A model generated the notes under the pieces. It saw only the letters and a list, made by a program, of their open reading frames with translations. It made no database searches and had not been told where the DNA came from. Both the position numbers and the translations under genes were made by a program. Shown here one piece after another: positions 1-64,000 of a stretch of 64,000 nt of DNA. How positions within the stretch are numbered: the first letter of the stretch is position 1; each line of letters begins with the position of its first letter. The DNA comes from a virus. The stretch spans positions 1 through 64,000 of the IMG/VR virus record IMGVR_UViG_3300050122_000130. The stretch is one strand, 5' to 3'.

Positions 1-109
1 TCTTCGACGGCTTTAAGGATGCTATCCTTGAAGCCGTCGAAGAGTACAAAAAATACGACTGGAGTCGTGACAAAGAGAAGGTCCAGCAGTCCCCGCAGGA
101 CACCGCGTC

Positions 110-322
110 ATGAAAATCACAAGAAAGCGCCGCTACGAAGCAATGCTTGAGCAGGGCATGCACAGCGGCAACACGGATGCAAAGTTTGATCCGCCGCTTC
201 TTTGCCCGCGCTGTGCGGGAAGCGGGCATTGGGTTGAAAAAGATCAGGTTTGTTTTCGGTGTAGCGGGCGAGGAAAGATCGCTGTGCCCTCGTGGTCTTC
301 TCGGGAGACTCAAAGTGACTGA
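110..322 (+). CDS. small zinc-finger protein (two CxxCxGxG motifs)
   Basis: CPRCAGSG...CFRCSGRG; ATGA overlap with an upstream partial ORF. Confidence 0.6.
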   Translation: MKITRKRRYEAMLEQGMHSGNTDAKFDPPLLCPRCAGSGHWVEKDQVCFRCSGRGKIAVPSWSSRETQSD

Positions 323-370
323 TGATCTGATGACGCGCCCAGACGGCAAGACGCGGGACGGCTAGAAAAC

Positions 371-1012
371 ATGGAAGACAAAGAAAAAGTTTTTTGGCTG
401 TCGATAGCAGCATCATTCATCACAGGCGTATCCATCGGTAGTTGGATCACTCCCAATAAAATCGAAACCGCATCTGCTATGGCGAACCTTGAACTTCCAT
501 GGTTTCAACACAGCGAATGCAAAAGAGACAAGCAGGATTCGGAATACGCCTGCATCACCAGGCTCGAACCACGAAAAATGACGTTGGAGTTCGTGACGCG
601 GGATCGGTTTGATTCGATGACCACGGCTCTCGATACCGCGGCAAACTATAAAATAGGTGGGTTCGCCCGCATCAATAAATCGCCGTGCGAGATCGTTATC
701 CCGATCGAGGGAGCCGAGTTGGAATCCAGGCCATATTCCTTCAGTGGATACGTCAACTGGGGTTCCAGTAATTACAACATCGCCAACACGATCGCTCATG
801 AGATCCTGCATTGCTACACCGGCAGGTGGCACGCCGATTATATTCCAGCGCTTCAATTCCGATCCAACCTCGAAACTAATATAATGGTCGGGCGATATGA
901 CGCTAAATTCGGATTCTCCGAGAAATTCCTTCGTCTGCAGCCTCAGACGTGGGACCTTCGCCCGGCCTACGCACAAACCTCGCCTATTTATTTAGCCCAA
1001 CATCGCTTCTGA
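371..1012 (+). CDS. membrane-anchored/exported zincin-like metalloprotease
   Basis: N-terminal hydrophobic helix; IAHEILHC (HExxH); 4 Cys. Confidence 0.65.
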   Translation: MEDKEKVFWLSIAASFITGVSIGSWITPNKIETASAMANLELPWFQHSECKRDKQDSEYACITRLEPRKMTLEFVTRDRFDSMTTALDTAANYKIGGFARINKSPCEIVIPIEGAELESRPYSFSGYVNWGSSNYNIANTIAHEILHCYTGRWHADYIPALQFRSNLETNIMVGRYDAKFGFSEKFLRLQPQTWDLRPAYAQTSPIYLAQHRF

Positions 1013-1057
1013 ATCCCTTGCTGCGGGTTGCAGCTAACCTCACGGAGACGACGACAA

Positions 1058-1591
1058 ATGCGACGCTTTTTTTTCACGATCCTATTCACCGCCGCGATCG
1101 GTGCCGCGCACGCGGCCGAAGCGCCGGTTCCAAAACCGGCTGGCCTGCCGGCGACAAACCTCACGCTGAACGATTGCCTGCTGATCCTTCAAGGTCTTCA
1201 GGCGATCGACGAGCATATCGTGGTGGTCGGCAAAGAGCCGAACCAGCAACTCGTCAAACAATCCTACGAATATGGGCCCGGCGGCTTCCGGCTCAATGTT
1301 CTTGCTCACAACATCCGCGTGCTGACCGACCTGCAGCAGACAGCCCAGGCCGAGCAACAGAAAATTCTCCGCGACATCTTACAAAAGATGCCGGCGAAGG
1401 ACGGCAAGCCGGCCACTGAAATTCCGGCAGGTACCGAGGAGGCGATCGAGTACGATCGCAAGCTGAAGGAACTGACCTCGGCGCCGTGCCTCGCCGATCT
1501 GACCCATTTCAAGGAACAGGATCTCAAGCTGGACAAGAACGAGCTCCCGGCCGCGGCGCTCGCCAACCTGGAAAAGATCAGGGACAAATGA
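1058..1591 (+). CDS. exported helical protein, resembling phage fibre-associated DUF1617-like proteins
   Basis: Signal MRRFFFTILFTAAIGAAHA-A; GGAG RBS; family resemblance by eye only. Confidence 0.6.
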   Translation: MRRFFFTILFTAAIGAAHAAEAPVPKPAGLPATNLTLNDCLLILQGLQAIDEHIVVVGKEPNQQLVKQSYEYGPGGFRLNVLAHNIRVLTDLQQTAQAEQQKILRDILQKMPAKDGKPATEIPAGTEEAIEYDRKLKELTSAPCLADLTHFKEQDLKLDKNELPAAALANLEKIRDK

Positions 1592-1701
1592 AGCTCAGCA
1601 CCCTTACTTTGCTCCTGCTCATCAGTTTCGCCGCTGGAAGTTATTTCGAGGCCGTCTGGCGTCCCTATCTGTTTCCTACAAGGTCGATTGCCGCCAATTA
1701 G
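1588..1701 (+). CDS. 37-aa membrane peptide
   Basis: ATGA overlap; MKLSTLTLLLLISFAAGSYF. Confidence 0.45.
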   Translation: MKLSTLTLLLLISFAAGSYFEAVWRPYLFPTRSIAAN

Positions 1702-1755
1702 GCGCCCCGTGGTGAGTTATTCCAGATCGGCGCTATCTCAGTGCCCAAAACGACA

Positions 1756-1803
1756 AAATCGCCCCTACGGCCCCGCATTGAGCGGAACCGTAGGGGCTTT
1801 TTG
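1756..1803 (+). terminator. rho-independent terminator, possibly bidirectional
   Basis: GCCCCTACGG...CCGTAGGGGC followed by TTTTT, between convergent units. Confidence 0.7.
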
Positions 1804-1911
1804 GTGTGGGAAAACAGGGGCGGGCGAGAACGGGTACAATACCCGAACTTGCAGCGCCATGCTGCACTTTCGTGAACATGGCGCGAACAGACGTGAACGA
1901 AAAGGAAAAGG

Positions 1912-1983
1912 TGCCAATGAGAGGACTTGAACCCCTGACCCCCGCTATGTGCAAGCGGTGCTCTACCACTGAGCTACGTTGGC
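1912..1983 (-). tRNA. tRNA-Val(CAC), atypical (G33, C6:A67 mismatch, 3' end CCT)
   Basis: Cloverleaf GCCAACG-TA-GCTC..GAGC-A-CCGCT-TGCACAT-AGCGG..AGGGG-TTCAAGT-CCTCT-CATTGGC-A. Confidence 0.75.
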
Positions 1984-2024
1984 GACGCCGGATGTAGACC
2001 GGCCCGCGGTCGGACGCAAGAGGG

Positions 2025-2102
2025 TGGTTGCAGGGGCGGGATTTGAACCCGCGGTGACCGCCTTATGAGGACGGAGCCTTAACCGGACTTGGCGACCCTG
2101 CG
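2025..2102 (-). tRNA. tRNA-Met(CAT), initiator-like (C1:A72 mismatch)
   Basis: CGCAGGG/CCCTGCA-A-CCA; loop CTCATAA; GCGGG-TTCAAAT-CCCGC. Confidence 0.85.
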
Positions 2103-2110
2103 ATAATTCG

Positions 2111-2185
2111 TGGCACCCGTGCTCAGATTCGAACTGAGGTTTTCGGCGTCAAAGGCCGACGTCCTAACCACTAAACGAAACGGGC
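2111..2185 (-). tRNA. tRNA-Gln(TTG) with a Glu-like 5' half
   Basis: GCCCGTT-TC-GTTT-AGTGGTTA-GGAC-G-TCGGC-CTTTGAC-GCCGA..CTCAG-TTCGAAT-CTGAG..G-CCA. Confidence 0.85.
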
Positions 2186-2210
2186 TCGTTTAGCGTTGCT
2201 GCTGAAGGGA

Positions 2211-2288
2211 TGGTGCTAGCGGCACGGATTTGAACCTGCGACCTGAGCTTTACAAAAACCCTGCTCTACCGGACTGAGCTACGCCAGC
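2211..2288 (-). tRNA. tRNA-Thr(TGT)
   Basis: GCTGGCG/CGCTAGC-A-CCA; loop TTTGTAA; one-nt bulge in the T stem. Confidence 0.85.
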
Positions 2289-2387
2289 GAAACGCGCCTA
2301 GCGCGTCGTGGTCGTCAGCGTTGTCGTGGTGAAGGCGGTTCTCATGGCGCAATTCTCTATCGCTCCAGTGATCGGCCGTCAATGGGG

Positions 2388-2795
2388 TCAGTGCCACAAG
2401 ATCAATCCCAAAAGAACGATCGCTGTAAGCCCAGCGGAGGCCAGCCATGGCCGGTTGCCGTGATCTGGGTATGTGAGAGCCCGGATCTTGCAGAGCGCAC
2501 CCACGATCACCAGGATGCCTCCAAAGGCCCACATGAGGTTGATCTGGGTATTGGCCGTGTCTGTGCCGTAGAAATGTCGCCAGGACCAACTGGCAATCGA
2601 TCGCGTGCAGCTTCCGATGTCGAACACGAAGATCGCAAAGACGAGGTTCATGCTCGGAGGCAACTTCAACCAGTCAAATCGCCGAAGACCGCGTCGTCGC
2701 GCTTCTCGAGACAAGTAGAGGGAAAGCAGGACAAGGCAAAAAATCTCAGGTGCAACAGCTAGGCCGTTCAGCAACTCGAGCAAAAAGGCATTCAC
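2388..2795 (-). CDS. multi-pass membrane protein (lysis region)
   Basis: About 4 hydrophobic segments; GTG start overlaps the upstream TGA. Confidence 0.7.
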   Translation of the reverse strand: MNAFLLELLNGLAVAPEIFCLVLLSLYLSREARRRGLRRFDWLKLPPSMNLVFAIFVFDIGSCTRSIASWSWRHFYGTDTANTQINLMWAFGGILVIVGALCKIRALTYPDHGNRPWLASAGLTAIVLLGLILWH

Positions 2796-3031
2796 GATCG
2801 GTCGATTCCAGATTTTGCTTCCTGTACGGCTTCGTAGACTGTTGTGAGAAACGGAATGTTGTTGTTCTGTGCCCACACGTCCGCCATCACCGCGCGCGCA
2901 GCATCTGTCGAGCTCGACGAGTCACTCATGCGTTTCAAAAGATCGCCACTGACGCGCATCGCTTCGTGATAGGCTCCATCACCGCGGCTTTCGGACTTGC
3001 GACCGAATATGCGCGCGATCAAACCCGTCAT
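2792..3031 (-). CDS. hypothetical protein
   Basis: ATGA coupling to the upstream gene; MTGLIARIFGRK. Confidence 0.6.
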   Translation of the reverse strand: MTGLIARIFGRKSESRGDGAYHEAMRVSGDLLKRMSDSSSSTDAARAVMADVWAQNNNIPFLTTVYEAVQEAKSGIDRS

Positions 3032-3246
3032 GGTGAGGTACGACGCTCGTTGAACAGGAAAGTCCTTAGCTCTGTCGCGACCGTAATAGATCGCTCGGAT
3101 AGGGCCACCAACCGATCGTCCTTCAGCTTGTTCTCGTCGATCAAGCGTTTCCGATCTGCGTTCAGCCAAAGGCATGCTCCCATCAACAGTGGCGAGATGT
3201 AAATCCCGCCTTCCTTCGCTAGGGCGAACCATTGCTCGATCGTCAC
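3028..3246 (-). CDS. holin-like single-TM protein
   Basis: One TM segment plus coiled C-terminus; downstream of the endolysin. Confidence 0.55.
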   Translation of the reverse strand: MTIEQWFALAKEGGIYISPLLMGACLWLNADRKRLIDENKLKDDRLVALSERSITVATELRTFLFNERRTSP

Positions 3247-3261
3247 TGTACGGCCAGCGCA

Positions 3262-3627
3262 TCAATTGCCGGTCGACGTCGGGCGATCAAGCCATGACGT
3301 CGTTTCAGTCTCCGGTGTTTTTGCGATGCCAGTCAAATGCTGGGTCACCGTTTCACGATGTTGATCGATCTTGGCCTTAGCTTCCGCCGGCGTCGCGGCT
3401 GTACCGGGGATTGAGTCGACAAACTGCTTGATTGCGTTCGCCAGATCCGGAGCGGCCTTCTCGACCGCAGCGAAAGCACCAGGTCCTTCCTTCACAGCGG
3501 CATCGGCGATCGGCGCCAGCTTCTCGATCTGGTCTTCGTGCTCGAGCACAAAATCAATCATAGTTGCGTATTCCGGATGGAGAACGGCAATCGTCTTGAG
3601 AAGTCCGTCGACAAGCATGGATGACAT
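3262..3627 (-). CDS. hypothetical protein
   Basis: GAAGGA RBS; coherent helical ORF. Confidence 0.7.
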   Translation of the reverse strand: MSSMLVDGLLKTIAVLHPEYATMIDFVLEHEDQIEKLAPIADAAVKEGPGAFAAVEKAAPDLANAIKQFVDSIPGTAATPAEAKAKIDQHRETVTQHLTGIAKTPETETTSWLDRPTSTGN

Positions 3628-3651
3628 TTTTGTTTTTCCTTCCCATGAACG

Positions 3652-3686
3652 AAAAAAAAGACCGAAGCGAATGCTCCGGTCCTCTT
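3652..3686 (-). terminator. rho-independent terminator after the OMP gene
   Basis: GGACCGGAGC-ATTC-GCTTCGGTC followed by T8. Confidence 0.8.
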
Positions 3687-3712
3687 TGTATAGTCTTGAT
3701 TCTGGTTACGAA

Positions 3713-4465
3713 CTAGAACGCGTATCCAATGCCAGCGCGATAACCGTTCTCGGCGAGCGTCGACACCGTGGCAAGGCTGTTCGCGGGAACAGCGCCAAAG
3801 ATCTTCGAGTTGCCCAGGAAGTCCCACTTCGCGAAGATCCGGATCGCACCGCCGCCCACCAAGGGCTGAGCCGTGATCGCCTCGAGGCCAGGGTTGCCGC
3901 GCCACACCTTGCCGGCCTGGAGACCTTGGAAGGCGGTCGAGATATCGGCCGCGCTATAGTACAGGCCGAGGCCAGCCAGAGCGTTGCCCTGCGCGACGAA
4001 TCCGCTCGGCAGAGCGAACGCCGAGAGAGATGCGAAGGGGTTCCAGATGTTCGGGAGTGCCGAGAACACCCGCGACCACGGCGCCCACGCGATGACAGCA
4101 CCTTCCAGCCGCAGCGGGCCTTGGACGCTGAGACCGGCATTATTGCCGTTGAAGTTCTGCGCTTCGATATGACCCTCGACCGAGATCGAGATCGGGCTGC
4201 CCTTCGGCGTCCACATATAGCCGAGCGTGCCACCCACGCCTGCGGTCGTGGTGGACAGGCTTGCCGGCGGAACGCCGGGTACCGACGCGACTACCGAGCT
4301 GCCGCCGCCCTCGGTGAAGACTTCGACGATCAGACCGTTCATGGTCGGATACGTGAAATTGATCGTGGCCGCGGCCGGAGCCTTGAGCGGAAGATCAGCC
4401 GCTCGAGCAAACGGCGTCATGGCGATAGCCGCCGCGACAGCCGCAAAAATTGCGATACGTCTCAT
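3713..4465 (-). CDS. outer-membrane beta-barrel protein (Omp25/RopB-like)
   Basis: Signal ..FARA-ADLPLKAP; amphipathic strands; C-terminal YRAGIGYAF beta-signal. Confidence 0.85.
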   Translation of the reverse strand: MRRIAIFAAVAAAIAMTPFARAADLPLKAPAAATINFTYPTMNGLIVEVFTEGGGSSVVASVPGVPPASLSTTTAGVGGTLGYMWTPKGSPISISVEGHIEAQNFNGNNAGLSVQGPLRLEGAVIAWAPWSRVFSALPNIWNPFASLSAFALPSGFVAQGNALAGLGLYYSAADISTAFQGLQAGKVWRGNPGLEAITAQPLVGGGAIRIFAKWDFLGNSKIFGAVPANSLATVSTLAENGYRAGIGYAF

Positions 4466-4586
4466 GATGAGATTCCCCGATGGGTTGAAGTGTTGCAACG
4501 CGGCGGACGCTACGCCGCGATTGTCACTCCGCAAGCCCGGAGAATGAGCACGCGGACGATTGCCGCCCGCGTGTGTCTTTTGTGCA

Positions 4587-5105
4587 TCAGCTTTTTGCCG
4601 CGACAACGTTCTCTGACGGCGCTGCATCGGCCGTAGCCTGGTCCGTGACGATGGTCTGCACTTCAGGAAGTGCAACGGTCGTGGCGATCAAGGTCTGCAC
4701 CGCGTTCTTGGATTGGGATCCAGGAGATTGAGCGATCGCACCTGTCGCTTCGATAATTGCCTTGGCAGCTTCTTCGCCAGCCGCCGACGGATCCTTCGAC
4801 AACTGCTTAAAGCGAGCGACTTGCTTCTTCCATGTCGAACTGAGAACTCCGAAGATCAAGGCAGCCGTCGGAACGAGGATGCCTACAAGAGCTGAAATTG
4901 CACCTGCGGCAACGCCGAACGTCTTTGCGTAGTTGATGAAATGGTCGATCTGATCCGGCGTCAGCGCCGCAAATCCGAAGATCGCAAGCACGGGAGAGAC
5001 GGCGGTTAGCGTGTAGCGCACCGCGGCAAGCGTCGCCGGGCTGAACAACTGCGCAACAGTGCTCATAAGAGTCGGTGAAGGAGGGGGAGTCTGCTGGCTG
5101 GACAT
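4587..5105 (-). CDS. putative holin / 2-TM membrane protein
   Basis: Two hydrophobic segments; lysis-cassette position. Confidence 0.6.
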   Translation of the reverse strand: MSSQQTPPPSPTLMSTVAQLFSPATLAAVRYTLTAVSPVLAIFGFAALTPDQIDHFINYAKTFGVAAGAISALVGILVPTAALIFGVLSSTWKKQVARFKQLSKDPSAAGEEAAKAIIEATGAIAQSPGSQSKNAVQTLIATTVALPEVQTIVTDQATADAAPSENVVAAKS

Positions 5106-5119
5106 GATTCACCTTGGGT

Positions 5120-5602
5120 TTAATGCGGGACAACAATAACCACGCTTATCATCAACAGAAGATCTCGTGGATCAATACAATGCGCTGGCACGACGACAGG
5201 TGCGTGACTCGGAAACCAATCCGCAAAATCACGCAATAGCAAAAATATCTTCGCCGAGCAGAATGCTTCGAATTTGGTGTGGAAGTGGCCCGGCACTACG
5301 AAGCCCATGATCGCATTGATATCGTACGGCTGTCCGATCGATGCGCGCGCGGCGGCGTAAAACGCCTTGGCCTGTTCGTCGGTGCACGGCAGATCAACAA
5401 AACACTCGCCCTTGAACGGAGCGTCGTATCCTGGCTTGCGGGACATCATGCCACCATCGGCATGCTGACCGATGTACTCGCCGTTCACCGGATCGACGCA
5501 TTCGCAATGCGATGGAACGATGGGCATGCACACCATTTCCCGAAACTCGATCAGGTCAGACAAGATGCCCTGACCTTCAACGAAGCGCAGACGAATGGTC
5601 AT
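5120..5602 (-). CDS. permuted NlpC/P60 papain-like amidase
   Basis: PSH...IGQPYD...FCS (His before Cys). Confidence 0.75.
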   Translation of the reverse strand: MTIRLRFVEGQGILSDLIEFREMVCMPIVPSHCECVDPVNGEYIGQHADGGMMSRKPGYDAPFKGECFVDLPCTDEQAKAFYAAARASIGQPYDINAIMGFVVPGHFHTKFEAFCSAKIFLLLRDFADWFPSHAPVVVPAHCIDPRDLLLMISVVIVVPH

Positions 5603-5817
5603 GTCGTTTTTTCGTTAATGATTGCGATGGCTGCGCGACGCGTGATCGTCGCGTTGTGCCACACTGTCTCCGCTAAAGCCTTCGCATCTTCAAAGGTTCT
5701 GATCGGCGCGACTCCATAAGTACCGAGATCACCGTACATCCCGCCGATAGCTATTTTGAAATGCTCGTCTATCGCATCAAGAGCAAGCTCAGTCTCTGTT
5801 GGCCTGTCCACCATCAC
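5599..5817 (-). CDS. hypothetical protein
   Basis: Overlapping start/stop with both neighbours. Confidence 0.5.
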   Translation of the reverse strand: MMVDRPTETELALDAIDEHFKIAIGGMYGDLGTYGVAPIRTFEDAKALAETVWHNATITRRAAIAIINEKTT

Positions 5818-6683
5818 GCCATTCCATTCTCAGCGAGCGACTGTTTCAACCTGGCGACCACCTGCGGGCCCGGGATACCTCGGTCGACGAGCAGTCGATT
5901 CTTCTGCTCGAAGGTTCGGATCACGCCCATGGTACCACGGCCGATGTTGCCATCGACCAGGAGCGGCGTGCCTGGAACACGCAGCTTGTTCAAGCTGCTC
6001 TGAACCCACTCCGCATTGACGTTGACCATTTCCGGATGCGGCGGGATGACGATCGGCGCCGACACGGCGCCTTGCGATTGCTTGGCGATGCCGTCGGCGA
6101 ATGCTAGAGACGGATCCTGCTTCACAATCTCTTCGACCAGCGCCAGCGTGCCGAGCTGAGGATCGATAGTAGTGCTACTGAAGACGTGATCCCGGATGAA
6201 TTTTCCAGGTCGCTGCACCGTCGTGGCGCCGAACACGTACGGCGACGGAATACCTCGAGCTCGATAGCCCCAGCCATTCCACGCTTCGGATTCGTAGCAG
6301 AACCGCGCGAGCGACCAGCCACCGACATCCTTGTAGACCTGGTCCAGTCCATCGAGGTGCAACGCATCAAGACAACCATCGACAAAACCATCTGGCGTAT
6401 CAGTCCAGGGTCCGCGATTCAGAGGAACGATCGTGGTGCGCATTGTCAGGCGCTGACCGTTGCCGAGATAGCAATGCAGATTGCCTGTCATCTCGCGCTC
6501 GGCGAGTGCCATCAGAGCCGCGGCCGGGACATGCGTTAGCTGCTCGACGCGCTGATAGATCGCCTTGTCCTTGATGAGACTCTCGCAGGCCAGCGCGAGA
6601 GAATGCTCGCGCGACGGTTCGATGACCGCAGCTGAAGTCAAAGCCACATAGTTTGCTTCAAGCTTCTCGAATGTTAAAGCCAT
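5814..6683 (-). CDS. endolysin: lysozyme-family domain plus C-terminal peptidoglycan-binding domain
   Basis: ERE..YLGNGQ..EAWNGWGY..PSPY..DPQLG; LLVDGNIGRGT PG-binding motif. Confidence 0.85.
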   Translation of the reverse strand: MALTFEKLEANYVALTSAAVIEPSREHSLALACESLIKDKAIYQRVEQLTHVPAAALMALAEREMTGNLHCYLGNGQRLTMRTTIVPLNRGPWTDTPDGFVDGCLDALHLDGLDQVYKDVGGWSLARFCYESEAWNGWGYRARGIPSPYVFGATTVQRPGKFIRDHVFSSTTIDPQLGTLALVEEIVKQDPSLAFADGIAKQSQGAVSAPIVIPPHPEMVNVNAEWVQSSLNKLRVPGTPLLVDGNIGRGTMGVIRTFEQKNRLLVDRGIPGPQVVARLKQSLAENGMA

Positions 6684-6687
6684 GGCC

Positions 6688-8787
6688 CTACATCCTCAAT
6701 TTTACGGTCATATTATTGAGATTGAATGCCGTGTAGGTCCCGGCGTTGGCGTATTCAACGGTTTGGACAAAGTGGAATCCTGTCTGCGCAGAGAGACCTC
6801 CAGAATACCATAGCTCTCCGGTCACAGGTGACGATGAAAGCTGATTGAAGAATATGCCTTGGATATTCGCACTGATGCAACTAGTGCCGTCTAAGCAGAC
6901 GCCACCTTCAGTTCCAGACCCAGGAGAAGATGGAGTGTTCACTTCAAGTAAACCACTCACTAGAATCCCGTCTAGCGGCATTCCTGAAACGAAGGAAGTC
7001 CTGTTTCCTATAGAGTTGTTGAGCGGGCGGAATGTGGCTGTTCCATACGTCCATGACGTTGTTGCGTCGCCAGTCGTGCTGACGACATCAACTCTATTGT
7101 AATAATTCCAAACTCCTAGAACCCCAGGCGTACCGCCAACTGTGATTGCTCCGAATTGGAATGCCGTCAAGCCGTTGTTGGTTGCGAATACGGTCCCTAG
7201 ATAGGTCGCCTGATTGGCGGCAACGCTGCCGTAATTGGTAGAGCCGTTGAAGCAATTCGCGATTGAGTTTTTGTTTGTGACATATGACCTAGTCACAAAG
7301 TCGAGCTGGCTGTAGCCGGTGCCGCGCGCGGCGTTGCTGCCGCCTGTATCAGAAGCCCATCCGCCGCCGCCGCCGGTTGCCGACGACATCGCCATACAGA
7401 TGCGGTTAGTTCCAGAATGAACCCACCACACGTCGTAGACCTGAGAACCTACGACCTGCCCGGCGCTCGCCGCGGAGACCATCGCGTCCGTCACCTCGCA
7501 CGAACTAATCGTGTCGATCAGGTCGACGGAGCCATTGTAGTACGGTACCTGGCCGCCGACGTAGCAGTCATAGCGAAGCGTCCCTTGGTTGGCGCACGGA
7601 GAGCCGCTGCATGAGTTTTGCCCCATCACAGGGGTATTGGCTGCGAGAGTGATGCGGCCCTGCGGAGAAGGTACAGCTCCACTTATCGTGATCGTTCCTG
7701 TAGATGTAATCGGGTTGGTGCCGGAGAGAGCTATGCCACTGCCGGCAGCCAGAGTGACGCTGGTCACAGTACCAGTGCCGGTCAGAGTCGCCCACGACGG
7801 AGCGCCGGACGCGTTCTCCTGGAGGACCTGCGTCCCGGAGTTGTTGCCGGCTAGCAGAGCCCACGCCGTCCCTGTCCAGTACACGACGTCGCCTGCGCGC
7901 GTCGGAGTCGGAAGCAACGCAGCGATGGCTAGGGTGGCCGTCGCCTGCCCGGTGCCTCCATTGGCGATCGGAGTTATGCCGGTGACGCCACCATTGCCGC
8001 TCGCCGCCAGATTGACCGACGACATAAACGAACCGGAGATAGTTCCGGAGTTGATGGCCGATCCCGGTATAGATGGAGATCCTCCCAGCGAATAAGTGCC
8101 TGTGACGGTTCCGCTAAGTATTGGAGTGGTTATCGTCGGTGTACTGAGAGCCGCCGTAGTAATCGATGGCGAAATAGAGAGCGCAACATTTCCAGCGCCC
8201 GTGGTGGGAATATTACCCAACACACCAGCATTATTGGTCAGCACGTATCCGGAGGTACCAGACGCAACCGTCGTGGTTCCGATCGAGATCGTTCCGGCCG
8301 AGGCGGTGATCGTACAAGCCCCACCGAGAGTACACGTTTGTCCATTGACGGTCGTCGAGGCATTCGCCAAATCCGCGTTGGTGACGAGCCCGATCGCGGT
8401 GAATGACCCTGTGACAACCAGGTTAGATATGGTCCCTCCGGTGGCCGAGGCGAAAGGCCCCACTGTCCCACCATTGACCTGGGCGAATAGACCTGCCGCT
8501 GTCATCCACATATTGCCGTTAACCGGCGATGTCGGAGCGGTACCAGGCAGAATGCTAAAGCCGGCTACGCCTGCCGTTGAAGATGCTGTGACGAGAGGCC
8601 CCGTCATATTGCCGCCAGTAATCAAAAGCGGCGCGGCACCGAGATAATCCTGCTTGTTGATGAACAGTTGATTCCACTGTGCAGGAGTTAGCACTTGACC
8701 GAATGTCAAGTTGGGCGACGTCTGCGCAAACGCAGCGCCAACGGACAGCCACAGACCAACCGCGAACGCGGCAATCTTTTTCATCAT
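6688..8787 (-). CDS. distal tail fibre / receptor-binding protein with Sec signal peptide
   Basis: MMKKIAAFAVGLWLSVGAAFA-Q; fibre motifs PIANGGTG and GTVTSV; 10 Cys. Confidence 0.8.
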   Translation of the reverse strand: MMKKIAAFAVGLWLSVGAAFAQTSPNLTFGQVLTPAQWNQLFINKQDYLGAAPLLITGGNMTGPLVTASSTAGVAGFSILPGTAPTSPVNGNMWMTAAGLFAQVNGGTVGPFASATGGTISNLVVTGSFTAIGLVTNADLANASTTVNGQTCTLGGACTITASAGTISIGTTTVASGTSGYVLTNNAGVLGNIPTTGAGNVALSISPSITTAALSTPTITTPILSGTVTGTYSLGGSPSIPGSAINSGTISGSFMSSVNLAASGNGGVTGITPIANGGTGQATATLAIAALLPTPTRAGDVVYWTGTAWALLAGNNSGTQVLQENASGAPSWATLTGTGTVTSVTLAAGSGIALSGTNPITSTGTITISGAVPSPQGRITLAANTPVMGQNSCSGSPCANQGTLRYDCYVGGQVPYYNGSVDLIDTISSCEVTDAMVSAASAGQVVGSQVYDVWWVHSGTNRICMAMSSATGGGGGWASDTGGSNAARGTGYSQLDFVTRSYVTNKNSIANCFNGSTNYGSVAANQATYLGTVFATNNGLTAFQFGAITVGGTPGVLGVWNYYNRVDVVSTTGDATTSWTYGTATFRPLNNSIGNRTSFVSGMPLDGILVSGLLEVNTPSSPGSGTEGGVCLDGTSCISANIQGIFFNQLSSSPVTGELWYSGGLSAQTGFHFVQTVEYANAGTYTAFNLNNMTVKLRM

Positions 8788-8800
8788 GATGCTACTCATT

Positions 8801-9433
8801 TCAAGCTGTCGGGAAATCTGGCATTTTCCACGCATCGATATTGTCGAGCGTGAGATCTTCGATGTCACTGTGCATCTGTGCCGCAGCATGCTGAATCGCC
8901 GCGATCGCGCTTCGTCGCACATCTTGCTCTTGAAGGAACTTCTGATCTTCCGGAGAAAAGGATACTTGCGGCGGATTCGAAATTCCTACCGCAATGGCAA
9001 CTTTTTTGACTATACCAGCAGACTGCGTGGCATCGTTGGCTGCCTTGTGAGCCTCCGTCCGGATATTGTTTTCCTTTAGATTCAACATTCTGAGTTTACC
9101 AAACGGAACGATATTACTGATAGCGTTAGTTTCAGCGATCGACACTGTCCCGATCAAATCGTTTTTCTTGGTCCTCAGAATCTGATCCGCGGTCGGCATA
9201 TCATCGACAATCTTGAAGTCCGCTTCATTGTTTTCGTTGACGGATGCTCGAACAATAGGATGAGCATCTGGCCGCGGATATGCGACGTGTCGATCAATCG
9301 GAGAGACGTTGGAATTTTTATCCTGCTCAACGCGAGACATATGAGAACGCCAGTTTTTCATCTCAAATATATACGAGGCAATCTTCACCTCGAAATTTTC
9401 AGGAACTTGCGATTTCAAAACTGTGTTGGTCAT
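8801..9433 (-). CDS. tail fibre assembly/chaperone-like protein
   Basis: Lies between two fibre genes; helical with C-terminal I..W..PDF. Confidence 0.55.
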   Translation of the reverse strand: MTNTVLKSQVPENFEVKIASYIFEMKNWRSHMSRVEQDKNSNVSPIDRHVAYPRPDAHPIVRASVNENNEADFKIVDDMPTADQILRTKKNDLIGTVSIAETNAISNIVPFGKLRMLNLKENNIRTEAHKAANDATQSAGIVKKVAIAVGISNPPQVSFSPEDQKFLQEQDVRRSAIAAIQHAAAQMHSDIEDLTLDNIDAWKMPDFPTA

Positions 9434-10509
9434 AGCTTGAGATTCCAAAAGACAGTGATGTTTTGCGATACCGTATTATGCCCAGATCCAGATCCGGAGC
9501 TCGCGTTCGTCAGGGTGATGTTGGCGCCCGCCGTATTAGTCTGTGTCAGGTTGCCTATCTGCGGCTGAACTGCCGGGGCCGAATTACCCGAAAGGGCAGC
9601 GCCACCGGCTATAGCCAATGGACTAGAGAACCCATGTAGATGGCCAGGGTCGCTCAAAAAGTTGGCGTGAATATGTGAGCCGTTCTCGCTGCCTACCAAG
9701 GAATGAAGATTCTCACCAAGGACTGATGCTGGTGCCGTAGAGCTCCCCAATGTAACCGGGACTCCGACTAGCCTGGTGGTCGTCGGACCCAACATCGTAT
9801 CGATGCCGATCAGTCCGCGGCCGCGCATATCTGGCGTGGACAGGGCCTTGTTGGCATTGAAGTCAGCATCAGGATTAGCGCCTCGAGTCGAGGCTGCTCC
9901 AGTGCTGGTGAAGATCGGACAGGCCGTATTCGAGAAGTTCATCCAAATCGAACGGTAGGCCAGCAGAGTGTCTCCGTTGGCCCTTCCCGTGGCATTCGAA
10001 GCACCATTGCCGATCGTCAACGTGTTACATGCCACAAAGCCGGTCGGTACCGTCGATGAGAAAGACGGCACCGGCGTACCTGGCGCGATTCTACTTGGAT
10101 CGGGCACCCAATTCGCAGAGCCCGTAGAATCCGGATTGGTTGTATTGTTGTCTGCCGTCGACATCCAGAAGTCGCCTAGAACGACACTCGATTGAATGAT
10201 CGCTCCTTGCGGATATCCGCCGCTCGCGCCGCTGGCAAACGTGGCATCGTAATAGATCGGAGCACCGGCCTCGAACCACTGGCTCCATAGCGTGATCTGA
10301 TTCAGGATACCGTTGAAATCCTCGCCGAACGGCGGCACGCCGCCTGCCGCCACAGGCTGGAAATTAAGCGGCGGGAATCCATCTGTTAGAGAGGCTGCAC
10401 CACCCTGAATTCCGATCTGCGATGCTTGCGGTATCGCCCTGATAAAGCCGCCGCCGGCGCCGGCGGCAAAAGCGATGTTGAAGCGCGGAGGTGTCGAAGC
10501 TCTCAACAT
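9430..10509 (-). CDS. proximal tail fibre with collar domain
   Basis: ASLTDGFPP..GGVPP..DFNGIL N-terminus; PTGFVACN..PDMRGR collar. Confidence 0.85.
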   Translation of the reverse strand: MLRASTPPRFNIAFAAGAGGGFIRAIPQASQIGIQGGAASLTDGFPPLNFQPVAAGGVPPFGEDFNGILNQITLWSQWFEAGAPIYYDATFASGASGGYPQGAIIQSSVVLGDFWMSTADNNTTNPDSTGSANWVPDPSRIAPGTPVPSFSSTVPTGFVACNTLTIGNGASNATGRANGDTLLAYRSIWMNFSNTACPIFTSTGAASTRGANPDADFNANKALSTPDMRGRGLIGIDTMLGPTTTRLVGVPVTLGSSTAPASVLGENLHSLVGSENGSHIHANFLSDPGHLHGFSSPLAIAGGAALSGNSAPAVQPQIGNLTQTNTAGANITLTNASSGSGSGHNTVSQNITVFWNLKL

Positions 10510-10511
10510 TT

Positions 10512-11177
10512 TTATAGCACCTGAACGACTGAGGAGGAGACACCAACCGGCTTCGGAAGGACTCCGGATTGTTCGAGAATCGCGAGTTCTACCGATGTCA
10601 GCAGAAAACCAAATTGATAGGTCATCGTCATGTTGTTCCCGTCTGTGACGAAAGCGTTGCCGCCTCGAGCTGGAAACAGGTTGAGCAAAATCTGATTGAT
10701 CGACTTGATAGATCCGTCAGAGATATTTGCGAGAGCCTTCGCCAAAATTAAAATGCGAAAAGCACTGTCCGATAGACTGAAGTTTGATGACAACGGAACG
10801 CCAGCATAAAACGGCGATTGACCGAAAGGATCCGCGCTGATCGTGGTTGCTTCCTCAAACCCGAAATATCTCTGACTTCCAGGGATAAATAGAGTTCGAG
10901 TCACGCCGACGATCGTTCCCCAAATATCGAGTCCGATTCCTTGAGCACTGGATATGTCCCGCATGAAATCGATAAAATTATCGATGTTTTGCGTTTGATC
11001 CAAGTAAGCAGAGAAATTCTGAATCAACGTCGTGATAATCGGGCTGTTGGCATATTGACTGATTACAGTGTCCCAAACGTCGAACAGCTCGATGTCGCCG
11101 ATCGGCGAAATTCCAATCACAAAACTTCCGATACTATTGGACCCAGCGACAAGCTGGTTTAGGTCCGGTCCGCTCAT
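10512..11177 (-). CDS. baseplate wedge protein (DUF2612-like)
   Basis: ISQYANSP..AQGIGLDIWGTIVGVTR; follows baseplate J. Confidence 0.85.
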   Translation of the reverse strand: MSGPDLNQLVAGSNSIGSFVIGISPIGDIELFDVWDTVISQYANSPIITTLIQNFSAYLDQTQNIDNFIDFMRDISSAQGIGLDIWGTIVGVTRTLFIPGSQRYFGFEEATTISADPFGQSPFYAGVPLSSNFSLSDSAFRILILAKALANISDGSIKSINQILLNLFPARGGNAFVTDGNNMTMTYQFGFLLTSVELAILEQSGVLPKPVGVSSSVVQVL

Positions 11178-11231
11178 TTGCTCGCACCCACATACTGGTG
11201 TAGACCGTATCCCTCAAGAACGGAGGAGCAT

Positions 11232-11684
11232 ATGGGTGTAGAAGCGTGGCCATTAAGGTTTTCCAGCAAGGTTGACATTCGAGGTCCTGACGAATGCTGG
11301 CCGTGGCTGGCAGTTCTCATTCCTGGCGGATACGGGCAATTTTGGTTTGAGGGCCGCATGGTAAATGCCCATGTTATGGCCGTCAGGTTTGCCGGCATCG
11401 AGATCCCGGATGGGCACGTCGTTCTGCACGATTGCGATTTCCGCAGATGCTGCAATCTGAACCACCTGATTGTAGGCACCCAAGCCGACAACATGAAAGA
11501 TATGGTCCACAAAGGAAGATCCGCCAAAGGCACTATGCACGGAAGCGCCATCCTCACAGATGACGATGTCAGAGAAATACTTAAGAAAAACGAAACCGCG
11601 GCTGAAGCCGCCGCAAAATATGGCGTATCGAGAGCTACGATAAACGATATCAGGCAGCGACTTTCGTGGACCCACATCACGTAA
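11232..11684 (+). CDS. free-standing HNH homing endonuclease with C-terminal HTH, antisense to the tail operon
   Basis: CWPW..GYG..AH..VLHDCD..CCNLNHL..GT..DN; GGAGG RBS. Confidence 0.9.
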   Translation: MGVEAWPLRFSSKVDIRGPDECWPWLAVLIPGGYGQFWFEGRMVNAHVMAVRFAGIEIPDGHVVLHDCDFRRCCNLNHLIVGTQADNMKDMVHKGRSAKGTMHGSAILTDDDVREILKKNETAAEAAAKYGVSRATINDIRQRLSWTHIT

Positions 11685-13098
11685 GTGTCACAACGATATT
11701 GCCGGCGTTGACCGTCGGCACCTGGTTGATGTTGACAGTTACCGAATTCGCCGTTGGCTTCACGCCGAACATCTGCTCGCTACTAACCGTTTGAGTGAGA
11801 TTCACCACCCACGCGGTACCGGATCCGGACTGGATGACGGTTCCTGGCAACACATTCCCTGACGCATCGACCACAGTCTGACCGATCGCGATCGTGCCCG
11901 TCGTCGCGGAGGTCGTCAGCGCTGTGCCGGCGATGACGCCGGTGAATGTTGCACCCGGAGAATTAGACGATCCTATCGTGAGAGAAATGATTTGCGCCCA
12001 CGTTCCAAGCGCAGCGATCGGCGCGTAGAACCGGCTGGCAAAGATCGTCGATCCGATCCTAGCTCGAGGACCCCCATCGGCGCCGGCGAACGCTGCGATG
12101 ATAGCATTCTGAATCAGCGTCGCTGCGTTGGATGGGACCTGTGGATTGTTGGCGATGTTGACCGCAAACAAGATCGGGAGCGCCGCCGGCGTCTCATAGG
12201 TGACGTTGTAGGAGGGATAGGGCGGCGAATATCCGGACCTGGTATCCTGAACCACCACCGTCGTGTTGCCGTTATAGGCGCACCCGGGAGCCTTCTTCGA
12301 CCAGATCGCTGTTGCAACAGCAGACTCCGACCCACCGACAACAGCCACATAGAGCGAATTGGCTGCCAGCGATACGCCGCCAATCGTCGCCGGCGTCGGA
12401 CTGTCGTTTTCGGTGACATAAGCATCGAGCACGCCTGCGACGCTAAGAACGGCGCCGAGAACAGAAGGCAGCGAACCTATCGAATTCACACCAACAGATT
12501 CAGCCATTCTCTCGGCGAAGGCCGTGGTACTTTCAGTGTCGTTTCCGACCACACCGTCAGACAAATTGTTGATGCTGTCCCAGCCCGGGATAGTTTGATA
12601 GATCACGTTCAGCGTGCCAGCGGGGCACACGATCGGGCCAGGTACATTGCACGCAAACGGTAGGACAATCGATCCACCTACCGGAATGGTCCCGCCTTGG
12701 GTGCAAGTGTAGATGTTACCGTCTTCAGCGAGGCCCAACGCGCCGGCGTTGATGACAACTCCGGTGCCTCCGGAACATGTTGCCTGAACCACAGTGGGCT
12801 CTGACGAATTGCGCTGCAGGAAATAGAGCTGAGCGATCGCGTCCTGAAAAACGCCGGATGCAAAATTAGGATTCGTCTGGTTGGTGAGAGCGATGAAAGT
12901 ATCGTTCGCTTGCGCGATAACCGCTGTCAGGCTGGATGCTAACTGTCCTTGTGGCGTGCTAAGCGATTGGTTGAGTCCTCCCCCGAAGGCCGCATCGAAA
13001 TCGGCCTGCACGCCCGTCAGAATGTCCTGCTGAGTCGGACCTGTAAATCCGGTTGCAGTGTTGAACGTGATCGGCGGGACATTGGTGGTGACTGCCAT
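11677..13098 (-). CDS. baseplate J-like protein
   Basis: STPQGQLASS, ASGVFQDAI, IPGWDS motifs; synteny. Confidence 0.9.
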   Translation of the reverse strand: MAVTTNVPPITFNTATGFTGPTQQDILTGVQADFDAAFGGGLNQSLSTPQGQLASSLTAVIAQANDTFIALTNQTNPNFASGVFQDAIAQLYFLQRNSSEPTVVQATCSGGTGVVINAGALGLAEDGNIYTCTQGGTIPVGGSIVLPFACNVPGPIVCPAGTLNVIYQTIPGWDSINNLSDGVVGNDTESTTAFAERMAESVGVNSIGSLPSVLGAVLSVAGVLDAYVTENDSPTPATIGGVSLAANSLYVAVVGGSESAVATAIWSKKAPGCAYNGNTTVVVQDTRSGYSPPYPSYNVTYETPAALPILFAVNIANNPQVPSNAATLIQNAIIAAFAGADGGPRARIGSTIFASRFYAPIAALGTWAQIISLTIGSSNSPGATFTGVIAGTALTTSATTGTIAIGQTVVDASGNVLPGTVIQSGSGTAWVVNLTQTVSSEQMFGVKPTANSVTVNINQVPTVNAGNIVVTLT

Positions 13099-13448
13099 CA
13101 GAACGCCGCCGCTGTTGTGACGCCGTTGGCGTCGGTGACCTGCACTTGGCCGCTAACGTTGCGTCCGACGATCGATGTAATGAAAACCGTGGCTGAAGCG
13201 ACGCCAGGAACAGTCAATGCCGCGGCGACGAATTTGGCTTTGATCAGCGTCACGTTAGGCGGGTTGCCGAATAGTTGCTGAAAATACGGCACGCCTTGCG
13301 ACGTATCGAACCAAAGCTCTCCAAGAAAAAGCTTGATCGCGCTCGCAGCATCCTGCGCGAGCGAATACGGATCTTCTGCGACGGCGATGTTGCCAGCGGA
13401 ATCCTTCATCAGATCCCAATTAACAGGCGACAAAAGCAGAGTTTTCAT
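13098..13448 (-). CDS. baseplate gp25-like / sheath initiator
   Basis: LFLGELWFDTSQGVPY; synteny. Confidence 0.8.
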   Translation of the reverse strand: MKTLLLSPVNWDLMKDSAGNIAVAEDPYSLAQDAASAIKLFLGELWFDTSQGVPYFQQLFGNPPNVTLIKAKFVAAALTVPGVASATVFITSIVGRNVSGQVQVTDANGVTTAAAF

Positions 13449-14068
13449 GGAATCGTTACCGGTACGCCGTTGACCTGGAAAACACCCGTCACGATGTTGA
13501 CGACGCCGGCTTTCATCTGGATCTGGTTTGCGTTCACATCGGTCATCGTCATGCCGGCGGCGGCGGTGACGATCTTATTGCCGTTCACGTCCTGGATGTT
13601 GATCCCGGTCTTTGTGAACTGCACATACTGCGTCGGCTCGCTTCCAAACAAGGTCCCGATATAGATCCCGTCGGCGAGATCGAACATGCGCCTCGATCCA
13701 GGCTGAGATTCCTTGCCACTGGTGGTCGCCACCACTGAACTATCTCGATCACAAACCGCCAGCCAGCCGACATCACCCTCCACCGGGTCGGCAATGACCG
13801 AACCATTGCCACAGCCGACTCGAGAGACCTGGATATTGTTGATAGTGCCGTGCGACGTAGAATTGTTCTGACCGTCAACCACCTTGACGAGAGGCTGCAC
13901 GCTGACTGTCGGCGGGACGCCGACACCGCCGCCTGTAACCGAGATCACCTTGACCTGGACAATCGTGCGGATATGAGCAAACGCTTGATCGATCTGGAAT
14001 TGATCCGCCAACCAGTCGTCCGCGCCGTCTTCCGGATCCTGCTGGGTATAATTTGAATCAGTTCCCAT
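13445..14068 (-). CDS. baseplate spike (gp138-like N-terminal OB fold)
   Basis: VSVQPLV..DPVEGDVG..CDRD..RMFDLADG. Confidence 0.85.
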   Translation of the reverse strand: MGTDSNYTQQDPEDGADDWLADQFQIDQAFAHIRTIVQVKVISVTGGGVGVPPTVSVQPLVKVVDGQNNSTSHGTINNIQVSRVGCGNGSVIADPVEGDVGWLAVCDRDSSVVATTSGKESQPGSRRMFDLADGIYIGTLFGSEPTQYVQFTKTGINIQDVNGNKIVTAAAGMTMTDVNANQIQMKAGVVNIVTGVFQVNGVPVTIP

Positions 14069-14963
14069 TGGTCACCGGCGTCGCGAATTTCGGGCTGCTA
14101 GCGAACAGAACAGATTCCCATTTACCGTTGACGGTCTGGCTCTCGAGCGCATGGTTGACGTTGTAGACATTCCACGTTGCGTTAGCCGGCGTAAGTTGCG
14201 AATCCTTAACTGTCACCTGCTTACCGATCGCAAATCCGGAATTATAGAGCGCCGTGAACATCATTCCGTTTGCGGTGTAGGCTGGGTAGCCGATTAGCGA
14301 TCCATCATTTGGCGTGATGATGATCGGATCGCCGCTACGGTTTTGAAACTTAGGCCAGATTGCCAACGTTCCACGATCGATCGTCGCATAGATGTCGGCG
14401 TGCTTTCGAACCTTGTTGTACATGTCACGAGGCGAACCATATAGGTACGTGTTCGAAAGCTGAGCCGTCACTCCATTGTTTTCGAATTGCAATCCCATCT
14501 GCTGAGCGATTTGCTGCATGACGGTAGAAACGGCAACTTTGCCATTGTAACTCAGCGGCGTAACCGAGCCTGCGGCAAACGCCGCTGCCGCATTCGCTGT
14601 AATGCGCATCGCCGCTTCAGGCTGATTGAAATCGATCACGCTGGCGATGATCCACCCGGCATAAGCTTGCTGAAGTCCTGAACCGTCGCCGGCCAAAAGA
14701 GAAATAGCGTTCTTCGGCAGCAGATTGATCTGAGTTCCGAATGTTGACAGCTGATTCATGACCGACAGGGGAAGTCCCCACACCGTCAAATCCATCCTGC
14801 TATCGACGCCCTGAACATTGTGCAGATCGGCCTTCATGCGCACGGCGTTCTGCGCCGGTCCTCCAAAGGTGATCGTATTTGAATCACTGCCGTTGAAGGT
14901 CGGCGTCGAGCTCGTCGGGTTGATTGTGATCGACGCCTGCAACTGCTTGATCGAAAACGTCAT
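14058..14963 (-). CDS. baseplate hub protein
   Basis: LTVWGL..MN.LS; FENNGV..L.N.YL.GS; synteny. Confidence 0.8.
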   Translation of the reverse strand: MTFSIKQLQASITINPTSSTPTFNGSDSNTITFGGPAQNAVRMKADLHNVQGVDSRMDLTVWGLPLSVMNQLSTFGTQINLLPKNAISLLAGDGSGLQQAYAGWIIASVIDFNQPEAAMRITANAAAAFAAGSVTPLSYNGKVAVSTVMQQIAQQMGLQFENNGVTAQLSNTYLYGSPRDMYNKVRKHADIYATIDRGTLAIWPKFQNRSGDPIIITPNDGSLIGYPAYTANGMMFTALYNSGFAIGKQVTVKDSQLTPANATWNVYNVNHALESQTVNGKWESVLFASSPKFATPVTNGN

Positions 14964-15298
14964 GTAGAAGCCGCCGCGGCGGCTGCGCCTGCCACCAGAT
15001 CTGCTGCTTCCCAATATTCCAAGAGATATCGGCCTGCAGATCCGAGCCCGGTATAGACTGGATCGGTCGAACCCTGCGTATCGGTAAACCAGAAATCTCC
15101 GATGAAACCGAGCGACGGATATCGGATGATCCGGTTTAGATTTTGACAGATGACACCGTTGCGCACTGGAATGTTGTTCACCGACAGATCAAAAAACAAA
15201 CCGTAGAATCTCGTCGACAGAGCGATCTGACATGACTGTCCGCCTAGCAAAATCGCAAATGTCTGGTTAGGTACGGCCTGCGTTGGAACGATCAGCAT
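14960..15298 (-). CDS. baseplate plug-like protein
   Basis: VPNQTF..LGGQSC..GF.GD..F.DTQG..DP.Y.GLG. Confidence 0.75.
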   Translation of the reverse strand: MLIVPTQAVPNQTFAILLGGQSCQIALSTRFYGLFFDLSVNNIPVRNGVICQNLNRIIRYPSLGFIGDFWFTDTQGSTDPVYTGLGSAGRYLLEYWEAADLVAGAAAAAAST

Positions 15299-15996
15299 CA
15301 GAAAAAAGGATTCCCTGGATTGGCTATTTCATTGTTGAAAGATGCCGATTGAGCGGGAGTCGGCGGGGTTGCCGTAGACTGACCGCCATTGACGACAGCA
15401 GACGCTCCTGGTGATTGTGGATTTCCGATCGCATCAAAATCATTGGCGACAATCGAATTAGGCGTCGCCGAAGCAGCGCTCGCATTCGATCCGGTCCCGC
15501 TGCTGCTGACGATCAGGCTTGCGGTGCGCACTTCCTCGCAGCCAACATCCACAGTCAGCAGCCCGGCGCCTTCCTGCGCCGTGCGGCGATAATCCTGATG
15601 GTTGAAGTTGAAGCCAATATAGGTCGCGTCCGGCGTCACGACGTCATAAAGGTTGGTGTCGCCGATCACTGAGGCAATCGAGTTAAGCATTCCAGAACGC
15701 TTTGCACTCGATCCGCCGGTGGAGAACCGGAACTTCACCTCCATCGGCTGCTGAACCTTGTTGTAGCTCGCGAAGGCTCCCTGCTCGACCGGATAGTTCG
15801 AAATCTTGAAATCCTGGCGGAATTCCATCGACAGCACATTGTCGGCGACCACAACGGGATCGCCGTTCAGAAAGATGCCCCACTGTGACGATACCGCGGC
15901 CGTGGATACGTCCGGACCGTCGGCGGTGATGAGTGGCACCTCCGAGAATAACGCAGCCGACGCGGCTGACAGTGCCGGCAAACCGGGTATGCTCAT
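15298..15996 (-). CDS. Dit-like / tube initiator baseplate protein
   Basis: ISNYPVEQGAFASYNKV; directly after the tape measure. Confidence 0.8.
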   Translation of the reverse strand: MSIPGLPALSAASAALFSEVPLITADGPDVSTAAVSSQWGIFLNGDPVVVADNVLSMEFRQDFKISNYPVEQGAFASYNKVQQPMEVKFRFSTGGSSAKRSGMLNSIASVIGDTNLYDVVTPDATYIGFNFNHQDYRRTAQEGAGLLTVDVGCEEVRTASLIVSSSGTGSNASAASATPNSIVANDFDAIGNPQSPGASAVVNGGQSTATPPTPAQSASFNNEIANPGNPFF

Positions 15997-17447
15997 TGAC
16001 CACCCACCGCGGATTGATTGGCATCAGCCTGACGCTTCAGGCCAAGGTCGCGAAGCTTGTTCGTGAAGTCGACAGGATCCCTAACTCCGGTCACTGTGAC
16101 CGGACCGTTGATCTCGACCGTGTTGGTCGTGCCTCCGCCTCCGCCGTTTCGATCGATACCGGCCCACGCACCAAGGCCGCTTCTTGCCGCGCCATGATAT
16201 GCACTCCAACCATGAGCCTTGGCGTCATCGAGTGCGAATTGAATGGAGCGAGCCTCATTCGCAGGGTTGAGCGGATCGAGACCGGTCTTCGATCTGAATT
16301 CGTCGCCTACGGCATGTCCGCGGCCGCCCGGCGTGACGTGTAATTGAAAGGCACCTCCAGATGTGCCGCCATCGCCAGAGAACTGGTTAAAGCCCTCGCT
16401 GCGCGCCACCATCATGGCGACGTCAGGGCTGATACCGCGCTTAGCAGCTTCCGCTCGGATGAAGGCTTCTTTTTGGCCCGGCGACGTAAAACCACCTGAA
16501 ACAGATGTCGAATTTACCGATGGCTGCGTGAGGGAAGGAACAGCCTTTCCCGGCGCATAATCGCCCCAACCGAAAAGCGCATCCCAAGGCTTGGCTTCGG
16601 AAAGCGGTTTATCGAACAGCTCGTGCGCCAACGGCGACGCCGCATCTGCTGCTTTGAAGATCGCCGTCTTTCCGTAGTTTTCTGCCGAGACCTTCGCCGC
16701 ATCCCAGCGCCGCTGCACGCGGCCGGCGGCTTCAGCCTCGGCGTCGGTCCAGCCGGCGACCTTCTTCAGCATTTCAGTCATCTGATCGCCGCCGCGGATC
16801 AGCGCGTCGAACAGTCCAGCATCCATGCCCGGAATTTTTCCGGCGAGGTATGATGCCAAGTTTTTATTTTTATCATCAGCAAGATCGTGGATGATCTTCA
16901 GGTTATCAGCTGTCGCGATCAGCGCTGCATTAACTCCTTTTGTACCATCGATCGTCTTGGCATTATTCTTGTCGAGGCGTTCGGCTTCCGTATTGATGAC
17001 GCGGAACATTTGCATGATGCCCGGCGCTTCCGGACCACCGACCTGCCAAGCAGTGAAGACGTCCGACAGTGACTTGAACGCGCCAGCCATGTTCTCGCCG
17101 GTCGATCCGAATTCCCGCGCGACGCCCTGCCACTTGGATATTTCATTTGCAGAGACACCGATCGCGCGCGATAGCCGACCGACGTTAGCTCCGGCCTGGA
17201 GGGTGTTGACGACGAAATCCTTCAGGCCAGATGCGCCGGTCAGAACTGCGAAAAAACCCAGCGCGGTGTTGGTCAGCCCTCGAATGGCTTCGGATTCACG
17301 CTTGGTCCCCTCAGCGATCGTCTTAGAGCGCTTGGTGTTGGCGTCCTCCAGCCTTTTCAGATCATCGACAGCCGTTTTTGCTTTCGGACTGAAATTATTG
17401 GTGTCGAGACCGAGCTCGACAACGAGCGAGTCAATGATCGTTGCCAT
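15993..17447 (-). CDS. tape measure protein with C-terminal lytic transglycosylase-like domain
   Basis: MATIIDSLVVELGLD; EAAKRGI.P..A..VARSE..S.GAFQL. Confidence 0.85.
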   Translation of the reverse strand: MATIIDSLVVELGLDTNNFSPKAKTAVDDLKRLEDANTKRSKTIAEGTKRESEAIRGLTNTALGFFAVLTGASGLKDFVVNTLQAGANVGRLSRAIGVSANEISKWQGVAREFGSTGENMAGAFKSLSDVFTAWQVGGPEAPGIMQMFRVINTEAERLDKNNAKTIDGTKGVNAALIATADNLKIIHDLADDKNKNLASYLAGKIPGMDAGLFDALIRGGDQMTEMLKKVAGWTDAEAEAAGRVQRRWDAAKVSAENYGKTAIFKAADAASPLAHELFDKPLSEAKPWDALFGWGDYAPGKAVPSLTQPSVNSTSVSGGFTSPGQKEAFIRAEAAKRGISPDVAMMVARSEGFNQFSGDGGTSGGAFQLHVTPGGRGHAVGDEFRSKTGLDPLNPANEARSIQFALDDAKAHGWSAYHGAARSGLGAWAGIDRNGGGGGTTNTVEINGPVTVTGVRDPVDFTNKLRDLGLKRQADANQSAVGGQ

Positions 17448-17450
17448 GCG

Positions 17451-17687
17451 TTACTTCTTCCGCGCTGCCATGATTTGGCGATTATAGGCATCGACCGTAG
17501 CCACCTCGAGCAGATCATGACAATCCTCGATCGACAAGATCGTGGATAGGTCCCGCATCATCACGCCGCCGTAGACGCTGATGACGTTTCCGATGAGATT
17601 GGTGACGTTGACGAGTTCTGCGAATCCGGTTGTGTCGACGCCGATTCCGCCTTCAAGCTTGAGGCGAGCTCGGCGAACGTAAAACCC
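17451..17687 (-). CDS. C-terminal part of the frameshifted tail assembly chaperone (gpGT-like)
   Basis: The -1 frame after G GGT TTT is open to TAA at 17451: YVRRARLKLEGG...SIEDCHDLLEVATVDAYNRQIMAARKK. Confidence 0.8.
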   Translation of the reverse strand, partial: GFYVRRARLKLEGGIGVDTTGFAELVNVTNLIGNVISVYGGVMMRDLSTILSIEDCHDLLEVATVDAYNRQIMAARKK

Positions 17688-18052
17688 ATGTGGAGTTCGA
17701 TTAGCTCCTGCCGCAGGGTCTTCAGCGTTGTAATTTCCCAGAAGTCATTGTCGCCACCGAGCGGACGCGTCACAGCCTCTTCAACGATCTGGATCTGATG
17801 CAACATTTCGTCCATCAGCTTATCGACCGATGGCACGTCGCCGCCGGCCAGCGCCTGCATACCTCCGAGTACAAAGCCCCACATGCCGAGGGCTGCGACT
17901 TCCGATCGAATGTCGAGATCCTCGCGGTTCATCGCCATGATCGCGTGACGGGCCCAGCGCTCCGCCTGGAGCGCAGGCATTTCGGTGAGCAGATATTTCC
18001 TGCCCTTGTCACGGCCTTCCGCCGTGATCGTGACTTCCTTGGTCTTCAGCAT
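17561..18052 (-). CDS. tail assembly chaperone (gpG-like)
   Basis: GRDKG..Y.LTEMPA.QAE.W; between tube and TMP. Confidence 0.85.
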   Translation of the reverse strand: MLKTKEVTITAEGRDKGRKYLLTEMPALQAERWARHAIMAMNREDLDIRSEVAALGMWGFVLGGMQALAGGDVPSVDKLMDEMLHQIQIVEEAVTRPLGGDNDFWEITTLKTLRQELIELHMGFTFAELASSLKAESASTQPDSQNSSTSPISSETSSASTAA

Positions 18053-18053
18053 A

Positions 18054-18488
18054 TCAGCTCGAGGGTTGGGAAACGACGCTCTGCCATTCGACGCCGAACT
18101 TCCGGGGTTGCAGGATCTTCTTGACGTTGGGCGCCGGCATCCACTCAGTCAAGAAGCCTCGCGTCCAGGTCCATTTGGTTCCGAGGCTTTTGAGCAGCAA
18201 AATACCATTCGCTGGAAACGTATCTTCTTGAGCGTCCTGCGCCTGCTTCCACTGGTCAAACATGAAGCAGGACGGCGAGTCCGCCTGCAGCGTGTAGACG
18301 TACTTCACCTTGTTGAAGACGTAACCGCCGGACAGGAATCCGTCGACACCCATCAAGGTTTCCGCCACCGTCAGCGTGTCCACGTCGGCGACATCGTCGA
18401 CGGAGAACTGCTGCAGCTGCTGCGGCGTGCTGAAGATTCCCGGAATCGTAAACGTGATAACGGCGTTCGCCGCAGTCAGGCTGGTCAT
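18054..18488 (-). CDS. tail tube protein
   Basis: MGVDG.LSGG.V..LQADSPS; follows the sheath. Confidence 0.85.
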   Translation of the reverse strand: MTSLTAANAVITFTIPGIFSTPQQLQQFSVDDVADVDTLTVAETLMGVDGFLSGGYVFNKVKYVYTLQADSPSCFMFDQWKQAQDAQEDTFPANGILLLKSLGTKWTWTRGFLTEWMPAPNVKKILQPRKFGVEWQSVVSQPSS

Positions 18489-18518
18489 GGTTGATGTTCC
18501 TTGCTTGTGGGATGCGGA

Positions 18519-20294
18519 TTAGAGAACGGTGACCGTGCTCAGGCTAAACGACTGCACGCTTTCTCCGTCAACATAGAAGAACGTGATTTGTCGCGGACCG
18601 CGTCCCTGCCGAACAGTGGACGAAGGCGTGGTGAGGTAGAGATACCAGCCTTGATTCTGCAGCGTCGGACCGATGTTGAGGCCGCCCGCGGCCGCATTGG
18701 CTTGCGCGATCTGCGAAGCCGACAATGTCACGCCCGGCACGATCGCACCGAAGGTGATGAACTGCTGAACCGTCGGCGCGATCGCCGCCTCGACGGAGCC
18801 GTCGCCGGACGAGTTGAACGGGATGGAGTTGGACTGCTCGAGCAGTTCCATGAGATCCAACTGAAGCTGAGCGTTCAGCGCGATCTGGTTGATGTAGGTA
18901 TCGATCCACTGGAACGGCCCGGACACAAACCCGCGCTGATAATCGATGAAGCCCTGGTTCGCGGTCGCGATCCCGCCGTAATAGTTGTAGCCGTTGCCGC
19001 GATCGCCGGTGACTTGCGGATTGCCACCCAAATTGATCGCCGCCGTCGATGTGGTAACGCCCGGGACCATTCCGGTCTGTTTCTTGAAGGCCATCGAGAT
19101 CCGTCCGCCGGCCTGGTTGAAGTTGATCGAGGCCACTGCGCCGCAGACGAAGGCGCACAGGTTCTGATCGCCCAGCGGTTCTGACTGGATCGAGGTGCCG
19201 GAATAATTCCCGGCCGCGACGGCAGCCGCATAGCATGCAGCATCCGGGTTTTCAGTGAGAGGCGTCCCGTCGGTGTCGAACGGCACGTACATGAAGCGGT
19301 TGTTCTGGGAATTGTTCCAAGCCGTGAAAGCCAGCTTGTTGGTGAAGCCGGAACCGTTGTCTGGATCGAAGCAATGGGTGAACGTGGCCCAATTGGTCGA
19401 AATCGAGATCAGGTTGTTCATGAAGGTGGACGGCGTGGCCGCTGCCGCGCCCTGGGAGAGATATGCTCCGGTCGCCTGGGTCAGCAACAGATCCGTAGCG
19501 AGAGCCCCTGATGCGAACGCCATCGTCGAGCCGGCACCGGTCGTCCCGGAATTTATAACGAACGCAGACGTCACGCTGTCGAAATAAACGGCAGGTGCGA
19601 AGGAAGAGATCGTCTCCGGGGTCGCTTCCGTCATGGACTGGTTAAGATTGTAGGTTCCGGCGCCGCCGGTGCCGGTTCCGAAGGAGGCGATAAAAGTTCC
19701 CGCGGTGATGTTCGTACCGGTGATTTTCTGCCCAACGGCAATCGGATTGCCGGTGACGGAACCAGAGACCGTCAAAACGGCAGCCGCCACAGTTCCGGTG
19801 AAGGTCGCCTCCGCGACACCGGAAATGGCCAGATCGGTTTCGATGAGTTGCGCCGCATTGGTGAACGACGTGGCGCCGCTCAGATCGATGCTGGCAGTGG
19901 TCGGAGTGCCGTTGATCGTAACCGTCAGCGAGGCATTGAAAGCCTGGAGCTGGGTCAGTGTGATCGCGGATGCGTTGCCGCCCCACAGATAGGCGGACAC
20001 AGCATTTGGATTGTACTGAGCGACCAAGAGGGCACCGGGCTTGATGGTCGACGTGTCGAAACCACCAAAATAGCCGGATCCAAGATTAGTCCCGCCGCCG
20101 GCGAATTTGTACTCGGCAGAAACTCCGCCAAAGAACGACTGCACCGCGATCGGACCGCCGAACGACATCACGCTGCCAATCGGCACGCGCGTGCTCTTCG
20201 TCAACAGCATGCCGTTCAGCACCAGGCCGCTGCCGCCGGCCGCGAGAACTCCCGGATTGTTGGCAACGAAAAGCGAGGCGTTAATTGTGGTCAT
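18519..20294 (-). CDS. tail sheath protein (DUF3383-like)
   Basis: PGVLAAGG, NWATF, GYNYYG, WIDTYINQI motifs. Confidence 0.9.
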   Translation of the reverse strand: MTTINASLFVANNPGVLAAGGSGLVLNGMLLTKSTRVPIGSVMSFGGPIAVQSFFGGVSAEYKFAGGGTNLGSGYFGGFDTSTIKPGALLVAQYNPNAVSAYLWGGNASAITLTQLQAFNASLTVTINGTPTTASIDLSGATSFTNAAQLIETDLAISGVAEATFTGTVAAAVLTVSGSVTGNPIAVGQKITGTNITAGTFIASFGTGTGGAGTYNLNQSMTEATPETISSFAPAVYFDSVTSAFVINSGTTGAGSTMAFASGALATDLLLTQATGAYLSQGAAAATPSTFMNNLISISTNWATFTHCFDPDNGSGFTNKLAFTAWNNSQNNRFMYVPFDTDGTPLTENPDAACYAAAVAAGNYSGTSIQSEPLGDQNLCAFVCGAVASINFNQAGGRISMAFKKQTGMVPGVTTSTAAINLGGNPQVTGDRGNGYNYYGGIATANQGFIDYQRGFVSGPFQWIDTYINQIALNAQLQLDLMELLEQSNSIPFNSSGDGSVEAAIAPTVQQFITFGAIVPGVTLSASQIAQANAAAGGLNIGPTLQNQGWYLYLTTPSSTVRQGRGPRQITFFYVDGESVQSFSLSTVTVL

Positions 20295-20312
20295 AGGATC
20301 ATTTCCTCACGT

Positions 20313-21026
20313 TCAATCGGGAAAGACCACGTCGACATCGACGAGGCTGAGAGCGACCGCATCATAGAATTCCTGCGGTGTGGAAATAGAAGGCGTGATT
20401 TGAAGATGGACATCGACGGTCCATCGCTCTTCGTATTGAACAGCGGCCGTATGGAACGGCGACTGGATAGGATCATCCGAAAATAGCGGGGTCACGCCGG
20501 TGCCGGCCATCTGATCGACAGCAAAAGAACTCCGGATCACATTCGATATTACTTGAGCATTGTCGCCGCTATTCGGACCGTGGACATCGAGCTGCGCAAC
20601 GAACTCGGTCGAGGTTGCTATCGAGAGCGTGCCGGCGGACATTATCCTCGACCCGACAGTTTGCGTACCGGAAACGATATAGGTTCCGACGCCCCCAACT
20701 GTTCCGCTCGATTGCGATTGAACGATGGTACTGTTCGCGACACCGACACCAAAGACCTGGTTGCCTTCTTCAATCTCGCCGGAAGAAATTTCCGTTACGA
20801 TCATCTGATTGGCCGTAATCGAAGCCGTGAACTTGGTGTCGACCGGAGTCTCCAGGTTCGTCCCCAGCCGAGGGCGCCGAAGAGGCCACATCGATATGTA
20901 ATCTCCGCTCGGAGACGCCACTCTGTTGGTTTGACCCACGATGACGGATACGCCGGTCGGCAAGATAGCAGTCAATAGGTTGCCGAGCGCGGTGAAGACC
21001 GCACTCTCTACTATCGATGGGGTCAT
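20313..21026 (-). CDS. tail terminator / neck protein
   Basis: GQTNRV..P; QLDVHGP; PLF.DDP.Q; QYEERW. Confidence 0.8.
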   Translation of the reverse strand: MTPSIVESAVFTALGNLLTAILPTGVSVIVGQTNRVASPSGDYISMWPLRRPRLGTNLETPVDTKFTASITANQMIVTEISSGEIEEGNQVFGVGVANSTIVQSQSSGTVGGVGTYIVSGTQTVGSRIMSAGTLSIATSTEFVAQLDVHGPNSGDNAQVISNVIRSSFAVDQMAGTGVTPLFSDDPIQSPFHTAAVQYEERWTVDVHLQITPSISTPQEFYDAVALSLVDVDVVFPD

Positions 21027-21029
21027 CGT

Positions 21030-21446
21030 TTAGTTTGTGCTGACGCCGAAATTGATCACAACGCCAGAGCCGGCATTGGATGAATCGTTGTCGGCGATGC
21101 CGCCGACTAAACAAAAGCCAAGGCCGAGACCGAACAAATAACCTAGCGTTGATGGGATCACCGCACCTCCGCCTGAGCTCGATGTCCCGTAAGGCACCGG
21201 AATACTCAAAACAGGTACATCGGTGCCGGCAATCGGTGCCGTGGCCTTGTTGAATAGCTTCAAATAATAGATCACCGCCGTGGTGTTGATCGGCACTATA
21301 TCATGGAGGACTACCTTGCCAGCCTGCACCAGTGTGCAGTTCGTCGATACCGTGCTGAGATAATGCAGCGGAGCGCTCTGCGCGTGGGCGCGAATTGTGC
21401 CTAGCGATAGAAAAACCAAGCACACCAGGATATTGATCGCCTTCAT
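21030..21446 (-). CDS. exported small beta-sandwich protein
   Basis: Signal ..IRAHA-QS; YLKLFNKATAP.AGT..P resembles the C-terminal domain of 26816..28648. Confidence 0.75.
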   Translation of the reverse strand: MKAINILVCLVFLSLGTIRAHAQSAPLHYLSTVSTNCTLVQAGKVVLHDIVPINTTAVIYYLKLFNKATAPIAGTDVPVLSIPVPYGTSSSGGGAVIPSTLGYLFGLGLGFCLVGGIADNDSSNAGSGVVINFGVSTN

Positions 21447-21469
21447 AGTTTTTCCTTCTCTAGAGATAG

Positions 21470-21877
21470 TCACCAGTTTGTATATCCGGACGGCACGGTG
21501 AAGGCATAGGGCGTGGCACCAAAGTCCGTAGTGTTGGCGTCACCTCCAGACGAATTGAGAGAGACTATCGCGATGAACTGCAGCGCGGAGATCGTGCCTT
21601 CATACTGGATCGGTGCGTCAGTCACCGCGACCGGCTGGCCGACCGTCGCTGTCGGAGCTACGCCATCATCGCGATATCTAACTGCCTGGGTCTCGGCCTT
21701 GATAATCGCCAGCGATGGGACGCCATTGCAGGCAGCCGGGATCGTCAGCGACTGGACGGTCGTCACCGTGACCTGCAGGTAGCCGCACGGCACGCGACGG
21801 ATGCCGCTGTCGGCCATCGCGGAGCAGGGCAGCAGCCAAGCAGCCGCCAGCACCGCTAGAAGGGCGGTTCGGAGCAT
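21470..21877 (-). CDS. exported small phage protein, possibly chimeric
   Basis: GAAGGA RBS; signal ..SAMA-DS; VRYRDDGVAPTATVG. Confidence 0.7.
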   Translation of the reverse strand: MLRTALLAVLAAAWLLPCSAMADSGIRRVPCGYLQVTVTTVQSLTIPAACNGVPSLAIIKAETQAVRYRDDGVAPTATVGQPVAVTDAPIQYEGTISALQFIAIVSLNSSGGDANTTDFGATPYAFTVPSGYTNW

Positions 21878-22096
21878 GAGATTTCCTTCGGGATTTGTGG
21901 TAGATTTTACTCGTGGTCGCTGCTTAGCTCGAAGCGTGCCGCGGTCAAACACTGTTGGCCAAGGACTCCCATAGCCCCTCCCCGCCTGTAGATTTCAGGT
22001 TGTCAAGACGGGATATTTCGCTTCGAGCGACTGGCGCGTGCAGCGCAACCTGCGGTAACGGTTCCATCGGGGGATTGCCTCCCGGGGGAATTAAAG

Positions 22097-22261
22097 TTGA
22101 GTGCCAAACGTTCGGCTCGCCTACTTAAACCGGTCGAAAAGCCGCAGCCGGTTGATAGCCAGAAAGCTAAGGTGATCACACCGGCAAAAGACGAAAGCGT
22201 TGATGAGTTTGCCAGAAAGTCGTGCTTCGATGACGATGGGCAGTTTACTCTTGGGTCATAA
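22097..22261 (+). CDS. 54-aa antisense ORF (not in the ORF track)
   Basis: GGGGGA RBS, TTG start, open to TAA; fills the only large gap in the cassette. Confidence 0.4.
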   Translation: MSAKRSARLLKPVEKPQPVDSQKAKVITPAKDESVDEFARKSCFDDDGQFTLGS

Positions 22262-22264
22262 GGT

Positions 22265-24655
22265 TCACGGCAAATGACTTACCAAGATCGAGGTCTGTGG
22301 ATTGTCCGTGAACGGACCGCTCGGATAGCCGCTCGGTACAGCACTCAGGATGTAACTCGTCGGTGAATAGAATGCGGAATCGCCACCCACCCAGTAAGAC
22401 CAGCCCATATAAGGACCGGACGCCGAGACTTCGTTGGCCGAGAAATAATTGAACAGGTTGGTGGCGTCAGGCGGGCAACTGGAATCCTGCGACCATCCGG
22501 TTTCCCCGATGAATATCTTGACGCTGTTGGTGACGGCCCATGACGTTGCGGCTGTCATCGGCGCAGAGCCGTTGCCAGCACAAGCCGCATGTGTCCCCGA
22601 GAAATCGCTGTCGAGATATTCGTGCATCTCGTAGGCGACCTGCAAGCCTGCAGGTGGCGTATATCCGGCCCATGCCGTGCTGTTGCCGCAGGATACCCAA
22701 GAGTGCCCGCCGGTGTAGCAGGTGCCCTCAATCATCACGAGCTGTGCCGTCGTGACGCTCGCAATCGCGGTATTGACAGCGGTCTGTGCGGTAAACCATT
22801 GCGCCGCCGTCTGCACATTTGGTTCGTTCATCACGTCAAAAATGACGTTCGGATAGTTCTTGAACTTGGTAGCCATCCGGGTCCAGAAATCGACGAGTTG
22901 GGCAGTCGCTTCCGAACTGATGCCGGGATAGATGATCGAGTAATTCAGCAGCGTGTCGTTGACCTGTCCGAACAGATGATCATCAATCATGACGTACATA
23001 TTTTGCGAAAAGGCATAATCAATCACCGCCTTCATCGCGGTAAGATTGGTCTGCGTCCCTGAAGTCGCGAACGCCGATTGCGCGGGCTCGTCGCACCGTC
23101 CGACCAATCCGTCTGGGCTGGCGAGCCGGGGGCAGTTCGTGCTGTTGCGGACGAATGAAACCGGGTCCAAAGGGCCGTAGACATCGGGTTGCAACCGAAG
23201 CTGATGGATGGGCATCCGGATCAGGCCCATGCCTTTACCGCCCCAATAGGCCGTGTTCGTGTTTTCCGGGTAGATATAATTATATTGAGATGACGAGGGG
23301 TATGTGAACTCCGCACCCGAGATATTGACTCCCTTGTAATTGATCGGTGTGAAGGTCCCGCTCGGCGCGGCGAACGCCGTCTCTGCGGGGGCAACCGCTT
23401 TGACGGTGATAACGGTATTGGCATCGGTGGATAAGGCAGTCGAAGAACTTGTGACCAATAGCGTAATCGTTTCGGTTTGCGTGGCCGTAGCGCTTCCGGG
23501 GTTATAGACGATCGATTGCAGTTCCGAAGTAATAGTAGCTGGCGTGGCCGAGGCCAGAGTATAGGGACCGCTCCCGCTCAATCCGGTTCCGGTAAGCGTT
23601 CCCCCGGCAGACCCGGAGAGTGTCAATGTAGCGCTGTCTGTGTTCCCGACATCGGCGACAGTCACATTAACTGACTGGAACGTGGATGGCGCACCGCCGC
23701 CATGGATGAATGGCATATTGGACTTGCCGACTACCGTCACAGTCGGGCCTGCCCCGGCAATCTGTGGCGGCAGGGCGGATAGCGGATCTGGCAACGTTGT
23801 GGAGTAATAGGTATTGTCCGTAGTGTTGAAATTTCCGATCACGGTCGGCGTCAGTTCGTCATAGGTGACGATGATCTCCTGCCACGACCCGATATAGTCC
23901 TGACCACCGAATCTGAAATGATTGACATCAAACTCTGTACCGCCTCCAGCGGGAGCGAACGTGAACGCCGCGACGCTAGAGCTAGCGACCAGAGAACCAT
24001 TCTGGAAACCGTTGACGTTATTGGTCGAATAAAGATCGCTGAATGAGCCCGCCAGATTAGCCCAGCCCGTATTTGAACCGAGACTGACGGATGTCCCGCC
24101 GCTATTCGGTGCCACCAGGTAAGCATTCGATAGCATCCGGAACTGGAGGCTGAAGATGTCCTGGGACAGCAACACTCCAGAAGTTGCGTTCATTCTTGCG
24201 ATCACCGTTTGCAGTCCCTGCCCGGAACTCGGCGAATTGCTGATCATGTATTCGCCAGCCGCCACGGTCACTTCTGGATACCCGAGTGAATTGACCAGCG
24301 TCAGGATCGGCGCGGCGCCCATGCTGGAGGTGTCGAGATGATTTGCGGACGGGCTTTGGTCGTAGATGATTGCAATCGCAATCGATCGCGAGGTGGCCCA
24401 GTCCTGAATGGCTTGCCGTGGCAGGTTTCCAGCCGCATTGAAGTTAAAATCCATCTGCGCACTGTCTGACGCGCGCTGCAAACGAATGGCCGGGCCGCTA
24501 TAGGTCGGGTAAATCTTGCGAAGCGCGTAGATGTTGGAAACGTGGGTCGCGGTTGCGAAATTCCCCAATGAGACGGACGAGCCATGTAGGCCGATCCCGG
24601 CGGCCGACACCCACGCAATGAGGATGAGCAAGCAGGCGCTAACTGCTTTGCGCAT
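22265..24655 (-). CDS. exported GH5 endoglucanase with N-terminal LamG/arabinofuranosidase-B-like and Ig-like domains
   Basis: GVNISGAEF, MNEP (acid/base), HEYLD, GETGW (nucleophile); YALRK..Y.G..IR..R N-domain; signal peptide. Confidence 0.9.
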   Translation of the reverse strand: MRKAVSACLLILIAWVSAAGIGLHGSSVSLGNFATATHVSNIYALRKIYPTYSGPAIRLQRASDSAQMDFNFNAAGNLPRQAIQDWATSRSIAIAIIYDQSPSANHLDTSSMGAAPILTLVNSLGYPEVTVAAGEYMISNSPSSGQGLQTVIARMNATSGVLLSQDIFSLQFRMLSNAYLVAPNSGGTSVSLGSNTGWANLAGSFSDLYSTNNVNGFQNGSLVASSSVAAFTFAPAGGGTEFDVNHFRFGGQDYIGSWQEIIVTYDELTPTVIGNFNTTDNTYYSTTLPDPLSALPPQIAGAGPTVTVVGKSNMPFIHGGGAPSTFQSVNVTVADVGNTDSATLTLSGSAGGTLTGTGLSGSGPYTLASATPATITSELQSIVYNPGSATATQTETITLLVTSSSTALSTDANTVITVKAVAPAETAFAAPSGTFTPINYKGVNISGAEFTYPSSSQYNYIYPENTNTAYWGGKGMGLIRMPIHQLRLQPDVYGPLDPVSFVRNSTNCPRLASPDGLVGRCDEPAQSAFATSGTQTNLTAMKAVIDYAFSQNMYVMIDDHLFGQVNDTLLNYSIIYPGISSEATAQLVDFWTRMATKFKNYPNVIFDVMNEPNVQTAAQWFTAQTAVNTAIASVTTAQLVMIEGTCYTGGHSWVSCGNSTAWAGYTPPAGLQVAYEMHEYLDSDFSGTHAACAGNGSAPMTAATSWAVTNSVKIFIGETGWSQDSSCPPDATNLFNYFSANEVSASGPYMGWSYWVGGDSAFYSPTSYILSAVPSGYPSGPFTDNPQTSILVSHLP

Positions 24656-25857
24656 CACTGAATCCACGCCGGGTTGACGTTGCCGGAATTATACACCGCT
24701 GGGTAGCCCGTGCTACCAGTCGGATGAACGTCGCTCCATGGTGAGTTGGAGGCTGTACCGTTCACGATCCAGATGCCATCGCCTTGAACGAATTCAAGCG
24801 CGCCAGCAACTTCGAAGTAGTGTGGTGTCAACCCACGGACCCAAGTGTTGTAAATCTGCTTCTGGGCGTTGCAGCCGCATGGAGTCTGGCCGGCGGTGGT
24901 TGAATAGTTATCGGAACTGGAGCCGCCGGACGGCCCAATCGTGATCGAAATCAGCGGACCATAAGAAGCCAGCGCCGAAGTCATCGATGCGACGTAGCCT
25001 TCGACCGTGGCCGCGCTTTCACCAAAGTTGAAATCGTTGACGCCATACTCGTTGATGAAACTAGAAAAATATTGCGCGAGTTGGATGCGCTTGGCGTGGC
25101 CAGAAACCCAACTTCCAATGCTGTCACCGGGGATACCATAATTGGCAGTCGGAACCGTGGATATGATTGATGGGACAATTACGCCTCCGTTCGGCGTATC
25201 GCCCGTACTCGTGCCGCTCTCGCCTATGCCATAGGCTATGCTGTCGCCCCAGACAGCAACGGCAGGATGGGTATGGTCCCCCGCAATAACGACCGCCCCG
25301 AACTGAAATCCATTTGACGTGTTGCTGGGAAAGCCGCCTCCCATCGTGTAATTGGGAACTGTCGTGCCAAATTGTGTCACGCCCTGGTATAGACTGGTGC
25401 CAGTCTCATACTGGTTCATCCCAGGAATCACGTTTGCCGAGTTCGAACACCACACATAAATCTCGACCTCGGAATTTGCAGCAACCGAAACGGAGATGAC
25501 ATCAGAAGTTAAAAAGTCACCTGTCGTGGACCCAGACGCATTCCCCCCGAACGTGAACTGGTTGAATGGCCCGGTGACCGCAGGATATCTGGCGGATGCT
25601 GAGCAGGTGAGAGTGCCACCAGTGTTTGTTTCGCCGACAACATTTGGCAGCACGATCTGCAAATGGTTGACAGCGTAAATATTTTGCGTGGCCTGATAGG
25701 ATAAAACCTCTGCCGCACTGACCGACGTAACGGGATAATTTGTGGCCGATACCGTCTGCCGAAGTCCTGATGGAGCGTTGGCGCTCCCGTGTATCCAATT
25801 CGCGCTAACCAGCGAAACAATGGCGAGAATTGCGAACCTGATAACGGCGCCTAGCAT
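24655..25857 (-). CDS. exported SGNH/GDSL esterase
   Basis: GDSI, GVND and DVHP blocks; hydrophobic N-terminus. Confidence 0.85.
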   Translation of the reverse strand: MLGAVIRFAILAIVSLVSANWIHGSANAPSGLRQTVSATNYPVTSVSAAEVLSYQATQNIYAVNHLQIVLPNVVGETNTGGTLTCSASARYPAVTGPFNQFTFGGNASGSTTGDFLTSDVISVSVAANSEVEIYVWCSNSANVIPGMNQYETGTSLYQGVTQFGTTVPNYTMGGGFPSNTSNGFQFGAVVIAGDHTHPAVAVWGDSIAYGIGESGTSTGDTPNGGVIVPSIISTVPTANYGIPGDSIGSWVSGHAKRIQLAQYFSSFINEYGVNDFNFGESAATVEGYVASMTSALASYGPLISITIGPSGGSSSDNYSTTAGQTPCGCNAQKQIYNTWVRGLTPHYFEVAGALEFVQGDGIWIVNGTASNSPWSDVHPTGSTGYPAVYNSGNVNPAWIQ

Positions 25858-26816
25858 GAGTTTGCCAATCCCCAATAGAGATACTGGTTATGACAGAGCG
25901 CGGTCCGGTTGGTTGGCGAAAAAGCTATTGGCCACTCACCGCCTTCTTCAAAACTACCTGTTTGAAAAACAGCATCGTCGGTCGAGGCGAATAAAGTCGT
26001 TTGACTCTGCGGGGTACAGAAATTGGCGGTAGCCGTATTGTCGGTCCCGTTGATATTCAAAACGATACCGGCGCTTGAAAATCCCGTCTGATAGGCATTT
26101 GCCACACCGAGAGCAATGGCGCCGCTGGCAAAAGATCCTGTTCCGCAACCAGAGCCTATAAAAGCCGAGGGTGAGCCATTGCCCGTTTGCAAACCTAAAC
26201 CGGCGCCATTGCTCAGGACTCTCCCATATATGATACCGAAATTTGATTGGGGTGAGTTGCTTTGCGCGACGACGGACCATGATATCGGCAGCGTCGTATT
26301 GGAATCGCTAGCAGTGAGGAATGGACTGTTTCCGGCTACGCCCTGAACACAAGGAAAAGTCCCAACGCAATTAAACACCAGCGTCGGCATATTAGCCAGC
26401 GTGGCTTGAAGCAGATGAATGCCGTTGCCGGTCTGATCATAGAGCTTGGCCACACTGCATCCAGCGTGTGTGACCGTGCAGAACGTGGTGACACTAACGG
26501 TTGGCGATCCGGTTGGGCAAACTACCGCACTGAGATTAGCTGCGCCGCTGGTCCCAATGGGGATGGTGCATGTTGCAGTGCCGGTTGATGTATCAACGAT
26601 ATCCGCAGCGGGATTGGTGCCCGGTACGGCATAGGCTGCGTTATAGGCCCTAAGGCCGTACCAATTCGAGGCGCTGGCGATAACGTCGCCGGGTCCGGTG
26701 TAGCCGCTTGCTGCGGGAGTTTTGGAACTCCCGGCCCCCGTCAGCGTCATCTGAGCCGATGACGGCCCAGCGACCGCCAGCAGGCATGCCAGCGCTATCG
26801 CGAAAAGGCCGCGCAT
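25851..26816 (-). CDS. exported LamG/arabinofuranosidase-B-like lectin-fold protein
   Basis: Signal ..PSSA-Q; WYGLRAY, V.KLYDQTGNG; 10 Cys. Confidence 0.75.
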   Translation of the reverse strand: MRGLFAIALACLLAVAGPSSAQMTLTGAGSSKTPAASGYTGPGDVIASASNWYGLRAYNAAYAVPGTNPAADIVDTSTGTATCTIPIGTSGAANLSAVVCPTGSPTVSVTTFCTVTHAGCSVAKLYDQTGNGIHLLQATLANMPTLVFNCVGTFPCVQGVAGNSPFLTASDSNTTLPISWSVVAQSNSPQSNFGIIYGRVLSNGAGLGLQTGNGSPSAFIGSGCGTGSFASGAIALGVANAYQTGFSSAGIVLNINGTDNTATANFCTPQSQTTLFASTDDAVFQTGSFEEGGEWPIAFSPTNRTALCHNQYLYWGLANSC

Positions 26817-28648
26817 CAGAGGAAGTCCACCGTGCAGTCAAGTGCTGTGGTTGGCCCCGTACCGCCTGTAGAGGTGCTTGCAGCGCCAGCGCTGATGGCG
26901 GTCGAATATTGGTCGCCAACCAGAGAGAACGTAAACCCGGTATTGGACCCTGGAGGAATGCCGACGAACTTAGTTGGCGCCGTCGTCCCCATGGTGACCG
27001 ACGCTGCCGCCACGTTGAAGATCTGGATATAGGCCCAATGCGTGGCGTCGGAATTACTGCACTGTGCCGAGTAGACCTGTCCGGCTGACGCCTTGACCGC
27101 GATAGCTGTATTTGACAGGGCGGCGAGGGTTTTGGTGGATAGGCCGCCGGAGGCGCTTCCGAGAGTGACCGGGTTATTGACGGCCGCCCTGATGCAACCG
27201 AGCACTGTCGCGGTCCCGGACGCCGGGCAAGCCGTGTCCGAGGTCTGCCCCTCAGTCACATCCGCTCCTGATGCAGCACTGATGGGCTGCGTCGCTTGCC
27301 AGAATGTGCCGGAAACAGGTTGCGTAGCCTGCCAGAACGTCCCGGTAACCGACCAAGTGGCTGCCGTAGTCGGCGCCACAAACAGACCATTCGTGGCGGA
27401 CAACACTGTCCCGCCCTGCGTCGGCACGACGCCGTTGCCGTTGCCGAGCGATGGACTTGTGTTGAGAGAGACGCCGACTCCGCCGCCGGAGATCGAGACG
27501 GAGCCGCTAATAGGGACAGCCGTCCCACCGGAGACTCCCTGGATAGCAAGCACCGCTGTGCCAGGCGCTCCGGCCGTGCCTCCTCCCGCGACAATCCACG
27601 GCGACGTGGATTGCGTCACAGCGACGGTGCTCAGCGGAGTCAACGTCGAGATTTGCGCAGCGGTCAAGACCACCGGCATCGACGCAGCAGCCAGGGCTTG
27701 CCCTTGCGCCGGAATGCGTCCGGTATTCGTCGCGACGGTGCCGAGATTTCCTCCGGTTTCGAGAGCGTAGTTCGTGAGCGCGGCGGGAGGCGTCAGGGTC
27801 GACAACTGCGAGGCCGTTAGCACCACGGGGACGGAGGCGGCCGCTAGAGCCTGACCAAGCGCCGGCGTCTTGGTGTCGATCGACGCTACTGACGCATTAC
27901 CGATGCCTTGCAAAGCCGACGTCGCCGCGCCATTAAGCGTGCCGATATTGAAGGTGGGTGTTGCAGCAAAAGCCGGGAGCGTCCCGGTGATGCCGACAGA
28001 CGTCGGTGGCGTCAGCGCTGTGACCTGCGCAGCCGGCAATACGACAGGAATGCTGGCGCTCGATAGCGCTTGGCCCAACACCAGAGCAACCATGTTGGTG
28101 CCGTTGGAGACGCCTAGCGCGGTACCGGCCGCAGGGAATGCCGAGCCGAAGTTGCTCGAGGTACCACCGCCGCCACCTCCTCCGCTGCAACCGCTATCGC
28201 AGATGAAATGGGCGGGGCTGGTGAATTGGGGAAGCGTTCCGGATATGCCGAACGCCGTGTTGCCGATCGAGCCGCCGGCTTGGAACGGCGATCCCAACGC
28301 TGTAATCGTAGAGCTCTGCAGCGTCGCCGTCGCGGCGCCGTTCAAGGTGCCGAGGTTTACCGTCGGTGTGCCGTTGATGGTTGCCAGAATGGGAACGCCA
28401 CCGGTGACGCCTTGGACATACAGAGCCGTGCCGTTTGGGTTATTCGATCCGATACCACCCGAAAGAGGATTGCCAAAAGCGTCGCTCGAGATAGACGACG
28501 GCGTGGTGATGCCGGCGTTGGTGTACGTCTTCATCGACAGGATTTGCTGCGGCGACGACTGATCCTTCAGGATATAGAAGCCGGCCGTTTGCGCATGCGC
28601 GTGCAACACCGACGCCAGAAGCGCCAGCGCAGCAAGTTTAATTCTCAT
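26816..28648 (-). CDS. exported repetitive fibre-like protein
   Basis: Signal ..HAHA-Q; three GQAL..AS.PVVL repeats; two GTFWQATQP repeats; C-terminal VKASAGQVY domain. Confidence 0.8.
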   Translation of the reverse strand: MRIKLAALALLASVLHAHAQTAGFYILKDQSSPQQILSMKTYTNAGITTPSSISSDAFGNPLSGGIGSNNPNGTALYVQGVTGGVPILATINGTPTVNLGTLNGAATATLQSSTITALGSPFQAGGSIGNTAFGISGTLPQFTSPAHFICDSGCSGGGGGGGTSSNFGSAFPAAGTALGVSNGTNMVALVLGQALSSASIPVVLPAAQVTALTPPTSVGITGTLPAFAATPTFNIGTLNGAATSALQGIGNASVASIDTKTPALGQALAAASVPVVLTASQLSTLTPPAALTNYALETGGNLGTVATNTGRIPAQGQALAAASMPVVLTAAQISTLTPLSTVAVTQSTSPWIVAGGGTAGAPGTAVLAIQGVSGGTAVPISGSVSISGGGVGVSLNTSPSLGNGNGVVPTQGGTVLSATNGLFVAPTTAATWSVTGTFWQATQPVSGTFWQATQPISAASGADVTEGQTSDTACPASGTATVLGCIRAAVNNPVTLGSASGGLSTKTLAALSNTAIAVKASAGQVYSAQCSNSDATHWAYIQIFNVAAASVTMGTTAPTKFVGIPPGSNTGFTFSLVGDQYSTAISAGAASTSTGGTGPTTALDCTVDFL

Positions 28649-28652
28649 TGTG

Positions 28653-29138
28653 CTAGACCCCTGTGAGGATAGCCGGAACGATCACTTCGTTACCCGGATC
28701 GGAGAGATCCGTGGTCAGACCGCCGCTCGGCGGCGTCGGGAAGAGAACATCGTCCTGAAGCACGATCGCAACCATGCACCAGGTCAGGCCCCATTGCTCG
28801 AGCGAGGCCAGGATCTTCCATGTCGTGCCTTCCGGCACGGTCCCCGCGGGAAACACCAGCAGATCCCCGCCGAATTGCAGAACGCGATTGATGGCAAGCG
28901 CCGTGCCGTTGAGAAAGACCTTTTTCTCCGCGCCCTGGATGTTCAACGAATCCAGAAGTCGAACATCTTTCGAACTAAGCGGCTGGACCTGTGCCAACAC
29001 CGTGGCTTGATTGTAGCCGGGCTGCTGAACGAAATTGGCGCCGATCGTGTTTCCCGTGCTGACAAACAGCGTGGCCGGAATATTTGGATTGATAACGCGC
29101 GTGACTGAATTGGCTGTCGCGCGCAGATTTCCTACCAT
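28653..29138 (-). CDS. head-closure / head-tail joining protein
   Basis: NL..INPN..STG..AQVQPLS..LNIQG..GGDL..W..LEQW..W. Confidence 0.8.
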   Translation of the reverse strand: MVGNLRATANSVTRVINPNIPATLFVSTGNTIGANFVQQPGYNQATVLAQVQPLSSKDVRLLDSLNIQGAEKKVFLNGTALAINRVLQFGGDLLVFPAGTVPEGTTWKILASLEQWGLTWCMVAIVLQDDVLFPTPPSGGLTTDLSDPGNEVIVPAILTGV

Positions 29139-29530
29139 CGAATTCTCCGCGCTGACCGGCGTTGCTCGCGCAGGCTCTTTACGCTCACACGAGCAATCAG
29201 CGGCTTAATGCCGATGTTGGCGTCGTACTCGGAGCGATCCTTCAAGATGAACTTGCGAGCCTCTTCGAGAACGCCATCAGCAATCGACCGATCAAATTGC
29301 GGTTCGGCAAAATTGATGCAGTAAAGGTGACGTTTATTCTGAGGAATCCGCTTCAGAGCCTCAGCCTCAAATTCTCTGAGTTGCTGAAGGATCGGCACCG
29401 CTGAGAACCGTATCGGAGAATCATAGATGGCGCAGCGCGTCAAAGGACCAAGCTGCTCGAGCGCAGCCATCTCGTCATCGACTGAACCGACATAAAGCTC
29501 CGTGATGTGACCGCCATCGTTCGTAGACAT
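29132..29530 (-). CDS. hypothetical protein
   Basis: GGAGG RBS; coupled to the downstream gene. Confidence 0.6.
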   Translation of the reverse strand: MSTNDGGHITELYVGSVDDEMAALEQLGPLTRCAIYDSPIRFSAVPILQQLREFEAEALKRIPQNKRHLYCINFAEPQFDRSIADGVLEEARKFILKDRSEYDANIGIKPLIARVSVKSLREQRRSARRIRW

Positions 29531-29585
29531 CTTCGCCTCCGGAAAGATATGCGTATTTCACGCATACCTCCCGAAGGTCAAGCTT

Positions 29586-30263
29586 TTAGCCAAGACGATA
29601 GAGCGTCCAGGCACCCGCACCAGTCTTGCGTGCGCGAAAGCGAACAGAAGAATCGGCGCCTGGAGTGTTGGTCGATAGAACGGTCATGCCGCCGACCAAA
29701 GTCCACCCGGTATTTGTCGTCATCACCGCAGTTTCAGCGGCGACACCCGACGTGTTGATGACCGAGAAATCGAACGAGCTGCCCGCGACAGAATTCGGAA
29801 AAGCTGTATCCATCGCGGTCGCAAGTGGAAGAGTGAGCGCCGAGCTACCGGCAGCGCCGTTTGCTACCGTGATGATGCCAGTCTGCATGTTGGCCGCGGT
29901 CAGCGTCGCCGACACGGTTTGCGCGTTCGGAGCGCCCTGCACGAGCGGTGTCGGGTTGGTGTTGACGATGTTGCTGAACGTACCCGGCGCCGGCACGTTC
30001 GCGCCGATCGTCATATTGTCGATGAAGCCCGGCGTGCTGCTGGCCCGGTTCGGCGGACAGAACGGAAAGCTGATGTTGCCGTTTTTGTCCGTCAAGAAGA
30101 TCGTGTTGCATTGAGCGGCGCTCGCCGGCGAGACAAACATCAGCAGCAACAGCAGAAGCGTCACGAACAACAGCATCAGCAGTTCGAGCCGCCAGAAGGT
30201 ACGCGCCGTGATCGGACGACCGAACGGATGACTATCGAAGTCAGCGAAAGCAATCTTGAACAT
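29586..30263 (-). CDS. head-fibre-like protein with N-terminal signal/TM segment
   Basis: LLMLLFVTLLLLLLMFVSPASA-AQC; C-terminal TLP.A..FDFSVIN..GWTLVG..FRARKT..LYR domain. Confidence 0.7.
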   Translation of the reverse strand: MFKIAFADFDSHPFGRPITARTFWRLELLMLLFVTLLLLLLMFVSPASAAQCNTIFLTDKNGNISFPFCPPNRASSTPGFIDNMTIGANVPAPGTFSNIVNTNPTPLVQGAPNAQTVSATLTAANMQTGIITVANGAAGSSALTLPLATAMDTAFPNSVAGSSFDFSVINTSGVAAETAVMTTNTGWTLVGGMTVLSTNTPGADSSVRFRARKTGAGAWTLYRLG

Positions 30264-30287
30264 CTGGTGTTCTCCGGTTGAGGGGTT

Positions 30288-30827
30288 TTACATTTTGACT
30301 TCGTAGCCAACCGAGTTCAGCAGGTTGCCGTGCTCGATAAGCGGTTTTGTCGATGCGCCGTAATTCGTCAGTCCCGCGGCGACGCGCGCGCGCGCCTGTT
30401 CAACCACAGTTCGGTTGACGACCAGGCTCTGATCCTGAGATTTCATGCCGCGCAACATCACCGTGACCGGGCTGAGCGGCGGAGTGTACGTGTTGATGAT
30501 CGAGTCCTGGAGCTGGCCTTGGATCACCATTCCGGTGCGCGCAAGCGTCAGCGGAATGTTGTAGTCGGTGGCCTTGAGCTGAAACGCGATCCCGGCCGGC
30601 CAGCCAGGCGACTTGTCCGAAATCATGTTCCGGAAGAACGGCCGCGGCGGGATATGCGCCTTCGGAGCGCCAAACTCCTGGATTGCCGCAATCATAGGGA
30701 TCGAGGTGCCGTCCGGTTCCGTCGATCCTTCGAGGAACCCAATGCGCACGGTGCCCGGCTGGGACAGTTTCGCGGCCATTTTGGTCAGAATGGCGCGGAA
30801 CTTGATCCCGCCGGACATCGTAGGCAT
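30288..30827 (-). CDS. neck / tail completion protein
   Basis: RIGFLEG..AAIQEFGAP..IPPRPFFR..KPLI..G.L. Confidence 0.85.
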   Translation of the reverse strand: MPTMSGGIKFRAILTKMAAKLSQPGTVRIGFLEGSTEPDGTSIPMIAAIQEFGAPKAHIPPRPFFRNMISDKSPGWPAGIAFQLKATDYNIPLTLARTGMVIQGQLQDSIINTYTPPLSPVTVMLRGMKSQDQSLVVNRTVVEQARARVAAGLTNYGASTKPLIEHGNLLNSVGYEVKM

Positions 30828-30830
30828 GTT

Positions 30831-31277
30831 TTAGACCCCTGTAAAAGCCGCAGCGGGGGCCGCTGGCTCGTTTTTATCAGCGGCAGGGTCCTTGGTACCC
30901 TTTTCAACTTCGTGCGTCTCAGCGGTGCCCAAAACGGTTGTTTGTTCACCGGTTTTGGGAACCTCCATTTCGAGGGTGGCCGTGAGGGTTTTGCCGGCGT
31001 CGTCCTTAGCCGGTTCCTTCTCTTGGGAACCGTCAGCGCCCTCAGCCTTGGTGGCGCCCTCGGATTTGTCGGTTCCCAACAGATCGGCGTCGTCGGTGCC
31101 GAGATCGGCCGGCTTCGAGGCGGCTTCAGCCTCAAGCTTGGCTTTCTCGATCTTATCGGCCCGCGCTTGGTCCGCCATCTTGTGAAATTCCTCGATCGTC
31201 ATCTTCGACAAGACCAGGAAGTCGTCCCGGAACTTCATCAGCTTCTGGACGTGAGTCCACATCGCGTCGTGATCCAT
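30831..31277 (-). CDS. acidic low-complexity hypothetical protein
   Basis: GAGGAG RBS; phage-like codon use. Confidence 0.65.
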   Translation of the reverse strand: MDHDAMWTHVQKLMKFRDDFLVLSKMTIEEFHKMADQARADKIEKAKLEAEAASKPADLGTDDADLLGTDKSEGATKAEGADGSQEKEPAKDDAGKTLTATLEMEVPKTGEQTTVLGTAETHEVEKGTKDPAADKNEPAAPAAAFTGV

Positions 31278-31587
31278 CGTCGTTCTCCTCGCGCTGCGCG
31301 CTTTCGGGTTGGTCTTCGTCTTGAGCCGTGAAATATTTCAGCAGAGTACCGCCCGGGTTCTGCGCTTTCCACTTCTCGAAAAATTCCTTGTCGATGCCCG
31401 CATTGCCGCCAGCCTGCAACTGAACCTGTTGCGGCATGATGTCCGGATCTTCTGCCGGCGTCAGCATGCGGCCCTGAAACGGACGGCCGCCGCCGTCATC
31501 AGCGACGGTCATATGCAGGTGAAGCATGATCGGACGGCCGAGCGTGTTGTGCACGTTGACTGTCTGGCGCTTTTTCTGTTCCGACAT
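31153..31587 (-). CDS. hypothetical protein, paralog-like to 32688..33302
   Basis: AGGAG RBS; IDKEFFEKWKAQNPG vs VDRDWWEEWKSLNPG. Confidence 0.65.
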   Translation of the reverse strand: MSEQKKRQTVNVHNTLGRPIMLHLHMTVADDGGGRPFQGRMLTPAEDPDIMPQQVQLQAGGNAGIDKEFFEKWKAQNPGGTLLKYFTAQDEDQPESAQREENDDGSRRDVDSRPEADEVPGRLPGLVEDDDRGISQDGGPSAGR

Positions 31588-31588
31588 C

Positions 31589-32173
31589 TCAGTAACTCCT
31601 GCCGCGAAGAGCGGCGTTGGCTCTACGCGTCGCGGTGCGCTGAGCGATTTCCTCGGCGGTCTTTTTCGTACCAAGCTTCATCGCCGCCAGTTTCTCAATG
31701 AGATGACGCGACGTCGGTTCCTTTTCTCGCGCAATGCGCCGAAGGTGTTCGATGTGGGACGCCTCTGGCTTCCATCCCTTCTTTTTTGAAGAGATTAACG
31801 CGCGCGACTCGATTGTGTGGCTGCGCCCCTTAAACGTGCCTTCTCTTTTTACCGCTCTCTTGATGCCGAGCACTGAGTCCACGCACTCAAGGCAAAGATT
31901 GTAGAGCTCATCGCGATCATAGCTATCAACGATACGCTGTTCGTACAGCGTTAGATTTTCGACGGAGCAGATCAGCAAAACTTCAAACCTGAACGCGGGC
32001 TCGCCATATTTATTGAAGGCGCGCTGCAGGTTCTGGTTTTTGTGCGTTCCTCTCCTCAAACACCCAAGGTGAGAAGACTTTCGATTTCCGATTTTGGCCG
32101 CCTGCCCGATATAGAACTTTGCAGGATCTTCGCCGCGATCAATGACGATTCGATAGATGCCGGTTTTCTTCAT
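31589..32173 (-). CDS. GIY-YIG homing endonuclease with NUMOD3-like repeats
   Basis: GIY..FYIG..R..H..N..LQRAFNKYG..E..YN; KGRSHT.ES. Confidence 0.9.
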   Translation of the reverse strand: MKKTGIYRIVIDRGEDPAKFYIGQAAKIGNRKSSHLGCLRRGTHKNQNLQRAFNKYGEPAFRFEVLLICSVENLTLYEQRIVDSYDRDELYNLCLECVDSVLGIKRAVKREGTFKGRSHTIESRALISSKKKGWKPEASHIEHLRRIAREKEPTSRHLIEKLAAMKLGTKKTAEEIAQRTATRRANAALRGRSY

Positions 32174-32190
32174 TTCGGCATTCTATATTT

Positions 32191-32685
32191 TCAAAACGCT
32201 CCTGCACATCCCCGCCCGCGACGGCCAAAACCGGGAGCAATACCATTCCCGAAACGTGTCGGCCCCGGCAGGTACGCAGGAAATGACCGGAACGCACTTG
32301 TTGCAGACCAGAAGGCTGCTCCATACGGAGTTTGCGTAAAAAACGCACTATTCATCGTGCCTTCGTATTCCGTGGCGACGGTGACGGATCCTTCCGTCGC
32401 GCTAGAGATCCTGCCGACCAGGCCGGAGGGATCGTTGCCATCGGGCCCGCTGAAGAGCTGCGCAAGATGCGCGGTCAGCATATATAGCAGCTGCGTCTGC
32501 AACGTGGTGGTCCGGACAGGGCCTGAGCCATCGTTGCGCAGCCATACCTCGCCCGCGAGGGCGAAGTAGGCTTCGAGAGTAGCTTGCGGTGGCGCCGAGG
32601 CGAATGCCGGATAAGCAGCGATGAAATCGGCATACGTAAATGTGCCGATCGCGCCGCCCTGACAGCCGCCTCCAAACCACCCCAT
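32191..32685 (-). CDS. head-tail adaptor (DUF4054-like)
   Basis: F..YPAF..LTAHLA..VGRISSATEGSV..QTPYGAAFW. Confidence 0.85.
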   Translation of the reverse strand: MGWFGGGCQGGAIGTFTYADFIAAYPAFASAPPQATLEAYFALAGEVWLRNDGSGPVRTTTLQTQLLYMLTAHLAQLFSGPDGNDPSGLVGRISSATEGSVTVATEYEGTMNSAFFTQTPYGAAFWSATSAFRSFPAYLPGPTRFGNGIAPGFGRRGRGCAGAF

Positions 32686-32687
32686 GA

Positions 32688-33302
32688 TTAAACCGCCCTA
32701 CGTTGTTTCGCGCGATCGGTATCAGGCTCGACGTCGCTAAGATTGTCGTTCGGAGCCTTTTCACCGCGCTCATCGCCAGCCGGATCCATCGGCTCGAGGC
32801 CGCATTTGAGATCCTTGTTCTCGAGAGCGTAAGCTTCGACGCTGGCCTTTTCGCCATGCTCGAAGATCAGGCCGTTCTTCAACATCTCGAAACCGGGGTT
32901 TAACGACTTCCATTCTTCCCACCAGTCGCGATCGACCTCAGTCAGACCGAAATCTCCGATGATCGTGTAATTCGGAATCTTGCCGAATGCAGTCGCGTAT
33001 CCCTTGAGACGGACTTCGCCACGAGTCGGATCCGGCATGTAAGTCTTCGTGGGCTTCACGCCACCACCGAAAGTCGGCCTGTCGACGGTGACCATGCTGC
33101 CAAGTGTCAGCTTGAGGCCACGCGGCAGTTTGAGGCCGATCCAGACCGTGCTGGTGTTCTTCTTGGTCTCGGCGCCGATCGCGGGACCGGTGATTGCGAT
33201 TCCGGCCTCCGCGCCTTCGGCTTCAGCGGTAGCGAGCAACGCTCGCGCCGCATCGATATTCTTCTGCGCTCTCGCAGCCTTCTGGGCTTTGGACAGTGCC
33301 AT
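32688..33302 (-). CDS. conserved head-associated protein downstream of the capsid gene
   Basis: KLPRGL..FGLTEVD..W..GLEP.DP; synteny. Confidence 0.75.
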   Translation of the reverse strand: MALSKAQKAARAQKNIDAARALLATAEAEGAEAGIAITGPAIGAETKKNTSTVWIGLKLPRGLKLTLGSMVTVDRPTFGGGVKPTKTYMPDPTRGEVRLKGYATAFGKIPNYTIIGDFGLTEVDRDWWEEWKSLNPGFEMLKNGLIFEHGEKASVEAYALENKDLKCGLEPMDPAGDERGEKAPNDNLSDVEPDTDRAKQRRAV

Positions 33303-33356
33303 GTTATTAGGTCTCTCTGTTCAGGATTGATGGGGAAAGGTGAAAGGGAAACAAGA

Positions 33357-33431
33357 CGTGCGCGTCACGCGTGGGACCGCAGAGGAGGAAGCCTCCGCGC
33401 CACCGTCGAAGCCGGGCGTCCCCGGCCGCGC
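33357..33431 (-). ncRNA. putative structured RNA element downstream of the capsid gene
   Basis: Outer TGCGCG/CGCGCA pairing; hairpins GCCGGG/CCCGGC and CGCGGAGG-CTTCCT-CCTCTGCG. Confidence 0.4.
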
Positions 33432-33441
33432 AACTTATCGG

Positions 33442-34545
33442 TTAGATGCCGATCATGCTCGCAATGGCGAACGGCTGACGCAAAACAGCGCCCATCGAGC
33501 CGCCACTCAGCTTCTGCTTCCACGATGACAGATCGGGGATCAGACGATGAGCACGCATTTTCTCGTTGAACGCGCAGAAGCCGGTCTGCTGACCGCGAAC
33601 GCTGGTGCAGATCAGCTGCATGAAGTTGCCACCGACAACGCCCTGCGGATTGCTCGAGGACTGAGCCTGGTACTGGATCGCGTCGATGATCTTCAGGTTC
33701 GGAATCTGCTTCAACAGATCCGAAACGTTGACATCGAACGAGTTCGTCGCGGTGAGCGCGAACTTGGACGCCGGAGAAAGCGCCAGCACGAATGGCGATT
33801 CCTGGTTGATGTTGCCGCCGGACTGCAGGATGAGTTGGATGACCAGCGCCTGGATGTCCAGATAGATCTCGTTCGGCGTCGCGGTGATGATGCCGTTGGT
33901 GATCCACTGGTTGTTGCCGTATGCCTTCGGTCCGGGCGTCAGCGCGGCCGTGAGGTTCGGATCGTTCAGCAGCCCGTAATTCTGCAGGCCCTTCACGCCG
34001 AAGAAGTATGTCTGGTTCTGGTAACGGTTCAGAGCCCAGGCGGCCGCGGCGTTCAGTTCGCTGACCCAGTTGATCTTCGCGAGACCAACGACATCGAGCT
34101 CGCGATCGCCGTATTGCAGGATCGTCTGATAGAGGTACGGCTGGCGCGAGGGGAAGTTCAGGTTGGTGCTGACCGAGCCGTTGTTGACGTAATCGTCGTA
34201 GCTCGAGACTTCACCGGTGTGCTCGGCAGTCGGGAACATGACCGAGTTGAGCGTCCAATCGCCCTTCTTTACTTCGCCGAGAATATCGGCGGCGCGCAGC
34301 GGGGAGAACAGGATCTCGTAGACTGTCGGGTCGATCATGGTCGACAGCCACACCGGAATGCCGGTGTTCAACGTGGTCGTGGTCGTCGGCTGCGCGTCCA
34401 TCGCGAGGCCTTGATCCATGGCGAGCTCGAAGTTGTGCTTCCAGCCGTCAGGGATGTACATGCGCGCGTTTTCAAAGATCGCGCCGCTCGACTCGTAGGT
34501 TTTGCGCTCCTGAGCGAACGCGGCGACAGCTTCGTGGCGATTCAT
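33442..34545 (-). CDS. major capsid protein (DUF2184-like)
   Basis: AMDAQP..N.GIP..IDP; EVKKGDW; YFFGV.GLQNYGLLNDP; EKMRAH. Confidence 0.92.
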   Translation of the reverse strand: MNRHEAVAAFAQERKTYESSGAIFENARMYIPDGWKHNFELAMDQGLAMDAQPTTTTTLNTGIPVWLSTMIDPTVYEILFSPLRAADILGEVKKGDWTLNSVMFPTAEHTGEVSSYDDYVNNGSVSTNLNFPSRQPYLYQTILQYGDRELDVVGLAKINWVSELNAAAAWALNRYQNQTYFFGVKGLQNYGLLNDPNLTAALTPGPKAYGNNQWITNGIITATPNEIYLDIQALVIQLILQSGGNINQESPFVLALSPASKFALTATNSFDVNVSDLLKQIPNLKIIDAIQYQAQSSSNPQGVVGGNFMQLICTSVRGQQTGFCAFNEKMRAHRLIPDLSSWKQKLSGGSMGAVLRQPFAIASMIGI

Positions 34546-34559
34546 CGTAAGTGCCTTTC

Positions 34560-34593
34560 CAAAATAAAAAAGGCGCTCACGAGGAGACGCCTT
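34560..34593 (-). terminator. terminator-like hairpin directly upstream of the capsid gene
   Basis: AAGGCG..CGCC followed by TTTTTTATTTT. Confidence 0.55.
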
Positions 34594-34620
34594 GGCTGAG
34601 GGAGATTGTGAAAGCGAAGT

Positions 34621-35607
34621 TTAGGAGATGTTGGTGACCTTGATCAGTTCACCGACAGCACCAGCAGATGCAGCACGCCACTTCGTTTCGATCGAGGCCT
34701 GCGCCGAAATCGCGGTCGAAGAAGCCGTTTGCGACGGGCTCACCACATAAGTGCCGGCACCTCCCGCCGATCCGGTGAGCTGCTGTGTGACCACGGTACC
34801 GGTCGTCACGCCGCTGCCAGTCAGGATCTGACCGGGCCCGAAACCGGAGACCACCGTGCCACCGACCGTGAGAACACCGTAAGTGCCAGTGATCGTGGTC
34901 GATGCAGCGTTCTGCTCCGGGATATTGACGTTGTAACGGCCGAGACCGTTCAGCGCTTCACCCGCGAGCAGCGGGGTGATCTGGCTGACGATCTGCGTTC
35001 CGGTGGCAACGCCGGTACCGCTCAGAATCGAGCCGGGGTAGAAGTTGCCGGTCAATACGCCGCCGGCGGTGAACACGTCGCCGATGAGCGTGCTAGCCGT
35101 CGCATTGGCGGTCGCCGGCGCAATCGAAGATGCCGATCCAGAACCGCCGCTCGGCGTCGAGCCGGCAGCAGCAAACGAGGCCGAGCCATCCGCATAGTTG
35201 GCGAATGCCTTCATGCCGACAGTGGCGGCGGCGGCACCGTTGTTGACCACCCACATGTCGACTTCGTTGTAACAAGCGATCTGGAAACCGCTCTGCAGAT
35301 ATTGCACCGCGGTGCCCAGATAGGCAGTGATCATGCCGACCTGGCGTCGGGAGACGATACCCGCGGGCAAGCCAGAACCGAACGTGTTCAGCGTGGCCGG
35401 AGCATTGTCGTTGTCGATCGTGGCGTACGACGTCCAGCCGAAGCGGCCGATGACGCAGCCAGTGACGACAACACCGCTGATAACGCCAGCACCGGAGATG
35501 AGTCCGCCTTCGCCGGCGAGGACGGTAGCGCGCGGATTCGCCGAAGCAAAATCACCGGCATTGCCGGGCGCCTGGATCGAGTTAACCTGGTTGGGAAAGT
35601 CGGGCAT
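34621..35607 (-). CDS. capsid decoration / cement protein
   Basis: F.NQVN..APG.AGDFASANPR; immediately upstream of the capsid gene. Confidence 0.85.
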   Translation of the reverse strand: MPDFPNQVNSIQAPGNAGDFASANPRATVLAGEGGLISGAGVISGVVVTGCVIGRFGWTSYATIDNDNAPATLNTFGSGLPAGIVSRRQVGMITAYLGTAVQYLQSGFQIACYNEVDMWVVNNGAAAATVGMKAFANYADGSASFAAAGSTPSGGSGSASSIAPATANATASTLIGDVFTAGGVLTGNFYPGSILSGTGVATGTQIVSQITPLLAGEALNGLGRYNVNIPEQNAASTTITGTYGVLTVGGTVVSGFGPGQILTGSGVTTGTVVTQQLTGSAGGAGTYVVSPSQTASSTAISAQASIETKWRAASAGAVGELIKVTNIS

Positions 35608-35635
35608 CGAATTTTTCTCCTGTTCGATGAAAGTT

Positions 35636-35796
35636 GCGGGGAAGGGGATCAAAAAAATCCCCCTCCCCGGAATGGGAAGAGGGCCGAAAAGGTCACAGCC
35701 TGCGGTGCGTTCTTTCCGCCTACAGAGAATCGGAGGGCCAATTCTCTTTGCTAACGACGATCAGCTAAGGCTGTTACGAGCGGAGGAAGCCGCCCG
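35636..35796 (-). ncRNA. putative structured RNA: hairpin, multi-way junction and terminator
   Basis: CGGGCGG-CTTCCT-CCGCTCG; ACAGCCT/AGGCTGT closing three hairpins; CCCTCTTCCC/GGGGAGGGG followed by T7. Confidence 0.5.
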
Positions 35797-35802
35797 GTTC
35801 GT

Positions 35803-36876
35803 TTACTGGTGGCCGATACGCTCGAGGTTCTTGGCCAGACCCGGATTGCGCTTCGCGATCTCGCCGGAGGCGGAAGTCTGCTCCGCGGAATCCATCGCGT
35901 AGGTCTGCTTTTTGCCGCCGTCCTTCGGAGGCAGAGCATCGAAGGCAAACTTGAGCATTTCGACGTTTGCCTCTTTCGGCGGCTTCTTGCCGGAAGCGAT
36001 CTCGATCGCCTTGCTGAAGACCTGCGCAGCACTGTCGAAGGCCATGCCGCTGAGATTTCCGACGCGACCACGGACGTGATCCTTGGCAACGGCGACTGCA
36101 TCCATGCGGTCGCGCTCCTTCTTGATGCCGGCGTTGATGCCGGCCTGGATCTTCTCGTCCATCGCCTTGTCCTTCTCCTCGTCGTCTTCATCGTTGGCGG
36201 TTTCTTTGGGCGTCTCCGGATCGTGCTCTTCGTCTTCCTCGTTGACGTCCTTGTCCTTGGCGCCAGCGGTGAGCTTGCCGTCCTTGCTCTTCTTGGCATC
36301 TTTAGCCTTTTTGTCAGCCGCCTTCTTGGCTTCCATGCGCTTTTTCATGCGCTCGGCCTTCTCCTCGTCGGTCTCGGCCTCTTCGTCGTCGGCCATGTCC
36401 TCATCGTCCATGTCCTCGTCTTTGGCCTTGTCTTCCTTTTTGTCCTTCATATCGTCGGGGAAATCGTCGCACGCGACCTCGATCATATCGAGCACGGCAT
36501 CGAGCCCCTTCGGATCCAGCGCGCCGTCTTGCGCATACTGCGGATCGAGGTGACCCTCGACCGAAGCGTTGATCCATGCGCCAAGAACCGGACGCTTGGC
36601 CTTGAAATTCTTCGCATTGATATTGCGAAGACCCTTGTTCAGGTCGATCTTCGCATCCATCGCAAGCTGCGGACGCAGGAATGTGGTCAGCATGCCATAC
36701 GCGACAGTGCCGAGCGCCGACAGTTTAGCTTTCTTGATCATGGTCTTCTCCTTGATGTCAGGGTTAACGGAGTCGTATGCGCGCTCAGTCAGAAGTGACT
36801 CGTCGAGACCGAGCGCCACGATGGCCTCACGAGGAGTCTTGAATTTCTTGCGAAGTGCGTCACGCAATTTGCTCAT
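35803..36876 (-). CDS. head scaffolding protein
   Basis: Highly charged; many A-x-D motifs; between protease and decoration; ATGA coupling. Confidence 0.8.
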
Positions 36877-39413
36877 AGGTGCAGCCCCAGGATTGCCGAC
36901 TCGATCAGAGCCCACGGATCGATCGCGCCGTCGCCGACCACAACATCGCTACCCGCGCGGCCCTCAGAAACGAGCGCAACGTGATTTCCGATGATGTCGC
37001 GCATAACACCGTCGTAGGGCTTGCCCTCGTAAATGCCTGGCGTCATGTCAGCGCGGTAGCGATAGGCGCTGGACAATTCCTTTTTGCGTTTACTCTCGAC
37101 CGCGTTGATGCCGCGCTCAGCCCAGATGACGAGGCTGTTTTTCAGGTGCGGATGTTCGAACGAAGCGTCGGTACCGGTCGAACCGACCACGAGCTCAGGA
37201 CGATGGTTGGCGGCGTTGACGCCGACATGCTGATCGAGCAACGGCAGATTGTTGAAGGTCGACTCCGCCTTCTTCAGCTCCGCAGGATCTCGCAACAATT
37301 GATAGATACGGCCGGGATCGAGCCCCAGCTCCTTGTACTTCGGAATTTCCTTTCCGAGATACGGGTTCACAATCGCCTTCGAGATGTTCGAAATCTCGAC
37401 GTGCATGCGGCCGTCGGCGTCGATCCTGCGCACCGTCACCGGCGCGCGATCGAACGCCAAGCCGTGGCGCTCGATCCCAGGAATGGTTGCCCGGTCGAAC
37501 GCCAGCTCCTCGCCGTCGAGCTCGACGTCATGAATCTTGTCGGCGCCGTCGCCGTCCCAGCCGAACGGCACGATCTTGTCGTCTTCGTCGCGCGCCTCGA
37601 TCGTGCGTGACGCGCCGATCGATCCCAGCCGCTTCATGTGGCTCAGCAGGCCCTTGAAATTGAAGTCGCCGCTGTAGCGGACGGTCAGCGTGTGCTCGGC
37701 ATTGTACGGTTTCCGATCCCGCGCGAGGCCCGCGAACATGCCGTCCATCGCCTTCACACCGACTCGAGTCGCGAGATTCTTCTTCCTCGCAATGAGCCGA
37801 TCGGCCAATTCCTTGTCATCGCCGACGGCTTCGCGGATCTTCGCGTCCGGGATCTTTGAGACGCGCTCGACCGACGCCGAGAGCTCAGCTTCGGTCATCG
37901 GTGCGAACAGCTTCGCGGCGTCCGGGTTCATGCCCTTGTCGCGCAGTGTGTCGAATTCCGTAACCTTGTCGCCGAACGCCGCCCCCTTGGCCCCCCCCTG
38001 AGCACGGAAGCGCAGCGAACCGCCTACATCCAGCGTGGTCGTCTTACCTTCGAGGATCCCTTGATTGTCTCCACCCGTACCAGCCGCGTCCCAATTAGAA
38101 AGCCAGGCATGGATAGCGAAGTCTTTAGCCGCTTCTTTGCGCTCAGCCGGCGTGAACTCGCTGATGTTTTTCTTTTCGAGCTTCCGCCATTCCGTCGCAA
38201 CATGCTGACCGCCTTCCACATCGCGGTAGGGCAGCGTCGCGGCGCCGGCGAGCTGGTACAGGCGCGCGGCGGCGCGCTCATTGTCCGCGTGGGCCTTAGT
38301 CGGGGCTTTCTTGATGTAAAATTTGGAACCGCTTTTATCTTCGTAGGTTCCGCCCTCGTTCGATCCCAGCTTGCCGCCCTTTTTCGACAACTCGCCCATC
38401 TTCAAGGGTGAACTTGCGCCCTTCTCCGATGACTTTGCCTTTGAGGAGTTCCCGGAATGGGCTGATGCACTCGCAGAGGAACCGCTCCCGCTCCCGAATT
38501 TCCCGTCGTCTTTGCGCGGATGATCGCCCTCGTTCCATTCGTCGCTCGCTAAGGTTCCAAGGCTGCGCATGAACAGCGCCATATCGAAGGCCTTCGTGAT
38601 GCCCAGGCCCTTGCTCACGGTCTTGAAGATGGGAGCAACCCCCGACCCGCCGCATTTATCGCACCCAGCGCCCGCGCAGGCCCCGCAAACGCTATCCTGC
38701 GCAAGACGACGCTTCGCCAGCCGCTTCAGGCGGGCGTCAATCTTCCCGCCGACCGGGGTTCCGGTGTTGACGATCGTCGCCAGCGCCGGCTGATTATCGT
38801 CAGCGTGTTCCGGTTCCGCTTCTTCCTCGCGCGTCCACTTCGCGAAGTTCTCGCGCAGCTCCGCCCAATCCTCCGGCGCCATGTCCTGCGCCATGCCGAG
38901 ATTTTCGCCAAGCACCCGGGTGACGTTCGGATGCATCGGCTCCGGCAGTTTGTCGAGCGGAAACCAGCCGAATTCCGAATGCTCCTCGTTCAGCTTCGGT
39001 TTGAACTTGTCCTCGACCGATTCAGTGAACGTGTGGAACATCATCCCGTTCGGAGTCTGCACCAGGTCGAGCAGCTTCTTCCGGCCGGTAGCGGCCGGCG
39101 CCGTCGATCCGAGCTCCTCGCGAGCTTCGCGATCGGCGCATTGCTCCGGAGATTCCCCTGCATCAGCTTTGCCGCCCGGTAGCGCCCAGTGCCCGACGTA
39201 GTTGTCCTTGCCTTCCTCGCCCGCGCGCTTGATCAGTAGCACATCGCCATCTGGTGCCACGAACACGATGCCGGCCGCGATCGGCAGCGCTGCGTCTTCT
39301 CCGGCTTCCTTGTATGCGATAGCAGCAGCCTGCTTTACAGGTCTTCCCAGCTTAGTGAGTTCAGCTATATTAGCCGATATCACTTTCTGGGATGATCCCT
39401 GCTTCAGTGGCAT
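36873..39413 (-). CDS. prohead protease (DUF2213-like) polyprotein with NUDIX, Zn-finger, kinase-like and WDGDG domains
   Basis: Nudix box [23 protein letters not shown]; GSNEGG..FYIK..NE..NWD..DN..DVGG; C-terminal LLDQH..ELSSAY..NHVALV..GRAG. Confidence 0.88.
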
Positions 39414-40131
39414 TTTTGTTTTTCCATCTATTTGGCGGTCGCGTGCCAAGGCGCTTATGCGCTGCGCTCATCTTGGCTTTAGTTTCATCGGAATGCTTGC
39501 GGCCAATGCTTAGCTGTCTCAGCATTTCCATATGTTCGGGAGACGAACGAAGACCGCTAGTGTTTCTTGTCGCACTCATTTTTTGGCGAGTTTCCAACGA
39601 AACCTTGCGACCTGTTTGAGTCTGCGATCTTTTCAGATTGCTCTCTGGAGTAATAATTTGATTAGCTCTTGCAACTCGGATTTTATCGCGAGTTTTTTCA
39701 GAAAGAGGTATCCCGGCTCGACTACTCAATACCAAACGGCCTGCATCCGTCATGATGTGCGGTTTCGACATTTTTTTGAGCGTTTCCGCTGAATGTCGTC
39801 TGCCTGCGCGTTTAGCTGCGACCTCTGGTGAAGACATCGGGCTGGTCTCTCCGCCCAATCCGACATTGTAGCCTTGTGATCGGTCAGTCGTCCGAAAGAA
39901 CCTAATGAACTCTATTTCTAGGCTCAGTATTTCGTGCTTCTCACCAAGCGCCAGAACTTGAGGAACCAAGTTGTTAGTCCCGTAGCGCATGATAGCCTGA
40001 TGAACGGGTAGATTAGATCCTCGTCTCGCATCACTGCAATGCCTCATCCAACGATGTCTTATCGTTTTTGAGGTAATGCCAAAATATCGCTTTCCATTCG
40101 GAAATTCGATCACATAGAGTAGGTAAGCCAT
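39370..40131 (-). CDS. GIY-YIG homing endonuclease with NUMOD3 repeats
   Basis: LLY..YFGIT..RW..H..AI..YG..E..GYN..GG; repeated GR.HS.ET..KMS. Confidence 0.9.
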
Positions 40132-40199
40132 CTGGGCGCTCCAACGCTCATTTCGGTTAGAGGCCGTTCAGTGTGTCGAGCACTGTACGGCCTCGTCTT

Positions 40200-40228
40200 C
40201 TTATACTAGCTCCTACTGACTATCGCAA
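40200..40228 (-). promoter_or_regulatory. sigma70-like promoter of the GIY-YIG gene
   Basis: TTGCGA-N17-TATAAG, followed by a leader hairpin. Confidence 0.65.
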
Positions 40229-40258
40229 CGCTCTCTGCACTGCCAAAACTTGAAGTGC

Positions 40259-40384
40259 CTATGCCTTGAAGCAGTCCTCACAGCGGTCCGAACTGATGAC
40301 CCTGGGACTGACGCTGACATACTTCTCGACGGATGGCTTCTGGCCGCAGTCCGTGCAGACAGGTTCAGCCGGTTTCTTTTTCAC
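40259..40384 (-). CDS. 41-aa zinc-ribbon peptide (not in the ORF track)
   Basis: GTGA overlap; CTDC...CEDC. Confidence 0.5.
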   Translation of the reverse strand: MKKKPAEPVCTDCGQKPSVEKYVSVSPRVISSDRCEDCFKA

Positions 40385-40662
40385 TTCGGTTTCTTTCGCC
40401 CGCGCGTATCGAGCGCGGTTCGATTATTGTTGCGGCCCTTGTTCACTGCCGGCGGACGCAGACCGAGCCGGCGCTGATAGGCGCGGACGTGCGTGGCGCT
40501 GAAACCGCAGACACCGATCTCGGCCGCGAGTATTTCCGGATCCAGACCCTGCGGCGCGTCCCTCAAAATCTTTTCGATCTCTGGGGAGTCGTACGGGTCG
40601 CGAAACTTCATTGTCGAACTGGTGCTGATCCACCAATCATCTGAATTCCCGAAGTTCTCCAT
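40381..40662 (-). CDS. hypothetical protein, possible HTH
   Basis: TGATG coupling; basic C-terminus. Confidence 0.55.
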   Translation of the reverse strand: MENFGNSDDWWISTSSTMKFRDPYDSPEIEKILRDAPQGLDPEILAAEIGVCGFSATHVRAYQRRLGLRPPAVNKGRNNNRTALDTRGRKKPK

Positions 40663-41093
40663 CAGCCAAGACGATAGGTCAGCGTCACAGCTTCTTCGGT
40701 ACGCCCCTGCTTCTTGGCGATCGCACGCATGGCGCTGTTGCGCACATGCGTTCCTGACTGAATCGTTACTGCTTTGAGTTCAGCGGCCTTCTCGACCATT
40801 GCCGCCCACAAAGCGTTGTAGAGCCCGCGGCCGCGGAATTCCGGGAGCGTATAGCTCTGGAAGATCCACACGCGCCCGGTATCCTTGTCAAAATTCCAGG
40901 TCATCACCGCGGCGGGTATCATTTCGCGGCCGTTCTGCGCGTAGGCGATAAAGGCGTTAAGCGACGTAAAGACGTTCAGCGTCCCGTCACCGTACCCCTT
41001 CTCGACACATTCCGCCCAGCCGCGCACCGCGAGCTCGAGCGCTGGCGTATTGTTCAGGCCCTCGACGTACACGATCTTGATCTCGTCGCTCAC
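40662..41093 (-). CDS. GNAT acetyltransferase
   Basis: YTLPEFRGRGLY acetyl-CoA motif; N.AM...KQG. Confidence 0.85.
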   Translation of the reverse strand: MSDEIKIVYVEGLNNTPALELAVRGWAECVEKGYGDGTLNVFTSLNAFIAYAQNGREMIPAAVMTWNFDKDTGRVWIFQSYTLPEFRGRGLYNALWAAMVEKAAELKAVTIQSGTHVRNSAMRAIAKKQGRTEEAVTLTYRLG

Positions 41094-41187
41094 TCGTCAA
41101 ACTCCGATCATCTGAACGAGCGGCCACCGAATCCAGATCATCCGCCGCGTACGCCAAAAAACCAGACGTGAAGATCGTACTGCATTT

Positions 41188-41352
41188 TCAAATTCGGCCC
41201 ACGAGCAGCAAGATGATCAAGATCACGACGATCAGACCGAGACCGCCGCCGACTCGATAACCACCGCCATAGAACGGACCGCCGCCCATGCCGCTGAAGC
41301 CGCCGAGCAGCGCGATAACGAGAATAATCAGAATGATGGTGCCGATCGACAT
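41188..41352 (-). CDS. small membrane protein (DUF3309-like)
   Basis: MSIGTIILIILVIALLGG..GGLGLIVVILIILLLVGRI; AAGGAGG RBS. Confidence 0.85.
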   Translation of the reverse strand: MSIGTIILIILVIALLGGFSGMGGGPFYGGGYRVGGGLGLIVVILIILLLVGRI

Positions 41353-41366
41353 GGTGGCCTCCTTCG

Positions 41367-41840
41367 TTATTGCCGCGCACCGATCGCGATATACTCGCCG
41401 GGCCCGGCATTCTTGTTGTCGCGATCGAGCGTCACGCGAAGATCGGTCGATCCGTTCAGCATCAGGACCAGGTCCGACGACGAACTGATGATGCCAGGGG
41501 GTACCATCGGCGAATTCTGCACGGTGGTCTTCCAGTGTGCACTCTCGAAGGCGTTCTCCAGGTTCAGCGCCAGATCGCCGCATTTGCTGTCCTCGAGACA
41601 GAAAATGGTCACTTCGCCCGGCTTGTCCTTCAATTTCGTGGTCAGGTCGTCAATTTCAGCCTGACTGAGCTCCGGCCAGATGGTTCTCGCCATCCGTTGG
41701 GCCTTTGCCGGGCTTACGGTGCCCGCTGGTGCGGTGACGACGCGGGTGACTACTGGCGCGCGGGTCACGCTCAAATAACCCACAGAGGCCGCCACAGCGA
41801 CTAACGAGGCCACGATCGAGGGGATGACATGCTCTCTCAT
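41367..41840 (-). CDS. membrane-anchored hypothetical protein
   Basis: N-terminal TM segment; CLEDSKC pair. Confidence 0.65.
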   Translation of the reverse strand: MREHVIPSIVASLVAVAASVGYLSVTRAPVVTRVVTAPAGTVSPAKAQRMARTIWPELSQAEIDDLTTKLKDKPGEVTIFCLEDSKCGDLALNLENAFESAHWKTTVQNSPMVPPGIISSSSDLVLMLNGSTDLRVTLDRDNKNAGPGEYIAIGARQ

Positions 41841-42055
41841 GGTATCCCCGCTGGTCGATCGATTGCAGGAGGCGGTTCAGCCGCCGGAGCCGGCGCGTAG
41901 ACCGGCGCCGGGCCCTTGTCGCGCTTCATCACGACCGAGACTTTCGGCTTGTGCGGGATCGGCAGATCAGCGCCATAAGCGACCGAGAAAATCAGCGCAC
42001 CCACCGACACCACTAAAGCGAACACAGATAGTGCCAGCGATATTCGATACAGCAT
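41837..42055 (-). CDS. small exported/TM protein (ADLP motif, Pro-rich)
   Basis: Hydrophobic N-terminus, then AYG-ADLPIP. Confidence 0.55.
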   Translation of the reverse strand: MLYRISLALSVFALVVSVGALIFSVAYGADLPIPHKPKVSVVMKRDKGPAPVYAPAPAAEPPPAIDRPAGIP

Positions 42056-42060
42056 CGTGC

Positions 42061-42414
42061 TCAATCCTGCGTTTCTTTGGCGAAGTCGCCGTGTTTGTCG
42101 ACCGGCGCCGGCAGCAGCGGCATCTGTACGATATCGGAACGCTTGTGCCAACTGTCCGGGCAGAACTGAATTTTGCCGTCGGTGATGATGTAATGGCAAA
42201 GGATATTTTGCTTTTCACCACGGCCGAGATTGGTTTGCGGGTCGATCCCACCAGTCCAGCGAACGAAGGTCTGCGCAAAGCTTGGCGAGAACGTTGGCTT
42301 CTGCACGTCGCCATTGAAGGTCCAACTATCGGGCAGGATGTGAACTTCCTCGCATGCCGGACACCAGTGAGCGTGACCGGTAATTGTTTTGCGGAGTATC
42401 GGGCTGACCTGCAT
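42061..42414 (-). CDS. DUF6527-like metal-binding protein
   Basis: HWCPAC..H..WTFNGD..PTFSPS..CHY.ITDG.IQFC.D..H. Confidence 0.8.
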   Translation of the reverse strand: MQVSPILRKTITGHAHWCPACEEVHILPDSWTFNGDVQKPTFSPSFAQTFVRWTGGIDPQTNLGRGEKQNILCHYIITDGKIQFCPDSWHKRSDIVQMPLLPAPVDKHGDFAKETQD

Positions 42415-42514
42415 CAGGAATATCTCTGAGCGACGATCATCACAATCACCATGAAGATCACCATCATCGCCACGATTCCAGCGGCCTGCCATATCTCTTT
42501 ACGTCCAGAACGCC

Positions 42515-42871
42515 TCACAGCCGCGCGCTCGTCATATACTTGTCGTCAGGGACATCTGGCATCTCAACCGTCTGTCCGCGCAGCGAATGCGTGCAGTCAC
42601 CGAGAAACTCTATCATCCCATTGCGAATGAAGTAGTGGCAGACCGTGCTCGCGACACCGCGCTGATATTCCTTCATGTCCGGTGTGTTCACCCGCATATT
42701 GATGCTCGGCGAGAACGTCGGCTTGTACCGGTTGTTGTTGAACGTCCACTTCGCACCAGATGAGTTTGGCTCGTCAACGTTAATCTCGTGGCCATAGCCA
42801 CAGCCTGGACACCAGTGACCGTAGCCACCCTGCGGCCAATACTTGCGATCGAGCGCTACCAGCTTGCTCAC
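42515..42871 (-). CDS. DUF6527-like metal-binding protein
   Basis: HWCPGC..H..WTFN..PTFSPS..CHYFIRNG.IEFL.DCTH. Confidence 0.8.
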   Translation of the reverse strand: MSKLVALDRKYWPQGGYGHWCPGCGYGHEINVDEPNSSGAKWTFNNNRYKPTFSPSINMRVNTPDMKEYQRGVASTVCHYFIRNGMIEFLGDCTHSLRGQTVEMPDVPDDKYMTSARL

Positions 42872-43341
42872 GGCGTCAGCTTTCCATCGCGCAAAAATCC
42901 ATGCCACTCATTGTTCGAACCCATGAAGAACGAGCCGGCGCCCGCGGCGCACGTCTTGCCGTTCTTGTCGACGGTGATTTTCTCGCCAACAGTGCCGTGC
43001 CGTACCCAGCACCGGTGCTCGTGGTCTTCCTTCATCGTGCAGTTCGACGCGCGGCCCTCGATCGCCCACGAATGACCGTCGGCGTGCTTGCAGTAGATCG
43101 ACAGGCCGTCATAGCCCACGCGCGGATATGAATTAGGCCCAGCGCCGTTTGTGCGGCGTGCGGACCAAAGCGCGCCCGTCGGCATCTCGTTCCAGCGAAC
43201 CTCGCGACCGGTAGTCGTCTCACGCATGATCGGCGAGCTCACGCCATCCTTGTCGAAGCCGCTCATCTTCGGCTTGCCCTCAGCATCGAGGACGTGTTCC
43301 CACCAGGTCGTCTCGAAGACAGCGTGCGGATCGATCGTCAT
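42868..43341 (-). CDS. divergent DUF6527-like Cys/His protein
   Basis: NC..H.CW.RHG..TC..S..WHGFLRDG. Confidence 0.65.
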   Translation of the reverse strand: MTIDPHAVFETTWWEHVLDAEGKPKMSGFDKDGVSSPIMRETTTGREVRWNEMPTGALWSARRTNGAGPNSYPRVGYDGLSIYCKHADGHSWAIEGRASNCTMKEDHEHRCWVRHGTVGEKITVDKNGKTCAAGAGSFFMGSNNEWHGFLRDGKLTP

Positions 43342-43367
43342 GACAAGCAATCTCCGCAATCCGACAA

Positions 43368-43399
43368 GCAAAAGGCCCCGACTGTAAAGTCGAGGCCTT
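43368..43399 (-). terminator. rho-independent terminator
   Basis: AAGGCCTCGAC-TTTACA-GTCGGGGCC followed by TTTT. Confidence 0.7.
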
Positions 43400-43514
43400 G
43401 GCCGTTATTTATTGCAAGTCCGTGTCGCCACGAGCCCGGGCGACCGCGCGAAGCTTACCTCAACATCTCCGACAAATGCTAAGGGGCGCCGGCTCGGCCG
43501 GCGGCAGTATTGGG

Positions 43515-43763
43515 CTATCGCTGGAGAAAGTAGCCGTGGCCACCTCCGAAACCGCCAAGCAGGCACGAGATGATCTCAGCTAGCAGATAGATAATTCGGA
43601 TCGATATCGACAGCATGATGATTATCAGCAAAACCTGCGTGATCCACGGAATTCCGGACATGCTCTCGAGCCAAGGTCCGATCAGCCGGCAAATCTTCAA
43701 TGCCGCGATGATACACATAAACCAAACGATTAACTCGACAACGAACCAGATTGAAAAGCACAT
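43515..43763 (-). CDS. small 2-TM membrane protein
   Basis: GGAGG RBS; two hydrophobic helices. Confidence 0.7.
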   Translation of the reverse strand: MCFSIWFVVELIVWFMCIIAALKICRLIGPWLESMSGIPWITQVLLIIIMLSISIRIIYLLAEIISCLLGGFGGGHGYFLQR

Positions 43764-44032
43764 CGCTCAGCCTCCAAGGGTTAAGCCGACGCAACGCGCG
43801 AGAGTTTAGTTCGTTCCTCTCACACCCAACCCAGAACCCAAAAAATGAAAGCCCAAAGCGGAAGCGCGATCGCTACCGCCAGCACCCAAGGCCAGGATGC
43901 GGAATAGATTATTTTCAAGACAGGTGATCCATTTTGACCATGCTTCCACTTCAAAGCCTGACTTAAACTTTCCCCATGAGACAGCATCCTCGCCCAATTT
44001 GGGTCGACAGCGGTTTGTTTCCGCCGATTGAT

Positions 44033-44866
44033 CTACGAGAAGCCCGGCACGATCGGGATGCTCACACATCGGCAGTTAATCAACTGGCCTGGATGGATGA
44101 ACTCTTTGACCGCAGGGTCATACCATCCTTTGGTGACGTCGTAGGTTTTGCCGTTGTTCTTGACATGCGTCGGGCGCGGGACCTTCCCCCCGCCTGAATG
44201 TCGCCATGTCGCGGTAGTGATGCCGTTCTCAATGAACCGCACGCGCGACATGTTCGCCGTCGCTTTATTGTTCTGATCTTTCGATATCAGCGCCGCACGC
44301 CGCTTCGTCACGCCGTACCGCTTCTCAAGTTGTTTCGAAAGTGTTCCAAGGTCCCGGCCAGCCGATACCGACCGCATCACGAGTCCTTCGACTTCCTGCA
44401 GGTGCTGGCTGGCGATCGATTTGATCAACCCAACATTCTCCGCGGTCGTCGCCTCGACCACGTCCTTCATGGCTTGCGACATCTGAAACCGAACAGAGAA
44501 GCCGCCTTTTCGCAAGATCGAAGCGAGCTGCTGGTCCGTCCGCTTGTGCGCGGCCGTCGCGAAGTATTTCGCCAGTTGCGGTGCCGCCCAATCGAATCTC
44601 TTCAGCCAGCGCTTCTTCAGCAACTCGATCGCTTTCTTGAGCGCGTTTGCCGGCAGGATATCGTCCATCGCCATCGCTGGCGGGTTCTCGCGGTACGCAG
44701 CCTTGATCCAGTAATCGACGGATGCGTTCATTTCCTTGATGAGCCGGTCCAGCTTCTTGCGGTAGGCGACGCTGAGGCCGATGTTCGGATGCACCGGCCG
44801 CAGCTTCTTCGGCTTCGAGGCCTTGGATGCTTGGCCAACTGAAGTCGCGCGAAATATTCCGTGCAT
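44033..44866 (-). CDS. MuF / SPP1 gp7-like head morphogenesis protein
   Basis: ENVGLIKSI..RAALI.KDQNNK..W.HS..R..H..PGQLINCRC. Confidence 0.92.
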   Translation of the reverse strand: MHGIFRATSVGQASKASKPKKLRPVHPNIGLSVAYRKKLDRLIKEMNASVDYWIKAAYRENPPAMAMDDILPANALKKAIELLKKRWLKRFDWAAPQLAKYFATAAHKRTDQQLASILRKGGFSVRFQMSQAMKDVVEATTAENVGLIKSIASQHLQEVEGLVMRSVSAGRDLGTLSKQLEKRYGVTKRRAALISKDQNNKATANMSRVRFIENGITTATWRHSGGGKVPRPTHVKNNGKTYDVTKGWYDPAVKEFIHPGQLINCRCVSIPIVPGFS

Positions 44867-45146
44867 CGAACTTTCCAACGTAGGCCCGAACGAACGACAT
44901 ATCGTCGGGCACGATCGATTGCATTTTTAGCAGCTGGTCGACCATGGATTTGACGTCGGAGTAAATCTCCTCCGGCGTGGCCATGGCCCAGAACTTACCG
45001 CTGCCGTAGAGCGTCACAGCGGTCTTGCTGGGACCGATGGCCATATCCATCCCGTAGACGACATCAACCGGCGCCTTCGGCAGGGCCGGCGCGATCGCCG
45101 CGGCCGCAACGCCCGTCAGAAACGCTCTGCGGTTAAGTTCGGGCAT
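44325..45146 (-). CDS. twin-arginine-leader protein; only the 5' ~95 codons are likely real, the rest overlaps MuF
   Basis: MPELNRRAFLTGVAAAAIA; GGAGG RBS. Confidence 0.45.
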   Translation of the reverse strand: MPELNRRAFLTGVAAAAIAPALPKAPVDVVYGMDMAIGPSKTAVTLYGSGKFWAMATPEEIYSDVKSMVDQLLKMQSIVPDDMSFVRAYVGKFDARNISRDFSWPSIQGLEAEEAAAGASEHRPQRRLPQEAGPAHQGNERIRRLLDQGCVPREPASDGDGRYPAGKRAQESDRVAEEALAEEIRLGGTATGEILRDGRAQADGPAARFDLAKRRLLCSVSDVASHEGRGRGDDRGECWVDQIDRQPAPAGSRRTRDAVGIGWPGPWNTFETT

Positions 45147-45435
45147 CGAGCGCGCGCCTCCCGATCGGCGGGTCACCCATCAATTGCGACGTGACATTCT
45201 CGTGCTCGAGATAACCGTCTCTGCTAGGATCGTATTGCGCGGCAGCGCGGTAATCCGGCTTGTCGACAGCGTACTCTTTCAGCCGATTGTCGACTGAACC
45301 TGCCATGCGCTTGCGGTAACCGCGCATATATTCCTTCATGTATCGATTGTACGATTCTCGATCGGCCCATTTCGACGGCGTGGCACCTTTCGGTCTACCG
45401 CGTGGACGTCCAGTTGGATTGCTCCAATAGCTCAT
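45133..45435 (-). CDS. AT-hook-containing small DNA-binding protein
   Basis: TGRPRGRPK; YN.YMKEYMR.YRKR. Confidence 0.6.
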   Translation of the reverse strand: MSYWSNPTGRPRGRPKGATPSKWADRESYNRYMKEYMRGYRKRMAGSVDNRLKEYAVDKPDYRAAAQYDPSRDGYLEHENVTSQLMGDPPIGRRALDART

Positions 45436-45701
45436 CAGTGCACGCGCCCGCGGCGCTGATGCTCCCACCAGATGAAGCGGTGATAGCCCCACCAAAACGG
45501 ATTGGCGAATGAGTGGCGGACCACGAGCGCACGATTGTCGAGCGGTATGGTGTGTTTGTCATCAACGCAGCCCATACGGCTGTTGCACGATGGATAGATG
45601 CAGTCGTCCCACGGACAGGCGGTCATCATGCAGCCCCATAAGGCCGCACCAGCGGCCGAGCGACGCGCGTGTTGCGCTGCTCAGCCCGATCTAGCGCAGA
45701 A

Positions 45702-45977
45702 TCACTCTTTGCGAAAGGAGGTTCCCGACGTATCGCCGGAGCCCTCCCCGTTTTTTGAGTTCGAACGCTCCAGATCCTTCACTTCCTCGAGCATCGCGTC
45801 GAAGTCGGCCTCGCCGCTATCGAGCGAACCTTCGTGCGCCTCGAAGGCCTGGTTCATCCGAGAGTCGAAGCCCGGCATACGGTCGATCAGCGCCTGCGCG
45901 CGCTCGTCCATCTTCCGCTTGCGCTCGGCCACCATCTGCGCTGCGAGACGCGCCTTGCTGATCGGTGCGTCCGCCAT
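45702..45977 (-). CDS. hypothetical coiled protein
   Basis: GAGG RBS; coherent ORF. Confidence 0.6.
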   Translation of the reverse strand: MADAPISKARLAAQMVAERKRKMDERAQALIDRMPGFDSRMNQAFEAHEGSLDSGEADFDAMLEEVKDLERSNSKNGEGSGDTSGTSFRKE

Positions 45978-45978
45978 A

Positions 45979-46413
45979 TCAGCCTCGTCCCGCTTCGCCG
46001 CTCGATCGATTGTCCGACTCAGATGTAGGTTCAGCAACTGCGACAGCAGCAGCGTTCGCTGCATCGGGCGCGTCCCTCTTGAAGCCGGCCTCTGCGAAGA
46101 TCCTCATCATGGCCTCGGCGCCGAGCGGGTCGCCGATCTTGACCGCTCCGCGAATCAGCGCCGATGACGAATACATGCCGGCGACCACGCCCATGATCTG
46201 CTCCGCGCAATAGTTGCGGTGCTTCTGCTTGTCCTGGACGACGTCGATGCCGGGAAACAAATCGATCACGGTATTGAGCTGGTCGCGCGCGCGCGCCGCG
46301 AGGAAGCGCCCATACCGCAGGCTCACGTCCATCAGCCACGTCTGGTCATCACCGGTGGTGATTTCCTTTTTGATCTCGTCCAGGCGCCGCTGGTAGGCTT
46401 CATGGTTGAACAT
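45979..46413 (-). CDS. hypothetical protein
   Basis: TGATG coupling to the upstream small ORF. Confidence 0.7.
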   Translation of the reverse strand: MFNHEAYQRRLDEIKKEITTGDDQTWLMDVSLRYGRFLAARARDQLNTVIDLFPGIDVVQDKQKHRNYCAEQIMGVVAGMYSSSALIRGAVKIGDPLGAEAMMRIFAEAGFKRDAPDAANAAAVAVAEPTSESDNRSSGEAGRG

Positions 46414-46577
46414 CAGTCGTCGTCTTCCATCTCGACTTCGTTGCCATTGTCGTCGACCACCTTCACCTTGAACGGTGGGTCGTCTTTCTGCACTACAACG
46501 ACTTCGCCGTCCGGTCCAGCACCGATCGGACCCTGCTCGAGCGTCGAGGTATCAATCTTCTTCGGCTCTTTGGACAT
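46413..46577 (-). CDS. 54-aa acidic protein directly after the portal-ART gene (not in the ORF track)
   Basis: MSKEPKKIDTSTLEQGPIG...EVEMEDDD; GAGGA RBS; coupled on both sides. Confidence 0.65.
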   Translation of the reverse strand: MSKEPKKIDTSTLEQGPIGAGPDGEVVVVQKDDPPFKVKVVDDNGNEVEMEDDD

Positions 46578-46578
46578 T

Positions 46579-49500
46579 TCAGACTTCCTCGAGCTCGATG
46601 TGAGTGCCCTTGACGGACTTCACATGAAAGCGGCTGCCCGACTTGAACAGCACCTCAGCCTCACCTGGATGAGACGATAGCTTCTCGATGTCGCGTCCGT
46701 TCTTGCCGTGCACCGTGTAGCTATAATCGCCGGACCACGTTCCCTGGTTCTTGCTAGTTGAGGTGAAGCCACGTTCTTCGATGATGTGCCCGGGAATATA
46801 GGCCTTGAACTGCTCCGGCGTCAGCGACGCTTTGCGGTACGTGGTTTGCGTATACTTCGGCAGCTTCTCAAGCCCGGAATTCAGCGACTTCATGAACTTG
46901 TATTGCGCGACAGTCATCGTGCCACGGCGCAACTCGGAATTCACCTTGCCGTAATGCGAACCACTGTACGCGATGATCGGAACAGCGTCCGCGCCACTGA
47001 TGTGCTTGGACAAGCCTGCCGATTTGACCTTCTTTTCCGCTTGCGCGACGTAGGCCTTGGCAGCATCACCGCCACCAAACAGCGCTTCCATCGCTTCGTA
47101 GTGCGTCTTCAGCTCAGGATCGGCCGCAAACTTCTCGTCGAGCTCCTTCTGCGCTTTAGCCTCTTTTTCGGCCTTCTCGGCAGCGGCTTTCTTCGCGTTC
47201 TCTTCGACCTTCTTCGCCGCGGCCTCAGCCGCAGCTGATTCAGTCTGCTTGACCTTGGCGAGCGTGGCTTTGTAGTCGGCGACCTTCTGGTTCAGCTGCG
47301 CGTCGCTCAGGCCTTCCTTGCCGGCGTACTTCGCATTGAACTCCTTGATCGCAGTGACAGCTTCCGGCTCGGAGCTCGAGATCGGTAGCGTCGTTCCTTT
47401 CTTGGCTTTCTTCAGCTCCTCCGGCGTGGCCTGCGGAACAGTGGGCTTGTCCTGCAACAGGCCCATCTTCTTCATCTGATCCTTCATCGCAGGCTTCATG
47501 TTTTCCGAGAGCTGCTCGGCAAAAGCCGGATTGTACTTGAGCAGGTTTGCAGCGGTATCGGTGTCGTTCTTCTGCAGCGCCTCAGCCACCGCGCCCAGGA
47601 ATTTCGGATAGGTGCCGCCTTCACCCGACATGAACTCAGCCAGCGCGTTCAGCTTCGCTGGCTCAGGCGTCTTTTCTGTAACCGCTGGACCTTCCCACGA
47701 TTTAGCAATTGCAGCTTTTTTCTCCGGAGTCAGAGCAGCAGCTTCCTTCGCTGCCTTCTTCTCGGCATCCGTCATCGGATGGCCCTTATACATCAGCTTG
47801 CCGTTTTCGGTGTACTTCTCCAGCTTCATGCCGAGCGACTTGGCTTGCGCCGGCATCGAAACTGAGGGCCAGCCCATGGTCTCCATGATCTCTTTTGCGG
47901 TTGTGCCCTTCTCGAGGAGATGGCCGATGATCTCCTTTTTCGAGTTGAACTTCGCACCAACGAAGCCCTTGGCTACATCTGCAAGAGCCTTAGCCGCGCT
48001 TGACTTGCCGCTCGCCGGCGTACCGCCGCCCCCTGTGGTCGAGAACTTGCCGTCCTGATCGCGCTTGACCTTGCTCTCGTCGAACTGGCCATCGTCGAAC
48101 GCCCAGACATCGGCCGCGATCTCGGAGGGCTCGATCGCTTCGTCAGCAGCGCCGTCGACTTCCTTGTTGTCGCGCGATCCACTACCGCCTTCGCCGCCAC
48201 CGCCGGCTCCGCCGCCCTGAACCATGCCCTGGTCGGCTGGCGGCTCCGGTAGATCGTCTGGCTCGAGTCCATTGTACGGCGAGTCATCGTCAGCGATGAC
48301 GATCTCACGAACTTCTTCTTGGCCGATAACGCCCATGTCGACGTAAATCTGATGGGTCTCGGCCTCGGTCTTCTTGACCTCAGATTCGCCCTTCTCGTCC
48401 AGGCTCCAGAGCGGTTCGAACTCGAAGCCGATCGAGGGATCGACTTCACCGAACAGATTGAGCTGAATAAAATCAATAATGCGCTTCAGCTTGTCGCGGA
48501 ACAGGTTCTCCTGCATCGCGTGCACAAGATCGTAGAACACCCGAAGCTCCCCCTCGCTCGAGGCGTTCAGGCCCGAAGGCGTGATGCCGAGCAGCACGAT
48601 GAGCGGGATACCCGACACCGATGACATCTGCTCCTGGCTTTGCGCCTGCAGGTGGTCGAGCGTCCCGAGGGGGGTTGAGATGTTGAAGAACTCTTCGGTC
48701 TCCTTGTCCAGCACCATGGCGCCGGCATTGCTGCGCGCCTTGTTGAACAGATCGATGCGGTCAAGCACCTCCTCGCCGCCGCCCTGCAGCAGCGATTGAG
48801 CGTTCGTGTAGACGCCCGAAACAGAGAAGCTTTCGATCAGGTTGGTCACGGCCTGTCGGGTGCGCAGCCAGTTGTCGACATATGGCTTGGCCATCTGCGA
48901 CATCGACAGGCCGCCGAATGCATACGACGGCTTGAGAATGTCCGGCACCGGCCGGCCGACGAACGTCAACAGGCGCGAGACGTGCACCTGCTTCGCCATC
49001 GCGAACCAGACTTGCGGATTGTACCAATCATCCGCCAGCGGGTCATTCGCGTTGTAATTGACGGGGTAGCACCAGATCGGCTCGATATGTTTGATGTTCT
49101 TCAGCGAGCCCTTTTTGAATTGAGCCTTGCTGGTCTCATCGCTTCCATTGCCTAGGTCGCTCTTGAGCTCGTCCGGATCGTCACTGTCGCCGGTGTCAAT
49201 GTAGAGGTGGCTCCGCCCCATCCAGCCATCGAACTCTGCGACGGTCTTGAACTTGCCCCGCAGGTCGAGGCGCTTCATGTCCTCCTCGATCGCCTTCAGC
49301 TTCTTCTGCAAAGCCTCGTTGCGTTTGCGTTGTGCGATCTCCTCCGGAGTGGGCTCGTCGTCTTCCTCGTCGTCATCGGCCACGGCGCCGCCGGCAGGGG
49401 CACCATCCGCATCATCGTCCTCTTCGTCCTCGAGCGGCGCATCGGGCGCTTTGTCGGCGCCAAGGCCTTCATCCGCCTCGTCGGCGTCCTCGTCGCTGGC

Positions 49501-50085
49501 ATCGCTCTCAGGTTCGGCTTCACCGGCAATCGTGAGCCGGATCCACTTCCTGGTCATCTCGGTCGCAAGGCGTTCCGAGATCCGGCGATACTCCGGCCGC
49601 TGGGTCAGCTGCGACAGATACGCGTACCCAAGAAAGCCGATGCCCTCCGAGAAGGCCTCGCCGATCGGGTTCGCGAAATTCCACGCGTTTGTGTACGACT
49701 CGTTGGCCCAGGTCGCGATCGCGCCGTCCAGCGCCATTTCCGGCTCGGCGCCCTGGGGTAGAACGCCCGGAGGTGGCTTGAATGCCTGGAACGGGTTGTA
49801 GAGCGCCGCTCCTTGGCTCTGCGAGGCCCCTGAACGCGTTTTACGTGCGGCCCGCGCCATAACTTCGGAACTTATCTTCATCGGCGCACGGGGCTCGACA
49901 ACGGCCGCATGGTGCTTCTCAAGATCGACAGCTGTGCGCGGTGGCACTTTGTCCGCCGCGGGCGCCGGCTTGGCTGTGGGAGCCGGCGTCGCCGCGACAG
50001 CAGGGGTGTGTCGCATCACACCGAGAACGGCCTCCTTGATGGTTTCTGAAGTCGGCCGCTGCCGCTTATACCGGGTCACCGTCAC
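46579..50085 (-). CDS. portal protein (DUF1073-like) fused to a wHTH-like domain and a C-terminal ADP-ribosyltransferase
   Basis: Portal motifs F.GY.YL.QL.QRPEYR..EMTRKWI and LLGITPSGLNASSEGE; ART R-S-E triad YRK / FTSTS / GEAEVLF. Confidence 0.9.
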   Translation of the reverse strand: MTVTRYKRQRPTSETIKEAVLGVMRHTPAVAATPAPTAKPAPAADKVPPRTAVDLEKHHAAVVEPRAPMKISSEVMARAARKTRSGASQSQGAALYNPFQAFKPPPGVLPQGAEPEMALDGAIATWANESYTNAWNFANPIGEAFSEGIGFLGYAYLSQLTQRPEYRRISERLATEMTRKWIRLTIAGEAEPESDASDEDADEADEGLGADKAPDAPLEDEEDDDADGAPAGGAVADDDEEDDEPTPEEIAQRKRNEALQKKLKAIEEDMKRLDLRGKFKTVAEFDGWMGRSHLYIDTGDSDDPDELKSDLGNGSDETSKAQFKKGSLKNIKHIEPIWCYPVNYNANDPLADDWYNPQVWFAMAKQVHVSRLLTFVGRPVPDILKPSYAFGGLSMSQMAKPYVDNWLRTRQAVTNLIESFSVSGVYTNAQSLLQGGGEEVLDRIDLFNKARSNAGAMVLDKETEEFFNISTPLGTLDHLQAQSQEQMSSVSGIPLIVLLGITPSGLNASSEGELRVFYDLVHAMQENLFRDKLKRIIDFIQLNLFGEVDPSIGFEFEPLWSLDEKGESEVKKTEAETHQIYVDMGVIGQEEVREIVIADDDSPYNGLEPDDLPEPPADQGMVQGGGAGGGGEGGSGSRDNKEVDGAADEAIEPSEIAADVWAFDDGQFDESKVKRDQDGKFSTTGGGGTPASGKSSAAKALADVAKGFVGAKFNSKKEIIGHLLEKGTTAKEIMETMGWPSVSMPAQAKSLGMKLEKYTENGKLMYKGHPMTDAEKKAAKEAAALTPEKKAAIAKSWEGPAVTEKTPEPAKLNALAEFMSGEGGTYPKFLGAVAEALQKNDTDTAANLLKYNPAFAEQLSENMKPAMKDQMKKMGLLQDKPTVPQATPEELKKAKKGTTLPISSSEPEAVTAIKEFNAKYAGKEGLSDAQLNQKVADYKATLAKVKQTESAAAEAAAKKVEENAKKAAAEKAEKEAKAQKELDEKFAADPELKTHYEAMEALFGGGDAAKAYVAQAEKKVKSAGLSKHISGADAVPIIAYSGSHYGKVNSELRRGTMTVAQYKFMKSLNSGLEKLPKYTQTTYRKASLTPEQFKAYIPGHIIEERGFTSTSKNQGTWSGDYSYTVHGKNGRDIEKLSSHPGEAEVLFKSGSRFHVKSVKGTHIELEEV

Positions 50086-52181
50086 CGGCGCATGCCCGCG
50101 GCTTTGGCGATAACCGCCTTGCTGATCTTCATCGGCAGCCTCGCGTGCGTTCGGTGCATGACCGCCAGCGCAAGCGCCATGACGCAGTCGTCGTTGAAGC
50201 CTTCGGGCGCGCTGTTATGCGTGGCAAACCCGGATGCGATGAATGTCTTTGTCGTTGTCCCGAGAGCTACCACTTCGCGGTCGCCAAGGTATTCAACCGA
50301 CTCAATGGCTACTTTCTCATCGGTCCATAGCGCGCCAATTCGATTTGGATCAAACTTGGCTAGAAGTCGCTTCGGTCTAATGAGACCTAGAAATCGCAAC
50401 ACTTCTGCTTGACCGCCCTTCAGACTTAATCCGATTACGTCACGATTGGTGCCGCCACTCCCGCTTTCCGACCAATTAAATTGAAGCTTTGTCAGACAGG
50501 ATCGCACCTCCTGCAGCATAGCGTTATCCCGCTGCGCCATTGAGACTCTGAACGTCGATCCATCTCGACCAATGCGATCCTGCTGCGAAAGAGAGCCTTC
50601 GCCATCGAAGGCACCGGCTAGATAACCAGCCTCATAAGAATTGAGAGATTGTCCCCACTCCTTCGCTACCCTGATTAGCTTATGCGGAACGTGGCGTGGT
50701 GACTTGCTCGAGGATATACCTCGGAGTTGGGAAGTGGTCCGCCACTGCATCGGGCCATTGCTGCTTGCAGTCAGCCAGAGATGTTCCGACGACGAAATAA
50801 ATTCATGACCGTCTTCGAGCGTAATGCGGTGACATGGTCGCATAATTCTATCGGCATCGGTGACGGTCGAAGATCGCCACTTACGGACCTTCTGTCTGCC
50901 GACCGGGTTCTCATCGAATGCGGTAAGACGATCACCGGGACGGAGCGAACCTACGGGCACATAACGAAGGTCGTCGGTAAGAACTGGGGTTTCTGCATCC
51001 ATGCAGTACCTTACACCAGTTCTGGTGTACTCGTACTCGAAGATCTCGAGCTCGCGTTGGATGTTGCCCGCATGATCGTGCGGCAACGCGCCGTCCGGCG
51101 CAGCGGGGAATGCCACATCGCCAGATTGAATGGCGAGTGCGAGACCTTCCATCAAAAGCTGCTTTGACTTCGAACTGAAAATGAACTCTTCGACCTTCGA
51201 ACCTGGTGTCTTCTGCAAGCGCTCCACGATTGGATCGCCGACACCGGTCGCGTCCGCCAGCGTCGGCGTATAACCAATCGACGCTTTTAGGATCGGGATC
51301 TGCTGCTCCCAACTCCCCTGCATGCGGATGAACTTCGTAAGCCGGCCATGCTCATCGAGACCGCAATCGACCGTCCAGTCCTGTTTCTTCGCAAAGTCGA
51401 GACCGTGCACCACCGATGCGCCGACTTGAATGCCGGGCAGATTGGCGCATGCCGCAATCGACTTGAGGCCAAAAGGATTGCCCTGATCGTCTGATGGCTC
51501 AGCGAGATAGAGCTCCTTGAAGACGGCGTCCGGCAGAACTTTCTTTGCGTCCGCGACTTCGTCTGCCTCGAGAACGTGCGCGGCGATCGCATCGATGGCT
51601 GTGATCTTGTGGTAGCCGAAGTTAGGCTCCTCACCCTTCTCAGCCTTGCGTGCGAGCTGATAGAACCAATTTCGCCGGCCTTTGACGTTGCCTATAATCC
51701 GGATCGGACCGCGGGTCGCGGTCAGTGTCGACCGAACGGCAAACCAAGCGTTCTCTTTCGTGCGGCTCGCCTCGTCCATCACCGCGGCATAGACGTCCTC
51801 GCCGTAGAGCGAGTCCGGCTTGTCCGCCGATTTGAACCAGAGCACCGCGCCGTTGATCAGCGTGATGGTCTTGAGCGTTTGGTTCTCGGTGCGCAGCTCT
51901 TGCGGGATGGCGCGCAAGCATCGCCTGAAAGCGATATCGGCCTGTCCTGAGACCGGAGCTACCCACCAGTAATTCCAGCCCTCCTGACCGTGGAACGCTT
52001 GCTCGCTGAACCAAACGATACAGCCCGATGTCTTGCCGGCCTTCGTCGAGGCCTCGATAAACGAATAGCGGCGATCGTCAAAGATCGCATCGAGCTGTTT
52101 CGGATAGAGATACGGTCGCTCGTAATCGAGAAGAAATTCCTCGATATTGGCGACGGCGCCGACGGACGTAGCCTTGGCCAC
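50082..52181 (-). CDS. terL: terminase large subunit with intein
   Basis: Walker A-like ASTKAGKT, VMDEA, GLDFAK..D and DDCVMALALA. Confidence 0.93.
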   Translation of the reverse strand: MAKATSVGAVANIEEFLLDYERPYLYPKQLDAIFDDRRYSFIEASTKAGKTSGCIVWFSEQAFHGQEGWNYWWVAPVSGQADIAFRRCLRAIPQELRTENQTLKTITLINGAVLWFKSADKPDSLYGEDVYAAVMDEASRTKENAWFAVRSTLTATRGPIRIIGNVKGRRNWFYQLARKAEKGEEPNFGYHKITAIDAIAAHVLEADEVADAKKVLPDAVFKELYLAEPSDDQGNPFGLKSIAACANLPGIQVGASVVHGLDFAKKQDWTVDCGLDEHGRLTKFIRMQGSWEQQIPILKASIGYTPTLADATGVGDPIVERLQKTPGSKVEEFIFSSKSKQLLMEGLALAIQSGDVAFPAAPDGALPHDHAGNIQRELEIFEYEYTRTGVRYCMDAETPVLTDDLRYVPVGSLRPGDRLTAFDENPVGRQKVRKWRSSTVTDADRIMRPCHRITLEDGHEFISSSEHLWLTASSNGPMQWRTTSQLRGISSSKSPRHVPHKLIRVAKEWGQSLNSYEAGYLAGAFDGEGSLSQQDRIGRDGSTFRVSMAQRDNAMLQEVRSCLTKLQFNWSESGSGGTNRDVIGLSLKGGQAEVLRFLGLIRPKRLLAKFDPNRIGALWTDEKVAIESVEYLGDREVVALGTTTKTFIASGFATHNSAPEGFNDDCVMALALAVMHRTHARLPMKISKAVIAKAAGMRR
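50214..51005 (-). mobile_element. 264-aa intein with a LAGLIDADG-type endonuclease region
   Basis: Y|CMDAETPVLT ... FIASGFATHN|S; SSEHLW block B; YLAGAFDGEG. Confidence 0.93.
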
Positions 52182-52185
52182 GCGA

Positions 52186-52683
52186 TTAGTTCTTCGCGGT
52201 TGTCGTCACCGACGAATTCGGTTTGACCGTGATGTGTCGCGGGGCCGGCCGGCCCTGGCCGTCGAAGATCGATATCGTGAACTTCCTCTTCAAGGGCCCG
52301 CGCGCCTCCGGCGCCGGCGCAGCCACATGGACAGGAGCAAACTTCGGGCTCTGGAAGTCCGCCAGCTCCGTCGCTGCCTTCAGCGCAAGCTTGGCGTACT
52401 TCTCAAACATCGGTTCGTCTTTGCTCGCAGCCCAGCGCTGCAGATCGTCCGGGCTGATAGGACCACCAGGTGTCGCCGGCGTCGGCTGGAACGCCCCAGC
52501 GATCCCCCCGAACATGTTCATGAACTCCTCGAGCACTTCCCGGCCCAGCTTCTGGCCCGGCCGACCCGCCTGCTCCGCGAGGATGCGCTCAGCGAGTGCG
52601 GCCTTCTCGATCGTGGCCCGATTGGGCTGCCCCTTCTTGCGACCACCGCCGCGGCGCTCGCCTGGCTTCGCTCCTCTTGGCAT
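52186..52683 (-). CDS. terS: terminase small subunit
   Basis: PGERRGGGRKKGQPN.AT..A..LADFQSPK; directly upstream of terL. Confidence 0.7.
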   Translation of the reverse strand: MPRGAKPGERRGGGRKKGQPNRATIEKAALAERILAEQAGRPGQKLGREVLEEFMNMFGGIAGAFQPTPATPGGPISPDDLQRWAASKDEPMFEKYAKLALKAATELADFQSPKFAPVHVAAPAPEARGPLKRKFTISIFDGQGRPAPRHITVKPNSSVTTTAKN

Positions 52684-53443
52684 GAGACCGTCCAAAATTT
52701 GTAGGGATTGTAAACAAGAGCGGCTACGGCTGGTTTCGACGGAACCGGGACGAAGCCTACGCAGGATCCCAATCGGGCGCGACGTATGCGCTTTTGGGGA
52801 ACTGCTGGAGCTGGTGGGCAACCTTATCTTGGCTCAGGCGAATGGAGCAGCCGAGCCACAGGCATTTGATGGGGTCCTGGCAGGTCATGAAGCAGGCCTG
52901 TGGGAAGGCCGGGTGTCCAAGCAGATCGGTGGCGGGGCCTTGGGTGGCACTGGCAGGTGCGGGCGCATGGGCGCTCACCGTAGGGCCGACTGGCATAGGT
53001 TTAAACGATATGGTGGGGTTCCCCCGCCAAGGGGCTCCGCCCCTTTACTGAGTGTTAAGCTTTCTCTGGCAGTTTGTGCACGGTCACGCAATCCCGCGCG
53101 ACGATGATCGAATTAAGCATGGTGCACAAAATGGCCCAAAATATTAAGCGTCTTGCCTGCCTATGCGGCGCGGTCCGATTGGCCTGCGGGTGCTGCCATG
53201 GCACCTGTATGTGTCCGGCTCATAGCCCGGACCGCCGCTTCACTTGCCGCCCTAGCCACGGTCTCGCTGTCGCCGGTCCCCATCAGGATCCCGTCAACAT
53301 ACCAGAGCCACCCGCCCGTCACCCCGCCACGGCCGGCGGCTTCCCGCACGTATAGCTGGTTCGGCCCGGCCGCCATATAGGCGCCGCGCGCCACGCCATG
53401 CGTACGGTCCCAAACAGGCATTCCGCTGGCCTCAAAATAGTTG

Positions 53444-53473
53444 TTGCACGGTGCAGTAAGTTACTATACCGTG
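53444..53473 (+). promoter_or_regulatory. promoter overlapped by an imperfect palindrome (operator-like)
   Basis: TTGCAC-N17-TACCGT; CACGGTGCAGTAA-G-TTACTATACCGTG. Confidence 0.55.
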
Positions 53474-53518
53474 AGTTTAGTGGCGCTCAGGCCACTGGAA
53501 TAGCCCGGAGGGCTCAAA

Positions 53519-53716
53519 ATGAAACTCACCCAATCCCACCTCTTCAAAGCCGGGGCACGCCTTTGGCGGACTGGCTACTGCACTCCAGCCGAAGTCCGCG
53601 CGTGGGGAGCTACCCTTACCGCAGCTCAGCTCGCTAATGTCATGGCCGGTTACACGGCCGAAAAGAAACTGTCCAGCCGCGGCTCGCGCGCTGGTCGTCC
53701 CCTTGGAAAGGCTTGA
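53519..53716 (+). CDS. hypothetical protein
   Basis: GGAGG RBS; first gene of the plus-strand island. Confidence 0.6.
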   Translation: MKLTQSHLFKAGARLWRTGYCTPAEVRAWGATLTAAQLANVMAGYTAEKKLSSRGSRAGRPLGKA

Positions 53717-53720
53717 TCCT

Positions 53721-54170
53721 ATGAACAACCGCTTCACCGAACTTCTAGCCATATTCGAGAGCGATGCTTCGAACCGCTCGCTCGAGATCAGCGGCAAGCG
53801 CCGCGACACTGTGATCGAGGCGCTGCGCGTCGCAGCGGCTTCTATCCTCGCCCCAATCGAGAATGCCAGCGATATCGAAAAGAAGATCGCAGGCAAACTC
53901 ATCACCGACGTTCTGGCTGCCGGCTATTCCGTCTCGGTCTGGAATGGCGGCGACGATGCCGAGATCAAACTGTCCTCCGACGCTGAGACGATCTTTAAGG
54001 CGATGGCTGCTTCGGATCAGGACGAGCTCGTCATCTTCAAGAACAACCGCCGGTGCGGTTGGATCAGGCTTGTGTATGGCAATGACGTCGACATCATTAG
54101 CGATTACACCACCAACCTAGAAACTGTCTTGGCCGGCGCTAACGCGCTTGCCAACGAACTCGATAGCTAA
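53721..54170 (+). CDS. hypothetical early-type phage protein
   Basis: GYSVSV..G..GWI.LVYGN..D.ISDY. Confidence 0.75.
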   Translation: MNNRFTELLAIFESDASNRSLEISGKRRDTVIEALRVAAASILAPIENASDIEKKIAGKLITDVLAAGYSVSVWNGGDDAEIKLSSDAETIFKAMAASDQDELVIFKNNRRCGWIRLVYGNDVDIISDYTTNLETVLAGANALANELDS

Positions 54171-54292
54171 AATCCCGCAACCGACAATTGGAGGAAGCCA
54201 AATGTCCCTACTGAATTTTGCCTTACTGATTTCACCGCTCGCTGCGATTGGCGCGCTCGCCATGCTGTTCGTCGTCATCGCGGTGCACTGAC

Positions 54293-54475
54293 ATGACGAA
54301 GATCGACATTCGCTACGCCGACAAGAATTTCCTCGAAGCAATGGCGCTGTCACTTGCTCGCGATATCGATCGCGGCGAAACTGACAAGCGTCCTCTTCTC
54401 GAGCAGGTACTTGCTCAAATTCCAAACGCGGCCGATTACGTCATCGACCATAGACAATCGGGATATCGCCGATGA
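54293..54475 (+). CDS. hypothetical protein
   Basis: ATGA coupling on both sides. Confidence 0.5.
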   Translation: MTKIDIRYADKNFLEAMALSLARDIDRGETDKRPLLEQVLAQIPNAADYVIDHRQSGYRR

Positions 54476-54894
54476 CGGCTCAGATCACAGCTCCCGACCG
54501 AGCCTTGAAGTTCATGCTTGCCGGTAAAGCCACTTTCACCGTGCGCAGCGAGAAAACCGGCGAACACCTGACCTATCAGGTGCGCGAGTGGAAAAAATCC
54601 AGATACGGCACGATGCATTTCGTGAGCGTGCGGACCGGTAACGACTACGCGAAGATCGGTCTGCTACGCCATGGCTGCGATTTCAGCAGCGGTCGCAAGG
54701 CCGATCTTCCTTTCGACGACGCTCGAGTCCGTGCCTTTCGCTATGTGCTTGGCCATCTACTGCAGAAGAATCTACCGCCAAAGGCCGCGATCTGGCACGA
54801 AGGCGCGTGCGGCCGGTGCGGCAAACCTCTTACGGATCCAACCAGCATCGCTGCTGGCTTGGGGCCTGAATGCCGAAAGAAGATGGAGCCATGA
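54472..54894 (+). CDS. DUF6011-like zinc-finger protein
   Basis: AG.ATFT..S.KTG.H.TY; CGRCGKPLTDP.SI..GLGPEC. Confidence 0.85.
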   Translation: MTAQITAPDRALKFMLAGKATFTVRSEKTGEHLTYQVREWKKSRYGTMHFVSVRTGNDYAKIGLLRHGCDFSSGRKADLPFDDARVRAFRYVLGHLLQKNLPPKAAIWHEGACGRCGKPLTDPTSIAAGLGPECRKKMEP

Positions 54895-55445
54895 AATTGC
54901 AGACACCCTGCCCAACGTGCGCCGGCATGAAAGATCAGCGCTCGGTCCAATGCCGAGAGTGCCGTGATCGACCTGAAGCCGTATCTCGTACCTGCACTAA
55001 ATGCAAAAAGGCAAAGCCTCTCGATCAATTCAGGATCAGGACGCGCAAGACCCCGCGCCCTCGTTCAGTTTGCATGAAATGCGAGGCCGCATACACCCGC
55101 TCGCTTCGACAGTCACTGCCCATTGAGGAGAGACGACGCCGAAAAGTCCTCGCCAGCGCAAAGGAAAAACTCTCTCCAAAATACCGCGCTCGGCTACTCA
55201 GAACTTCCATCAAACTGCTCGGGCTCGACTCCGAAAAAGACTTAATCTTGGCTGCGCTAGAAAAACAAAAAGTCTGCGCAATCTGCCACAATGCGCCGCG
55301 CGGAAGACTTCGCATCGATCACAACCACAGCACCGGAAAATATCGGGGTCTGCTGTGCGATAACTGCAACATCGGTCTCGGACACTTCAAGGATTCGCCA
55401 GAGCTATTGCGCAAGGCAATCCGCTATCTAAAGGAACGCACCTGA
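54891..55445 (+). CDS. endonuclease VII-family HNH nuclease
   Basis: CAIC..L.IDHNH.TGK.RGLLC..CN.GLG.FKD. Confidence 0.9.
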   Translation: MKLQTPCPTCAGMKDQRSVQCRECRDRPEAVSRTCTKCKKAKPLDQFRIRTRKTPRPRSVCMKCEAAYTRSLRQSLPIEERRRRKVLASAKEKLSPKYRARLLRTSIKLLGLDSEKDLILAALEKQKVCAICHNAPRGRLRIDHNHSTGKYRGLLCDNCNIGLGHFKDSPELLRKAIRYLKERT

Positions 55446-55684
55446 TGCCTAAGCCCCTCACGAAACCGCCGCTCTATCGTCTCACACTCACGATGGACGC
55501 AGTCAAAGCCGCGGTATGCGGCCCTAACAAAAAACTATTTAAGCCGTCTCGAAGCGCGCTCAGACTCGACGGCCGTATCGACGTCGGCATCAGCTTCGGT
55601 CTACTGGACCAACTCCAGACCGCAGCACTCCCGAAAGAAAATCTTTCGGATACCGTGCTCCGTATCATGGCGCCGAAGTCGTGA
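55445..55684 (+). CDS. hypothetical protein
   Basis: TGATG coupling; E.LSD.VLR.M ending. Confidence 0.55.
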   Translation: MPKPLTKPPLYRLTLTMDAVKAAVCGPNKKLFKPSRSALRLDGRIDVGISFGLLDQLQTAALPKENLSDTVLRIMAPKS

Positions 55685-55846
55685 ATGATCTCGCTGACGT
55701 ATCCCGCAATCTGGCTCAGGCGATGGCAGAACATCGCCGGGCGCTTGCTGACGAAAACAAGAACGCATCGAAATTCACCAGGAACGCGATCAAGATCTTC
55801 CTCTGGGATCATCGCGACGACATTGTCGAGGCATTGTCTATCGCCA

Positions 55847-57112
55847 CTAAGCGGCAACCTTGGATCGCTCTTTCTCAATCTGATCGAACGTCTTCTTCGA
55901 ACCCTGTAGCGTTGCCTTCTGACCTGAAAATTTCATCCAGCGACGAACGCACAGATCCACATACGGAGGATTGAGCTCGCACGCGAGACAAACGCGGCCG
56001 GTAGTCTCGGCCGCGATAATCATCGTACCACTGCCGCAGTACGGTTCGAACACGGCATCACCGCCGTCCGAGTAAAGCCGCAGGATCCTGTTCAGCAGCT
56101 CGACGGGCTTCGCCCATGGCACCGGCCGATCCCAATGGCCGGTCGAGAACAGTTTGCTGTAATCCTCCTGCTCGAGGCCGCGCCGCGGCGCCAGATTGCC
56201 GATCAACACCACGTAATCCAGATCAGGCATCAGGTGTCCGTTGTGCGCCGGCGCCGGATATTTCCGATGCAGCACCGCAACGTCCCAATTCAGCTTTTTC
56301 TCACGCGCCAGGTCCAGGTAATCGGCGAGCAGCCGCTTCGAGGTGAAGATCACGTTGGTCTCGCGCAGCGGCACTAGCTCGGAGACTTTGAAGTCGCCCA
56401 AACTGGCTTCAGCGATCTTTTGTCCACGGCGAATATGCGTTGTCTTCCCATGAAGACCGCCACCCTGCGTTTCTAGGCTATACGGCGGATCGGTCGCCAT
56501 CAGCTTAGGAACATCATCCCCGAGCAGCTTCTTTACCACCTTCGCGTCTGTCGCGTCGCCGCAGATCAGCCGATGCTTGCCCATCACCCAGACATCGCCA
56601 GGCTTCGAGATCGCCGGTGCCAGGTCAGGCAGATCGTCCGGCGTGCCATTGCCGGCGCTGCCGCCGACGAACGTCGCCAGGCGCACGTTGCTGAACCCGG
56701 TCAGATGCAGCGGATAATCCAACTTCGCGAGCGTCGTGAGGCCCACGCGCAGTAGCTTATTGTCAAACCCTGTCATCGCTGGCAGCGAGTTGTCGCTGAT
56801 AACCACGGCCCATTTCTGCGCCGGCGAGAGGCCCTTGCGCATGATCGTCGGGACTTGGGTCAGGTCCGCCTTGCGCGCAGCGAGGTGCCGACCGTGGCCC
56901 TTCAGGATCGTGTTGTTCTCGTCGACCAGGATGGGCTGATCGAAACCGAATTCCTTGATGTTCGCCGCAATCGCCGCGACCTGCTCCGGAGTGTGGATCT
57001 TCGGATTGTTCGGGAACGCGACGAGATCTTCGACTTTGCGCAGGACAATTTCGTCCGCGGTGAATTTCAGAACGGCATCGACCGTCCTGCGCTTTGTCGA
57101 AGGCTTCGCCAT
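55847..57112 (-). CDS. ParB-N domain plus N6/N4 DNA methyltransferase
   Basis: NPK.H..FGF.QPILVD..GHGR; TDPPY; KPVELL; EPYCGSGT. Confidence 0.9.
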   Translation of the reverse strand: MAKPSTKRRTVDAVLKFTADEIVLRKVEDLVAFPNNPKIHTPEQVAAIAANIKEFGFDQPILVDENNTILKGHGRHLAARKADLTQVPTIMRKGLSPAQKWAVVISDNSLPAMTGFDNKLLRVGLTTLAKLDYPLHLTGFSNVRLATFVGGSAGNGTPDDLPDLAPAISKPGDVWVMGKHRLICGDATDAKVVKKLLGDDVPKLMATDPPYSLETQGGGLHGKTTHIRRGQKIAEASLGDFKVSELVPLRETNVIFTSKRLLADYLDLAREKKLNWDVAVLHRKYPAPAHNGHLMPDLDYVVLIGNLAPRRGLEQEDYSKLFSTGHWDRPVPWAKPVELLNRILRLYSDGGDAVFEPYCGSGTMIIAAETTGRVCLACELNPPYVDLCVRRWMKFSGQKATLQGSKKTFDQIEKERSKVAA

Positions 57113-57366
57113 TACGCGGTGGGAGCGGCCGGAGTCGTGTTGGCGGGAATCGCGGGCGCCAAAGCGGCGGCCGACGACTGAAGATCCTGCACCGCCTGGA
57201 TCAGAGCGGCCTTGTCTTCCGGCGTATCGCCGGCGTTCGCGATCTGCGTCTGGAGCGCGGTGATCTGCGCGGACAGACCGGACAGCGCCGCAGCGGCCGC
57301 TGCCTCGATGCTCTTCTGAGCGGTGACTTGCGCAACGAGCGCTTGGGCTTCTGCTGTAAGGGCCAT
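57112..57366 (-). CDS. Ala/Gln-rich coiled-coil small protein
   Basis: AAGGAG RBS; TAATG coupling. Confidence 0.75.
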   Translation of the reverse strand: MALTAEAQALVAQVTAQKSIEAAAAAALSGLSAQITALQTQIANAGDTPEDKAALIQAVQDLQSSAAALAPAIPANTTPAAPTA

Positions 57367-57570
57367 GAGTAATCTCCTTGTTTCGTTCTGGTTGCTGATG
57401 ATCAGCGAGCGGAGACTCGTGGGCCATTTGATGTTGAACATCCGCACGCCCTCACTAATGCTTGGAACAGTGACGCCGTTCCCTGCGGTCCAGAAACGTT
57501 GACGGTAATCCGTGTTGCAATTTTTGTAAAAGTGCCGGAACCGCTGTCTTCGAAACCGAACGGTAAACTC

Positions 57571-57966
57571 TCAGCGGCTTGCGGCCGCAACCTGCCTTGA
57601 ACCATCGCGGCGCTTGGTCAGCAAGCCGCGTTTCTCAGCCCAGAGTTTGATACGGTGTCGCATCTTGCGCCAGGCCGTCGTATCAATCGAGCTGTCCTGG
57701 TCGATCAGACTGCCATGTCGATCGAACAGATGATTGTGCCAGGCTTCCGAATTCGCGGCCGCCACGTCCTTTAGCATTTCACCGTCGAGCTCCACGAGCT
57801 CGAGGCGGTCCTCGATCCTGCTTGCCCTCATTGAGAGCGTTTTCGAATCGGCGAAGCCGCCCTGCTTCTGCATATGCTCGATCTGCCAGACCGCGTTCTT
57901 GAGACCAGCCTCCAGGGTAACTATCCGCTGCTCCTGGGAGAGCTGGGGCTTCTTGTCGTCCGCCAT
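57571..57966 (-). CDS. hypothetical coiled-coil protein, first gene of the late unit
   Basis: GAAGG RBS. Confidence 0.65.
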   Translation of the reverse strand: MADDKKPQLSQEQRIVTLEAGLKNAVWQIEHMQKQGGFADSKTLSMRASRIEDRLELVELDGEMLKDVAAANSEAWHNHLFDRHGSLIDQDSSIDTTAWRKMRHRIKLWAEKRGLLTKRRDGSRQVAAASR

Positions 57967-57981
57967 GTGATGCCTTCAGAA

Positions 57982-58018
57982 ACAACGAAACCCGGCACCT
58001 GGGGGAGGGTGCCGGGCT
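57982..58018 (-). terminator. leader terminator
   Basis: GCCCGGCACC-CTCCCCCA-GGTGCCGGGT followed by TTCGTTGTTT. Confidence 0.7.
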
Positions 58019-58075
58019 TGCGCCGGGATGGGAAACTTGCTGGTCGACCCAATACCCCTTTCGGGGCTCGCACGC

Positions 58076-58176
58076 GGATGAGTGTCGCAAACTGTAGCGG
58101 TGTCAATCCCCATTTCCGCCACTATTGACCAAAATCGGATACAAAAACCGGGTACATAGGGGTACGAAGTGGGTAC
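58076..58176 (-). promoter_or_regulatory. putative late promoter with upstream phased repeats
   Basis: TTGACA at 58106-58101 with a weak -10; GTACCC three times at 10/11-bp spacing upstream. Confidence 0.5.
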
Positions 58177-58341
58177 GCGGACTATCAAAAAATGATGCAA
58201 ATATAATATGTTAACATTTTTCGTATCCTGTTCGTGCGACTTTTTTGAAAAAATGGCCGAACTTTTACCAATCCCATGCCTGTAGAAGGCCAATTGCCGG
58301 GCCTACGAGCGCCACCGGCGCGTCTATTCCGAATCGGCCTA

Positions 58342-58746
58342 TCAGACGCCAGCCTCGAAGACAGGCACGCCCGCGGCCCGCGCTTGCGCCACCATGTTCG
58401 CGGTTCCGTCGTGGCCTGGGAATGCAACGACGCGGTCCGGCCTGCCCTCGGTCAGCATCCGCTTGTTCCGGATCGGACCGCCTCCACGGCCCTTTCGCCA
58501 GTCCGCCTTGAAGACCTGGACGGAGATGCCCTTACGCACCGCCCAGGCGCCGGCGAGACTGTCGGCGCCTTTGGCGCCTCCGTGGATCAGCACCGAGATC
58601 GGTTCCTTGGCGTGCAGGCAGTCCAGCGTCTCGTTGACAAAGAACGCCTCTCTGCTCGACCGTTCAAGCCAATAGCGCGTTTGATCGAGGGGATAGCCAT
58701 CTGGCATCACGCCGTATCCGCGGCCGCCGCACACGAGCAAACGCAT
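58342..58746 (-). CDS. SLOG-family (YspA/DUF2493-like) protein
   Basis: VCGGR..IHGGAKGAD..GPIRN..M..AFPG..GT.NM. Confidence 0.9.
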   Translation of the reverse strand: MRLLVCGGRGYGVMPDGYPLDQTRYWLERSSREAFFVNETLDCLHAKEPISVLIHGGAKGADSLAGAWAVRKGISVQVFKADWRKGRGGGPIRNKRMLTEGRPDRVVAFPGHDGTANMVAQARAAGVPVFEAGV

Positions 58747-59189
58747 CAGAAGGGAATCTCGTCGTCGACCGAAGTCCCTCCGCCGGCATCGGAAGTTTTG
58801 GCGGTACCGTAATCGTCTTCGCTCGGCGCTCCGCGACCACCTCCGGAGGACGTCAGGTTCAGCAGCTTCGATCCGAACCCGCTCAGCACCACGTCCGTCG
58901 AGTAATGCGTGGCCCCGTCTTTTTCGTATTTCCGGGTTTTCTGCTTTCCCTCGACGTAGACCTTCATGCCCTTCTTGAGATACTTCTCGGCGTACTCGAC
59001 CGATTGCTTGTCGAAGATCACCACCCGATGCCAGTCGGTCTGCTCCTTGCGCTCTCCGGTCGTCTTATCGCGCCAGCTCTCGCTGGTCGCCACCGATAGC
59101 CGAACCACCTTGCGATCGCCGGTACCGTTGATATCCGGATCCTGACCGAGATTTCCGATCAGTACCACCAAGTTGACTGAGCCAGCCAT
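58746..59189 (-). CDS. ssb: single-stranded DNA-binding protein
   Basis: SVN.V.LIGNLG.DP..ATSESW..WHRVV; DDEIPF tail. Confidence 0.95.
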   Translation of the reverse strand: MAGSVNLVVLIGNLGQDPDINGTGDRKVVRLSVATSESWRDKTTGERKEQTDWHRVVIFDKQSVEYAEKYLKKGMKVYVEGKQKTRKYEKDGATHYSTDVVLSGFGSKLLNLTSSGGGRGAPSEDDYGTAKTSDAGGGTSVDDEIPF

Positions 59190-59190
59190 T

Positions 59191-59595
59191 TCACCCTCCG
59201 CGCACATGAAGCCGGATCACTTCGATCGCGGCGTGATCATTGCCGGTCAACCCCCATAGCACGAGGGCCAGCAGGAAAGGATCGATACGATACATCGACC
59301 AGAAGTTCTTTTCCGATCCCATGCTGTGCTGCTGGTCGTGGTGCACTCGACAACCAGGAAGCGTCCACCGATCGTCAGACTTTCGCTGGCCGCCGGTTTC
59401 CTCTTTGCCATGCAATAGGCTGCTGGTGCGGATATGCATCGGATCTTCAGCGGTCTTGAGAATGCCCTTCGTCGCACAACATATGCACGGCAATCCCTTG
59501 ATGAAGTCCAGGTGCGATCGCTTCTGCACGCGAGGCGTGCGCTCAGGCTTCAGCCTCGATCCCCATCCGCCTTCTGGAATGATACGAGATGCCAT
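59191..59595 (-). CDS. DUF968/Ref-like HNH nuclease
   Basis: HL.FI..LPC.CC..H..K.DD..TLP.C..HH.QQH. Confidence 0.8.
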   Translation of the reverse strand: MASRIIPEGGWGSRLKPERTPRVQKRSHLDFIKGLPCICCATKGILKTAEDPMHIRTSSLLHGKEETGGQRKSDDRWTLPGCRVHHDQQHSMGSEKNFWSMYRIDPFLLALVLWGLTGNDHAAIEVIRLHVRGG

Positions 59596-60026
59596 TAGCT
59601 AAAATCGACTCCATCCCAACTTTGATCTTTCACGATGAGGTCAATAGCTTTGACAACTCCGTCGTAATTGAAGTTTTTGCAGATGGACTGCAACTCCTTC
59701 AATCGATTGACCATCCGCGCATTGCGCTCCATCGATTGCTGAAGTTGCTTGGCGTACGACGCCATCGATCTACCGGTTGCGGTATCCTTCGGCGCCCACG
59801 CATGAATGTCTTTCACCGCGAAGGTGCGCATATCGTCTTTCGCGACGTCGTAAGCATCGAGAAGCCACTGCTCCTCCGGATGCCATTCCGTTGAACCAAA
59901 TCTAAAAGCACCTTGGGTCAAAGGAACAATCTCTCGGATAGAGCGCACGCCAGCATGATTCGTGTAATCGATCCGAACGTTACCGGGCTTGAATGGTAGA
60001 TCGCTCAATGCCGTATCTCCTTGCAT
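59595..60026 (-). CDS. stand-alone WYL-domain protein
   Basis: IDYTN..G..S.R.I.P..FGSTEWHPE.QWLL.A.D..K...RTF. Confidence 0.8.
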   Translation of the reverse strand: MQGDTALSDLPFKPGNVRIDYTNHAGVRSIREIVPLTQGAFRFGSTEWHPEEQWLLDAYDVAKDDMRTFAVKDIHAWAPKDTATGRSMASYAKQLQQSMERNARMVNRLKELQSICKNFNYDGVVKAIDLIVKDQSWDGVDFS

Positions 60027-60265
60027 GGCAACGTGATCGTGCGCGGGTCATCGGCGCGGCCGGCGACGGTGATTAGTGCAGTGAAATTGCATTTTCTGCA
60101 GCGGACGGAATAGGTGCCGCACCGAGGCGCCGGATAACTCAGGTTGAAGCAACAAGACTTGGCGCCGGGCGGAGCACAATTGGCGTCAATGCCGTTCGGA
60201 TATTTCGGATTCGCTGGCTGCGTCGCAGTGCGACCGCTATCGTTGAACTTGATATCAATCGTCAT
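60005..60265 (-). CDS. small Cys-rich protein
   Basis: YPAPRCG...CRKC..TVAGR.DDP. Confidence 0.65.
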   Translation of the reverse strand: MTIDIKFNDSGRTATQPANPKYPNGIDANCAPPGAKSCCFNLSYPAPRCGTYSVRCRKCNFTALITVAGRADDPRTITLPCKEIRH

Positions 60266-60558
60266 TCCGGCTTCTCCCGCGGCATATAATAAAACGGTGG
60301 CATCTCGTCTCCCGGCTTCAAGGGATGTATACCGGCGACGCGCTCAGCCCACAGCATGCCCTCAACTCGATCCAGACAGGCACCATATCGTTCCCAATTT
60401 CCAGTAGCCGCATTCAATGCTGACGGGTAAGCGGCATATCCGAAATCTTCGATGCGTGCGATATGTCGACCATCGTCGGTGACATACTCGTCGCATTCTT
60501 GATAGTTTGGATTTGGCACCCAGCCAGCCACTATTCGATTCCTGTTTTTATAAAACAA
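60262..60558 (-). CDS. hypothetical protein
   Basis: ATGA coupling downstream; start uncertain. Confidence 0.55.
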   Translation of the reverse strand: MFYKNRNRIVAGWVPNPNYQECDEYVTDDGRHIARIEDFGYAAYPSALNAATGNWERYGACLDRVEGMLWAERVAGIHPLKPGDEMPPFYYMPREKPE

Positions 60559-60743
60559 TCGTCACAAACGATGCCTGTGTCGTCAGCAGGCACATCCGGA
60601 TTTCGCGCGAAATGCTCAGCCATCGCCACGTCGTCTGGCCTGCCTTTGGTAAAGACGCCAAGACAGATCCAGCATCGATACTCGTTCGTCGGTGCCAGCC
60701 GACTATTTTCAGCAACAAGCCACTCGTCCGATACAACGATCAT
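60531..60743 (-). CDS. small zinc-binding protein
   Basis: CWIC...CDDC; ATGA coupling. Confidence 0.6.
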   Translation of the reverse strand: MIVVSDEWLVAENSRLAPTNEYRCWICLGVFTKGRPDDVAMAEHFARNPDVPADDTGIVCDDCFIKTGIE

Positions 60744-61585
60744 GTGGGTGCTTTCCCATCTTTGATGAGACCCTCGACAATGAGCTGCACGGCTTCCTTG
60801 CGATCGCGATAGAATGTCTGCCGCTGCACGCCGATGTCGGCGCATTTCTTGGTGATCTTCGCGCCCCACGCGCGCCACATGGCGCCGAGATTCAGGAAAC
60901 CAGCCAGATCCGGATCATGGTCGTTTAGATAATCCATTGCCCAACCGAGCGCGTCTTCGGCCCGCCGGACTTCCTCTGTGCTCGGCACACCCTTGAAGCG
61001 GTGCGCGATCGCGTTGCGGAGAGACTTGTTGCCGGCCTGGTGCACCAAGTCGGAAACCTCGCGGACAATCTCCGGCATGGCATTGCCGAATTCCCGCGGT
61101 CGGACGCCGGATATACTAGATCGAAACAGGGTGCGGTAGGCTTCCTCCATCCGCGCTTCTACGAGCTCCGGCGTCCACTTCTCGCCGCGCACCGCTTCGG
61201 TCGCCGTGCGCTCCTGCTCTCGTTCGGCCCGCCGGCGAAGCAACACACCTTCGTCGATCGGAACGACGGCGCCAGCGAATGATTCGTGCTGATCTGCTTC
61301 GAGGCGCAAAGCCTGCATTTTTTCGTCGACATCGCCGAGGTGTGCCTTCATGTCTTCCGGCAGTGGTGCCATTACATCGTCATGGTCGATATCGGCTTTG
61401 TCTCCTGTGTTCGTTATCGGCCAGTCCCGGCCTTCCACCAATCTGAACTTGATCCGTTTTTTGTGCTTGCTGAGGGTCTTCATTTCCGTCTGAAGTTCCA
61501 GACGACGACGCTTTCGATCTTCTAGGATTTCCTTCGTGTGATCGATCGGCTTTGTAGCCATGCTGCTCAACCCTTGCATTTCCAT
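60740..61585 (-). CDS. putative late-gene regulator (DUF6362-like, C-terminal HTH)
   Basis: WTPELVEAR.EEA..TL; P..EE..R.E.AL.W; C.DIGVQR.TFYR; Q-like position. Confidence 0.6.
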   Translation of the reverse strand: MEMQGLSSMATKPIDHTKEILEDRKRRRLELQTEMKTLSKHKKRIKFRLVEGRDWPITNTGDKADIDHDDVMAPLPEDMKAHLGDVDEKMQALRLEADQHESFAGAVVPIDEGVLLRRRAEREQERTATEAVRGEKWTPELVEARMEEAYRTLFRSSISGVRPREFGNAMPEIVREVSDLVHQAGNKSLRNAIAHRFKGVPSTEEVRRAEDALGWAMDYLNDHDPDLAGFLNLGAMWRAWGAKITKKCADIGVQRQTFYRDRKEAVQLIVEGLIKDGKAPT

Positions 61586-61591
61586 TGCCTC

Positions 61592-64000
61592 CTAGAACAA
61601 ACCTTCGAGGGGATTAGTTTCACCTGGAGCAGCCAGTGGCGACTGCTCCTTTTTCTTTTTCGGAATCGGCGGCCACTGCAGTCCCTTACCATAGACTCGA
61701 CGGCCTGTCGGCCAGACGAAGTGAATCATACGCGGTTTTTCTGTATCACCGGGCTCCGGAGTAAAATTCGGATCAATCATTTCGGCAATGCCGATCACAT
61801 TGTACTTCAGTAGGTCTTCACGGAAGCGGCGCGTGCGCGCCTTGATGCGGTTTTTGTATTTGCCGATGTCCTCGTCTTGCTCGCGCGGGTCTGTCTTTTG
61901 GTACTCCATGCCGAGCTGCGCCCAATTGATGACTGTCGCGACACTAGCCGGGAGACCTAGCGCCGTCGGCGGCGGACGACCGTTCATATCGAGTGCTTTG
62001 AGCAGTGCCCGGAATACATCGACATTGTTGCCTCGAAGGAAGAACCCTTCCTGACGTTCTTTCGGTCCATCGCTTTCGACATCAGCAGGCACACTGCTTG
62101 CTGGCTCGACGGAAACCATCTGCGTGATGTCGTCTCCATCGTCGTCGATTCCAATTTTCACAGGCTCAAGAACAAATTCCCAAGTCAGGCGATCATCACC
62201 TTCGCGCTGTTTCATGATCTTACCACGGCGAATAACCCTGCCGTTGTCATCGCGTTTTTCTATACCTTTTTTCACATCGGTGTAGACGCGCTCGATCAGC
62301 ACAGCAGTCTCAATGTTGTTAAAGAATTGCTCATTGCCGCGGTGCCTGCCTTCGGCGTTCGTATGCCCTATAACGATGAGCGGCGCACCAGTCTTTTCTT
62401 TGATGATATCGTAGTTGGACATGATCTTGTTCATGTCGTCTGATTTTATTTCGCTCGATCCACGCGTCGCAGAGTTGTGCGTATCAACCACAATTCCAGC
62501 CAGCGGAAACCTGAACAATTTAGCAATCTCGACGATCTCGGTCGCCAGTGCGACAACATTGTCTTCAGAAGCGAACAGATTAGGCGGTCGCGTTAGCCAC
62601 GCGAAAGAGTGCAGGTCATCAATCTTTAAGTCGTGGTGCTTGAGATAAGCACGGAGACGATTCTCGAAACCTGTCGCGCCTTCATATGTCAAATAGATAT
62701 AGCCGCCAGGAATAACCTTGCGACCGGCAAACGGCATGCCGCGCATAATGTGCATAATCATATCGAGACATTCGAACGTTTTTCCCGATCGACTCGGCCC
62801 CATCAGCAGCGCGTTATCGTTCATGGGCAGAATGCCCTTAATGCGCCATGGATAGGCGCTGACCGCTTTTCCAAGGTCAGCAGATGTCTTGGCACCGAAC
62901 CTCGACTGATACGGCTCAGGCACCCACGGCTTCAGGTTATCGACGTGTTCGAGCAGTTGATCTTTCGTGCCTCCGCCAGTGTCGCGCCAGTCCTTGACAT
63001 CGCCCTTGACCGGGCATTTGTCCCACACATCACGGAAGTTCAGCGACTGCACGAGCTCGACGCCCACAGCCTGGAGCATCGGCGCGATCTTCGCCACGCG
63101 CTCGGCGCCGGCGCGATCATTGTCCTGGAGCAGCACGACATGCCGCGCGCCGCGGAAGAATTCCGCGCACGCCGTAGTGAAGTGCTTCGCACCACCCGAA
63201 TTGGTTACAGCGAGGAGTCCCCACTCCGCCAGCACGTCGACCTTTGCTTCGCCTTCCGGAATGAAGATCGTGCGCTGGTCATCCTTCGGCTCAGCGAGCT
63301 CGTCGATCACGGCATTCGCATTGTAGAGCCAGTGCTCCACGTTGCCGAGCTCGGCAAAATTTCGAACCGTGATGTTCTTCCAACTTAGCCGCTCTTCAGT
63401 GGCGCGCAGCCAAGCGGTACCGGTCGCGGTTTTTATGAAATCAAGCGGCTGATCTGTTTCTCGATCGACAACGTCAAGACCGAGGATCCACGCACCATCG
63501 CCGGCGGGCCGGCGGTGCAGGAATGTCTTCCACGTTTTTTTATCTTTAGTCTGACGCCATGAACCGTCGGGCAACCGTTCCTGCATCCGCACAGTTTGAT
63601 AGAGCAGCGTGTTCTCGGAATCGAAGTAATCCCAGACGTGAATCACTTCCCGTTTGGCTCGTGCAACTTCTCCCACACGAGAGTCAGACCTATTTTCTCC
63701 ATGAGGCGACGGGCCCGGATCTCCGCCTTGGTTATCTCGAGGGTCGGATGCCGCTTCATGTCTAACTCCATTATGCGCAGGAGTAGACCGTCCAGGTCTC
63801 TGCTCGAGGGTGATGCCCGCGCGGCGGGATAATTCTTCAACGGCGCCGACAAAAGTTAGCCCTCCATAGATTTGCATGAAGTCAAAAATATCGTGCGGCT
63901 TTCCGTCTCCGCCACTCCCGAACTCACACCAGAATTTTTTATTGTCGTTAACCGTGAATGATTCATTCTTGTCGACGACGTACTCAGAACCTTTTTTGAT
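61592..64000 (-). CDS. primase-helicase (TOPRIM plus RepA/AAA_25); start lies beyond the window
   Basis: PEGE.KVD and DND TOPRIM motifs; GPSRSGKT Walker A; IVVDT Walker B; frame open to the window edge. Confidence 0.9.
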   Translation of the reverse strand: MKKGSEYVVDKNESFTVNDNKKFWCEFGSGGDGKPHDIFDFMQIYGGLTFVGAVEELSRRAGITLEQRPGRSTPAHNGVRHEAASDPRDNQGGDPGPSPHGENRSDSRVGEVARAKREVIHVWDYFDSENTLLYQTVRMQERLPDGSWRQTKDKKTWKTFLHRRPAGDGAWILGLDVVDRETDQPLDFIKTATGTAWLRATEERLSWKNITVRNFAELGNVEHWLYNANAVIDELAEPKDDQRTIFIPEGEAKVDVLAEWGLLAVTNSGGAKHFTTACAEFFRGARHVVLLQDNDRAGAERVAKIAPMLQAVGVELVQSLNFRDVWDKCPVKGDVKDWRDTGGGTKDQLLEHVDNLKPWVPEPYQSRFGAKTSADLGKAVSAYPWRIKGILPMNDNALLMGPSRSGKTFECLDMIMHIMRGMPFAGRKVIPGGYIYLTYEGATGFENRLRAYLKHHDLKIDDLHSFAWLTRPPNLFASEDNVVALATEIVEIAKLFRFPLAGIVVDTHNSATRGSSEIKSDDMNKIMSNYDIIKEKTGAPLIVIGHTNAEGRHRGNEQFFNNIETAVLIERVYTDVKKGIEKRDDNGRVIRRGKIMKQREGDDRLTWEFVLEPVKIGIDDDGDDITQMVSVEPASSVPADVESDGPKERQEGFFLRGNNVDVFRALLKALDMNGRPPPTALGLPASVATVINWAQLGMEYQKTDPREQDEDIGKYKNRIKARTRRFREDLLKYNVIGIAEMIDPNFTPEPGDTEKPRMIHFVWPTGRRVYGKGLQWPPIPKKKKEQSPLAAPGETNPLEGLF

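What the first reader, a model, noticed from the sequence alone, without database searches (positions are those of the whole stretch)
6688..8787. Distal tail fibre with a cleavable Sec signal and five potential disulfides
Seen: MMKKIAAFAVGLWLSVGAAFA-Q precedes typical fibre motifs. There are 10 Cys, several in close pairs (CTLGGAC, CSGSPC, CLDGTSC). The adjacent proximal fibre has no signal. Known: tailed virions assemble in the reducing cytoplasm. Inference: this receptor-binding protein folds in the periplasm and docks on particles only at lysis.
Basis: partly seen in the sequence, partly recalled or inferred. Interest (0 to 1): 0.8.

Follow-up and report, generated by a model that had tools for sequence, protein, structure and literature searches.

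The report
Phage tail fibre with export signal
A soil phage encodes, between its tail-fibre and lysis genes, a host-recognition fibre that carries a bacterial secretion signal and five paired cysteines. It therefore almost certainly folds outside the cytoplasm where the virus particle is built, a route I could not find described for tailed phages.

Summary
The gene lies on the minus strand (8787..6688, 699 aa). It starts with a textbook Sec/signal-peptidase-I leader (MMKK, a 17-residue hydrophobic core, AFA|Q). The mature part has 10 Cys.

- **Leader is conserved:** 109 of 120 homologues carry such a leader, and 99 of those 109 have an even Cys count.
- **Cysteines pair up:** the ten Cys form five pairs that are gained and lost together.
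- **Fibre-like build:** the C-terminal third folds confidently into a phage-RBP-like domain plus a TNF/C1q-like lectin head.
- **Location:** the gene is tightly packed in the late operon of a roughly 95-kb integrase-free myovirus: baseplate, fibre, orf215, this gene, then a putative endolysin.
- **Leaders sit on ordinary virion proteins:** in relatives, the same kind of leader precedes established virion-docking modules, namely the baseplate-fibre N-domain and the podophage tailspike N-module. Cultured phages have these modules without a leader.

Export and oxidative folding are therefore well supported. Joining the virion only after the holin opens the inner membrane is the best-fitting inference, but it is untested. 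A non-virion exported role remains possible.

I found no published description. Other agents of this scan have noted the same pattern on other genomes; those notes are not independent evidence.

The parts
6688..8787 (-). Whole CDS of the exported fibre (699 aa plus stop)
   Evidence: ORF and translation. Same protein in the protein database with a start 16 codons upstream. 381 homologues at E<=1e-3.
8725..8787 (-). Sec-type signal peptide, residues 1-21 (MMKKIAAFAVGLWLSVGAAFA), predicted cleavage before Q22
   Evidence: Sequence. 109/120 homologues have an equivalent leader. The commonest -3..-1 triplets are AFA, ASA and ALA, and +1 is Gln in 51.
8593..8724 (-). Conserved mature N-terminal module, residues 22-65 (QTSPNLTFGQVLTPAQWNQLF..KQDYLG...GGNMTG)
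   Evidence: The same motif follows the leader in syntenic relatives L008, L011, L012, L013, L016, L029, L034, L053, L092, L095 and L098, with very different C-terminal parts. The model has one short helix at 35-43.
7678..8592 (-). Fibre shaft, residues 66-370, with repeat motifs and the C152-C158 loop (NGQTCTLGGACT)
   Evidence: Residues 54-148 match tail fibres of Rhizobium phage Paso and Stenotrophomonas phage StenR_269. The 105-210 unit is repeated in many viral contigs. Monomer pLDDT is low, as I would expect for a trimeric shaft.
7102..7677 (-). Most conserved domain, residues 371-562 (PQGRLTL...), with Cys pairs 393-398, 408-430 and 464-512
   Evidence: pLDDT 89.8 when folded alone. The best structural neighbours are all phage RBP/TssK shoulder-type domains (Mtd 1yu0 Z 7.7, phage 1358 RBP Z 5.5), which is a lead only. 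Cys covariation.
6691..7101 (-). TNF/C1q-like jelly-roll head, residues 563-699, with the C631-C637 loop
   Evidence: pLDDT >90. VIA hits: PLTL lectin 9ib6 Z 12.9 (rmsd 2.3, 125 aligned), cyanophage A4 and A-1(L) fibre tips Z 10.2 and 9.0, Bdellovibrio Bd2734 Z 8.0. Foldseek hits to BC2L-C, PLTL and the phi812 spike knob.
8801..9448 (-). orf215, leaderless protein of unknown function between the two fibre genes (likely start at the ATG at 9433)
   Evidence: No Pfam or PHROG hit. A homologue sits directly upstream of the leader-bearing fibre in L004, L053, L092 and L095.
9430..10509 (-). Leaderless 359-aa baseplate-attached tail fibre
   Evidence: PHROG tail-fibre families, 2.7e-33. The N-domain is shared with tail fibres of cultured myoviruses such as Burkholderia phage PE067. 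The C-part resembles the Pam5 tail fibre.
10512..13098 (-). Baseplate wedge genes: DUF2612 (10512-11177) and Baseplate_J (11677-13098)
   Evidence: Pfam 1.3e-51 and 4.4e-11; PHROG baseplate wedge.
5814..6683 (-). Putative endolysin with a C-terminal PG_binding_1 domain and no leader; its start is 4 nt after the fibre's stop
   Evidence: Pfam 2.4e-6 and PHROG endolysin 4.3e-5. N-terminus read.

Best explanation
The gene encodes an accessory receptor-binding tail fibre that is made as a Sec pre-protein.

**Shown by sequence and comparison:**
- a canonical cleavable leader;
- a conserved about 45-residue mature N-terminal module;
- a fibre shaft;
- a conserved RBP-like domain;
- a TNF-like, probably sugar-binding, head;
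- five Cys pairs.

**Inferred mechanism:**
1. Late in infection the unfolded chain is exported by host SecYEG and cut by signal peptidase I before Gln22.
2. It trimerises in the periplasm.
3. The host Dsb system locks it with five disulfides: 152-158, 393-398, 408-430, 464-512 and 631-637.
4. Fibre-less or partly fibred particles assemble in the cytoplasm.
5. When the holin opens the inner membrane for the leaderless endolysin, the two pools mix.
6. The mature N-terminal module then docks on the baseplate or fibre region of the particle.

Export and oxidation are the well-supported part, which I rate at about 0.85. Virion docking at lysis is the inferred part. The stated confidence is for the whole chain.
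For: **Leader**
- Canonical in the target.
- Kept in 109/120 homologues although its sequence diverges.

**Oxidative folding**
- 99/109 homologues have even mature Cys counts.
- Cys pairs are gained and lost together: 393/398 is 13 both, 47 neither, 0 single; 408/430 is 51/8/1; 464/512 is 57/2/1.
- In this phage, eight other leader-bearing proteins all have even Cys counts. Among leaderless ORFs with at least one Cys, 29 of 72 do.
- Leaderless complete homologues of the C-domain lack the pairs: Pam5 gp18 has 0 Cys and P0089 has 1.

**Fibre/RBP nature**
- Matches to annotated tail fibres and a tail spike.
- TNF-like head, Z 12.9.
- RBP-shoulder-like domain.

**Virion link**
- The gene is 13 nt after orf215 and 4 nt before the lysin, with no promoter or terminator signal above chance.
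- In L016, L029 and L098 a leader-bearing homologue sits between Baseplate_J and DUF2612.
- The leader is grafted exactly in front of known virion-docking modules. The podophage tailspike N-module starts at Met in P4282, PBR31 and X14 but follows a leader in L005 and L089.
- The baseplate-fibre N-domain is leaderless in the window and in PE067. It carries a leader in L011, L013, L034 and L098, where I saw no leaderless second copy of that fibre in the stretch fetched.
- 22 of 120 database homologues of that domain carry the leader, and 20 of those 22 also have a new Cys pair.

**Lifestyle**
- No integrase was found in the 95-kb record.
Against: - **No direct evidence of virion presence.** No close homologue exists in 50,697 cultured phage records, so no proteomics can be consulted.
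- **Topology.** Particles are cytoplasmic, and docking would have to happen in the short interval around lysis or after dilution.
- **The fibre is accessory.** About half of the relatives retrieved through DUF2612 alone have only a leaderless fibre.
- **Other exported proteins in the same phage.** It also exports non-fibre enzymes (GH5, SGNH), so a general programme of exported accessory proteins is possible.
- **The leader/Cys association is not independent.** In the baseplate-fibre family it is essentially one clade plus one second gain, so its Fisher P overstates independence.
- **Possible internal start.** 15 of the 22 leader-bearing baseplate fibres keep Met right after the cleavage site, which could allow an internal start and a cytoplasmic isoform.
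- **Tools.** SignalP was not available, and the leader call rests on my own heuristic.
Confidence: 0.48

Rival explanations
1. Exported but not a virion part. The fibre-like lectin is secreted into the periplasm, and perhaps beyond, of the infected cell. There it binds or masks an envelope glycan or receptor. Possible purposes are limiting loss of progeny on debris, excluding other phages, or acting with the exported GH5/SGNH enzymes on the host's polysaccharide coat.
For: - Export and oxidation evidence as above.
- The fibre is accessory among relatives.
- The same genome carries a cassette of exported glycan-active enzymes.
- Cell-encoded exported fibres with TNF-like tips exist, namely the Bdellovibrio MAT fibres (PMC10769870; fold match).
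- Exported genes next to fibre genes are known, such as lambda lom and T5 llp (own knowledge).
Against: - Co-packed in the late structural operon without its own promoter signal, in an integrase-free phage.
- A conserved N-terminal module with variable C-terminal parts is the classic RBP pattern.
- Leaders sit on intact virion-docking modules. In L011, L013, L034 and L098 they sit on the only baseplate-fibre copy seen in the fetched stretch.
- No lipobox.
Confidence: 0.27
2. The leader does not lead to productive export of the functional pool. It could be inefficient or bypassed, or it could act as a transient membrane tether. In that case the fibre that matters folds and joins the particle in the cytoplasm, and any disulfides form only after release into air-exposed soil water.
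For: - This is the simplest fit to textbook assembly.
- Met is retained right after the leader in 15/22 leader-bearing baseplate fibres, which hints at alternative starts in that sister family.
- The database gene call uses a different start for the target.
Against: - The target has no start codon near the cleavage site. The first internal Met is in the GGNMTG motif, about 75 residues into the mature protein.
- L034, L011 and L098 have Glu or Leu (CTC/CTT) at +1.
- The n/h/c pattern, including the AxA site, is conserved over wide divergence. That is hard to explain without signal-peptidase processing.
- The even-Cys rule holds only for leader-bearing proteins of this phage.
Confidence: 0.15
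3. Chance or annotation artefact: a hydrophobic N-terminus produced by a wrong start, on an ordinary cytoplasmic fibre.
For: The ORF has three possible starts (8922, 8835, 8787).
Against: - All three starts include the leader.
- The upstream extensions overlap the preceding gene.
- More than 100 homologues begin at the equivalent MKK.
Confidence: 0.03

Closest known systems
Leaderless tail fibres and tailspikes of cultured phages (Burkholderia phage PE067 tail fibre; Ralstonia phage P4282, Xanthomonas phage PBR31 and Shewanella phage X14 tailspikes; Pseudanabaena phage Pam5 gp16/gp18)
   Same: - Same gene position after Baseplate_J and DUF2612.
- Shared shaft segments, C-terminal domain (Pam5 gp18, 32% over residues 377-683) and N-terminal docking modules.
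   Different: - They start directly at Met with the docking module, and the ones I counted are Cys-poor: PE067 has 2 Cys and Pam5 gp18 has 0.
- The window protein and its family add a cleavable leader and paired Cys.
Bdellovibrio bacteriovorus MAT (mosaic adhesive trimer) fibres (PMC10769870)
   Same: - Signal peptide, then a conserved N-terminal module, a trimeric fibre and a variable tip.
- Two MAT tips (Bd2734, Bd2439) are TNF-like with disulfides.
- Bd2734 matches the head of this protein (Z 8.0; Foldseek prob 1.0; paper read).
   Different: - MATs are chromosomal genes of a predatory bacterium and decorate its own surface.
- Their post-signal domain is about 130 aa and beta-rich; here the conserved module is about 45 aa.
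- No sequence homology was shown, and this gene sits in a phage tail/lysis operon.
Filamentous-phage pIII (Ff phages)
   Same: A receptor-binding virion protein made with a Sec leader and folded with disulfides in the periplasm (own knowledge).
   Different: Filamentous phages assemble at and through the envelope without lysis. Here the particle is a cytoplasmic contractile-tailed virion. There is no homology.
Sec-dependent late proteins of tailed phages (signal-peptide and SAR endolysins, spanins)
   Same: They show that host Sec export still works late in infection and is used by the lysis cassette right next to this gene (own knowledge; SAR endolysin example PMC3765740).
   Different: They are lysis proteins, not virion or receptor-binding proteins.
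Exported genes beside fibre genes (lambda Lom, T5 Llp, T1/phi80 Cor)
   Same: Phage-encoded envelope proteins with leaders, located in or next to the fibre region (own knowledge).
   Different: They are small OMPs or lipoproteins, not fibre-like. This protein has no lipobox and shows no promoter signal of its own.

Membership tests
Sec/signal-peptidase-I secretory pre-proteins | Positively charged n-region, 10-20 residue uncharged hydrophobic h-region, small residues at -3 and -1 | tested here: met
   MMKK / IAAFAVGLWLSVGAAFA / A-F-A|Q. The same pattern occurs in 109/120 homologues by my own heuristic.
Sec/signal-peptidase-I secretory pre-proteins | Experimental export and cleavage, or a trained predictor such as SignalP | not testable with these tools
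   No SignalP and no bench work. Needs a reporter fusion or N-terminal proteomics.
Disulfide-bonded envelope proteins (Dsb substrates) | Even Cys number and co-varying Cys pairs in the exported part | tested here: met
   - 10 Cys in the target, and 99/109 homologues are even.
- Pairs 393/398, 408/430 and 464/512 co-vary.
- In-phage control: 8/8 leader-bearing proteins are even against 29/72 leaderless ORFs.
Disulfide-bonded envelope proteins (Dsb substrates) | Disulfides actually present | not testable with these tools
Needs non-reducing gels or MS.
Phage tail fibre / receptor-binding protein | Encoded in the tail/baseplate module and homologous to known fibres | tested here: met
   - Context.
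- tblastn to the Paso and StenR_269 tail fibres and the Pam5 tail spike.
- Synteny in more than 10 viral contigs.
Phage tail fibre / receptor-binding protein | Trimeric receptor-binding head | tested here: inconclusive
   The TNF/C1q-like jelly roll (Z 12.9 to a trimeric lectin; cyanophage fibre tips Z 9-10) fits, but only a monomer was modelled.
Phage tail fibre / receptor-binding protein | Physically present in the virion | not testable with these tools
   No cultured relative carries this protein. The phage is known only as a metagenomic record.
Bdellovibrio MAT fibres | Conserved about 130-aa beta-rich domain directly after the signal peptide | tested here: inconclusive
   Here the conserved post-leader module is about 45 aa with one short helix. 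It was not compared directly with MAT sequences.
Exported lipoprotein genes next to fibre genes (Llp/Cor type) | Lipobox with Cys at +1 | tested here: not met
   The cleavage region is AFA|Q, and the first Cys is residue 152.

The most novel reading that the evidence does not exclude
A widespread group of soil phages, spanning myo- and podovirus types, exports its receptor-binding fibres and spikes through host Sec. The proteins fold and are disulfide-locked in the periplasm. They are mounted on cytoplasm-built particles only once the holin has breached the inner membrane. This would be a two-compartment assembly pathway for tailed phages.
Probability: 0.45. Interest if true: 0.88.

Novelty: new variant of a known kind. 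Interest (0 to 1): 0.72.

Why it matters
Tailed-phage particles are taught as assembling wholly in the reducing cytoplasm. A large family of fibres and spikes with working export signals and paired cysteines would change that picture in several ways:

- the last and host-range-defining assembly step could take place in or via the periplasm;
- phage infectivity would depend on host Sec, signal peptidase and Dsb functions;
- soil phages would gain oxidatively cross-linked, probably tougher, adhesins;
- gene callers and RBP predictors trained on leaderless fibres would need to account for these proteins.

It is directly testable with reporter fusions, virion N-terminomics and dsbA hosts once a member is cultured. 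Homologues of the neighbouring fibre occur in Rhizobium and Agrobacterium genomes.

Tried and rejected
Contexts came from the search for related loci instead.
- **Family and sequence searches on the target gave nothing:** Pfam and PHROGs and a PDB sequence search.
- **Megablast** of 15 kb against cultured phages found no match.
- **Foldseek-PDB** on the 365-565 domain found nothing at E<=1e-3. The VIA hits to RBP/TssK shoulders are middling (best Z 7.7) and are kept only as a lead.
- **ESM Atlas** gave only weak viral fibre-like leads of 0.84 or less.
- **Cluster look-up** gave no names.
- **No phage-encoded DsbA or integrase** was found.
- **Promoter and terminator scan** was not above shuffles.
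- **Five literature searches** and three follow-up reads found nothing on Sec-signal RBPs of tailed phages. A DsbA phage-screen paper attributes its effects to host receptors.
- **Pam5 'tail spike'** is a predicted annotation, not a proteomic one.
- **The Fisher test** for leader versus Cys pair in the baseplate-fibre family (P 1.7e-18) is rejected as a measure of independent events. The tree shows one main clade plus one second gain.
- **'Proximal/distal halves of one fibre'** is not adopted, because the 359-aa fibre looks complete and a gene intervenes.
Full report
**What is there.** The finding's coordinates hold a single gene on the minus strand, 8787..6688 (699 aa).
- The longest ORF reaches 8922, and a database gene call starts 16 codons upstream.
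- Both extensions overlap the upstream gene, whose stop is at 8801. Homologues begin at the equivalent MKK, so 8787 (ATGATG) is the likely start.
- The N-terminus MMKKIAAFAVGLWLSVGAAFA|QTSPN has every feature of a Sec/signal-peptidase-I leader. These are two Lys, a 17-residue uncharged core with a Gly near its end, and A-F-A at -3..-1.
- There is no lipobox and no twin-arginine motif.
- The mature chain has ten Cys: 152, 158, 393, 398, 408, 430, 464, 512, 631 and 637.

**Context.** The window is the first 64 kb of a 95,488-bp IMG/VR virus record, estimated about 90% complete.
- On the minus strand one long late operon runs in this order: terminase, portal, protease, major head protein, a cassette of leader-bearing proteins, sheath, tube, tape measure, hub and Baseplate_J.
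- It continues with DUF2612, a 359-aa tail fibre, orf215, the target, and a PG_binding_1 protein that is the probable endolysin.
- The target starts 13 nt after orf215 and ends 4 nt before the lysin. Promoter- and terminator-like sites are not above shuffled expectation.
- No integrase and no DsbA gene was found.
- The tail module is related to those of cultured myoviruses of Burkholderia, Acetobacter, Xanthomonas, Acinetobacter and others, which carry one leaderless fibre at this position.

**Is the leader real?** A search of 5.8 billion proteins gave 381 homologues.
- Of the best 120, 109 pass a simple leader heuristic: net positive start, an uncharged hydrophobic run of at least 10 residues, and small residues at -3/-1.
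- By eye, several of the 11 failures are truncated or have an acidic start.
- The leader sequences differ widely, but the pattern is kept, including AxA sites and Gln at +1 in 51 cases.
- SignalP was not available, so this is my own criterion.

**Are the cysteines disulfides?**
- 99 of the 109 have an even Cys count after the leader, with counts from 4 to 22. The sequences are related, so the binomial P is only indicative.
- In a 60-sequence alignment the target's Cys columns behave as pairs. 393/398 is present together 13 times, absent together 47 times and never single. 408/430 is 51/8/1 and 464/512 is 57/2/1.
- Within this phage, eight other convincing leader-bearing proteins all have even mature Cys counts. 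Among leaderless ORFs with at least one Cys, 29 of 72 do.
- Two complete leaderless homologues of the C-terminal domain lack the pairs: cyanophage Pam5 gp18 has 0 Cys, and P0089 has 1 Cys with N, G and A at positions 408, 430 and 512.

**Is it a fibre?**
- Residues 54-148 match internal parts of annotated tail fibres (Rhizobium phage Paso, Stenotrophomonas phage StenR_269). Residues 377-683 match the predicted tail spike of Pam5.
- AlphaFold2 with a 60-sequence alignment gives low confidence for the shaft, as I would expect for a trimer modelled as a monomer. Confidence is above 90 pLDDT for 371-699.
- Residues 563-699 are a TNF/C1q-like jelly roll. The best matches are the trimeric lectin PLTL (Z 12.9, rmsd 2.3, 125 aligned), cyanophage A4 and A-1(L) fibre tips (Z 10.2 and 9.0), BclA/ExsF, and the Bdellovibrio fibre tip Bd2734 (Z 8.0).
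- Residues 365-565 folded alone reach pLDDT 89.8. Foldseek finds nothing. The whole-PDB aligner lists only phage RBP/TssK shoulder-type domains at the top (Mtd Z 7.7, phage 1358 RBP Z 5.5), which I treat as a lead.
- The protein therefore reads as leader, short conserved N-module, shaft, and a compact RBP-like unit with a lectin-type head.

**Relatives and the link to the virion.** In IMG/VR, 85 stretches encode relatives.
- At least ten are syntenic, running sheath to hub to Baseplate_J to DUF2612 to fibre. All carry a leader on the target homologue.
- In L016, L029 and L098 a leader-bearing homologue sits between Baseplate_J and DUF2612.
- A set retrieved through DUF2612 alone is unbiased with respect to the target. 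About half of the loci with enough downstream DNA have leader-bearing fibres (L092, L095, L098, L104). The rest have only a leaderless fibre, so the gene is accessory.
- orf215 precedes the leader-bearing fibre in the window, L004, L053, L092 and L095.

**Leaders on known docking modules.** Leaders are found directly in front of N-terminal modules that are established virion-docking parts elsewhere.
- The podophage tailspike N-module starts at Met in Ralstonia phage P4282, Xanthomonas phage PBR31 and Shewanella phage X14. It follows a 20-23-residue leader in L005 and L089.
- The baseplate-fibre N-domain is leaderless in the window, PE067 and L012. It carries a leader in L011, L013, L034 and L098, tightly coupled to the DUF2612 stop, and I saw no leaderless second copy of that fibre in the stretch fetched.
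- Among 120 database homologues of this domain, 22 have the leader. 20 of those 22 have Cys at two positions where 96 of the 98 others have neither.
- A tree shows this is one clade of 23 plus a second, Cys-less gain of two, so it counts as about two events, not 22.
- 15 of the 22 keep Met right after the cleavage site. Either the native N-terminus is preserved for docking or an internal start gives a cytoplasmic isoform. L034, L011 and L098 have no start codon there, and the target has none near its cleavage site.

**Mechanism.**
- Well supported: the protein is exported by Sec, cleaved, and oxidatively folded.
- Inferred: it is an accessory RBP that meets the particle only when the holin opens the inner membrane. 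The endolysin here has no leader or SAR segment, so it needs release through the membrane, which would also mix the two compartments.
- The conserved N-module with variable C-terminal parts, the operon position, and leaders on intact docking modules favour a virion role.
- Against it stand the lack of any proteomic evidence, the accessory distribution, and the co-existence of exported GH5 and SGNH enzymes in the same phage.
- My estimates: exported virion fibre 0.48, exported non-virion factor 0.27, leader not decisive for the functional pool 0.15, artefact 0.03.

**Comparison with what is known.** I found no paper describing Sec-signal RBPs of tailed phages.
- The nearest working analogue is the Bdellovibrio MAT fibre family. 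These have a signal peptide, a conserved N-domain, a trimeric fibre, and TNF-like tips with disulfides on two members (PMC10769870). They are cellular, not viral.
- Filamentous-phage pIII is an exported, disulfide-bonded receptor-binding virion protein of an unrelated assembly type (own knowledge).
These notes agree with my reading but are not independent evidence.

**Verdict.** This is a new variant of a known kind (a tail fibre), with an implied and untested two-compartment assembly route.

Noticed in passing
window 21030-28648 (minus strand), also 29586-30263 and 1028-1591 (+): A cassette of six consecutive leader-bearing genes lies between a head gene and the tail genes: 610 aa, 321 aa, a 406-aa GDSL/SGNH-like protein, an 800-aa protein with a GH5 cellulase domain and an arabinofuranosidase-B-like part, 160 aa and 147 aa. 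All have even mature Cys counts. The phage exports far more than the one fibre.
   Followed up: partly
window 11178-11684 (+ strand): An HNH-type homing-endonuclease-like ORF (LHDCD..CCNLNHL..GT..DN motif, read by eye) lies on the opposite strand between Baseplate_J and DUF2612. This is the same intergenic site where relatives L016, L029 and L098 carry leader-bearing fibre genes.
   Followed up: no
window 44325-45176 (minus strand): A 273-283-aa protein has a twin-arginine-like start (MPELNRRAFLTGVAAAAIAPALP). The Pfam TAT_signal match is weak (E 0.021), and the protein has 3 Cys.
   Followed up: no
window 36873-39449 and 46579-50085 (minus strand): The prohead protease ORF (858 aa) has a NUDIX-like N-terminal part, and the portal ORF (1168 aa) has a long C-terminal extension. 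Other first-reader notes on this genome discuss these.
   Followed up: no
window 1910-2288 (minus strand): A cluster of four tRNA genes (Val-CAC, Met-CAT, Gln-TTG, Thr-TGT) lies just beyond the lysis region.
   Followed up: no
window 8801-9448; L004 8257-9102, L092 11891-12304, L095 11798-12463, L053 3-224: A leaderless 215-aa protein with no family match always sits directly upstream of the leader-bearing fibre in the closest relatives. It could be an adaptor on the particle or an export or assembly chaperone.
   Followed up: partly
P0155-P0245 (homologues of window 9430-10509); L013 8748, L034 7227, L011 8883, L098 10631: Leader-bearing versions of the baseplate fibre keep Met immediately after the predicted cleavage site in 15 of 22 cases. 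They also carry a new Cys pair (NC...GGC) in the conserved N-domain.
   Followed up: yes
L004 14018-14830, L005 11623-12402, L008 13557-14240, L013 16240-16968: Relatives encode leader-bearing proteins near their lysis genes. By eye, from their Gly/Tyr-rich sequence only, these look like outer-membrane beta-barrels, reminiscent of lambda Lom. This was not tested.
   Followed up: no

Follow-up and report, generated by a model that had tools for sequence, protein, structure and literature searches.

Leader-bearing, even-cysteine fibre-, knob- and glycan-enzyme-like proteins encoded in the neck-gene block of a soil phage: a candidate set for periplasmic folding

In the textbook account, tailed phages are assembled wholly in the cytoplasm. 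Sec or lipoprotein leaders are found on lambda Lom and Bor, T5 Llp and T4 RI, whose genes lie next to structural or receptor-binding genes, and XepA of PBSX is a single protein from the lysis cassette of a Gram-positive element, not a fibre part. The leader of T4 RI is documented (PMC8385771). Among virion proteins, gp52 of Pseudomonas phage Pa223 is a trimeric capsid spike held on the capsid by residues 2-41 (bioRxiv 10.1101/2025.06.11.659172). Four proteins of Cellulophaga phage phi10:1 (KC821618), gp091-gp094, start with classic Sec leaders and are given in the GenBank record as structural proteins by MS/MS, the record being silent on leaders. Our literature search turned up no description of tailed-phage fibres exported through Sec; a paper on phiCbK proved irrelevant.

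The locus described here lies in a window of 64,000 nt (positions 1 to 64,000 of IMG/VR record IMGVR_UViG_3300050122_000130) belonging to a 95-kb soil phage genome with an estimated completeness of 90%. Six consecutive minus-strand genes with Sec-type leaders are inserted between a neck gene (28653-29138) and the tail terminator gene (20313-21026), and a seventh leader-bearing gene (29586-30263) stands outside this run. The ORF set was based on length-greedy calls, a GC3-based caller that mis-called several real genes being used only in union, and starts were corrected to internal ATGs for p147 (21446), p160 (21877), p406 (25857) and p800 (24655). The coordinates and gene order of a first-pass annotation were confirmed:

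30288..30827, minus strand: Neck1 / tail-completion protein (phrog_222, E 7.8e-36), no leader, 0 Cys; upstream border of the neck block
29586..30263, minus strand: p225, leader/anchor, linker and C-terminal spike/fibre knob
29132..29530, minus strand: p132, unknown protein without leader; no match in Pfam and PHROG searches
28653..29138, minus strand: p161, conserved neck/head protein (phrog_1912, E 3.5e-32), no leader; directly upstream of the cassette
26816..28648, minus strand: p610, leader, fibre shaft and C-terminal jelly-roll knob; 6 Cys
25851..26816, minus strand: p321, leader and putative LamG / ArabFuran-catal-like beta-sandwich; 10 Cys
24655..25857, minus strand: p406, leader, N-terminal beta-rich domain and putative SGNH/GDSL-type esterase domain; 4 Cys
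22265..24655, minus strand: p800, leader, putative ArabFuran-catal/LamG-like domain, repeat linker and GH5 domain; 6 Cys
21878..22264, no strand: gap of 387 nt inside the cassette, no confident gene or RNA
21470..21877, minus strand: p160, leader (AMA-DS) and small beta protein; 2 Cys in the mature part
21030..21446, minus strand: p147, leader (AHA-QS) and stand-alone divergent p610-type knob; 2 Cys
20313..21026, minus strand: tail (neck) terminator (PF23961, E 5.7e-20; phrog_1876); downstream border of the cassette

Leaders were sought in every ORF of the 95-kb genome by a heuristic of von Heijne type, which weighs the charge of the n-region, an uncharged h-region and the -3/-1 rule, and not by SignalP, Sec type I leaders being defined by a positive n-region, an uncharged hydrophobic h-region of 8-18 residues and small residues at -3 and -1. 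Besides ten leaders of Sec type, the top scores genome-wide were confined to two Tat-like ones and a single small transmembrane ORF. The ten best Sec-type leaders were those of the seven cassette genes, a tail fibre gene and two left-end genes, in line with the signal-like N-termini that the first-pass annotation had claimed for all seven. Its hand counts of Cys in the mature regions (6, 10, 4, 6, 2, 2, 2) were matched exactly by script (p610 6, p321 10, p406 4, p800 6, p160 2, p147 2, p225 2), and the recount likewise agreed with even numbers in the left-end proteins (117-416, 4 Cys; 1028-1591, 2 Cys) and in the distal tail-fibre-like protein (6688-8922, also delimited as 6688-8799, minus strand; leader AFA-QT, 10 Cys). 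The gene for the latter comes after the tail-fibre adaptor gene (9430-10509) and displays the same phenomenon outside the cassette. All nine exported proteins of at least 100 aa have an even Cys count (p = 0.002), whereas the other Cys-containing ORFs are divided into 32 even and 39 odd. On the opposing side, exported proteins and the rest show no difference in Cys density in this genome.

Because of these secretion signals and predicted paired Cys, the seven proteins would be expected to fold in the host periplasm and not in the cytoplasm, where particles are assembled. Sec export and disulfide-dependent folding of the cassette proteins are very likely on this evidence, and the earlier proposal of export with oxidative folding is strongly supported, as even-Cys leader proteins recur in five relatives and in hundreds of family members. 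The N-termini might instead be uncleaved anchors or chance features of proteins assembled on the cytoplasmic side, as could suit p225, whose hydrophobic stretch (site ASA-AQ) is preceded by a 28-residue N-region and may for that reason be a signal anchor. However, canonical n-h-c regions with A-x-A-type sites were found by the heuristic in 7/7 cassette proteins, and neither even parity nor a family-wide coupling of leader and Cys is expected of cytoplasmic proteins, which makes this the least credible of the explanations considered.

The genes are tightly organized. Stop and start codons overlap at the junctions p610/p321 (TGATG), p321/p406 (ATGCTAG) and p406/p800 (TGATG), as expected from the translational coupling claimed for the four large genes; together with the neck and tail-terminator flanks, these overlaps support the claimed placement in the late structural operon. 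The Gly/Ser/Thr/Ala-rich composition noted before was also recovered, with G+S+T+A fractions of 0.38-0.53 in the cassette vs a genome median of 0.30, and charged residues account for 4-10% vs 24%. Promoter- or terminator-like sites in the cassette are not more frequent than in shuffled sequence. Rfam detected four tRNAs and nothing else in the genome, in which no phage-encoded DsbA was found. The same phage encodes a leader-bearing outer-membrane-barrel-like protein with an aromatic C-terminal residue, from which a diderm host is deduced.

In five uncultured relatives with capsid proteins 44-55% identical, a leader-bearing cassette is found at or near the same place, preceded by a p161 homologue in L010, L036 and L005, and in L052 separated from it by one homing-endonuclease-like gene. 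Their leader proteins contain 4, 2, 12, 10, 8, 0, 12, 2, 10, 6 and 2 Cys, one 3'-truncated leader ORF having 9. The enzyme cargo differs between relatives and the fibre is retained. A trio of fibre, LamG-like and large protein moves between unrelated phages, adjoining the endolysin in L001. In the cultured relative Burkholderia phage PE067, both flanking genes are adjacent and the insert is absent; as they stand side by side, the cassette is regarded as an insertion. Against cultured phages, megablast of the cassette gave no match, and tblastn gave a single 67-aa match for p610 (Aphanizomenon phage CL131), none for p321 and one weak match for a p160 relative. Raw blastp among cassette members was discarded, since composition bias dominates it. 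We propose that this soil phage, lytic, with a contractile tail and a diderm host, carries the cassette as an optional insert of late genes within its block of neck genes.

An insertion absent from a cultured relative, a 387-nt gap within it and a Lom-like putative outer-membrane barrel in the same phage would also be compatible with moron-type accessory cargo whose expression is separate from that of the late operon, for instance in lysogeny, and which remodels the host envelope for superinfection exclusion or fitness as lambda lom and bor do. This is very improbable, though, for a genome estimated to be 90% complete in which no integrase was found, with promoter- and terminator-like sites at chance level, overlapping codons, tight packing against neck genes and a position kept over deep divergence. 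Moreover, 185,579 bacterial species genomes contain next to no members of the p321 family. A narrower p321 alignment gave two weak partial matches in proteobacterial MAGs with no cassette there, and these therefore provide no host clue.

Four members would supply modules of virion-surface type, namely p610 as a fibre with knob, p147 as a stand-alone knob, p160, and p225 as a spike knob. Cleavage of p610 is predicted at about AHA-QT, ahead of a mosaic Gly/Ser/Thr/Ala-rich shaft with short shared repeat modules and of a knob at residues about 485-610, across which AF2 pLDDT exceeds 90. The shaft and tip modules of p610 also occur in known fibres, and those of its relatives that lack a leader are 1650-2400-aa fibres. 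In its N-terminus (leader plus short module), no anchor domain of a known kind was recognised; the short post-leader module of p610-like proteins is common to phages with unrelated structural genes, a distribution more in keeping with a portable partner than with one particular site on the virion. The knob family comprises 3102 cluster representatives. The fold is a generic jelly roll with structural matches of Z at most 7.5, and the knob was left unassigned with respect to XepA, KHP40 cement protein, Ena pili, CBM36 and TNF/C1q, its best matches. PDB sequence searches with p610, p321 and p406 returned nothing useful. A knob HMM built without p147 matches p147 at E 4.8e-7, and p147, one of hundreds of stand-alone exported knobs, is 58% identical to a leader-bearing protein in L005.

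The p160 family, with the core motif RYRDDGVAPT, occurs in at least 584 viral contigs, and its leaderless forms (about 101 aa, 0-2 Cys, mostly 0-1) belong to head modules in which the gene sits between portal and scaffold. In p225, a linker of roughly 55 aa with 2 Cys leads to a knob domain (residues about 107-224; AF2 pLDDT 91) that, among solved structures, best matches the knob of gp52, the Pa223 capsid spike (Foldseek E 3.5e-4; VIA Z 9.3, background below 4). A 278-aa protein of L036 that lacks a leader is 69% identical to p225, and leaderless p225-like genes directly follow the capsid gene. The N-terminal capsid-attachment arm and triple beta-helix of gp52 type are absent from p225, residues 1-49 of which are the N-region and hydrophobic leader. 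No relation among the knob, p160 and p225 families was found by hhalign.

The other three members would be glycan-active modules: a LamG-like protein (p321), an SGNH esterase (p406) and a LamG-GH5 beta-1,4-endoglucanase (p800). The earlier LamG-like label of p321 is drawn from its structural neighbours in the Atlas (TM 0.72-0.75); in Pfam, which includes PF09206 and PF13385, p321 has no match. Four of its 10 Cys are family-conserved (C83, C100, C113, C120), and in one Atlas cluster a tail-completion domain is fused to a p321-type domain. The p406 match to PF13472 (GDSL) reaches 27.3 bits (E 5.9e-6), below the Pfam cut-off of 32.9; GDSI (block I) and GVND (block III) are read in the translation, and block V is DVH, with a spacing shorter than the DxxH consensus. 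A LamG-like and GDSL_2 fusion exists, P0123. The GH5 domain of p800 is clear (PF00150, 124.1 bits vs a cut-off of 23.5, E 9.3e-36) and predicted to be of endo-beta-1,4-glucanase type. Its nearest solved structures are endoglucanases (PDB cellulases such as 4w7u, E 8e-40), and the motifs NEP (MNEPN) and GETG, as sought for the acid/base and nucleophile Glu of the family, are present in the translation. The N-terminus of p800 matches PF09206 (38.2 bits vs a cut-off of 25, E 1.2e-9) over only 72 residues, and the protein is 52% identical to its L010 homologue. The parts list of fibre, lectin, esterase and glucanase is thus supported by domain searches, Atlas neighbours and AF2 models.

Enzymes of this kind could be taken for auxiliary metabolic genes (AMGs) of soil-virus carbon degradation, with plant polymers as the food that GH5 and esterase make available to an infected cell, and with unrelated passengers in the rest of the cassette. 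Indeed, it is common to list soil viral GH5 genes as AMGs, and activity has been shown for one of them, as cited in a preprint (bioRxiv 10.1101/2024.12.20.629349), and leaders occur on about 5% of prophage CAZymes (PMC13507307). Here, however, the genes lie in the late operon of a phage without sign of lysogeny, fibre, knob and LamG-like genes invariably accompany the enzymes, cargo varies between relatives around a constant fibre, and late expression leaves little time for nutrient gain, so that a metabolic role is highly improbable.

Four families (mosaic fibre with jelly-roll knob, LamG-like, p160 and spike knob) are found in two forms, either with a leader and Cys in even numbers or leaderless and Cys-poor, the leaderless forms including giant fibres and head-module proteins. 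Leader-bearing p610-like ORFs contain 0.88 Cys per 100 aa (18 even, 1 odd), whereas those without leader contain 0.17, with 14 even and 14 odd counts among Cys-containing ORFs. In the knob family, about half of the sampled members bear a leader, with 64 even and 8 odd counts vs 31 and 29 in leaderless ones; leaderless members of cassette families have random parity. A leader was detected in 96/120 members of the p321 family (243 homologues), 85/96 having even Cys, and leaderless members have few Cys. The two Cys of leader-bearing p160 forms are absent from leaderless forms. Leader-like N-termini, even Cys, domains, insertion site, conservation and the two family forms are all read directly.

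Where the proteins would end up is a separate matter. Made as Sec pre-proteins alongside the virion gene products, all seven would pass through the inner membrane, reach their fold on its periplasmic side and have their Cys paired there by Dsb enzymes of the host. Contact with the cytoplasmic particles would have to wait until the holin breaches the inner membrane, and the burst would carry the proteins out of the cell. Fibre, knob and spike members would dock as add-on appendages while the contents of both compartments mix in a confined space, between holin triggering and outer-membrane rupture, whereas p406 and p800, free or tethered to the fibre via LamG-like domains, would act on an acetylated beta-1,4-glucan-type polysaccharide of the host surface or matrix. 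Translocation, leader cleavage, disulfide formation, docking, substrate and timing are all inferred from sequence.

With somewhat less than even confidence, we tentatively favour a docking step, in which fibre and knob parts join completed particles after holin opening, over release of the whole set in free form. Attachment at lysis, which the first-pass annotation proposed for a single modular appendage, is favoured indirectly by the resemblance of leaderless relatives to virion parts and by the phi10:1 leader proteins recorded as structural, although their MS detection could reflect co-purified envelope debris. Alternatively, all seven proteins may stay off the particle, stocked in the periplasm and released at lysis as soluble, disulfide-stabilised depolymerases, namely esterase and glucanase, and as glycan-binding fibre, knob and LamG-like proteins, which would loosen the matrix for dispersal, strip the polysaccharide of neighbours, or mask or destroy receptors on debris so that progeny escape trapping. 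T5 Llp and free phage depolymerases such as PghP are functionally comparable. The periplasmic stock of matrix-degrading enzymes already raised in the first-pass annotation is nearly as likely as docking, above all for the two enzymes, and for the complete set this is a serious possibility, if the less probable one.

Leaders and even Cys are also explained by such release. The GH5 and SGNH proteins, with leader, CBM-like domain and catalytic domain, resemble ordinary secreted bacterial enzymes; the capsid-anchoring N-terminal region of the Pa223 spike has no counterpart in p225, and in p225 as in leader-bearing fibres, the leader occupies the N-terminal region of leaderless relatives. Many exported knobs stand alone, and soluble knobs are hard to place on a particle; the trio travels between unrelated phages, beside the endolysin in L001, and PE067 builds its particle without the cassette. 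Conversely, leaderless proteins resembling true virion parts belong to the fibre, spike and p160 families, the phage has no leaderless paralogue of the three and its sole long tail fibre is also leader-bearing, and phi10:1 particle preparations contain MS-detected leader-bearing proteins. More broadly, and more tentatively than for docking here, tailed phages may possess a second, extracytoplasmic assembly line, in which fibres, knobs, capsid spikes and depolymerases would be Sec-exported, disulfide-hardened and attached after holin action; if so, thousands of uncultured phage protein families, including about half of the sampled knob family, would take this route.

Whole sets of virion-surface-type proteins would here be built for the periplasm, the same families switching between leaderless, Cys-poor and leader-bearing, predicted disulfide-paired forms. 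If they join the particle, this would be an undescribed assembly step dependent on host Sec and Dsb and on lysis timing, with consequences for predicting host range, for engineering phages and for producing receptor-binding proteins heterologously. Should they remain free, each soil-phage burst would release disulfide-stabilised glycan-binding and glycan-cutting kits, changing the reading of "viral CAZyme AMGs". In both cases, the annotation of phage structural regions gains a new and inexpensive feature in leader status.

As compared with known systems, phi10:1 also includes a polysaccharide-cutting enzyme (gp095 pectate lyase) in its run of late, tail-distal leader genes. It differs by its Bacteroidota host, its assignment to Assiduviridae, a location after tail genes instead of the neck block and 0-2 Cys, and gp091-gp094 have no sequence homology to the cassette. 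The C-domain of p225 shares the knob fold of Pa223 gp52 (PDB 9NY6; Z 9.3, rmsd 3.4, 101 residues), but unlike that cytoplasmic spike, p225 has a leader/anchor and a Cys-containing linker and lies among neck genes. XepA (PDB 6I56) is likewise an exported beta-sandwich from the late region of a tailed-phage-like element; it belongs to the top fold matches of the p610 knob, at a Z of 7.5 (rmsd 3.0, 90 residues) that lies within the range of generic jelly rolls, with no sequence similarity. Leaderless fibres and tailspikes such as CBA120 TSP4 and the tailspike of Acinetobacter phage Solidus share shaft repeats, knob or spike domains and the general task of binding and cutting host surface glycans, yet these Cys-poor proteins fold in the cytoplasm and bind the particle through N-terminal domains, whereas the cassette proteins have leaders and predicted paired Cys. 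Each of Lom, Bor, Llp and RI is one small envelope protein on its own, serving regulation or exclusion, in contrast to a multi-gene coupled set of fibre and enzymes in the neck block. Finally, as in the soil viral GH5 AMGs (bioRxiv 10.1101/2024.12.20.629349, PMC13507307), a GH5 domain is encoded by an uncultured soil virus, but that of p800 is leader-bearing, fused to a LamG-like domain and part of a conserved exported fibre cassette within the structural operon, which points to a role in the infection cycle and not in metabolism.

The seven proteins of the cassette are very probably exported and folded with disulfide bonds in the periplasm. Their genes belong to a contractile-tail late operon of a typical kind, located on the minus strand and also including tube, chaperone and tape measure genes. 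A leader is a predicted N-terminal export signal (Sec type, or Tat where stated), and the mature part is what follows its predicted cleavage.

33442-34545, minus strand, major capsid protein (phrog_264)
30288-30827, minus strand, Neck1/tail completion protein (phrog_222)
29586-30263, minus strand, p225, just upstream of the main cassette, after Neck1
28653-29138, minus strand, p161 (phrog_1912)
26816-28648, minus strand, p610
25851-26816, minus strand, p321
24655-25857, minus strand, p406
22265-24655, minus strand, p800
21470-21877, minus strand, p160
21030-21446, minus strand, p147
20313-21026, minus strand, tail/neck terminator (PF23961, phrog_1876)
18519-20294, minus strand, sheath

The capsid protein shares 42-49% identity with its counterparts in cultured Pseudomonas, Burkholderia, Aeromonas, and Klebsiella phages. 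Amid the head genes, the product of 31589-32173 (-) has a GIY...YIG-type, homing-endonuclease-like N-terminus, and related genes adjoin the cassette in the uncultured viral loci L052 and L030. The tape-measure protein (15993-17447, -) is short, with 484 aa, and is similar to lytic tail proteins in its C-terminal part (phrog_2013). A cluster of four tRNA genes (Val-CAC, Met-CAT, Gln-TTG, Thr-TGT) is found at 1910-2288 (-).

In all seven cassette proteins, the N-terminus combines a charged n-region, a hydrophobic core free of charges, and a small-x-small site. A von Heijne-type heuristic, applied genome-wide to all ORFs, ranked highest the seven cassette genes together with that of the distal tail fibre, a pair of genes at the left end, two Tat-like leaders, and a single small transmembrane ORF. 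The signal-like N-termini that the first-pass annotation had proposed for six consecutive minus-strand genes and for 29586-30263 are thus borne out, with corrected start codons. Codon 42 is the true start of the leader-bearing distal tail fibre (6688-8922). A recount of mature cysteines agrees with the even numbers first obtained by hand, namely 6 in p610, 10 in p321, 4 in p406, 6 in p800, 2 each in p160, p147, and p225, and 10 in the tail fibre. Even counts are found in all nine exported proteins with 100 aa or more (p = 0.002), against 32 even and 39 odd for the remaining Cys-containing ORFs. No DsbA was found in the 95,488-bp IMG/VR record (estimated completeness 90%), whose first 64 kb make up the window. 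That the cassette proteins stay unexported appears extremely unlikely in view of these leaders and cysteines.

The translational coupling and Gly/Ser/Thr/Ala-rich composition supposed at first reading also hold: stop and start codons overlap as TGATG twice and as ATGCTAG once, and G+S+T+A reaches 0.38-0.53 versus a genome median of 0.30, with 4-10% charged residues versus 24% for the genome. Promoter- and terminator-like sites at the cassette are not more frequent than expected by chance. A 387-nt gap (21878-22264) interrupts the otherwise tightly packed cassette; it has no Rfam match and holds just two ORFs, one of 58 aa (minus strand) and a basic one of 54 aa (plus strand, 22097-22261). The left-end small proteins, 1028-1591 (+) and 117-416 (-), are leader-bearing with 2 and 4 Cys, respectively, and match no family; the former, helical and Lys/Glu-rich, might be spanin-like or form a coiled coil in the periplasm. 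Twin-arginine-type leaders at 44325-45176 (-) and at genome position 79755-80300 (+), NRRAFLTG and NRRFFVAG, suggest that these two proteins leave by the Tat route in folded or cofactor-bearing form.

The host is a diderm, because the phage encodes a leader-bearing, outer-membrane-barrel-like protein ending in an aromatic residue. This protein of about 249 aa (3713-4462, -, internal start), encoded close to the lysis genes, starts with a classic leader (ARA|AD), lacks Cys-rich features, and ends in ...GYAF; it has no Pfam match and looks like an outer-membrane beta-barrel of the Lom/OmpX type.

The cassette is an insertion, yet a conserved one. In the cultured Burkholderia phage PE067, the counterparts of p161 and the terminator are direct neighbours, and the sheath gene comes next. 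A tblastn search with the full set of phage proteins, run on loci retrieved via p610, identified five syntenic uncultured relatives (L010, L052, L036, L005, and L072; capsid identity 44-55%), all carrying leader-bearing genes at the cassette site or, in L072, after the sheath. Each set includes a p610-like fibre (513 to 1397 aa), accompanied by a GH5 in L010, by a p321-like protein and a 953-aa protein in L036, and elsewhere by p147-like or p160-like small proteins. Their leader proteins contain 4, 2, 12, 10, 8, 0, 12, 2, 10, 6, and 2 Cys, the sole odd count (9) belonging to a 3'-truncated ORF. A trio recurs in unrelated phage backgrounds (L001, L018, L019, and L004), close to capsid genes or an endolysin: a leader-fibre is joined by a p321-like protein of about 257 aa, itself leader-bearing, and by a large protein with a Sec or Tat leader. 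The third cassette genes at L018:10392-13022 (large) and L019:13756-14556 (medium) have Tat-like leaders, SRRSFLLG and SRRRLIQ, instead of Sec. Moron-type remodelling, another way of reading such an insertion, is improbable; no integrase was found in the 95,488-bp genome, estimated to be 90% complete.

The families occur with and without leaders. The p610-like ORFs contain 0.88 Cys per 100 aa when leader-bearing (18 even, 1 odd) and 0.17 when leaderless (14 even and 14 odd among the Cys-containing ones). For the top 150 of the knob family, named after the C-terminal domain of p610, the counts are 64 even and 8 odd with a leader, and 31 even and 29 odd among Cys-containing members without one. 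In the p321 family, 85 of the 96 leader-bearing members have even Cys, and the leaderless ones have few (0-3 in most). Two Cys are conserved in the leader-bearing p160 family, its leaderless members having about 101 aa and 0-2 Cys (mostly 0-1). Leaderless members look like ordinary virion parts: p610-type fibres reach 1650-2400 aa, p160-like genes stand between portal and scaffold, and p225-like genes (about 135 aa) immediately follow the capsid gene, as in L153. Both p160-like and p225-like genes are present in 35 of 80 loci, and L036 encodes a leaderless 278-aa version of p225 with a 69% identical knob.

The mosaic fibre p610 ends in 125 residues confidently modelled as an eight-strand jelly roll, the knob, whose fold matches are generic only (Z at most 7.5). 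An exhaustive search found it in 3102 cluster representatives of 137 to 2368 aa, always C-terminal. A divergent stand-alone copy is p147 (E 4.8e-7 with an HMM built without it). Many stand-alone exported knobs have a Cys within a few residues of where cleavage is predicted, and the weak fold matches of the p610 knob include Ena-type disulfide-linked pilus subunits; such knobs might conceivably polymerise via disulfides. For the C-domain of p225 (pLDDT 91), fold matches are the C-terminal knob of gp52, the trimeric capsid spike of Pseudomonas phage Pa223 (Z 9.3), the C-end of a tailspike (Z 8.5), and further fibre domains; unrelated chains stay below Z 4. The p160 family, with its RYRDDGVAPT core, occurs on at least 584 viral contigs. 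The p160 C-terminus (21470-21560, -) deviates from the highly conserved family ending ...FIAQTSGGVVDVLLYK, with a 32-aa tail running into the p147 start; as no alternative frame restores the consensus, it may be a recombination scar.

In p800, an ArabFuran-catal/LamG-like N-domain precedes a GH5 cellulase domain (PF00150, 124 bits) retaining the NEP and GETG motifs, with endo-beta-1,4-glucanases as best solved relatives (e.g., 4w7u, E 8e-40). Blocks like those of SGNH esterases (GDS, GVND, and DVH) are seen in p406, with a Pfam score under the cut-off. The p321 family consists of virus-only, predicted LamG-like sandwiches of about 300 aa; its 243 homologues all come from metagenomic contigs no longer than 114 kb, and 185,579 bacterial species genomes gave two weak matches only. 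One homologue is fused with a GDSL domain, and one protein structure cluster of the Atlas joins a tail-completion domain to a p321-type domain. Soil viral GH5 genes (bioRxiv 10.1101/2024.12.20.629349) and leader-bearing prophage CAZymes (PMC13507307) are treated only as metabolic genes in the literature searched; to regard this cassette, with its fibre and knobs, as auxiliary metabolic genes is most improbable.

From established lysis biology, periplasm and cytoplasm would mix via holin lesions before outer-membrane rupture. The fibre, knob, and spike parts may then dock on particles, the enzymes being free or tethered, a reading that we tentatively favour at a little short of even confidence. 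The virion-type ancestry of four families, the absence of leaderless paralogues in this phage, the likewise exported tail fibre, and the conserved operon position argue for docking. However, the leader occupies the place of the N-terminal region of leaderless relatives, and in Pa223 this region anchors the spike on the capsid (bioRxiv 10.1101/2025.06.11.659172). Moreover, a short post-leader module is common to unrelated phages, stand-alone soluble knobs are common, and the cassette enzymes resemble ordinary secreted CAZymes, so that a free kit, of which nothing docks, is a serious if more doubtful possibility. Full-text literature searches returned no account of tailed-phage fibres exported via Sec. 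A hint of docking may be drawn by analogy from Cellulophaga phage phi10:1 (KC821618), in which gp091-gp094, although not homologous to the cassette proteins, carry classic leaders and are annotated in GenBank as structural proteins from MS/MS.

Follow-up and report, generated by a model that had tools for sequence, protein, structure and literature searches.

Probable A-x-D maturation sites and a shared leader tag on enzyme cargo in the portal and protease polyproteins of an uncultured tailed phage

The portal and protease genes of an uncultured tailed phage, known from an IMG/VR record of 95.5 kb whose first 64,000 nucleotides are the window analysed here, encode polyproteins with enzyme cargo, and the borders between their modules bear [hydrophobic]-A-x-D motifs which, judging from sequence comparison, are very probably the maturation cut sites of this head lineage. 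Two of the cargo modules begin with homologous leader tags next to such a motif. Taken jointly, these findings suggested, with a probability of about 0.6, that a DUF2213-type protease cuts at A-x-D, that the cargo is freed in the head and ejected, and that the tag marks the cargo. The carrier idea itself (portal and protease fusions) is not new, whereas the tag and the A-x-D rule are apparently undescribed.

Phages inject proteins together with their DNA to disarm the host and, to our knowledge, the injected proteins and the way in which they are loaded are rarely known outside T4, P1, N4 and the giant phages. The rule proposed here, a cut after [hydrophobic]-A-x-D, is a concrete one. It concerns an extensive head lineage, to which the therapeutic PB1-like Pseudomonas phages belong as well as phages of Acinetobacter, Burkholderia, Xanthomonas and Klebsiella, and from it the mature ends of the capsid, portal, MuF and scaffold proteins can be predicted. 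Should the leader be a delivery signal, packaged effectors, among them ADP-ribosyltransferases (ARTs), Nudix hydrolases, kinases, topoisomerases and nucleases, would be predictable from sequence; if it is a universal one, the tag alone would reveal the injected effector repertoire of uncultured phages and could serve to bring foreign proteins into capsids.

The head-assembly module lies on the minus strand in the order terminase, portal, MuF, protease, scaffold, decoration protein and capsid (Table 1). One open reading frame (ORF) combined the portal family PF06381 with an ART domain, and another one combined DUF2213 and NUDIX with a kinase-like domain between these two. The portal polyprotein begins with an N-terminal propeptide, to which the portal core (PF06381, residues 155-579) and an acidic/Gly linker are joined; then come a predicted cut site and the leader tag, followed by a helical region and an R-S-E ADP-ribosyltransferase. 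According to the AlphaFold2 model, from which its domain map was drawn, the protease polyprotein comprises in its first part a helical head, the Nudix domain (56-175), helices with a Cys-rich stretch, and a predicted cut site plus tag; in its second part, a CtkA-like kinase domain (345-567) is followed by a small beta domain, and the DUF2213 protease (674-840) and a helix form the C-terminal end.

Table 1. Positions of the head proteins, their domains, A-x-D sites and leader tags in the window
Feature	Position	Strand	Remarks
Portal polyprotein	46579..50085	-	1168 aa; Pfam Phage_portal_3 E=5e-75, ADPrib_exo_Tox E=1.6e-9; PHROG portal families match
Portal MALD (residues 117-120)	49726-49737	-	Predicted N-terminal processing site
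Portal WAFD (residues 661-664)	48094-48105	-	Predicted cut site at the portal/cargo border
ART cargo leader tag, DGQFDESKVKRDQDGKF	48043..48093	-	Directly after WAFD; VKR replaces HPR; Gly-rich linker next
ART cargo (residues 1024-1159)	46609..47016	-	PF03496 E=1.6e-9, PF01129 E=1.1e-5
MuF head-morphogenesis protein	44033..44878	-	PF04233 E=3.5e-11; without cargo
MuF MAMD	44663-44674	-
Protease polyprotein	36873..39449	-	858 aa ORF, start probably Met13; Pfam DUF2213 E=5e-47, NUDIX E=1.4e-21
Protease polyprotein, first linker	38583..38894	-	MAQD 38883-38894, HADD, LAQD 38694-38705, KAFD 38583-38594
Protease polyprotein LASD (residues 300-303)	38541-38552	-	Predicted cut site before the kinase cargo
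Kinase cargo leader tag	38496..38540	-	15 residues, directly after LASD; Gly/Ser linker to ~38418
Protease polyprotein, second linker	37449..37754	-	KAMD 37743-37754, LARD 37716-37727, LAFD 37494-37505 and 37449-37460
DUF2213 domain	36930..37430	-	PF09979 E=5e-47; PHROG 'head maturation protease'
Scaffolding protein	35803..36915	-	Matches the scaffold half of PHROG 2229
Scaffold LAMD, YAQD, KAMD, MAFD, FAFD, YAMD (n=6, hydrophobic/K-A-x-D)	36655-36666, 36526-36537, 36157-36168, 36034-36045, 35938-35949, 35890-35901	-
Major capsid protein	33442..34545	-	PHROG 264 E=7e-60; predicted 50-residue propeptide
Capsid LAMD (two copies)	34414-34425, 34396-34407	-	Predicted mature N-terminus AQPTTTT, from 34395 downwards

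The ART domain scored 37.8 bits against PF03496 (cut-off 23.4) and 25.3 bits against PF01129, and its translation shows YR, STS and EAE in this order, which are the motifs of the R-S-E class (Alt / VIP2 / C3-like). The kinase domain matched the structure 3akj_A (Z 13.4, rmsd 3.4, 195 residues aligned), and in 78 homologues the kinase module was found together with portal, DUF2213, MuF, ART, Nudix and Zeta domains; the cargo modules move from one carrier to another. The Pfam matches and the cargo homologues on carriers were in agreement with the preliminary description, in which both genes had been taken as polyproteins. Its further claim that portal and protease, not MuF, act as carriers holds for the studied phage but not for its relatives, which place the same cargo on MuF. 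The Nudix module did not bear a tag.

Fusions of the portal and of the capsid-processing serine peptidase to Nudix, ART and other effectors have already been reported in the main text of PMC5512222 and in the carrier-related passages of PMC9503650. There, the polyvalent proteins of Iyer et al. carry the same repertoire (ART, Nudix, kinase, Zeta, TopoIB, PBECR, 2H, InPase, LPD) on MuF, portal or capsid-processing serine peptidase, their genes likewise lie among head genes, and their products are predicted to be packaged and injected. The studied phage shares with them an anchor and an effector in one polypeptide, the location in the head cluster and the recombination of modules among carriers. 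In contrast, the same passages propose processing mainly by zincin-like metallopeptidase domains, none of which is present in the studied phage, where the module borders carry the phage's own putative maturation site and the tag. The string 'HPR' is absent from the main text of PMC5512222 (2017), and neither there nor in the passages of PMC9503650 (2022) that contain carrier terms was a shared leader or a prohead-protease site at module borders found to be mentioned. Likewise, literature searches on the tag and on the cleavage of polyvalent proteins retrieved nothing that describes the tag or the A-x-D rule.

All the A-x-D motifs quoted in the preliminary description were present at their places in the minus-strand translation. 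When the five head-internal proteins (portal, MuF, protease polyprotein, scaffold and capsid; 3,044 aa) were compared with 3,000 composition-preserving shuffles, A.D occurred 47 times versus 25.4 expected, A[MFQL]D 18 times versus 4.07, and hydrophobic-A[MFQL]D 14 times versus 1.09, and no shuffle was as high in any of the three counts. The corresponding values for the 38 other proteins of the window (11,914 aa) were 40 versus 55.3, 9 versus 9.65 and 4 versus 2.86, showing that the motif, which had been supposed to cluster in head proteins, is enriched in the head-internal set and not in the rest. The scaffold alone had seven A[MFQL]D motifs versus 0.96 expected; the portal alone showed no enrichment in the shuffles (2 versus 1.58), and the importance of its two sites lies in where they stand and how well they are conserved, not in their number. 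In the protease polyprotein, nine or ten of the 13 A.D sites lay within residues with pLDDT<50 in AlphaFold2, which make up 23% of the protein, although the linkers are Ala/Asp-rich and A.D counts in them are inflated. MAQD, HADD, LAQD and KAFD, as well as LASD, were all in such low-confidence segments; the last LAFD directly precedes the protease domain, and a GAID follows it.

The positions of these sites were conserved in homologous proteins. Of 125 capsid homologues, 118 had an A.D at the aligned position, and the N-terminal portal column read [LMIV]-A-[MLFQ]-D in all 33 aligned portals, including VAMD76 of PB1. The MAMD of MuF aligned with IAQD in relatives and with FAKD in PB1, and homologous portal-cargo fusions had FAFD or FAMD at the same place of the portal/cargo junction. 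In the first linker of the protease polyprotein, the site was retained by 9/11 (MAQD), 5/6 (HADD), 9/10 (LAQD) and 6/11 (KAFD) aligned homologues, and the LASD position was occupied by LASE, LAAD, GAAD, LGAD or ATD in relatives. LAFD|R before the protease domain was found in 17 of 21 homologues; all 13 relatives of alignment A4 show HGLAFD|RA, one with LALD. The protease-scaffold fusions of relatives bear 8-10 such sites each.

The PB1-like phages (PB1, KPP12, E217 and Pa193), which have homologous portal (PF06381), MuF, DUF2213, decoration and capsid proteins in the same gene order, provided an experimental anchor for these positions. The PB1 capsid protein contains a sole A.D in 382 residues (GSAMD64|SNFTAP), which aligned with LAMD50 of the studied phage, and the N-terminus of the KPP12 virion capsid protein, determined by protein (Edman) sequencing, lies directly after A-M-D (PMC3474789), the capsid protein with this mapped cut being ~25% identical to that of the studied phage. 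In E217 the first visible capsid residue is 66 (PMC10329688), and the Pa193 portal lacks its first 93 residues both in the map and in LC-MS (PMC11456595). Virions of Pa193 still contain detectable gp24, which comprises DUF2213 and the scaffold (PMC11456595); this implies that digestion need not be complete. These papers report an N-terminus or missing density and no A-x-D rule, and call the DUF2213 protein a scaffold (PMC3474789, PMC10329688, PMC11456595). PB1 differs from the studied phage in having the protease fused to the scaffold, with neither Nudix/kinase nor ART cargo and no tag in these genes.

We therefore read A-x-D as a very probable cut site, as had been proposed, because the KPP12 Edman data fit the aligned capsid site, the sites are conserved and they are placed in linkers; for the studied phage itself, cutting is what we infer from its relatives. 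Loss of a capsid propeptide at a conserved site, characteristic of T4 gp21/HK97 gp4-type maturation, is indicated by homology. The protease gene adjoins those of the scaffold and the capsid protein, and the motif is found again in the scaffold and in the portal-vertex proteins.

The DUF2213 domain is the sole candidate prohead protease of the genome, because no other known prohead protease family was found in it: S78, S78_2, ClpP and S49 models had no match in the ~95-kb record. The match to PF09979 reached 160.4 bits (cut-off 22) and spanned profile positions 1-166 of 167. A fold search with the whole protein against solved structures was filled by Nudix matches, and the search of a viral library returned only proteins named 'prohead serine protease' or DUF2213; an AlphaFold2 model of the protease domain alone, built with 14 close relatives, had a pLDDT of 34. 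His, Ser and His were invariant in that order in alignment A4 and may be the catalytic residues. None of the papers retrieved on DUF2213 dealt with cleavage.

According to the proposed mechanism, the carriers would bring the enzymes into the procapsid, where five internal proteins would be cut at [hydrophobic]-A-x-D by the phage's own DUF2213-type prohead protease. Cutting would take the 50-residue propeptide off the capsid protein, trim the N-termini of portal and MuF, dismantle the scaffold, and separate the ADP-ribosyltransferase from the C-terminus of the portal and the Nudix hydrolase and CtkA-like kinase from the N-terminus of the protease. The freed enzymes would remain loose in the head and leave with the DNA. 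Two of these modules would start, 1-3 residues past the cut, with the tag and a Gly/Ser linker. The tag may thus be a portable N-terminal short linear motif marking virion cargo, which would most likely keep or position the protein for packaging and exit, and each phage lineage would put its own protease site just ahead of it.

In T4, one head protease (gp21) recognises a short consensus in the capsid protein, the scaffold, the portal-vertex proteins and the enzymes packaged in the head, all of which it trims there; Alt, a packaged ART, is delivered with the DNA, and a short N-terminal peptide, the capsid-targeting sequence (CTS), marks the cargo (IPI-III, Alt). The T4 consensus ends in Glu (L/I-x-E), whereas that of the studied phage ends in Asp after Ala-x, and T4 cargo is free-standing, whereas here it rides on the portal and protease. 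Moreover, the CTS precedes the cut and is removed by it, but the tag follows the cut and would remain part of the cargo; no further A-x-D was found between the tag and the folded cargo domain. There is no sequence similarity between CTS and tag. The tag may act like a CTS, yet it is no member of that family. The available accounts of giant-phage head proteases (phiKZ gp175, SPN3US gp245) describe a similar arrangement, in which one short motif delimits propeptides and fragments of many head and ejection proteins, but these T4 gp21-like enzymes belong to a different family and cut at S/A/G-x-E, with Glu and not Asp in P1, and those accounts report no shared leader on the cleavage products.

The consensus of the tag was [FW]-x-E-x-x-H-P-R-x-x-D-G-K-F, followed by a Gly/Ser linker. 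The ART tag matched profile A2 with 46.4 bits (E=4e-13) and the kinase tag with 55 bits (E=8e-16). The tag was common to 53 junctions in relatives, in which the portal/ART junction read HPR, HKR or IKR, so the two cargo leaders, described at first as related, are homologous and part of a general module. In AlphaFold2 the kinase tag was mostly of low confidence or disordered, with two pLDDT<50 segments around a short HPRKDD stretch at >=50. An [AG]-x-D was located 1-3 residues ahead of the tag aromatic in 51 of the 53 tags in relatives, but in only 41 of 222 global representatives, and other lineages keep residues of their own ahead of each tag, abutting the aromatic; the upstream cut site is lineage-specific and the tag is not.

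The tag profile matched at least 3,500 protein clusters (3,528 at E<=0.001), across differing portal, protease and capsid families and many bacterial phyla, with up to 6 tags per protein among the matches listed in the IMG/VR scan; of the large multi-tag proteins (n=42), nine were scanned singly. In a Pfam census of 78 tag proteins, the carriers were three portal families, DUF2213 and MuF, and the cargo domains were of many families (Nudix, TopoIB, ART, Zeta, InPase, PBECR, 2H, GNAT and LPD domains). A second protease family, S78_2, was also a tag carrier. Stand-alone ORFs with Shine-Dalgarno sites begin Met-x(0-4)-[FW]xExxHPR, and nearly all the tag contexts examined were head-gene neighbourhoods or virus contigs. 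No Pfam or NCBIfam model matched the tag or linker regions at lax thresholds, and comparison of the tag profile with solved structures gave only a chance partial match to cyclin-Y (E=1). With a 36-residue tag as query, tblastn yielded one marginal match each in phage and plasmid collections (E ~1-2); this query was too short, so the result says nothing on named phages or plasmids. The predicted complex of the portal core (residues 121-640) with the 36-residue tag scored 0.00, which carries no weight either way. MuF was rejected as an obligate tag receptor, because among 16 near-complete virus records that bear the tag just 10 had PF04233; on reading of the motif, an EF-hand or an AT-hook was likewise rejected, as the key positions did not fit.

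Regarding the function of the tag, the preliminary description had suggested an ejection or a DNA-binding signal. The former is possible; the latter is unlikely, because the invariant residues are equally acidic and basic (E, D versus R, K, plus H), as far as composition tells. Tentatively, the tag with its Gly/Ser linker could act as a universal and portable N-terminal leader in the delivery of proteins travelling with mobile DNA (in many capsid lineages, possibly also conjugative plasmids), recognised at a conserved packaging, exit or entry step and preceded by a lineage-specific protease site, but we would not yet favour so wide a claim. It seems rather unlikely that the tag acts only after entry, by docking each injected enzyme onto a conserved component of the recipient cell, or onto the incoming DNA complex, and so bringing it to its place of action, with the A-x-D cuts merely freeing the modules: its conservation in phages of many bacterial phyla, whose portal, protease and capsid families differ, would fit a host-shared partner better than a phage-specific one, and covalently carried cargo needs no packaging signal, but the mixed charge of its invariant residues makes simple DNA binding improbable, and nearly all its contexts examined are viral or among head genes.

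We consider it improbable that the tag is a processing determinant, that is, an exosite or recognition element which steers the protease to the adjacent cut and has no later role. Its location 1-3 residues past the cut site in relatives, the conserved lineage-specific residues that abut the aromatic elsewhere, and the multi-tag proteins, which resemble beads awaiting separation, would agree with such a role; however, many stand-alone proteins begin with the tag right after Met, where there is nothing to cut off, the tag accompanies at least two unrelated protease families, and the capsid, scaffold, MuF and portal N-terminal sites are conserved without a tag, the capsid cut being known from KPP12. 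Least probable to us is that A-x-D is a compositional or structural feature of Ala/Asp-rich segments, mostly left uncut, with the portal and protease polyproteins remaining whole in the virion, like the N4 virion RNA polymerase, and acting as tethered enzymes. The linkers and scaffolds are indeed rich in both residues, and the portal lacks an overall enrichment. In addition, gp24 persists in Pa193 virions and, according to Iyer et al. (PMC5512222), some polyvalent proteins are transferred without being cleaved. Nevertheless, composition-preserving shuffles still leave 18 motifs versus 4.1, a 12-fold portal ring with 500-residue appendages at its crown would presumably crowd the DNA channel, exact positions are conserved while their flanks vary, and the Edman-mapped cut of KPP12 falls on the aligned site.

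The IMG/VR virus record containing the window is 95,488 bp long and about 90% complete, and the features of its head gene module are collected in the table. The protease ORF began with a Nudix domain, followed by a middle domain and, last, by DUF2213, which is the sole candidate prohead protease of the genome; the S78, S78_2, ClpP and S49 models had no match in the genome, and their controls responded. The middle domain, to which no Pfam family matched, gave a confident AlphaFold2 model that resembled the Helicobacter pylori kinase CtkA (3akj_A; Z 13.4, rmsd 3.4, 195 residues aligned).

Coordinates of the head gene module and of features lying within or beside it
Feature	Position	Strand	Remarks
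Large terminase	50082-52181	-	head module
Intein in terminase gene, ~264 residues	50214-51005	-	first residue Cys393; last His-Asn656, then Ser; LAGLIDADG_3 match, E=2.9e-4
Portal ORF, 1168 aa	46579-50085	-	C-terminal R-S-E ADP-ribosyltransferase
MuF	44033-44878	-	head module
Two adjacent paralogous small Cys/His-rich proteins, 143 and 130 aa	42061-42907	-	between MuF and protease genes; both share HWCP.C…H…FSPS motifs
GNAT-like ORF	40662-41093		between MuF and protease genes
Free-standing GIY-YIG homing endonuclease	39370-40131	-	between head genes; Pfam NUMOD3 and GIY-YIG matches
Protease ORF, 858 aa	36873-39449	-	DUF2213 'head maturation protease' domain at C-terminal end
Helical head, first ~40 residues of protease polyprotein	39320-39449	-	
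Middle domain of protease polyprotein	37749-38417	-	
Scaffold (longest ORF)	35803-36915	-	head module
Decoration protein, XM1-gp53-like	34621-35652	-	head module
Major capsid protein	33442-34545	-	head module
Free-standing GIY-YIG homing endonuclease	31589-32173	-	between head genes; called solely from its N-terminal GIY...YIG sequence

All the A-x-D and tag motifs quoted in the preliminary description were present where it had placed them. Its proposal that A-x-D sites are enriched in head proteins was borne out when counts in the five head-internal proteins (portal, MuF, protease polyprotein, scaffold and capsid) and in the 38 other window proteins were compared with composition-preserving shuffles. 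In the head-internal proteins A.D was seen 47 times (25.4 expected), A[MFQL]D 18 times (4.07) and hydrophobic-A[MFQL]D 14 times (1.09), counts that none of 3,000 shuffles reached for any of the three motifs, as against 40 (55.3), 9 (9.65) and 4 (2.86) in the 38 others. A.D was rarer than expected in these 38 proteins, 994 of 1,000 shuffles equalling or exceeding the observed count, a deficit that could reflect avoidance of the protease site. The protease polyprotein has 13 A.D sites, and its AlphaFold2 model placed 9-10 of them within the 23% of residues with pLDDT <50, which formed the linkers separating the Nudix domain, a helical region, the kinase-like domain, a small beta domain and the protease domain; a binomial estimate for this placement, uncorrected for the Ala/Asp richness of the linkers, was about 5e-4.

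The capsid site LAMD|A was kept at the same column, with differing flanks, in the ~45%-identical capsid proteins of 21 related virus contigs, whose protease-scaffold fusions had 8-10 [hydrophobic]-A-[QMFL]-D sites each; that column held A.D in 118 of 125 aligned homologues and G-M-D in the remainder. In all 33 aligned portals, cargo-bearing or not, the portal core was preceded at a distance of about 30 residues by [LMIV]-A-[MLFQ]-D, the MuF site was conserved in relatives, and the linker sites of the protease polyprotein were kept in 9/11, 9/10, 6/11 and 17/21 homologues. The head genes of the window have homologues in PB1-like Pseudomonas phages, and the PB1 capsid has one A.D in its 382 residues, GSAMD64, aligning with the second LAMD of the window. 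In KPP12, the capsid protein of the virion was shown by protein sequencing to begin exactly after the Asp of the aligned A-M-D (PMC3474789). The first ordered residue in E217 is 66 (PMC10329688), the XM1 capsid protein is also without some 30 N-terminal residues (PMC10457771), and the first 93 residues of the Pa193 portal are absent from both map and LC-MS (PMC11456595), the PB1-type portal having VAMD76; an A-x-D rule is stated in none of these four papers. The predicted cleavage at A-x-D is well supported by homology to this experimentally mapped site, and release of the cargo by cleavage seems plausible.

Homologues of the kinase-like module were found in 78 proteins, variously fused to portal, DUF2213, MuF, ART, Nudix or Zeta domains, and 53 junctions in them read [FW]-x-E-[SG]-[DK]-H-P-R-x-x-D-G-K-F, then Gly/Ser, with E, R and DGKF invariant. 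A degenerate DNA pattern for HPRxxDGKF detected at least 116 loci in IMG/VR, with as many as six tags per protein among the matches listed, and at least 55 canonical tags in the genome collection, where the matches listed came from numerous phyla of bacteria and from two archaeal MAGs. Searching with the tag profile A2, built from 100 sequences, gave 3,528 cluster representatives at E<=0.001, of which 305 passed 1e-10; a single protein contained as many as 18 matching stretches. The Pfam domains in 78 tag-bearing ORFs included portal, protease and MuF carriers (15 Phage_portal_3, 7 lambda-type portal, 2 Mu portal, 5 DUF2213 and 1 MuF) together with effector enzyme domains; the Nudix, TopoIB, ART, Zeta, InPase, PBECR1, 2H, GNAT, SNF2, LPD3 and LPD13 domains accompanying the tag are the polyvalent-protein repertoire. 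One protein combined three tags with a downstream S78_2 (XkdF-type) protease, which makes this a second family of proteases that acts as carrier, oriented as in the window phage. Pfam and NCBIfam had no model for the tag, and no solved structure covered it. In the model it was mostly of low confidence or disordered except for a short HPRKDD stretch at pLDDT >=50, as would be expected for a short linear motif. The tag is genuine and very widespread, and seems not to have been described before.

Many stand-alone ORFs started Met-x(0-4)-[FW]xExxHPR, several with a Shine-Dalgarno sequence at the right distance, indicating that the native position of the tag is that of a leader at the N-terminus; cleavage at an A-x-D lying 1-3 residues ahead of the aromatic residue would restore an N-terminal tag on every polyprotein module. 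Two Actinobacteria genome contig loci (L161 and L221) each had three or four tandem small ORFs beginning MSTFTE(S/D)(A/L)HPRxGDGKF, which look like families of stand-alone tag-led proteins.

An [AG]-x-D lay within 9 residues upstream of the tag in 51 of 53 cases in the relatives of the phage, whereas it did so for only 41 of 222 tags in the global representatives (background 9-11%), showing that the cut site is lineage-specific and the tag is not. In each of four tag-bearing proteins of other lineages (P0112, P0094, P0085 and P0083), every tag was immediately preceded by a repeated short sequence of that protein's own; examples are ERVACGE|W (three copies), [VI]LK|W (three) and A-E|W (four). 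These repeats are possible cleavage sites for other families of protease. An upstream site that varies by lineage beside a constant tag is consistent with a universal leader placed after a site for the protease of the individual phage, and it speaks against the tag being merely part of the recognition sequence of one protease. We favour, with a probability of about 0.4, a leader for packaging, retention or exit. A docking motif acting in the infected cell comes second and appears rather unlikely. Least probable, at long odds, is a pure processing element. The DNA-binding role proposed in the preliminary description is unlikely judging from composition, since the invariant residues are as acidic as basic. 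An obligate link between the tag and MuF can be rejected, as MuF was found in only 10 of 16 near-complete tag-bearing virus records.

That portal and protease, not MuF, act as carriers holds in this phage but not generally, as homologues of the kinase-like module also occur on MuF. Nor is the carrier idea new, because effectors fused to MuF and portal (Iyer et al. 2017, PMC5512222) and a capsid-processing serine peptidase as effector carrier (Iyer et al. 2022, PMC9503650) are described; neither the A-x-D rule nor the leader was found to be described in the main texts of the open literature. The analogy drawn with T4 stands for the mechanism, both having one protease, a short consensus and a packaged ART, but the P1 residue differs and the tag of the window phage lies downstream of the cut.

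The helical head of the protease polyprotein matched the 52-residue PHROG 2423, a function-unassigned family (E=2e-13). Lying ahead of the Nudix module, which is without the HPR-DGKF tag, this head may be a leader of another kind. The longest scaffold ORF starts with a GTG codon at position 36915 and shares 43 bases (36873-36915) with the end of the protease ORF; translation probably begins instead at the Met located 13 codons further on.
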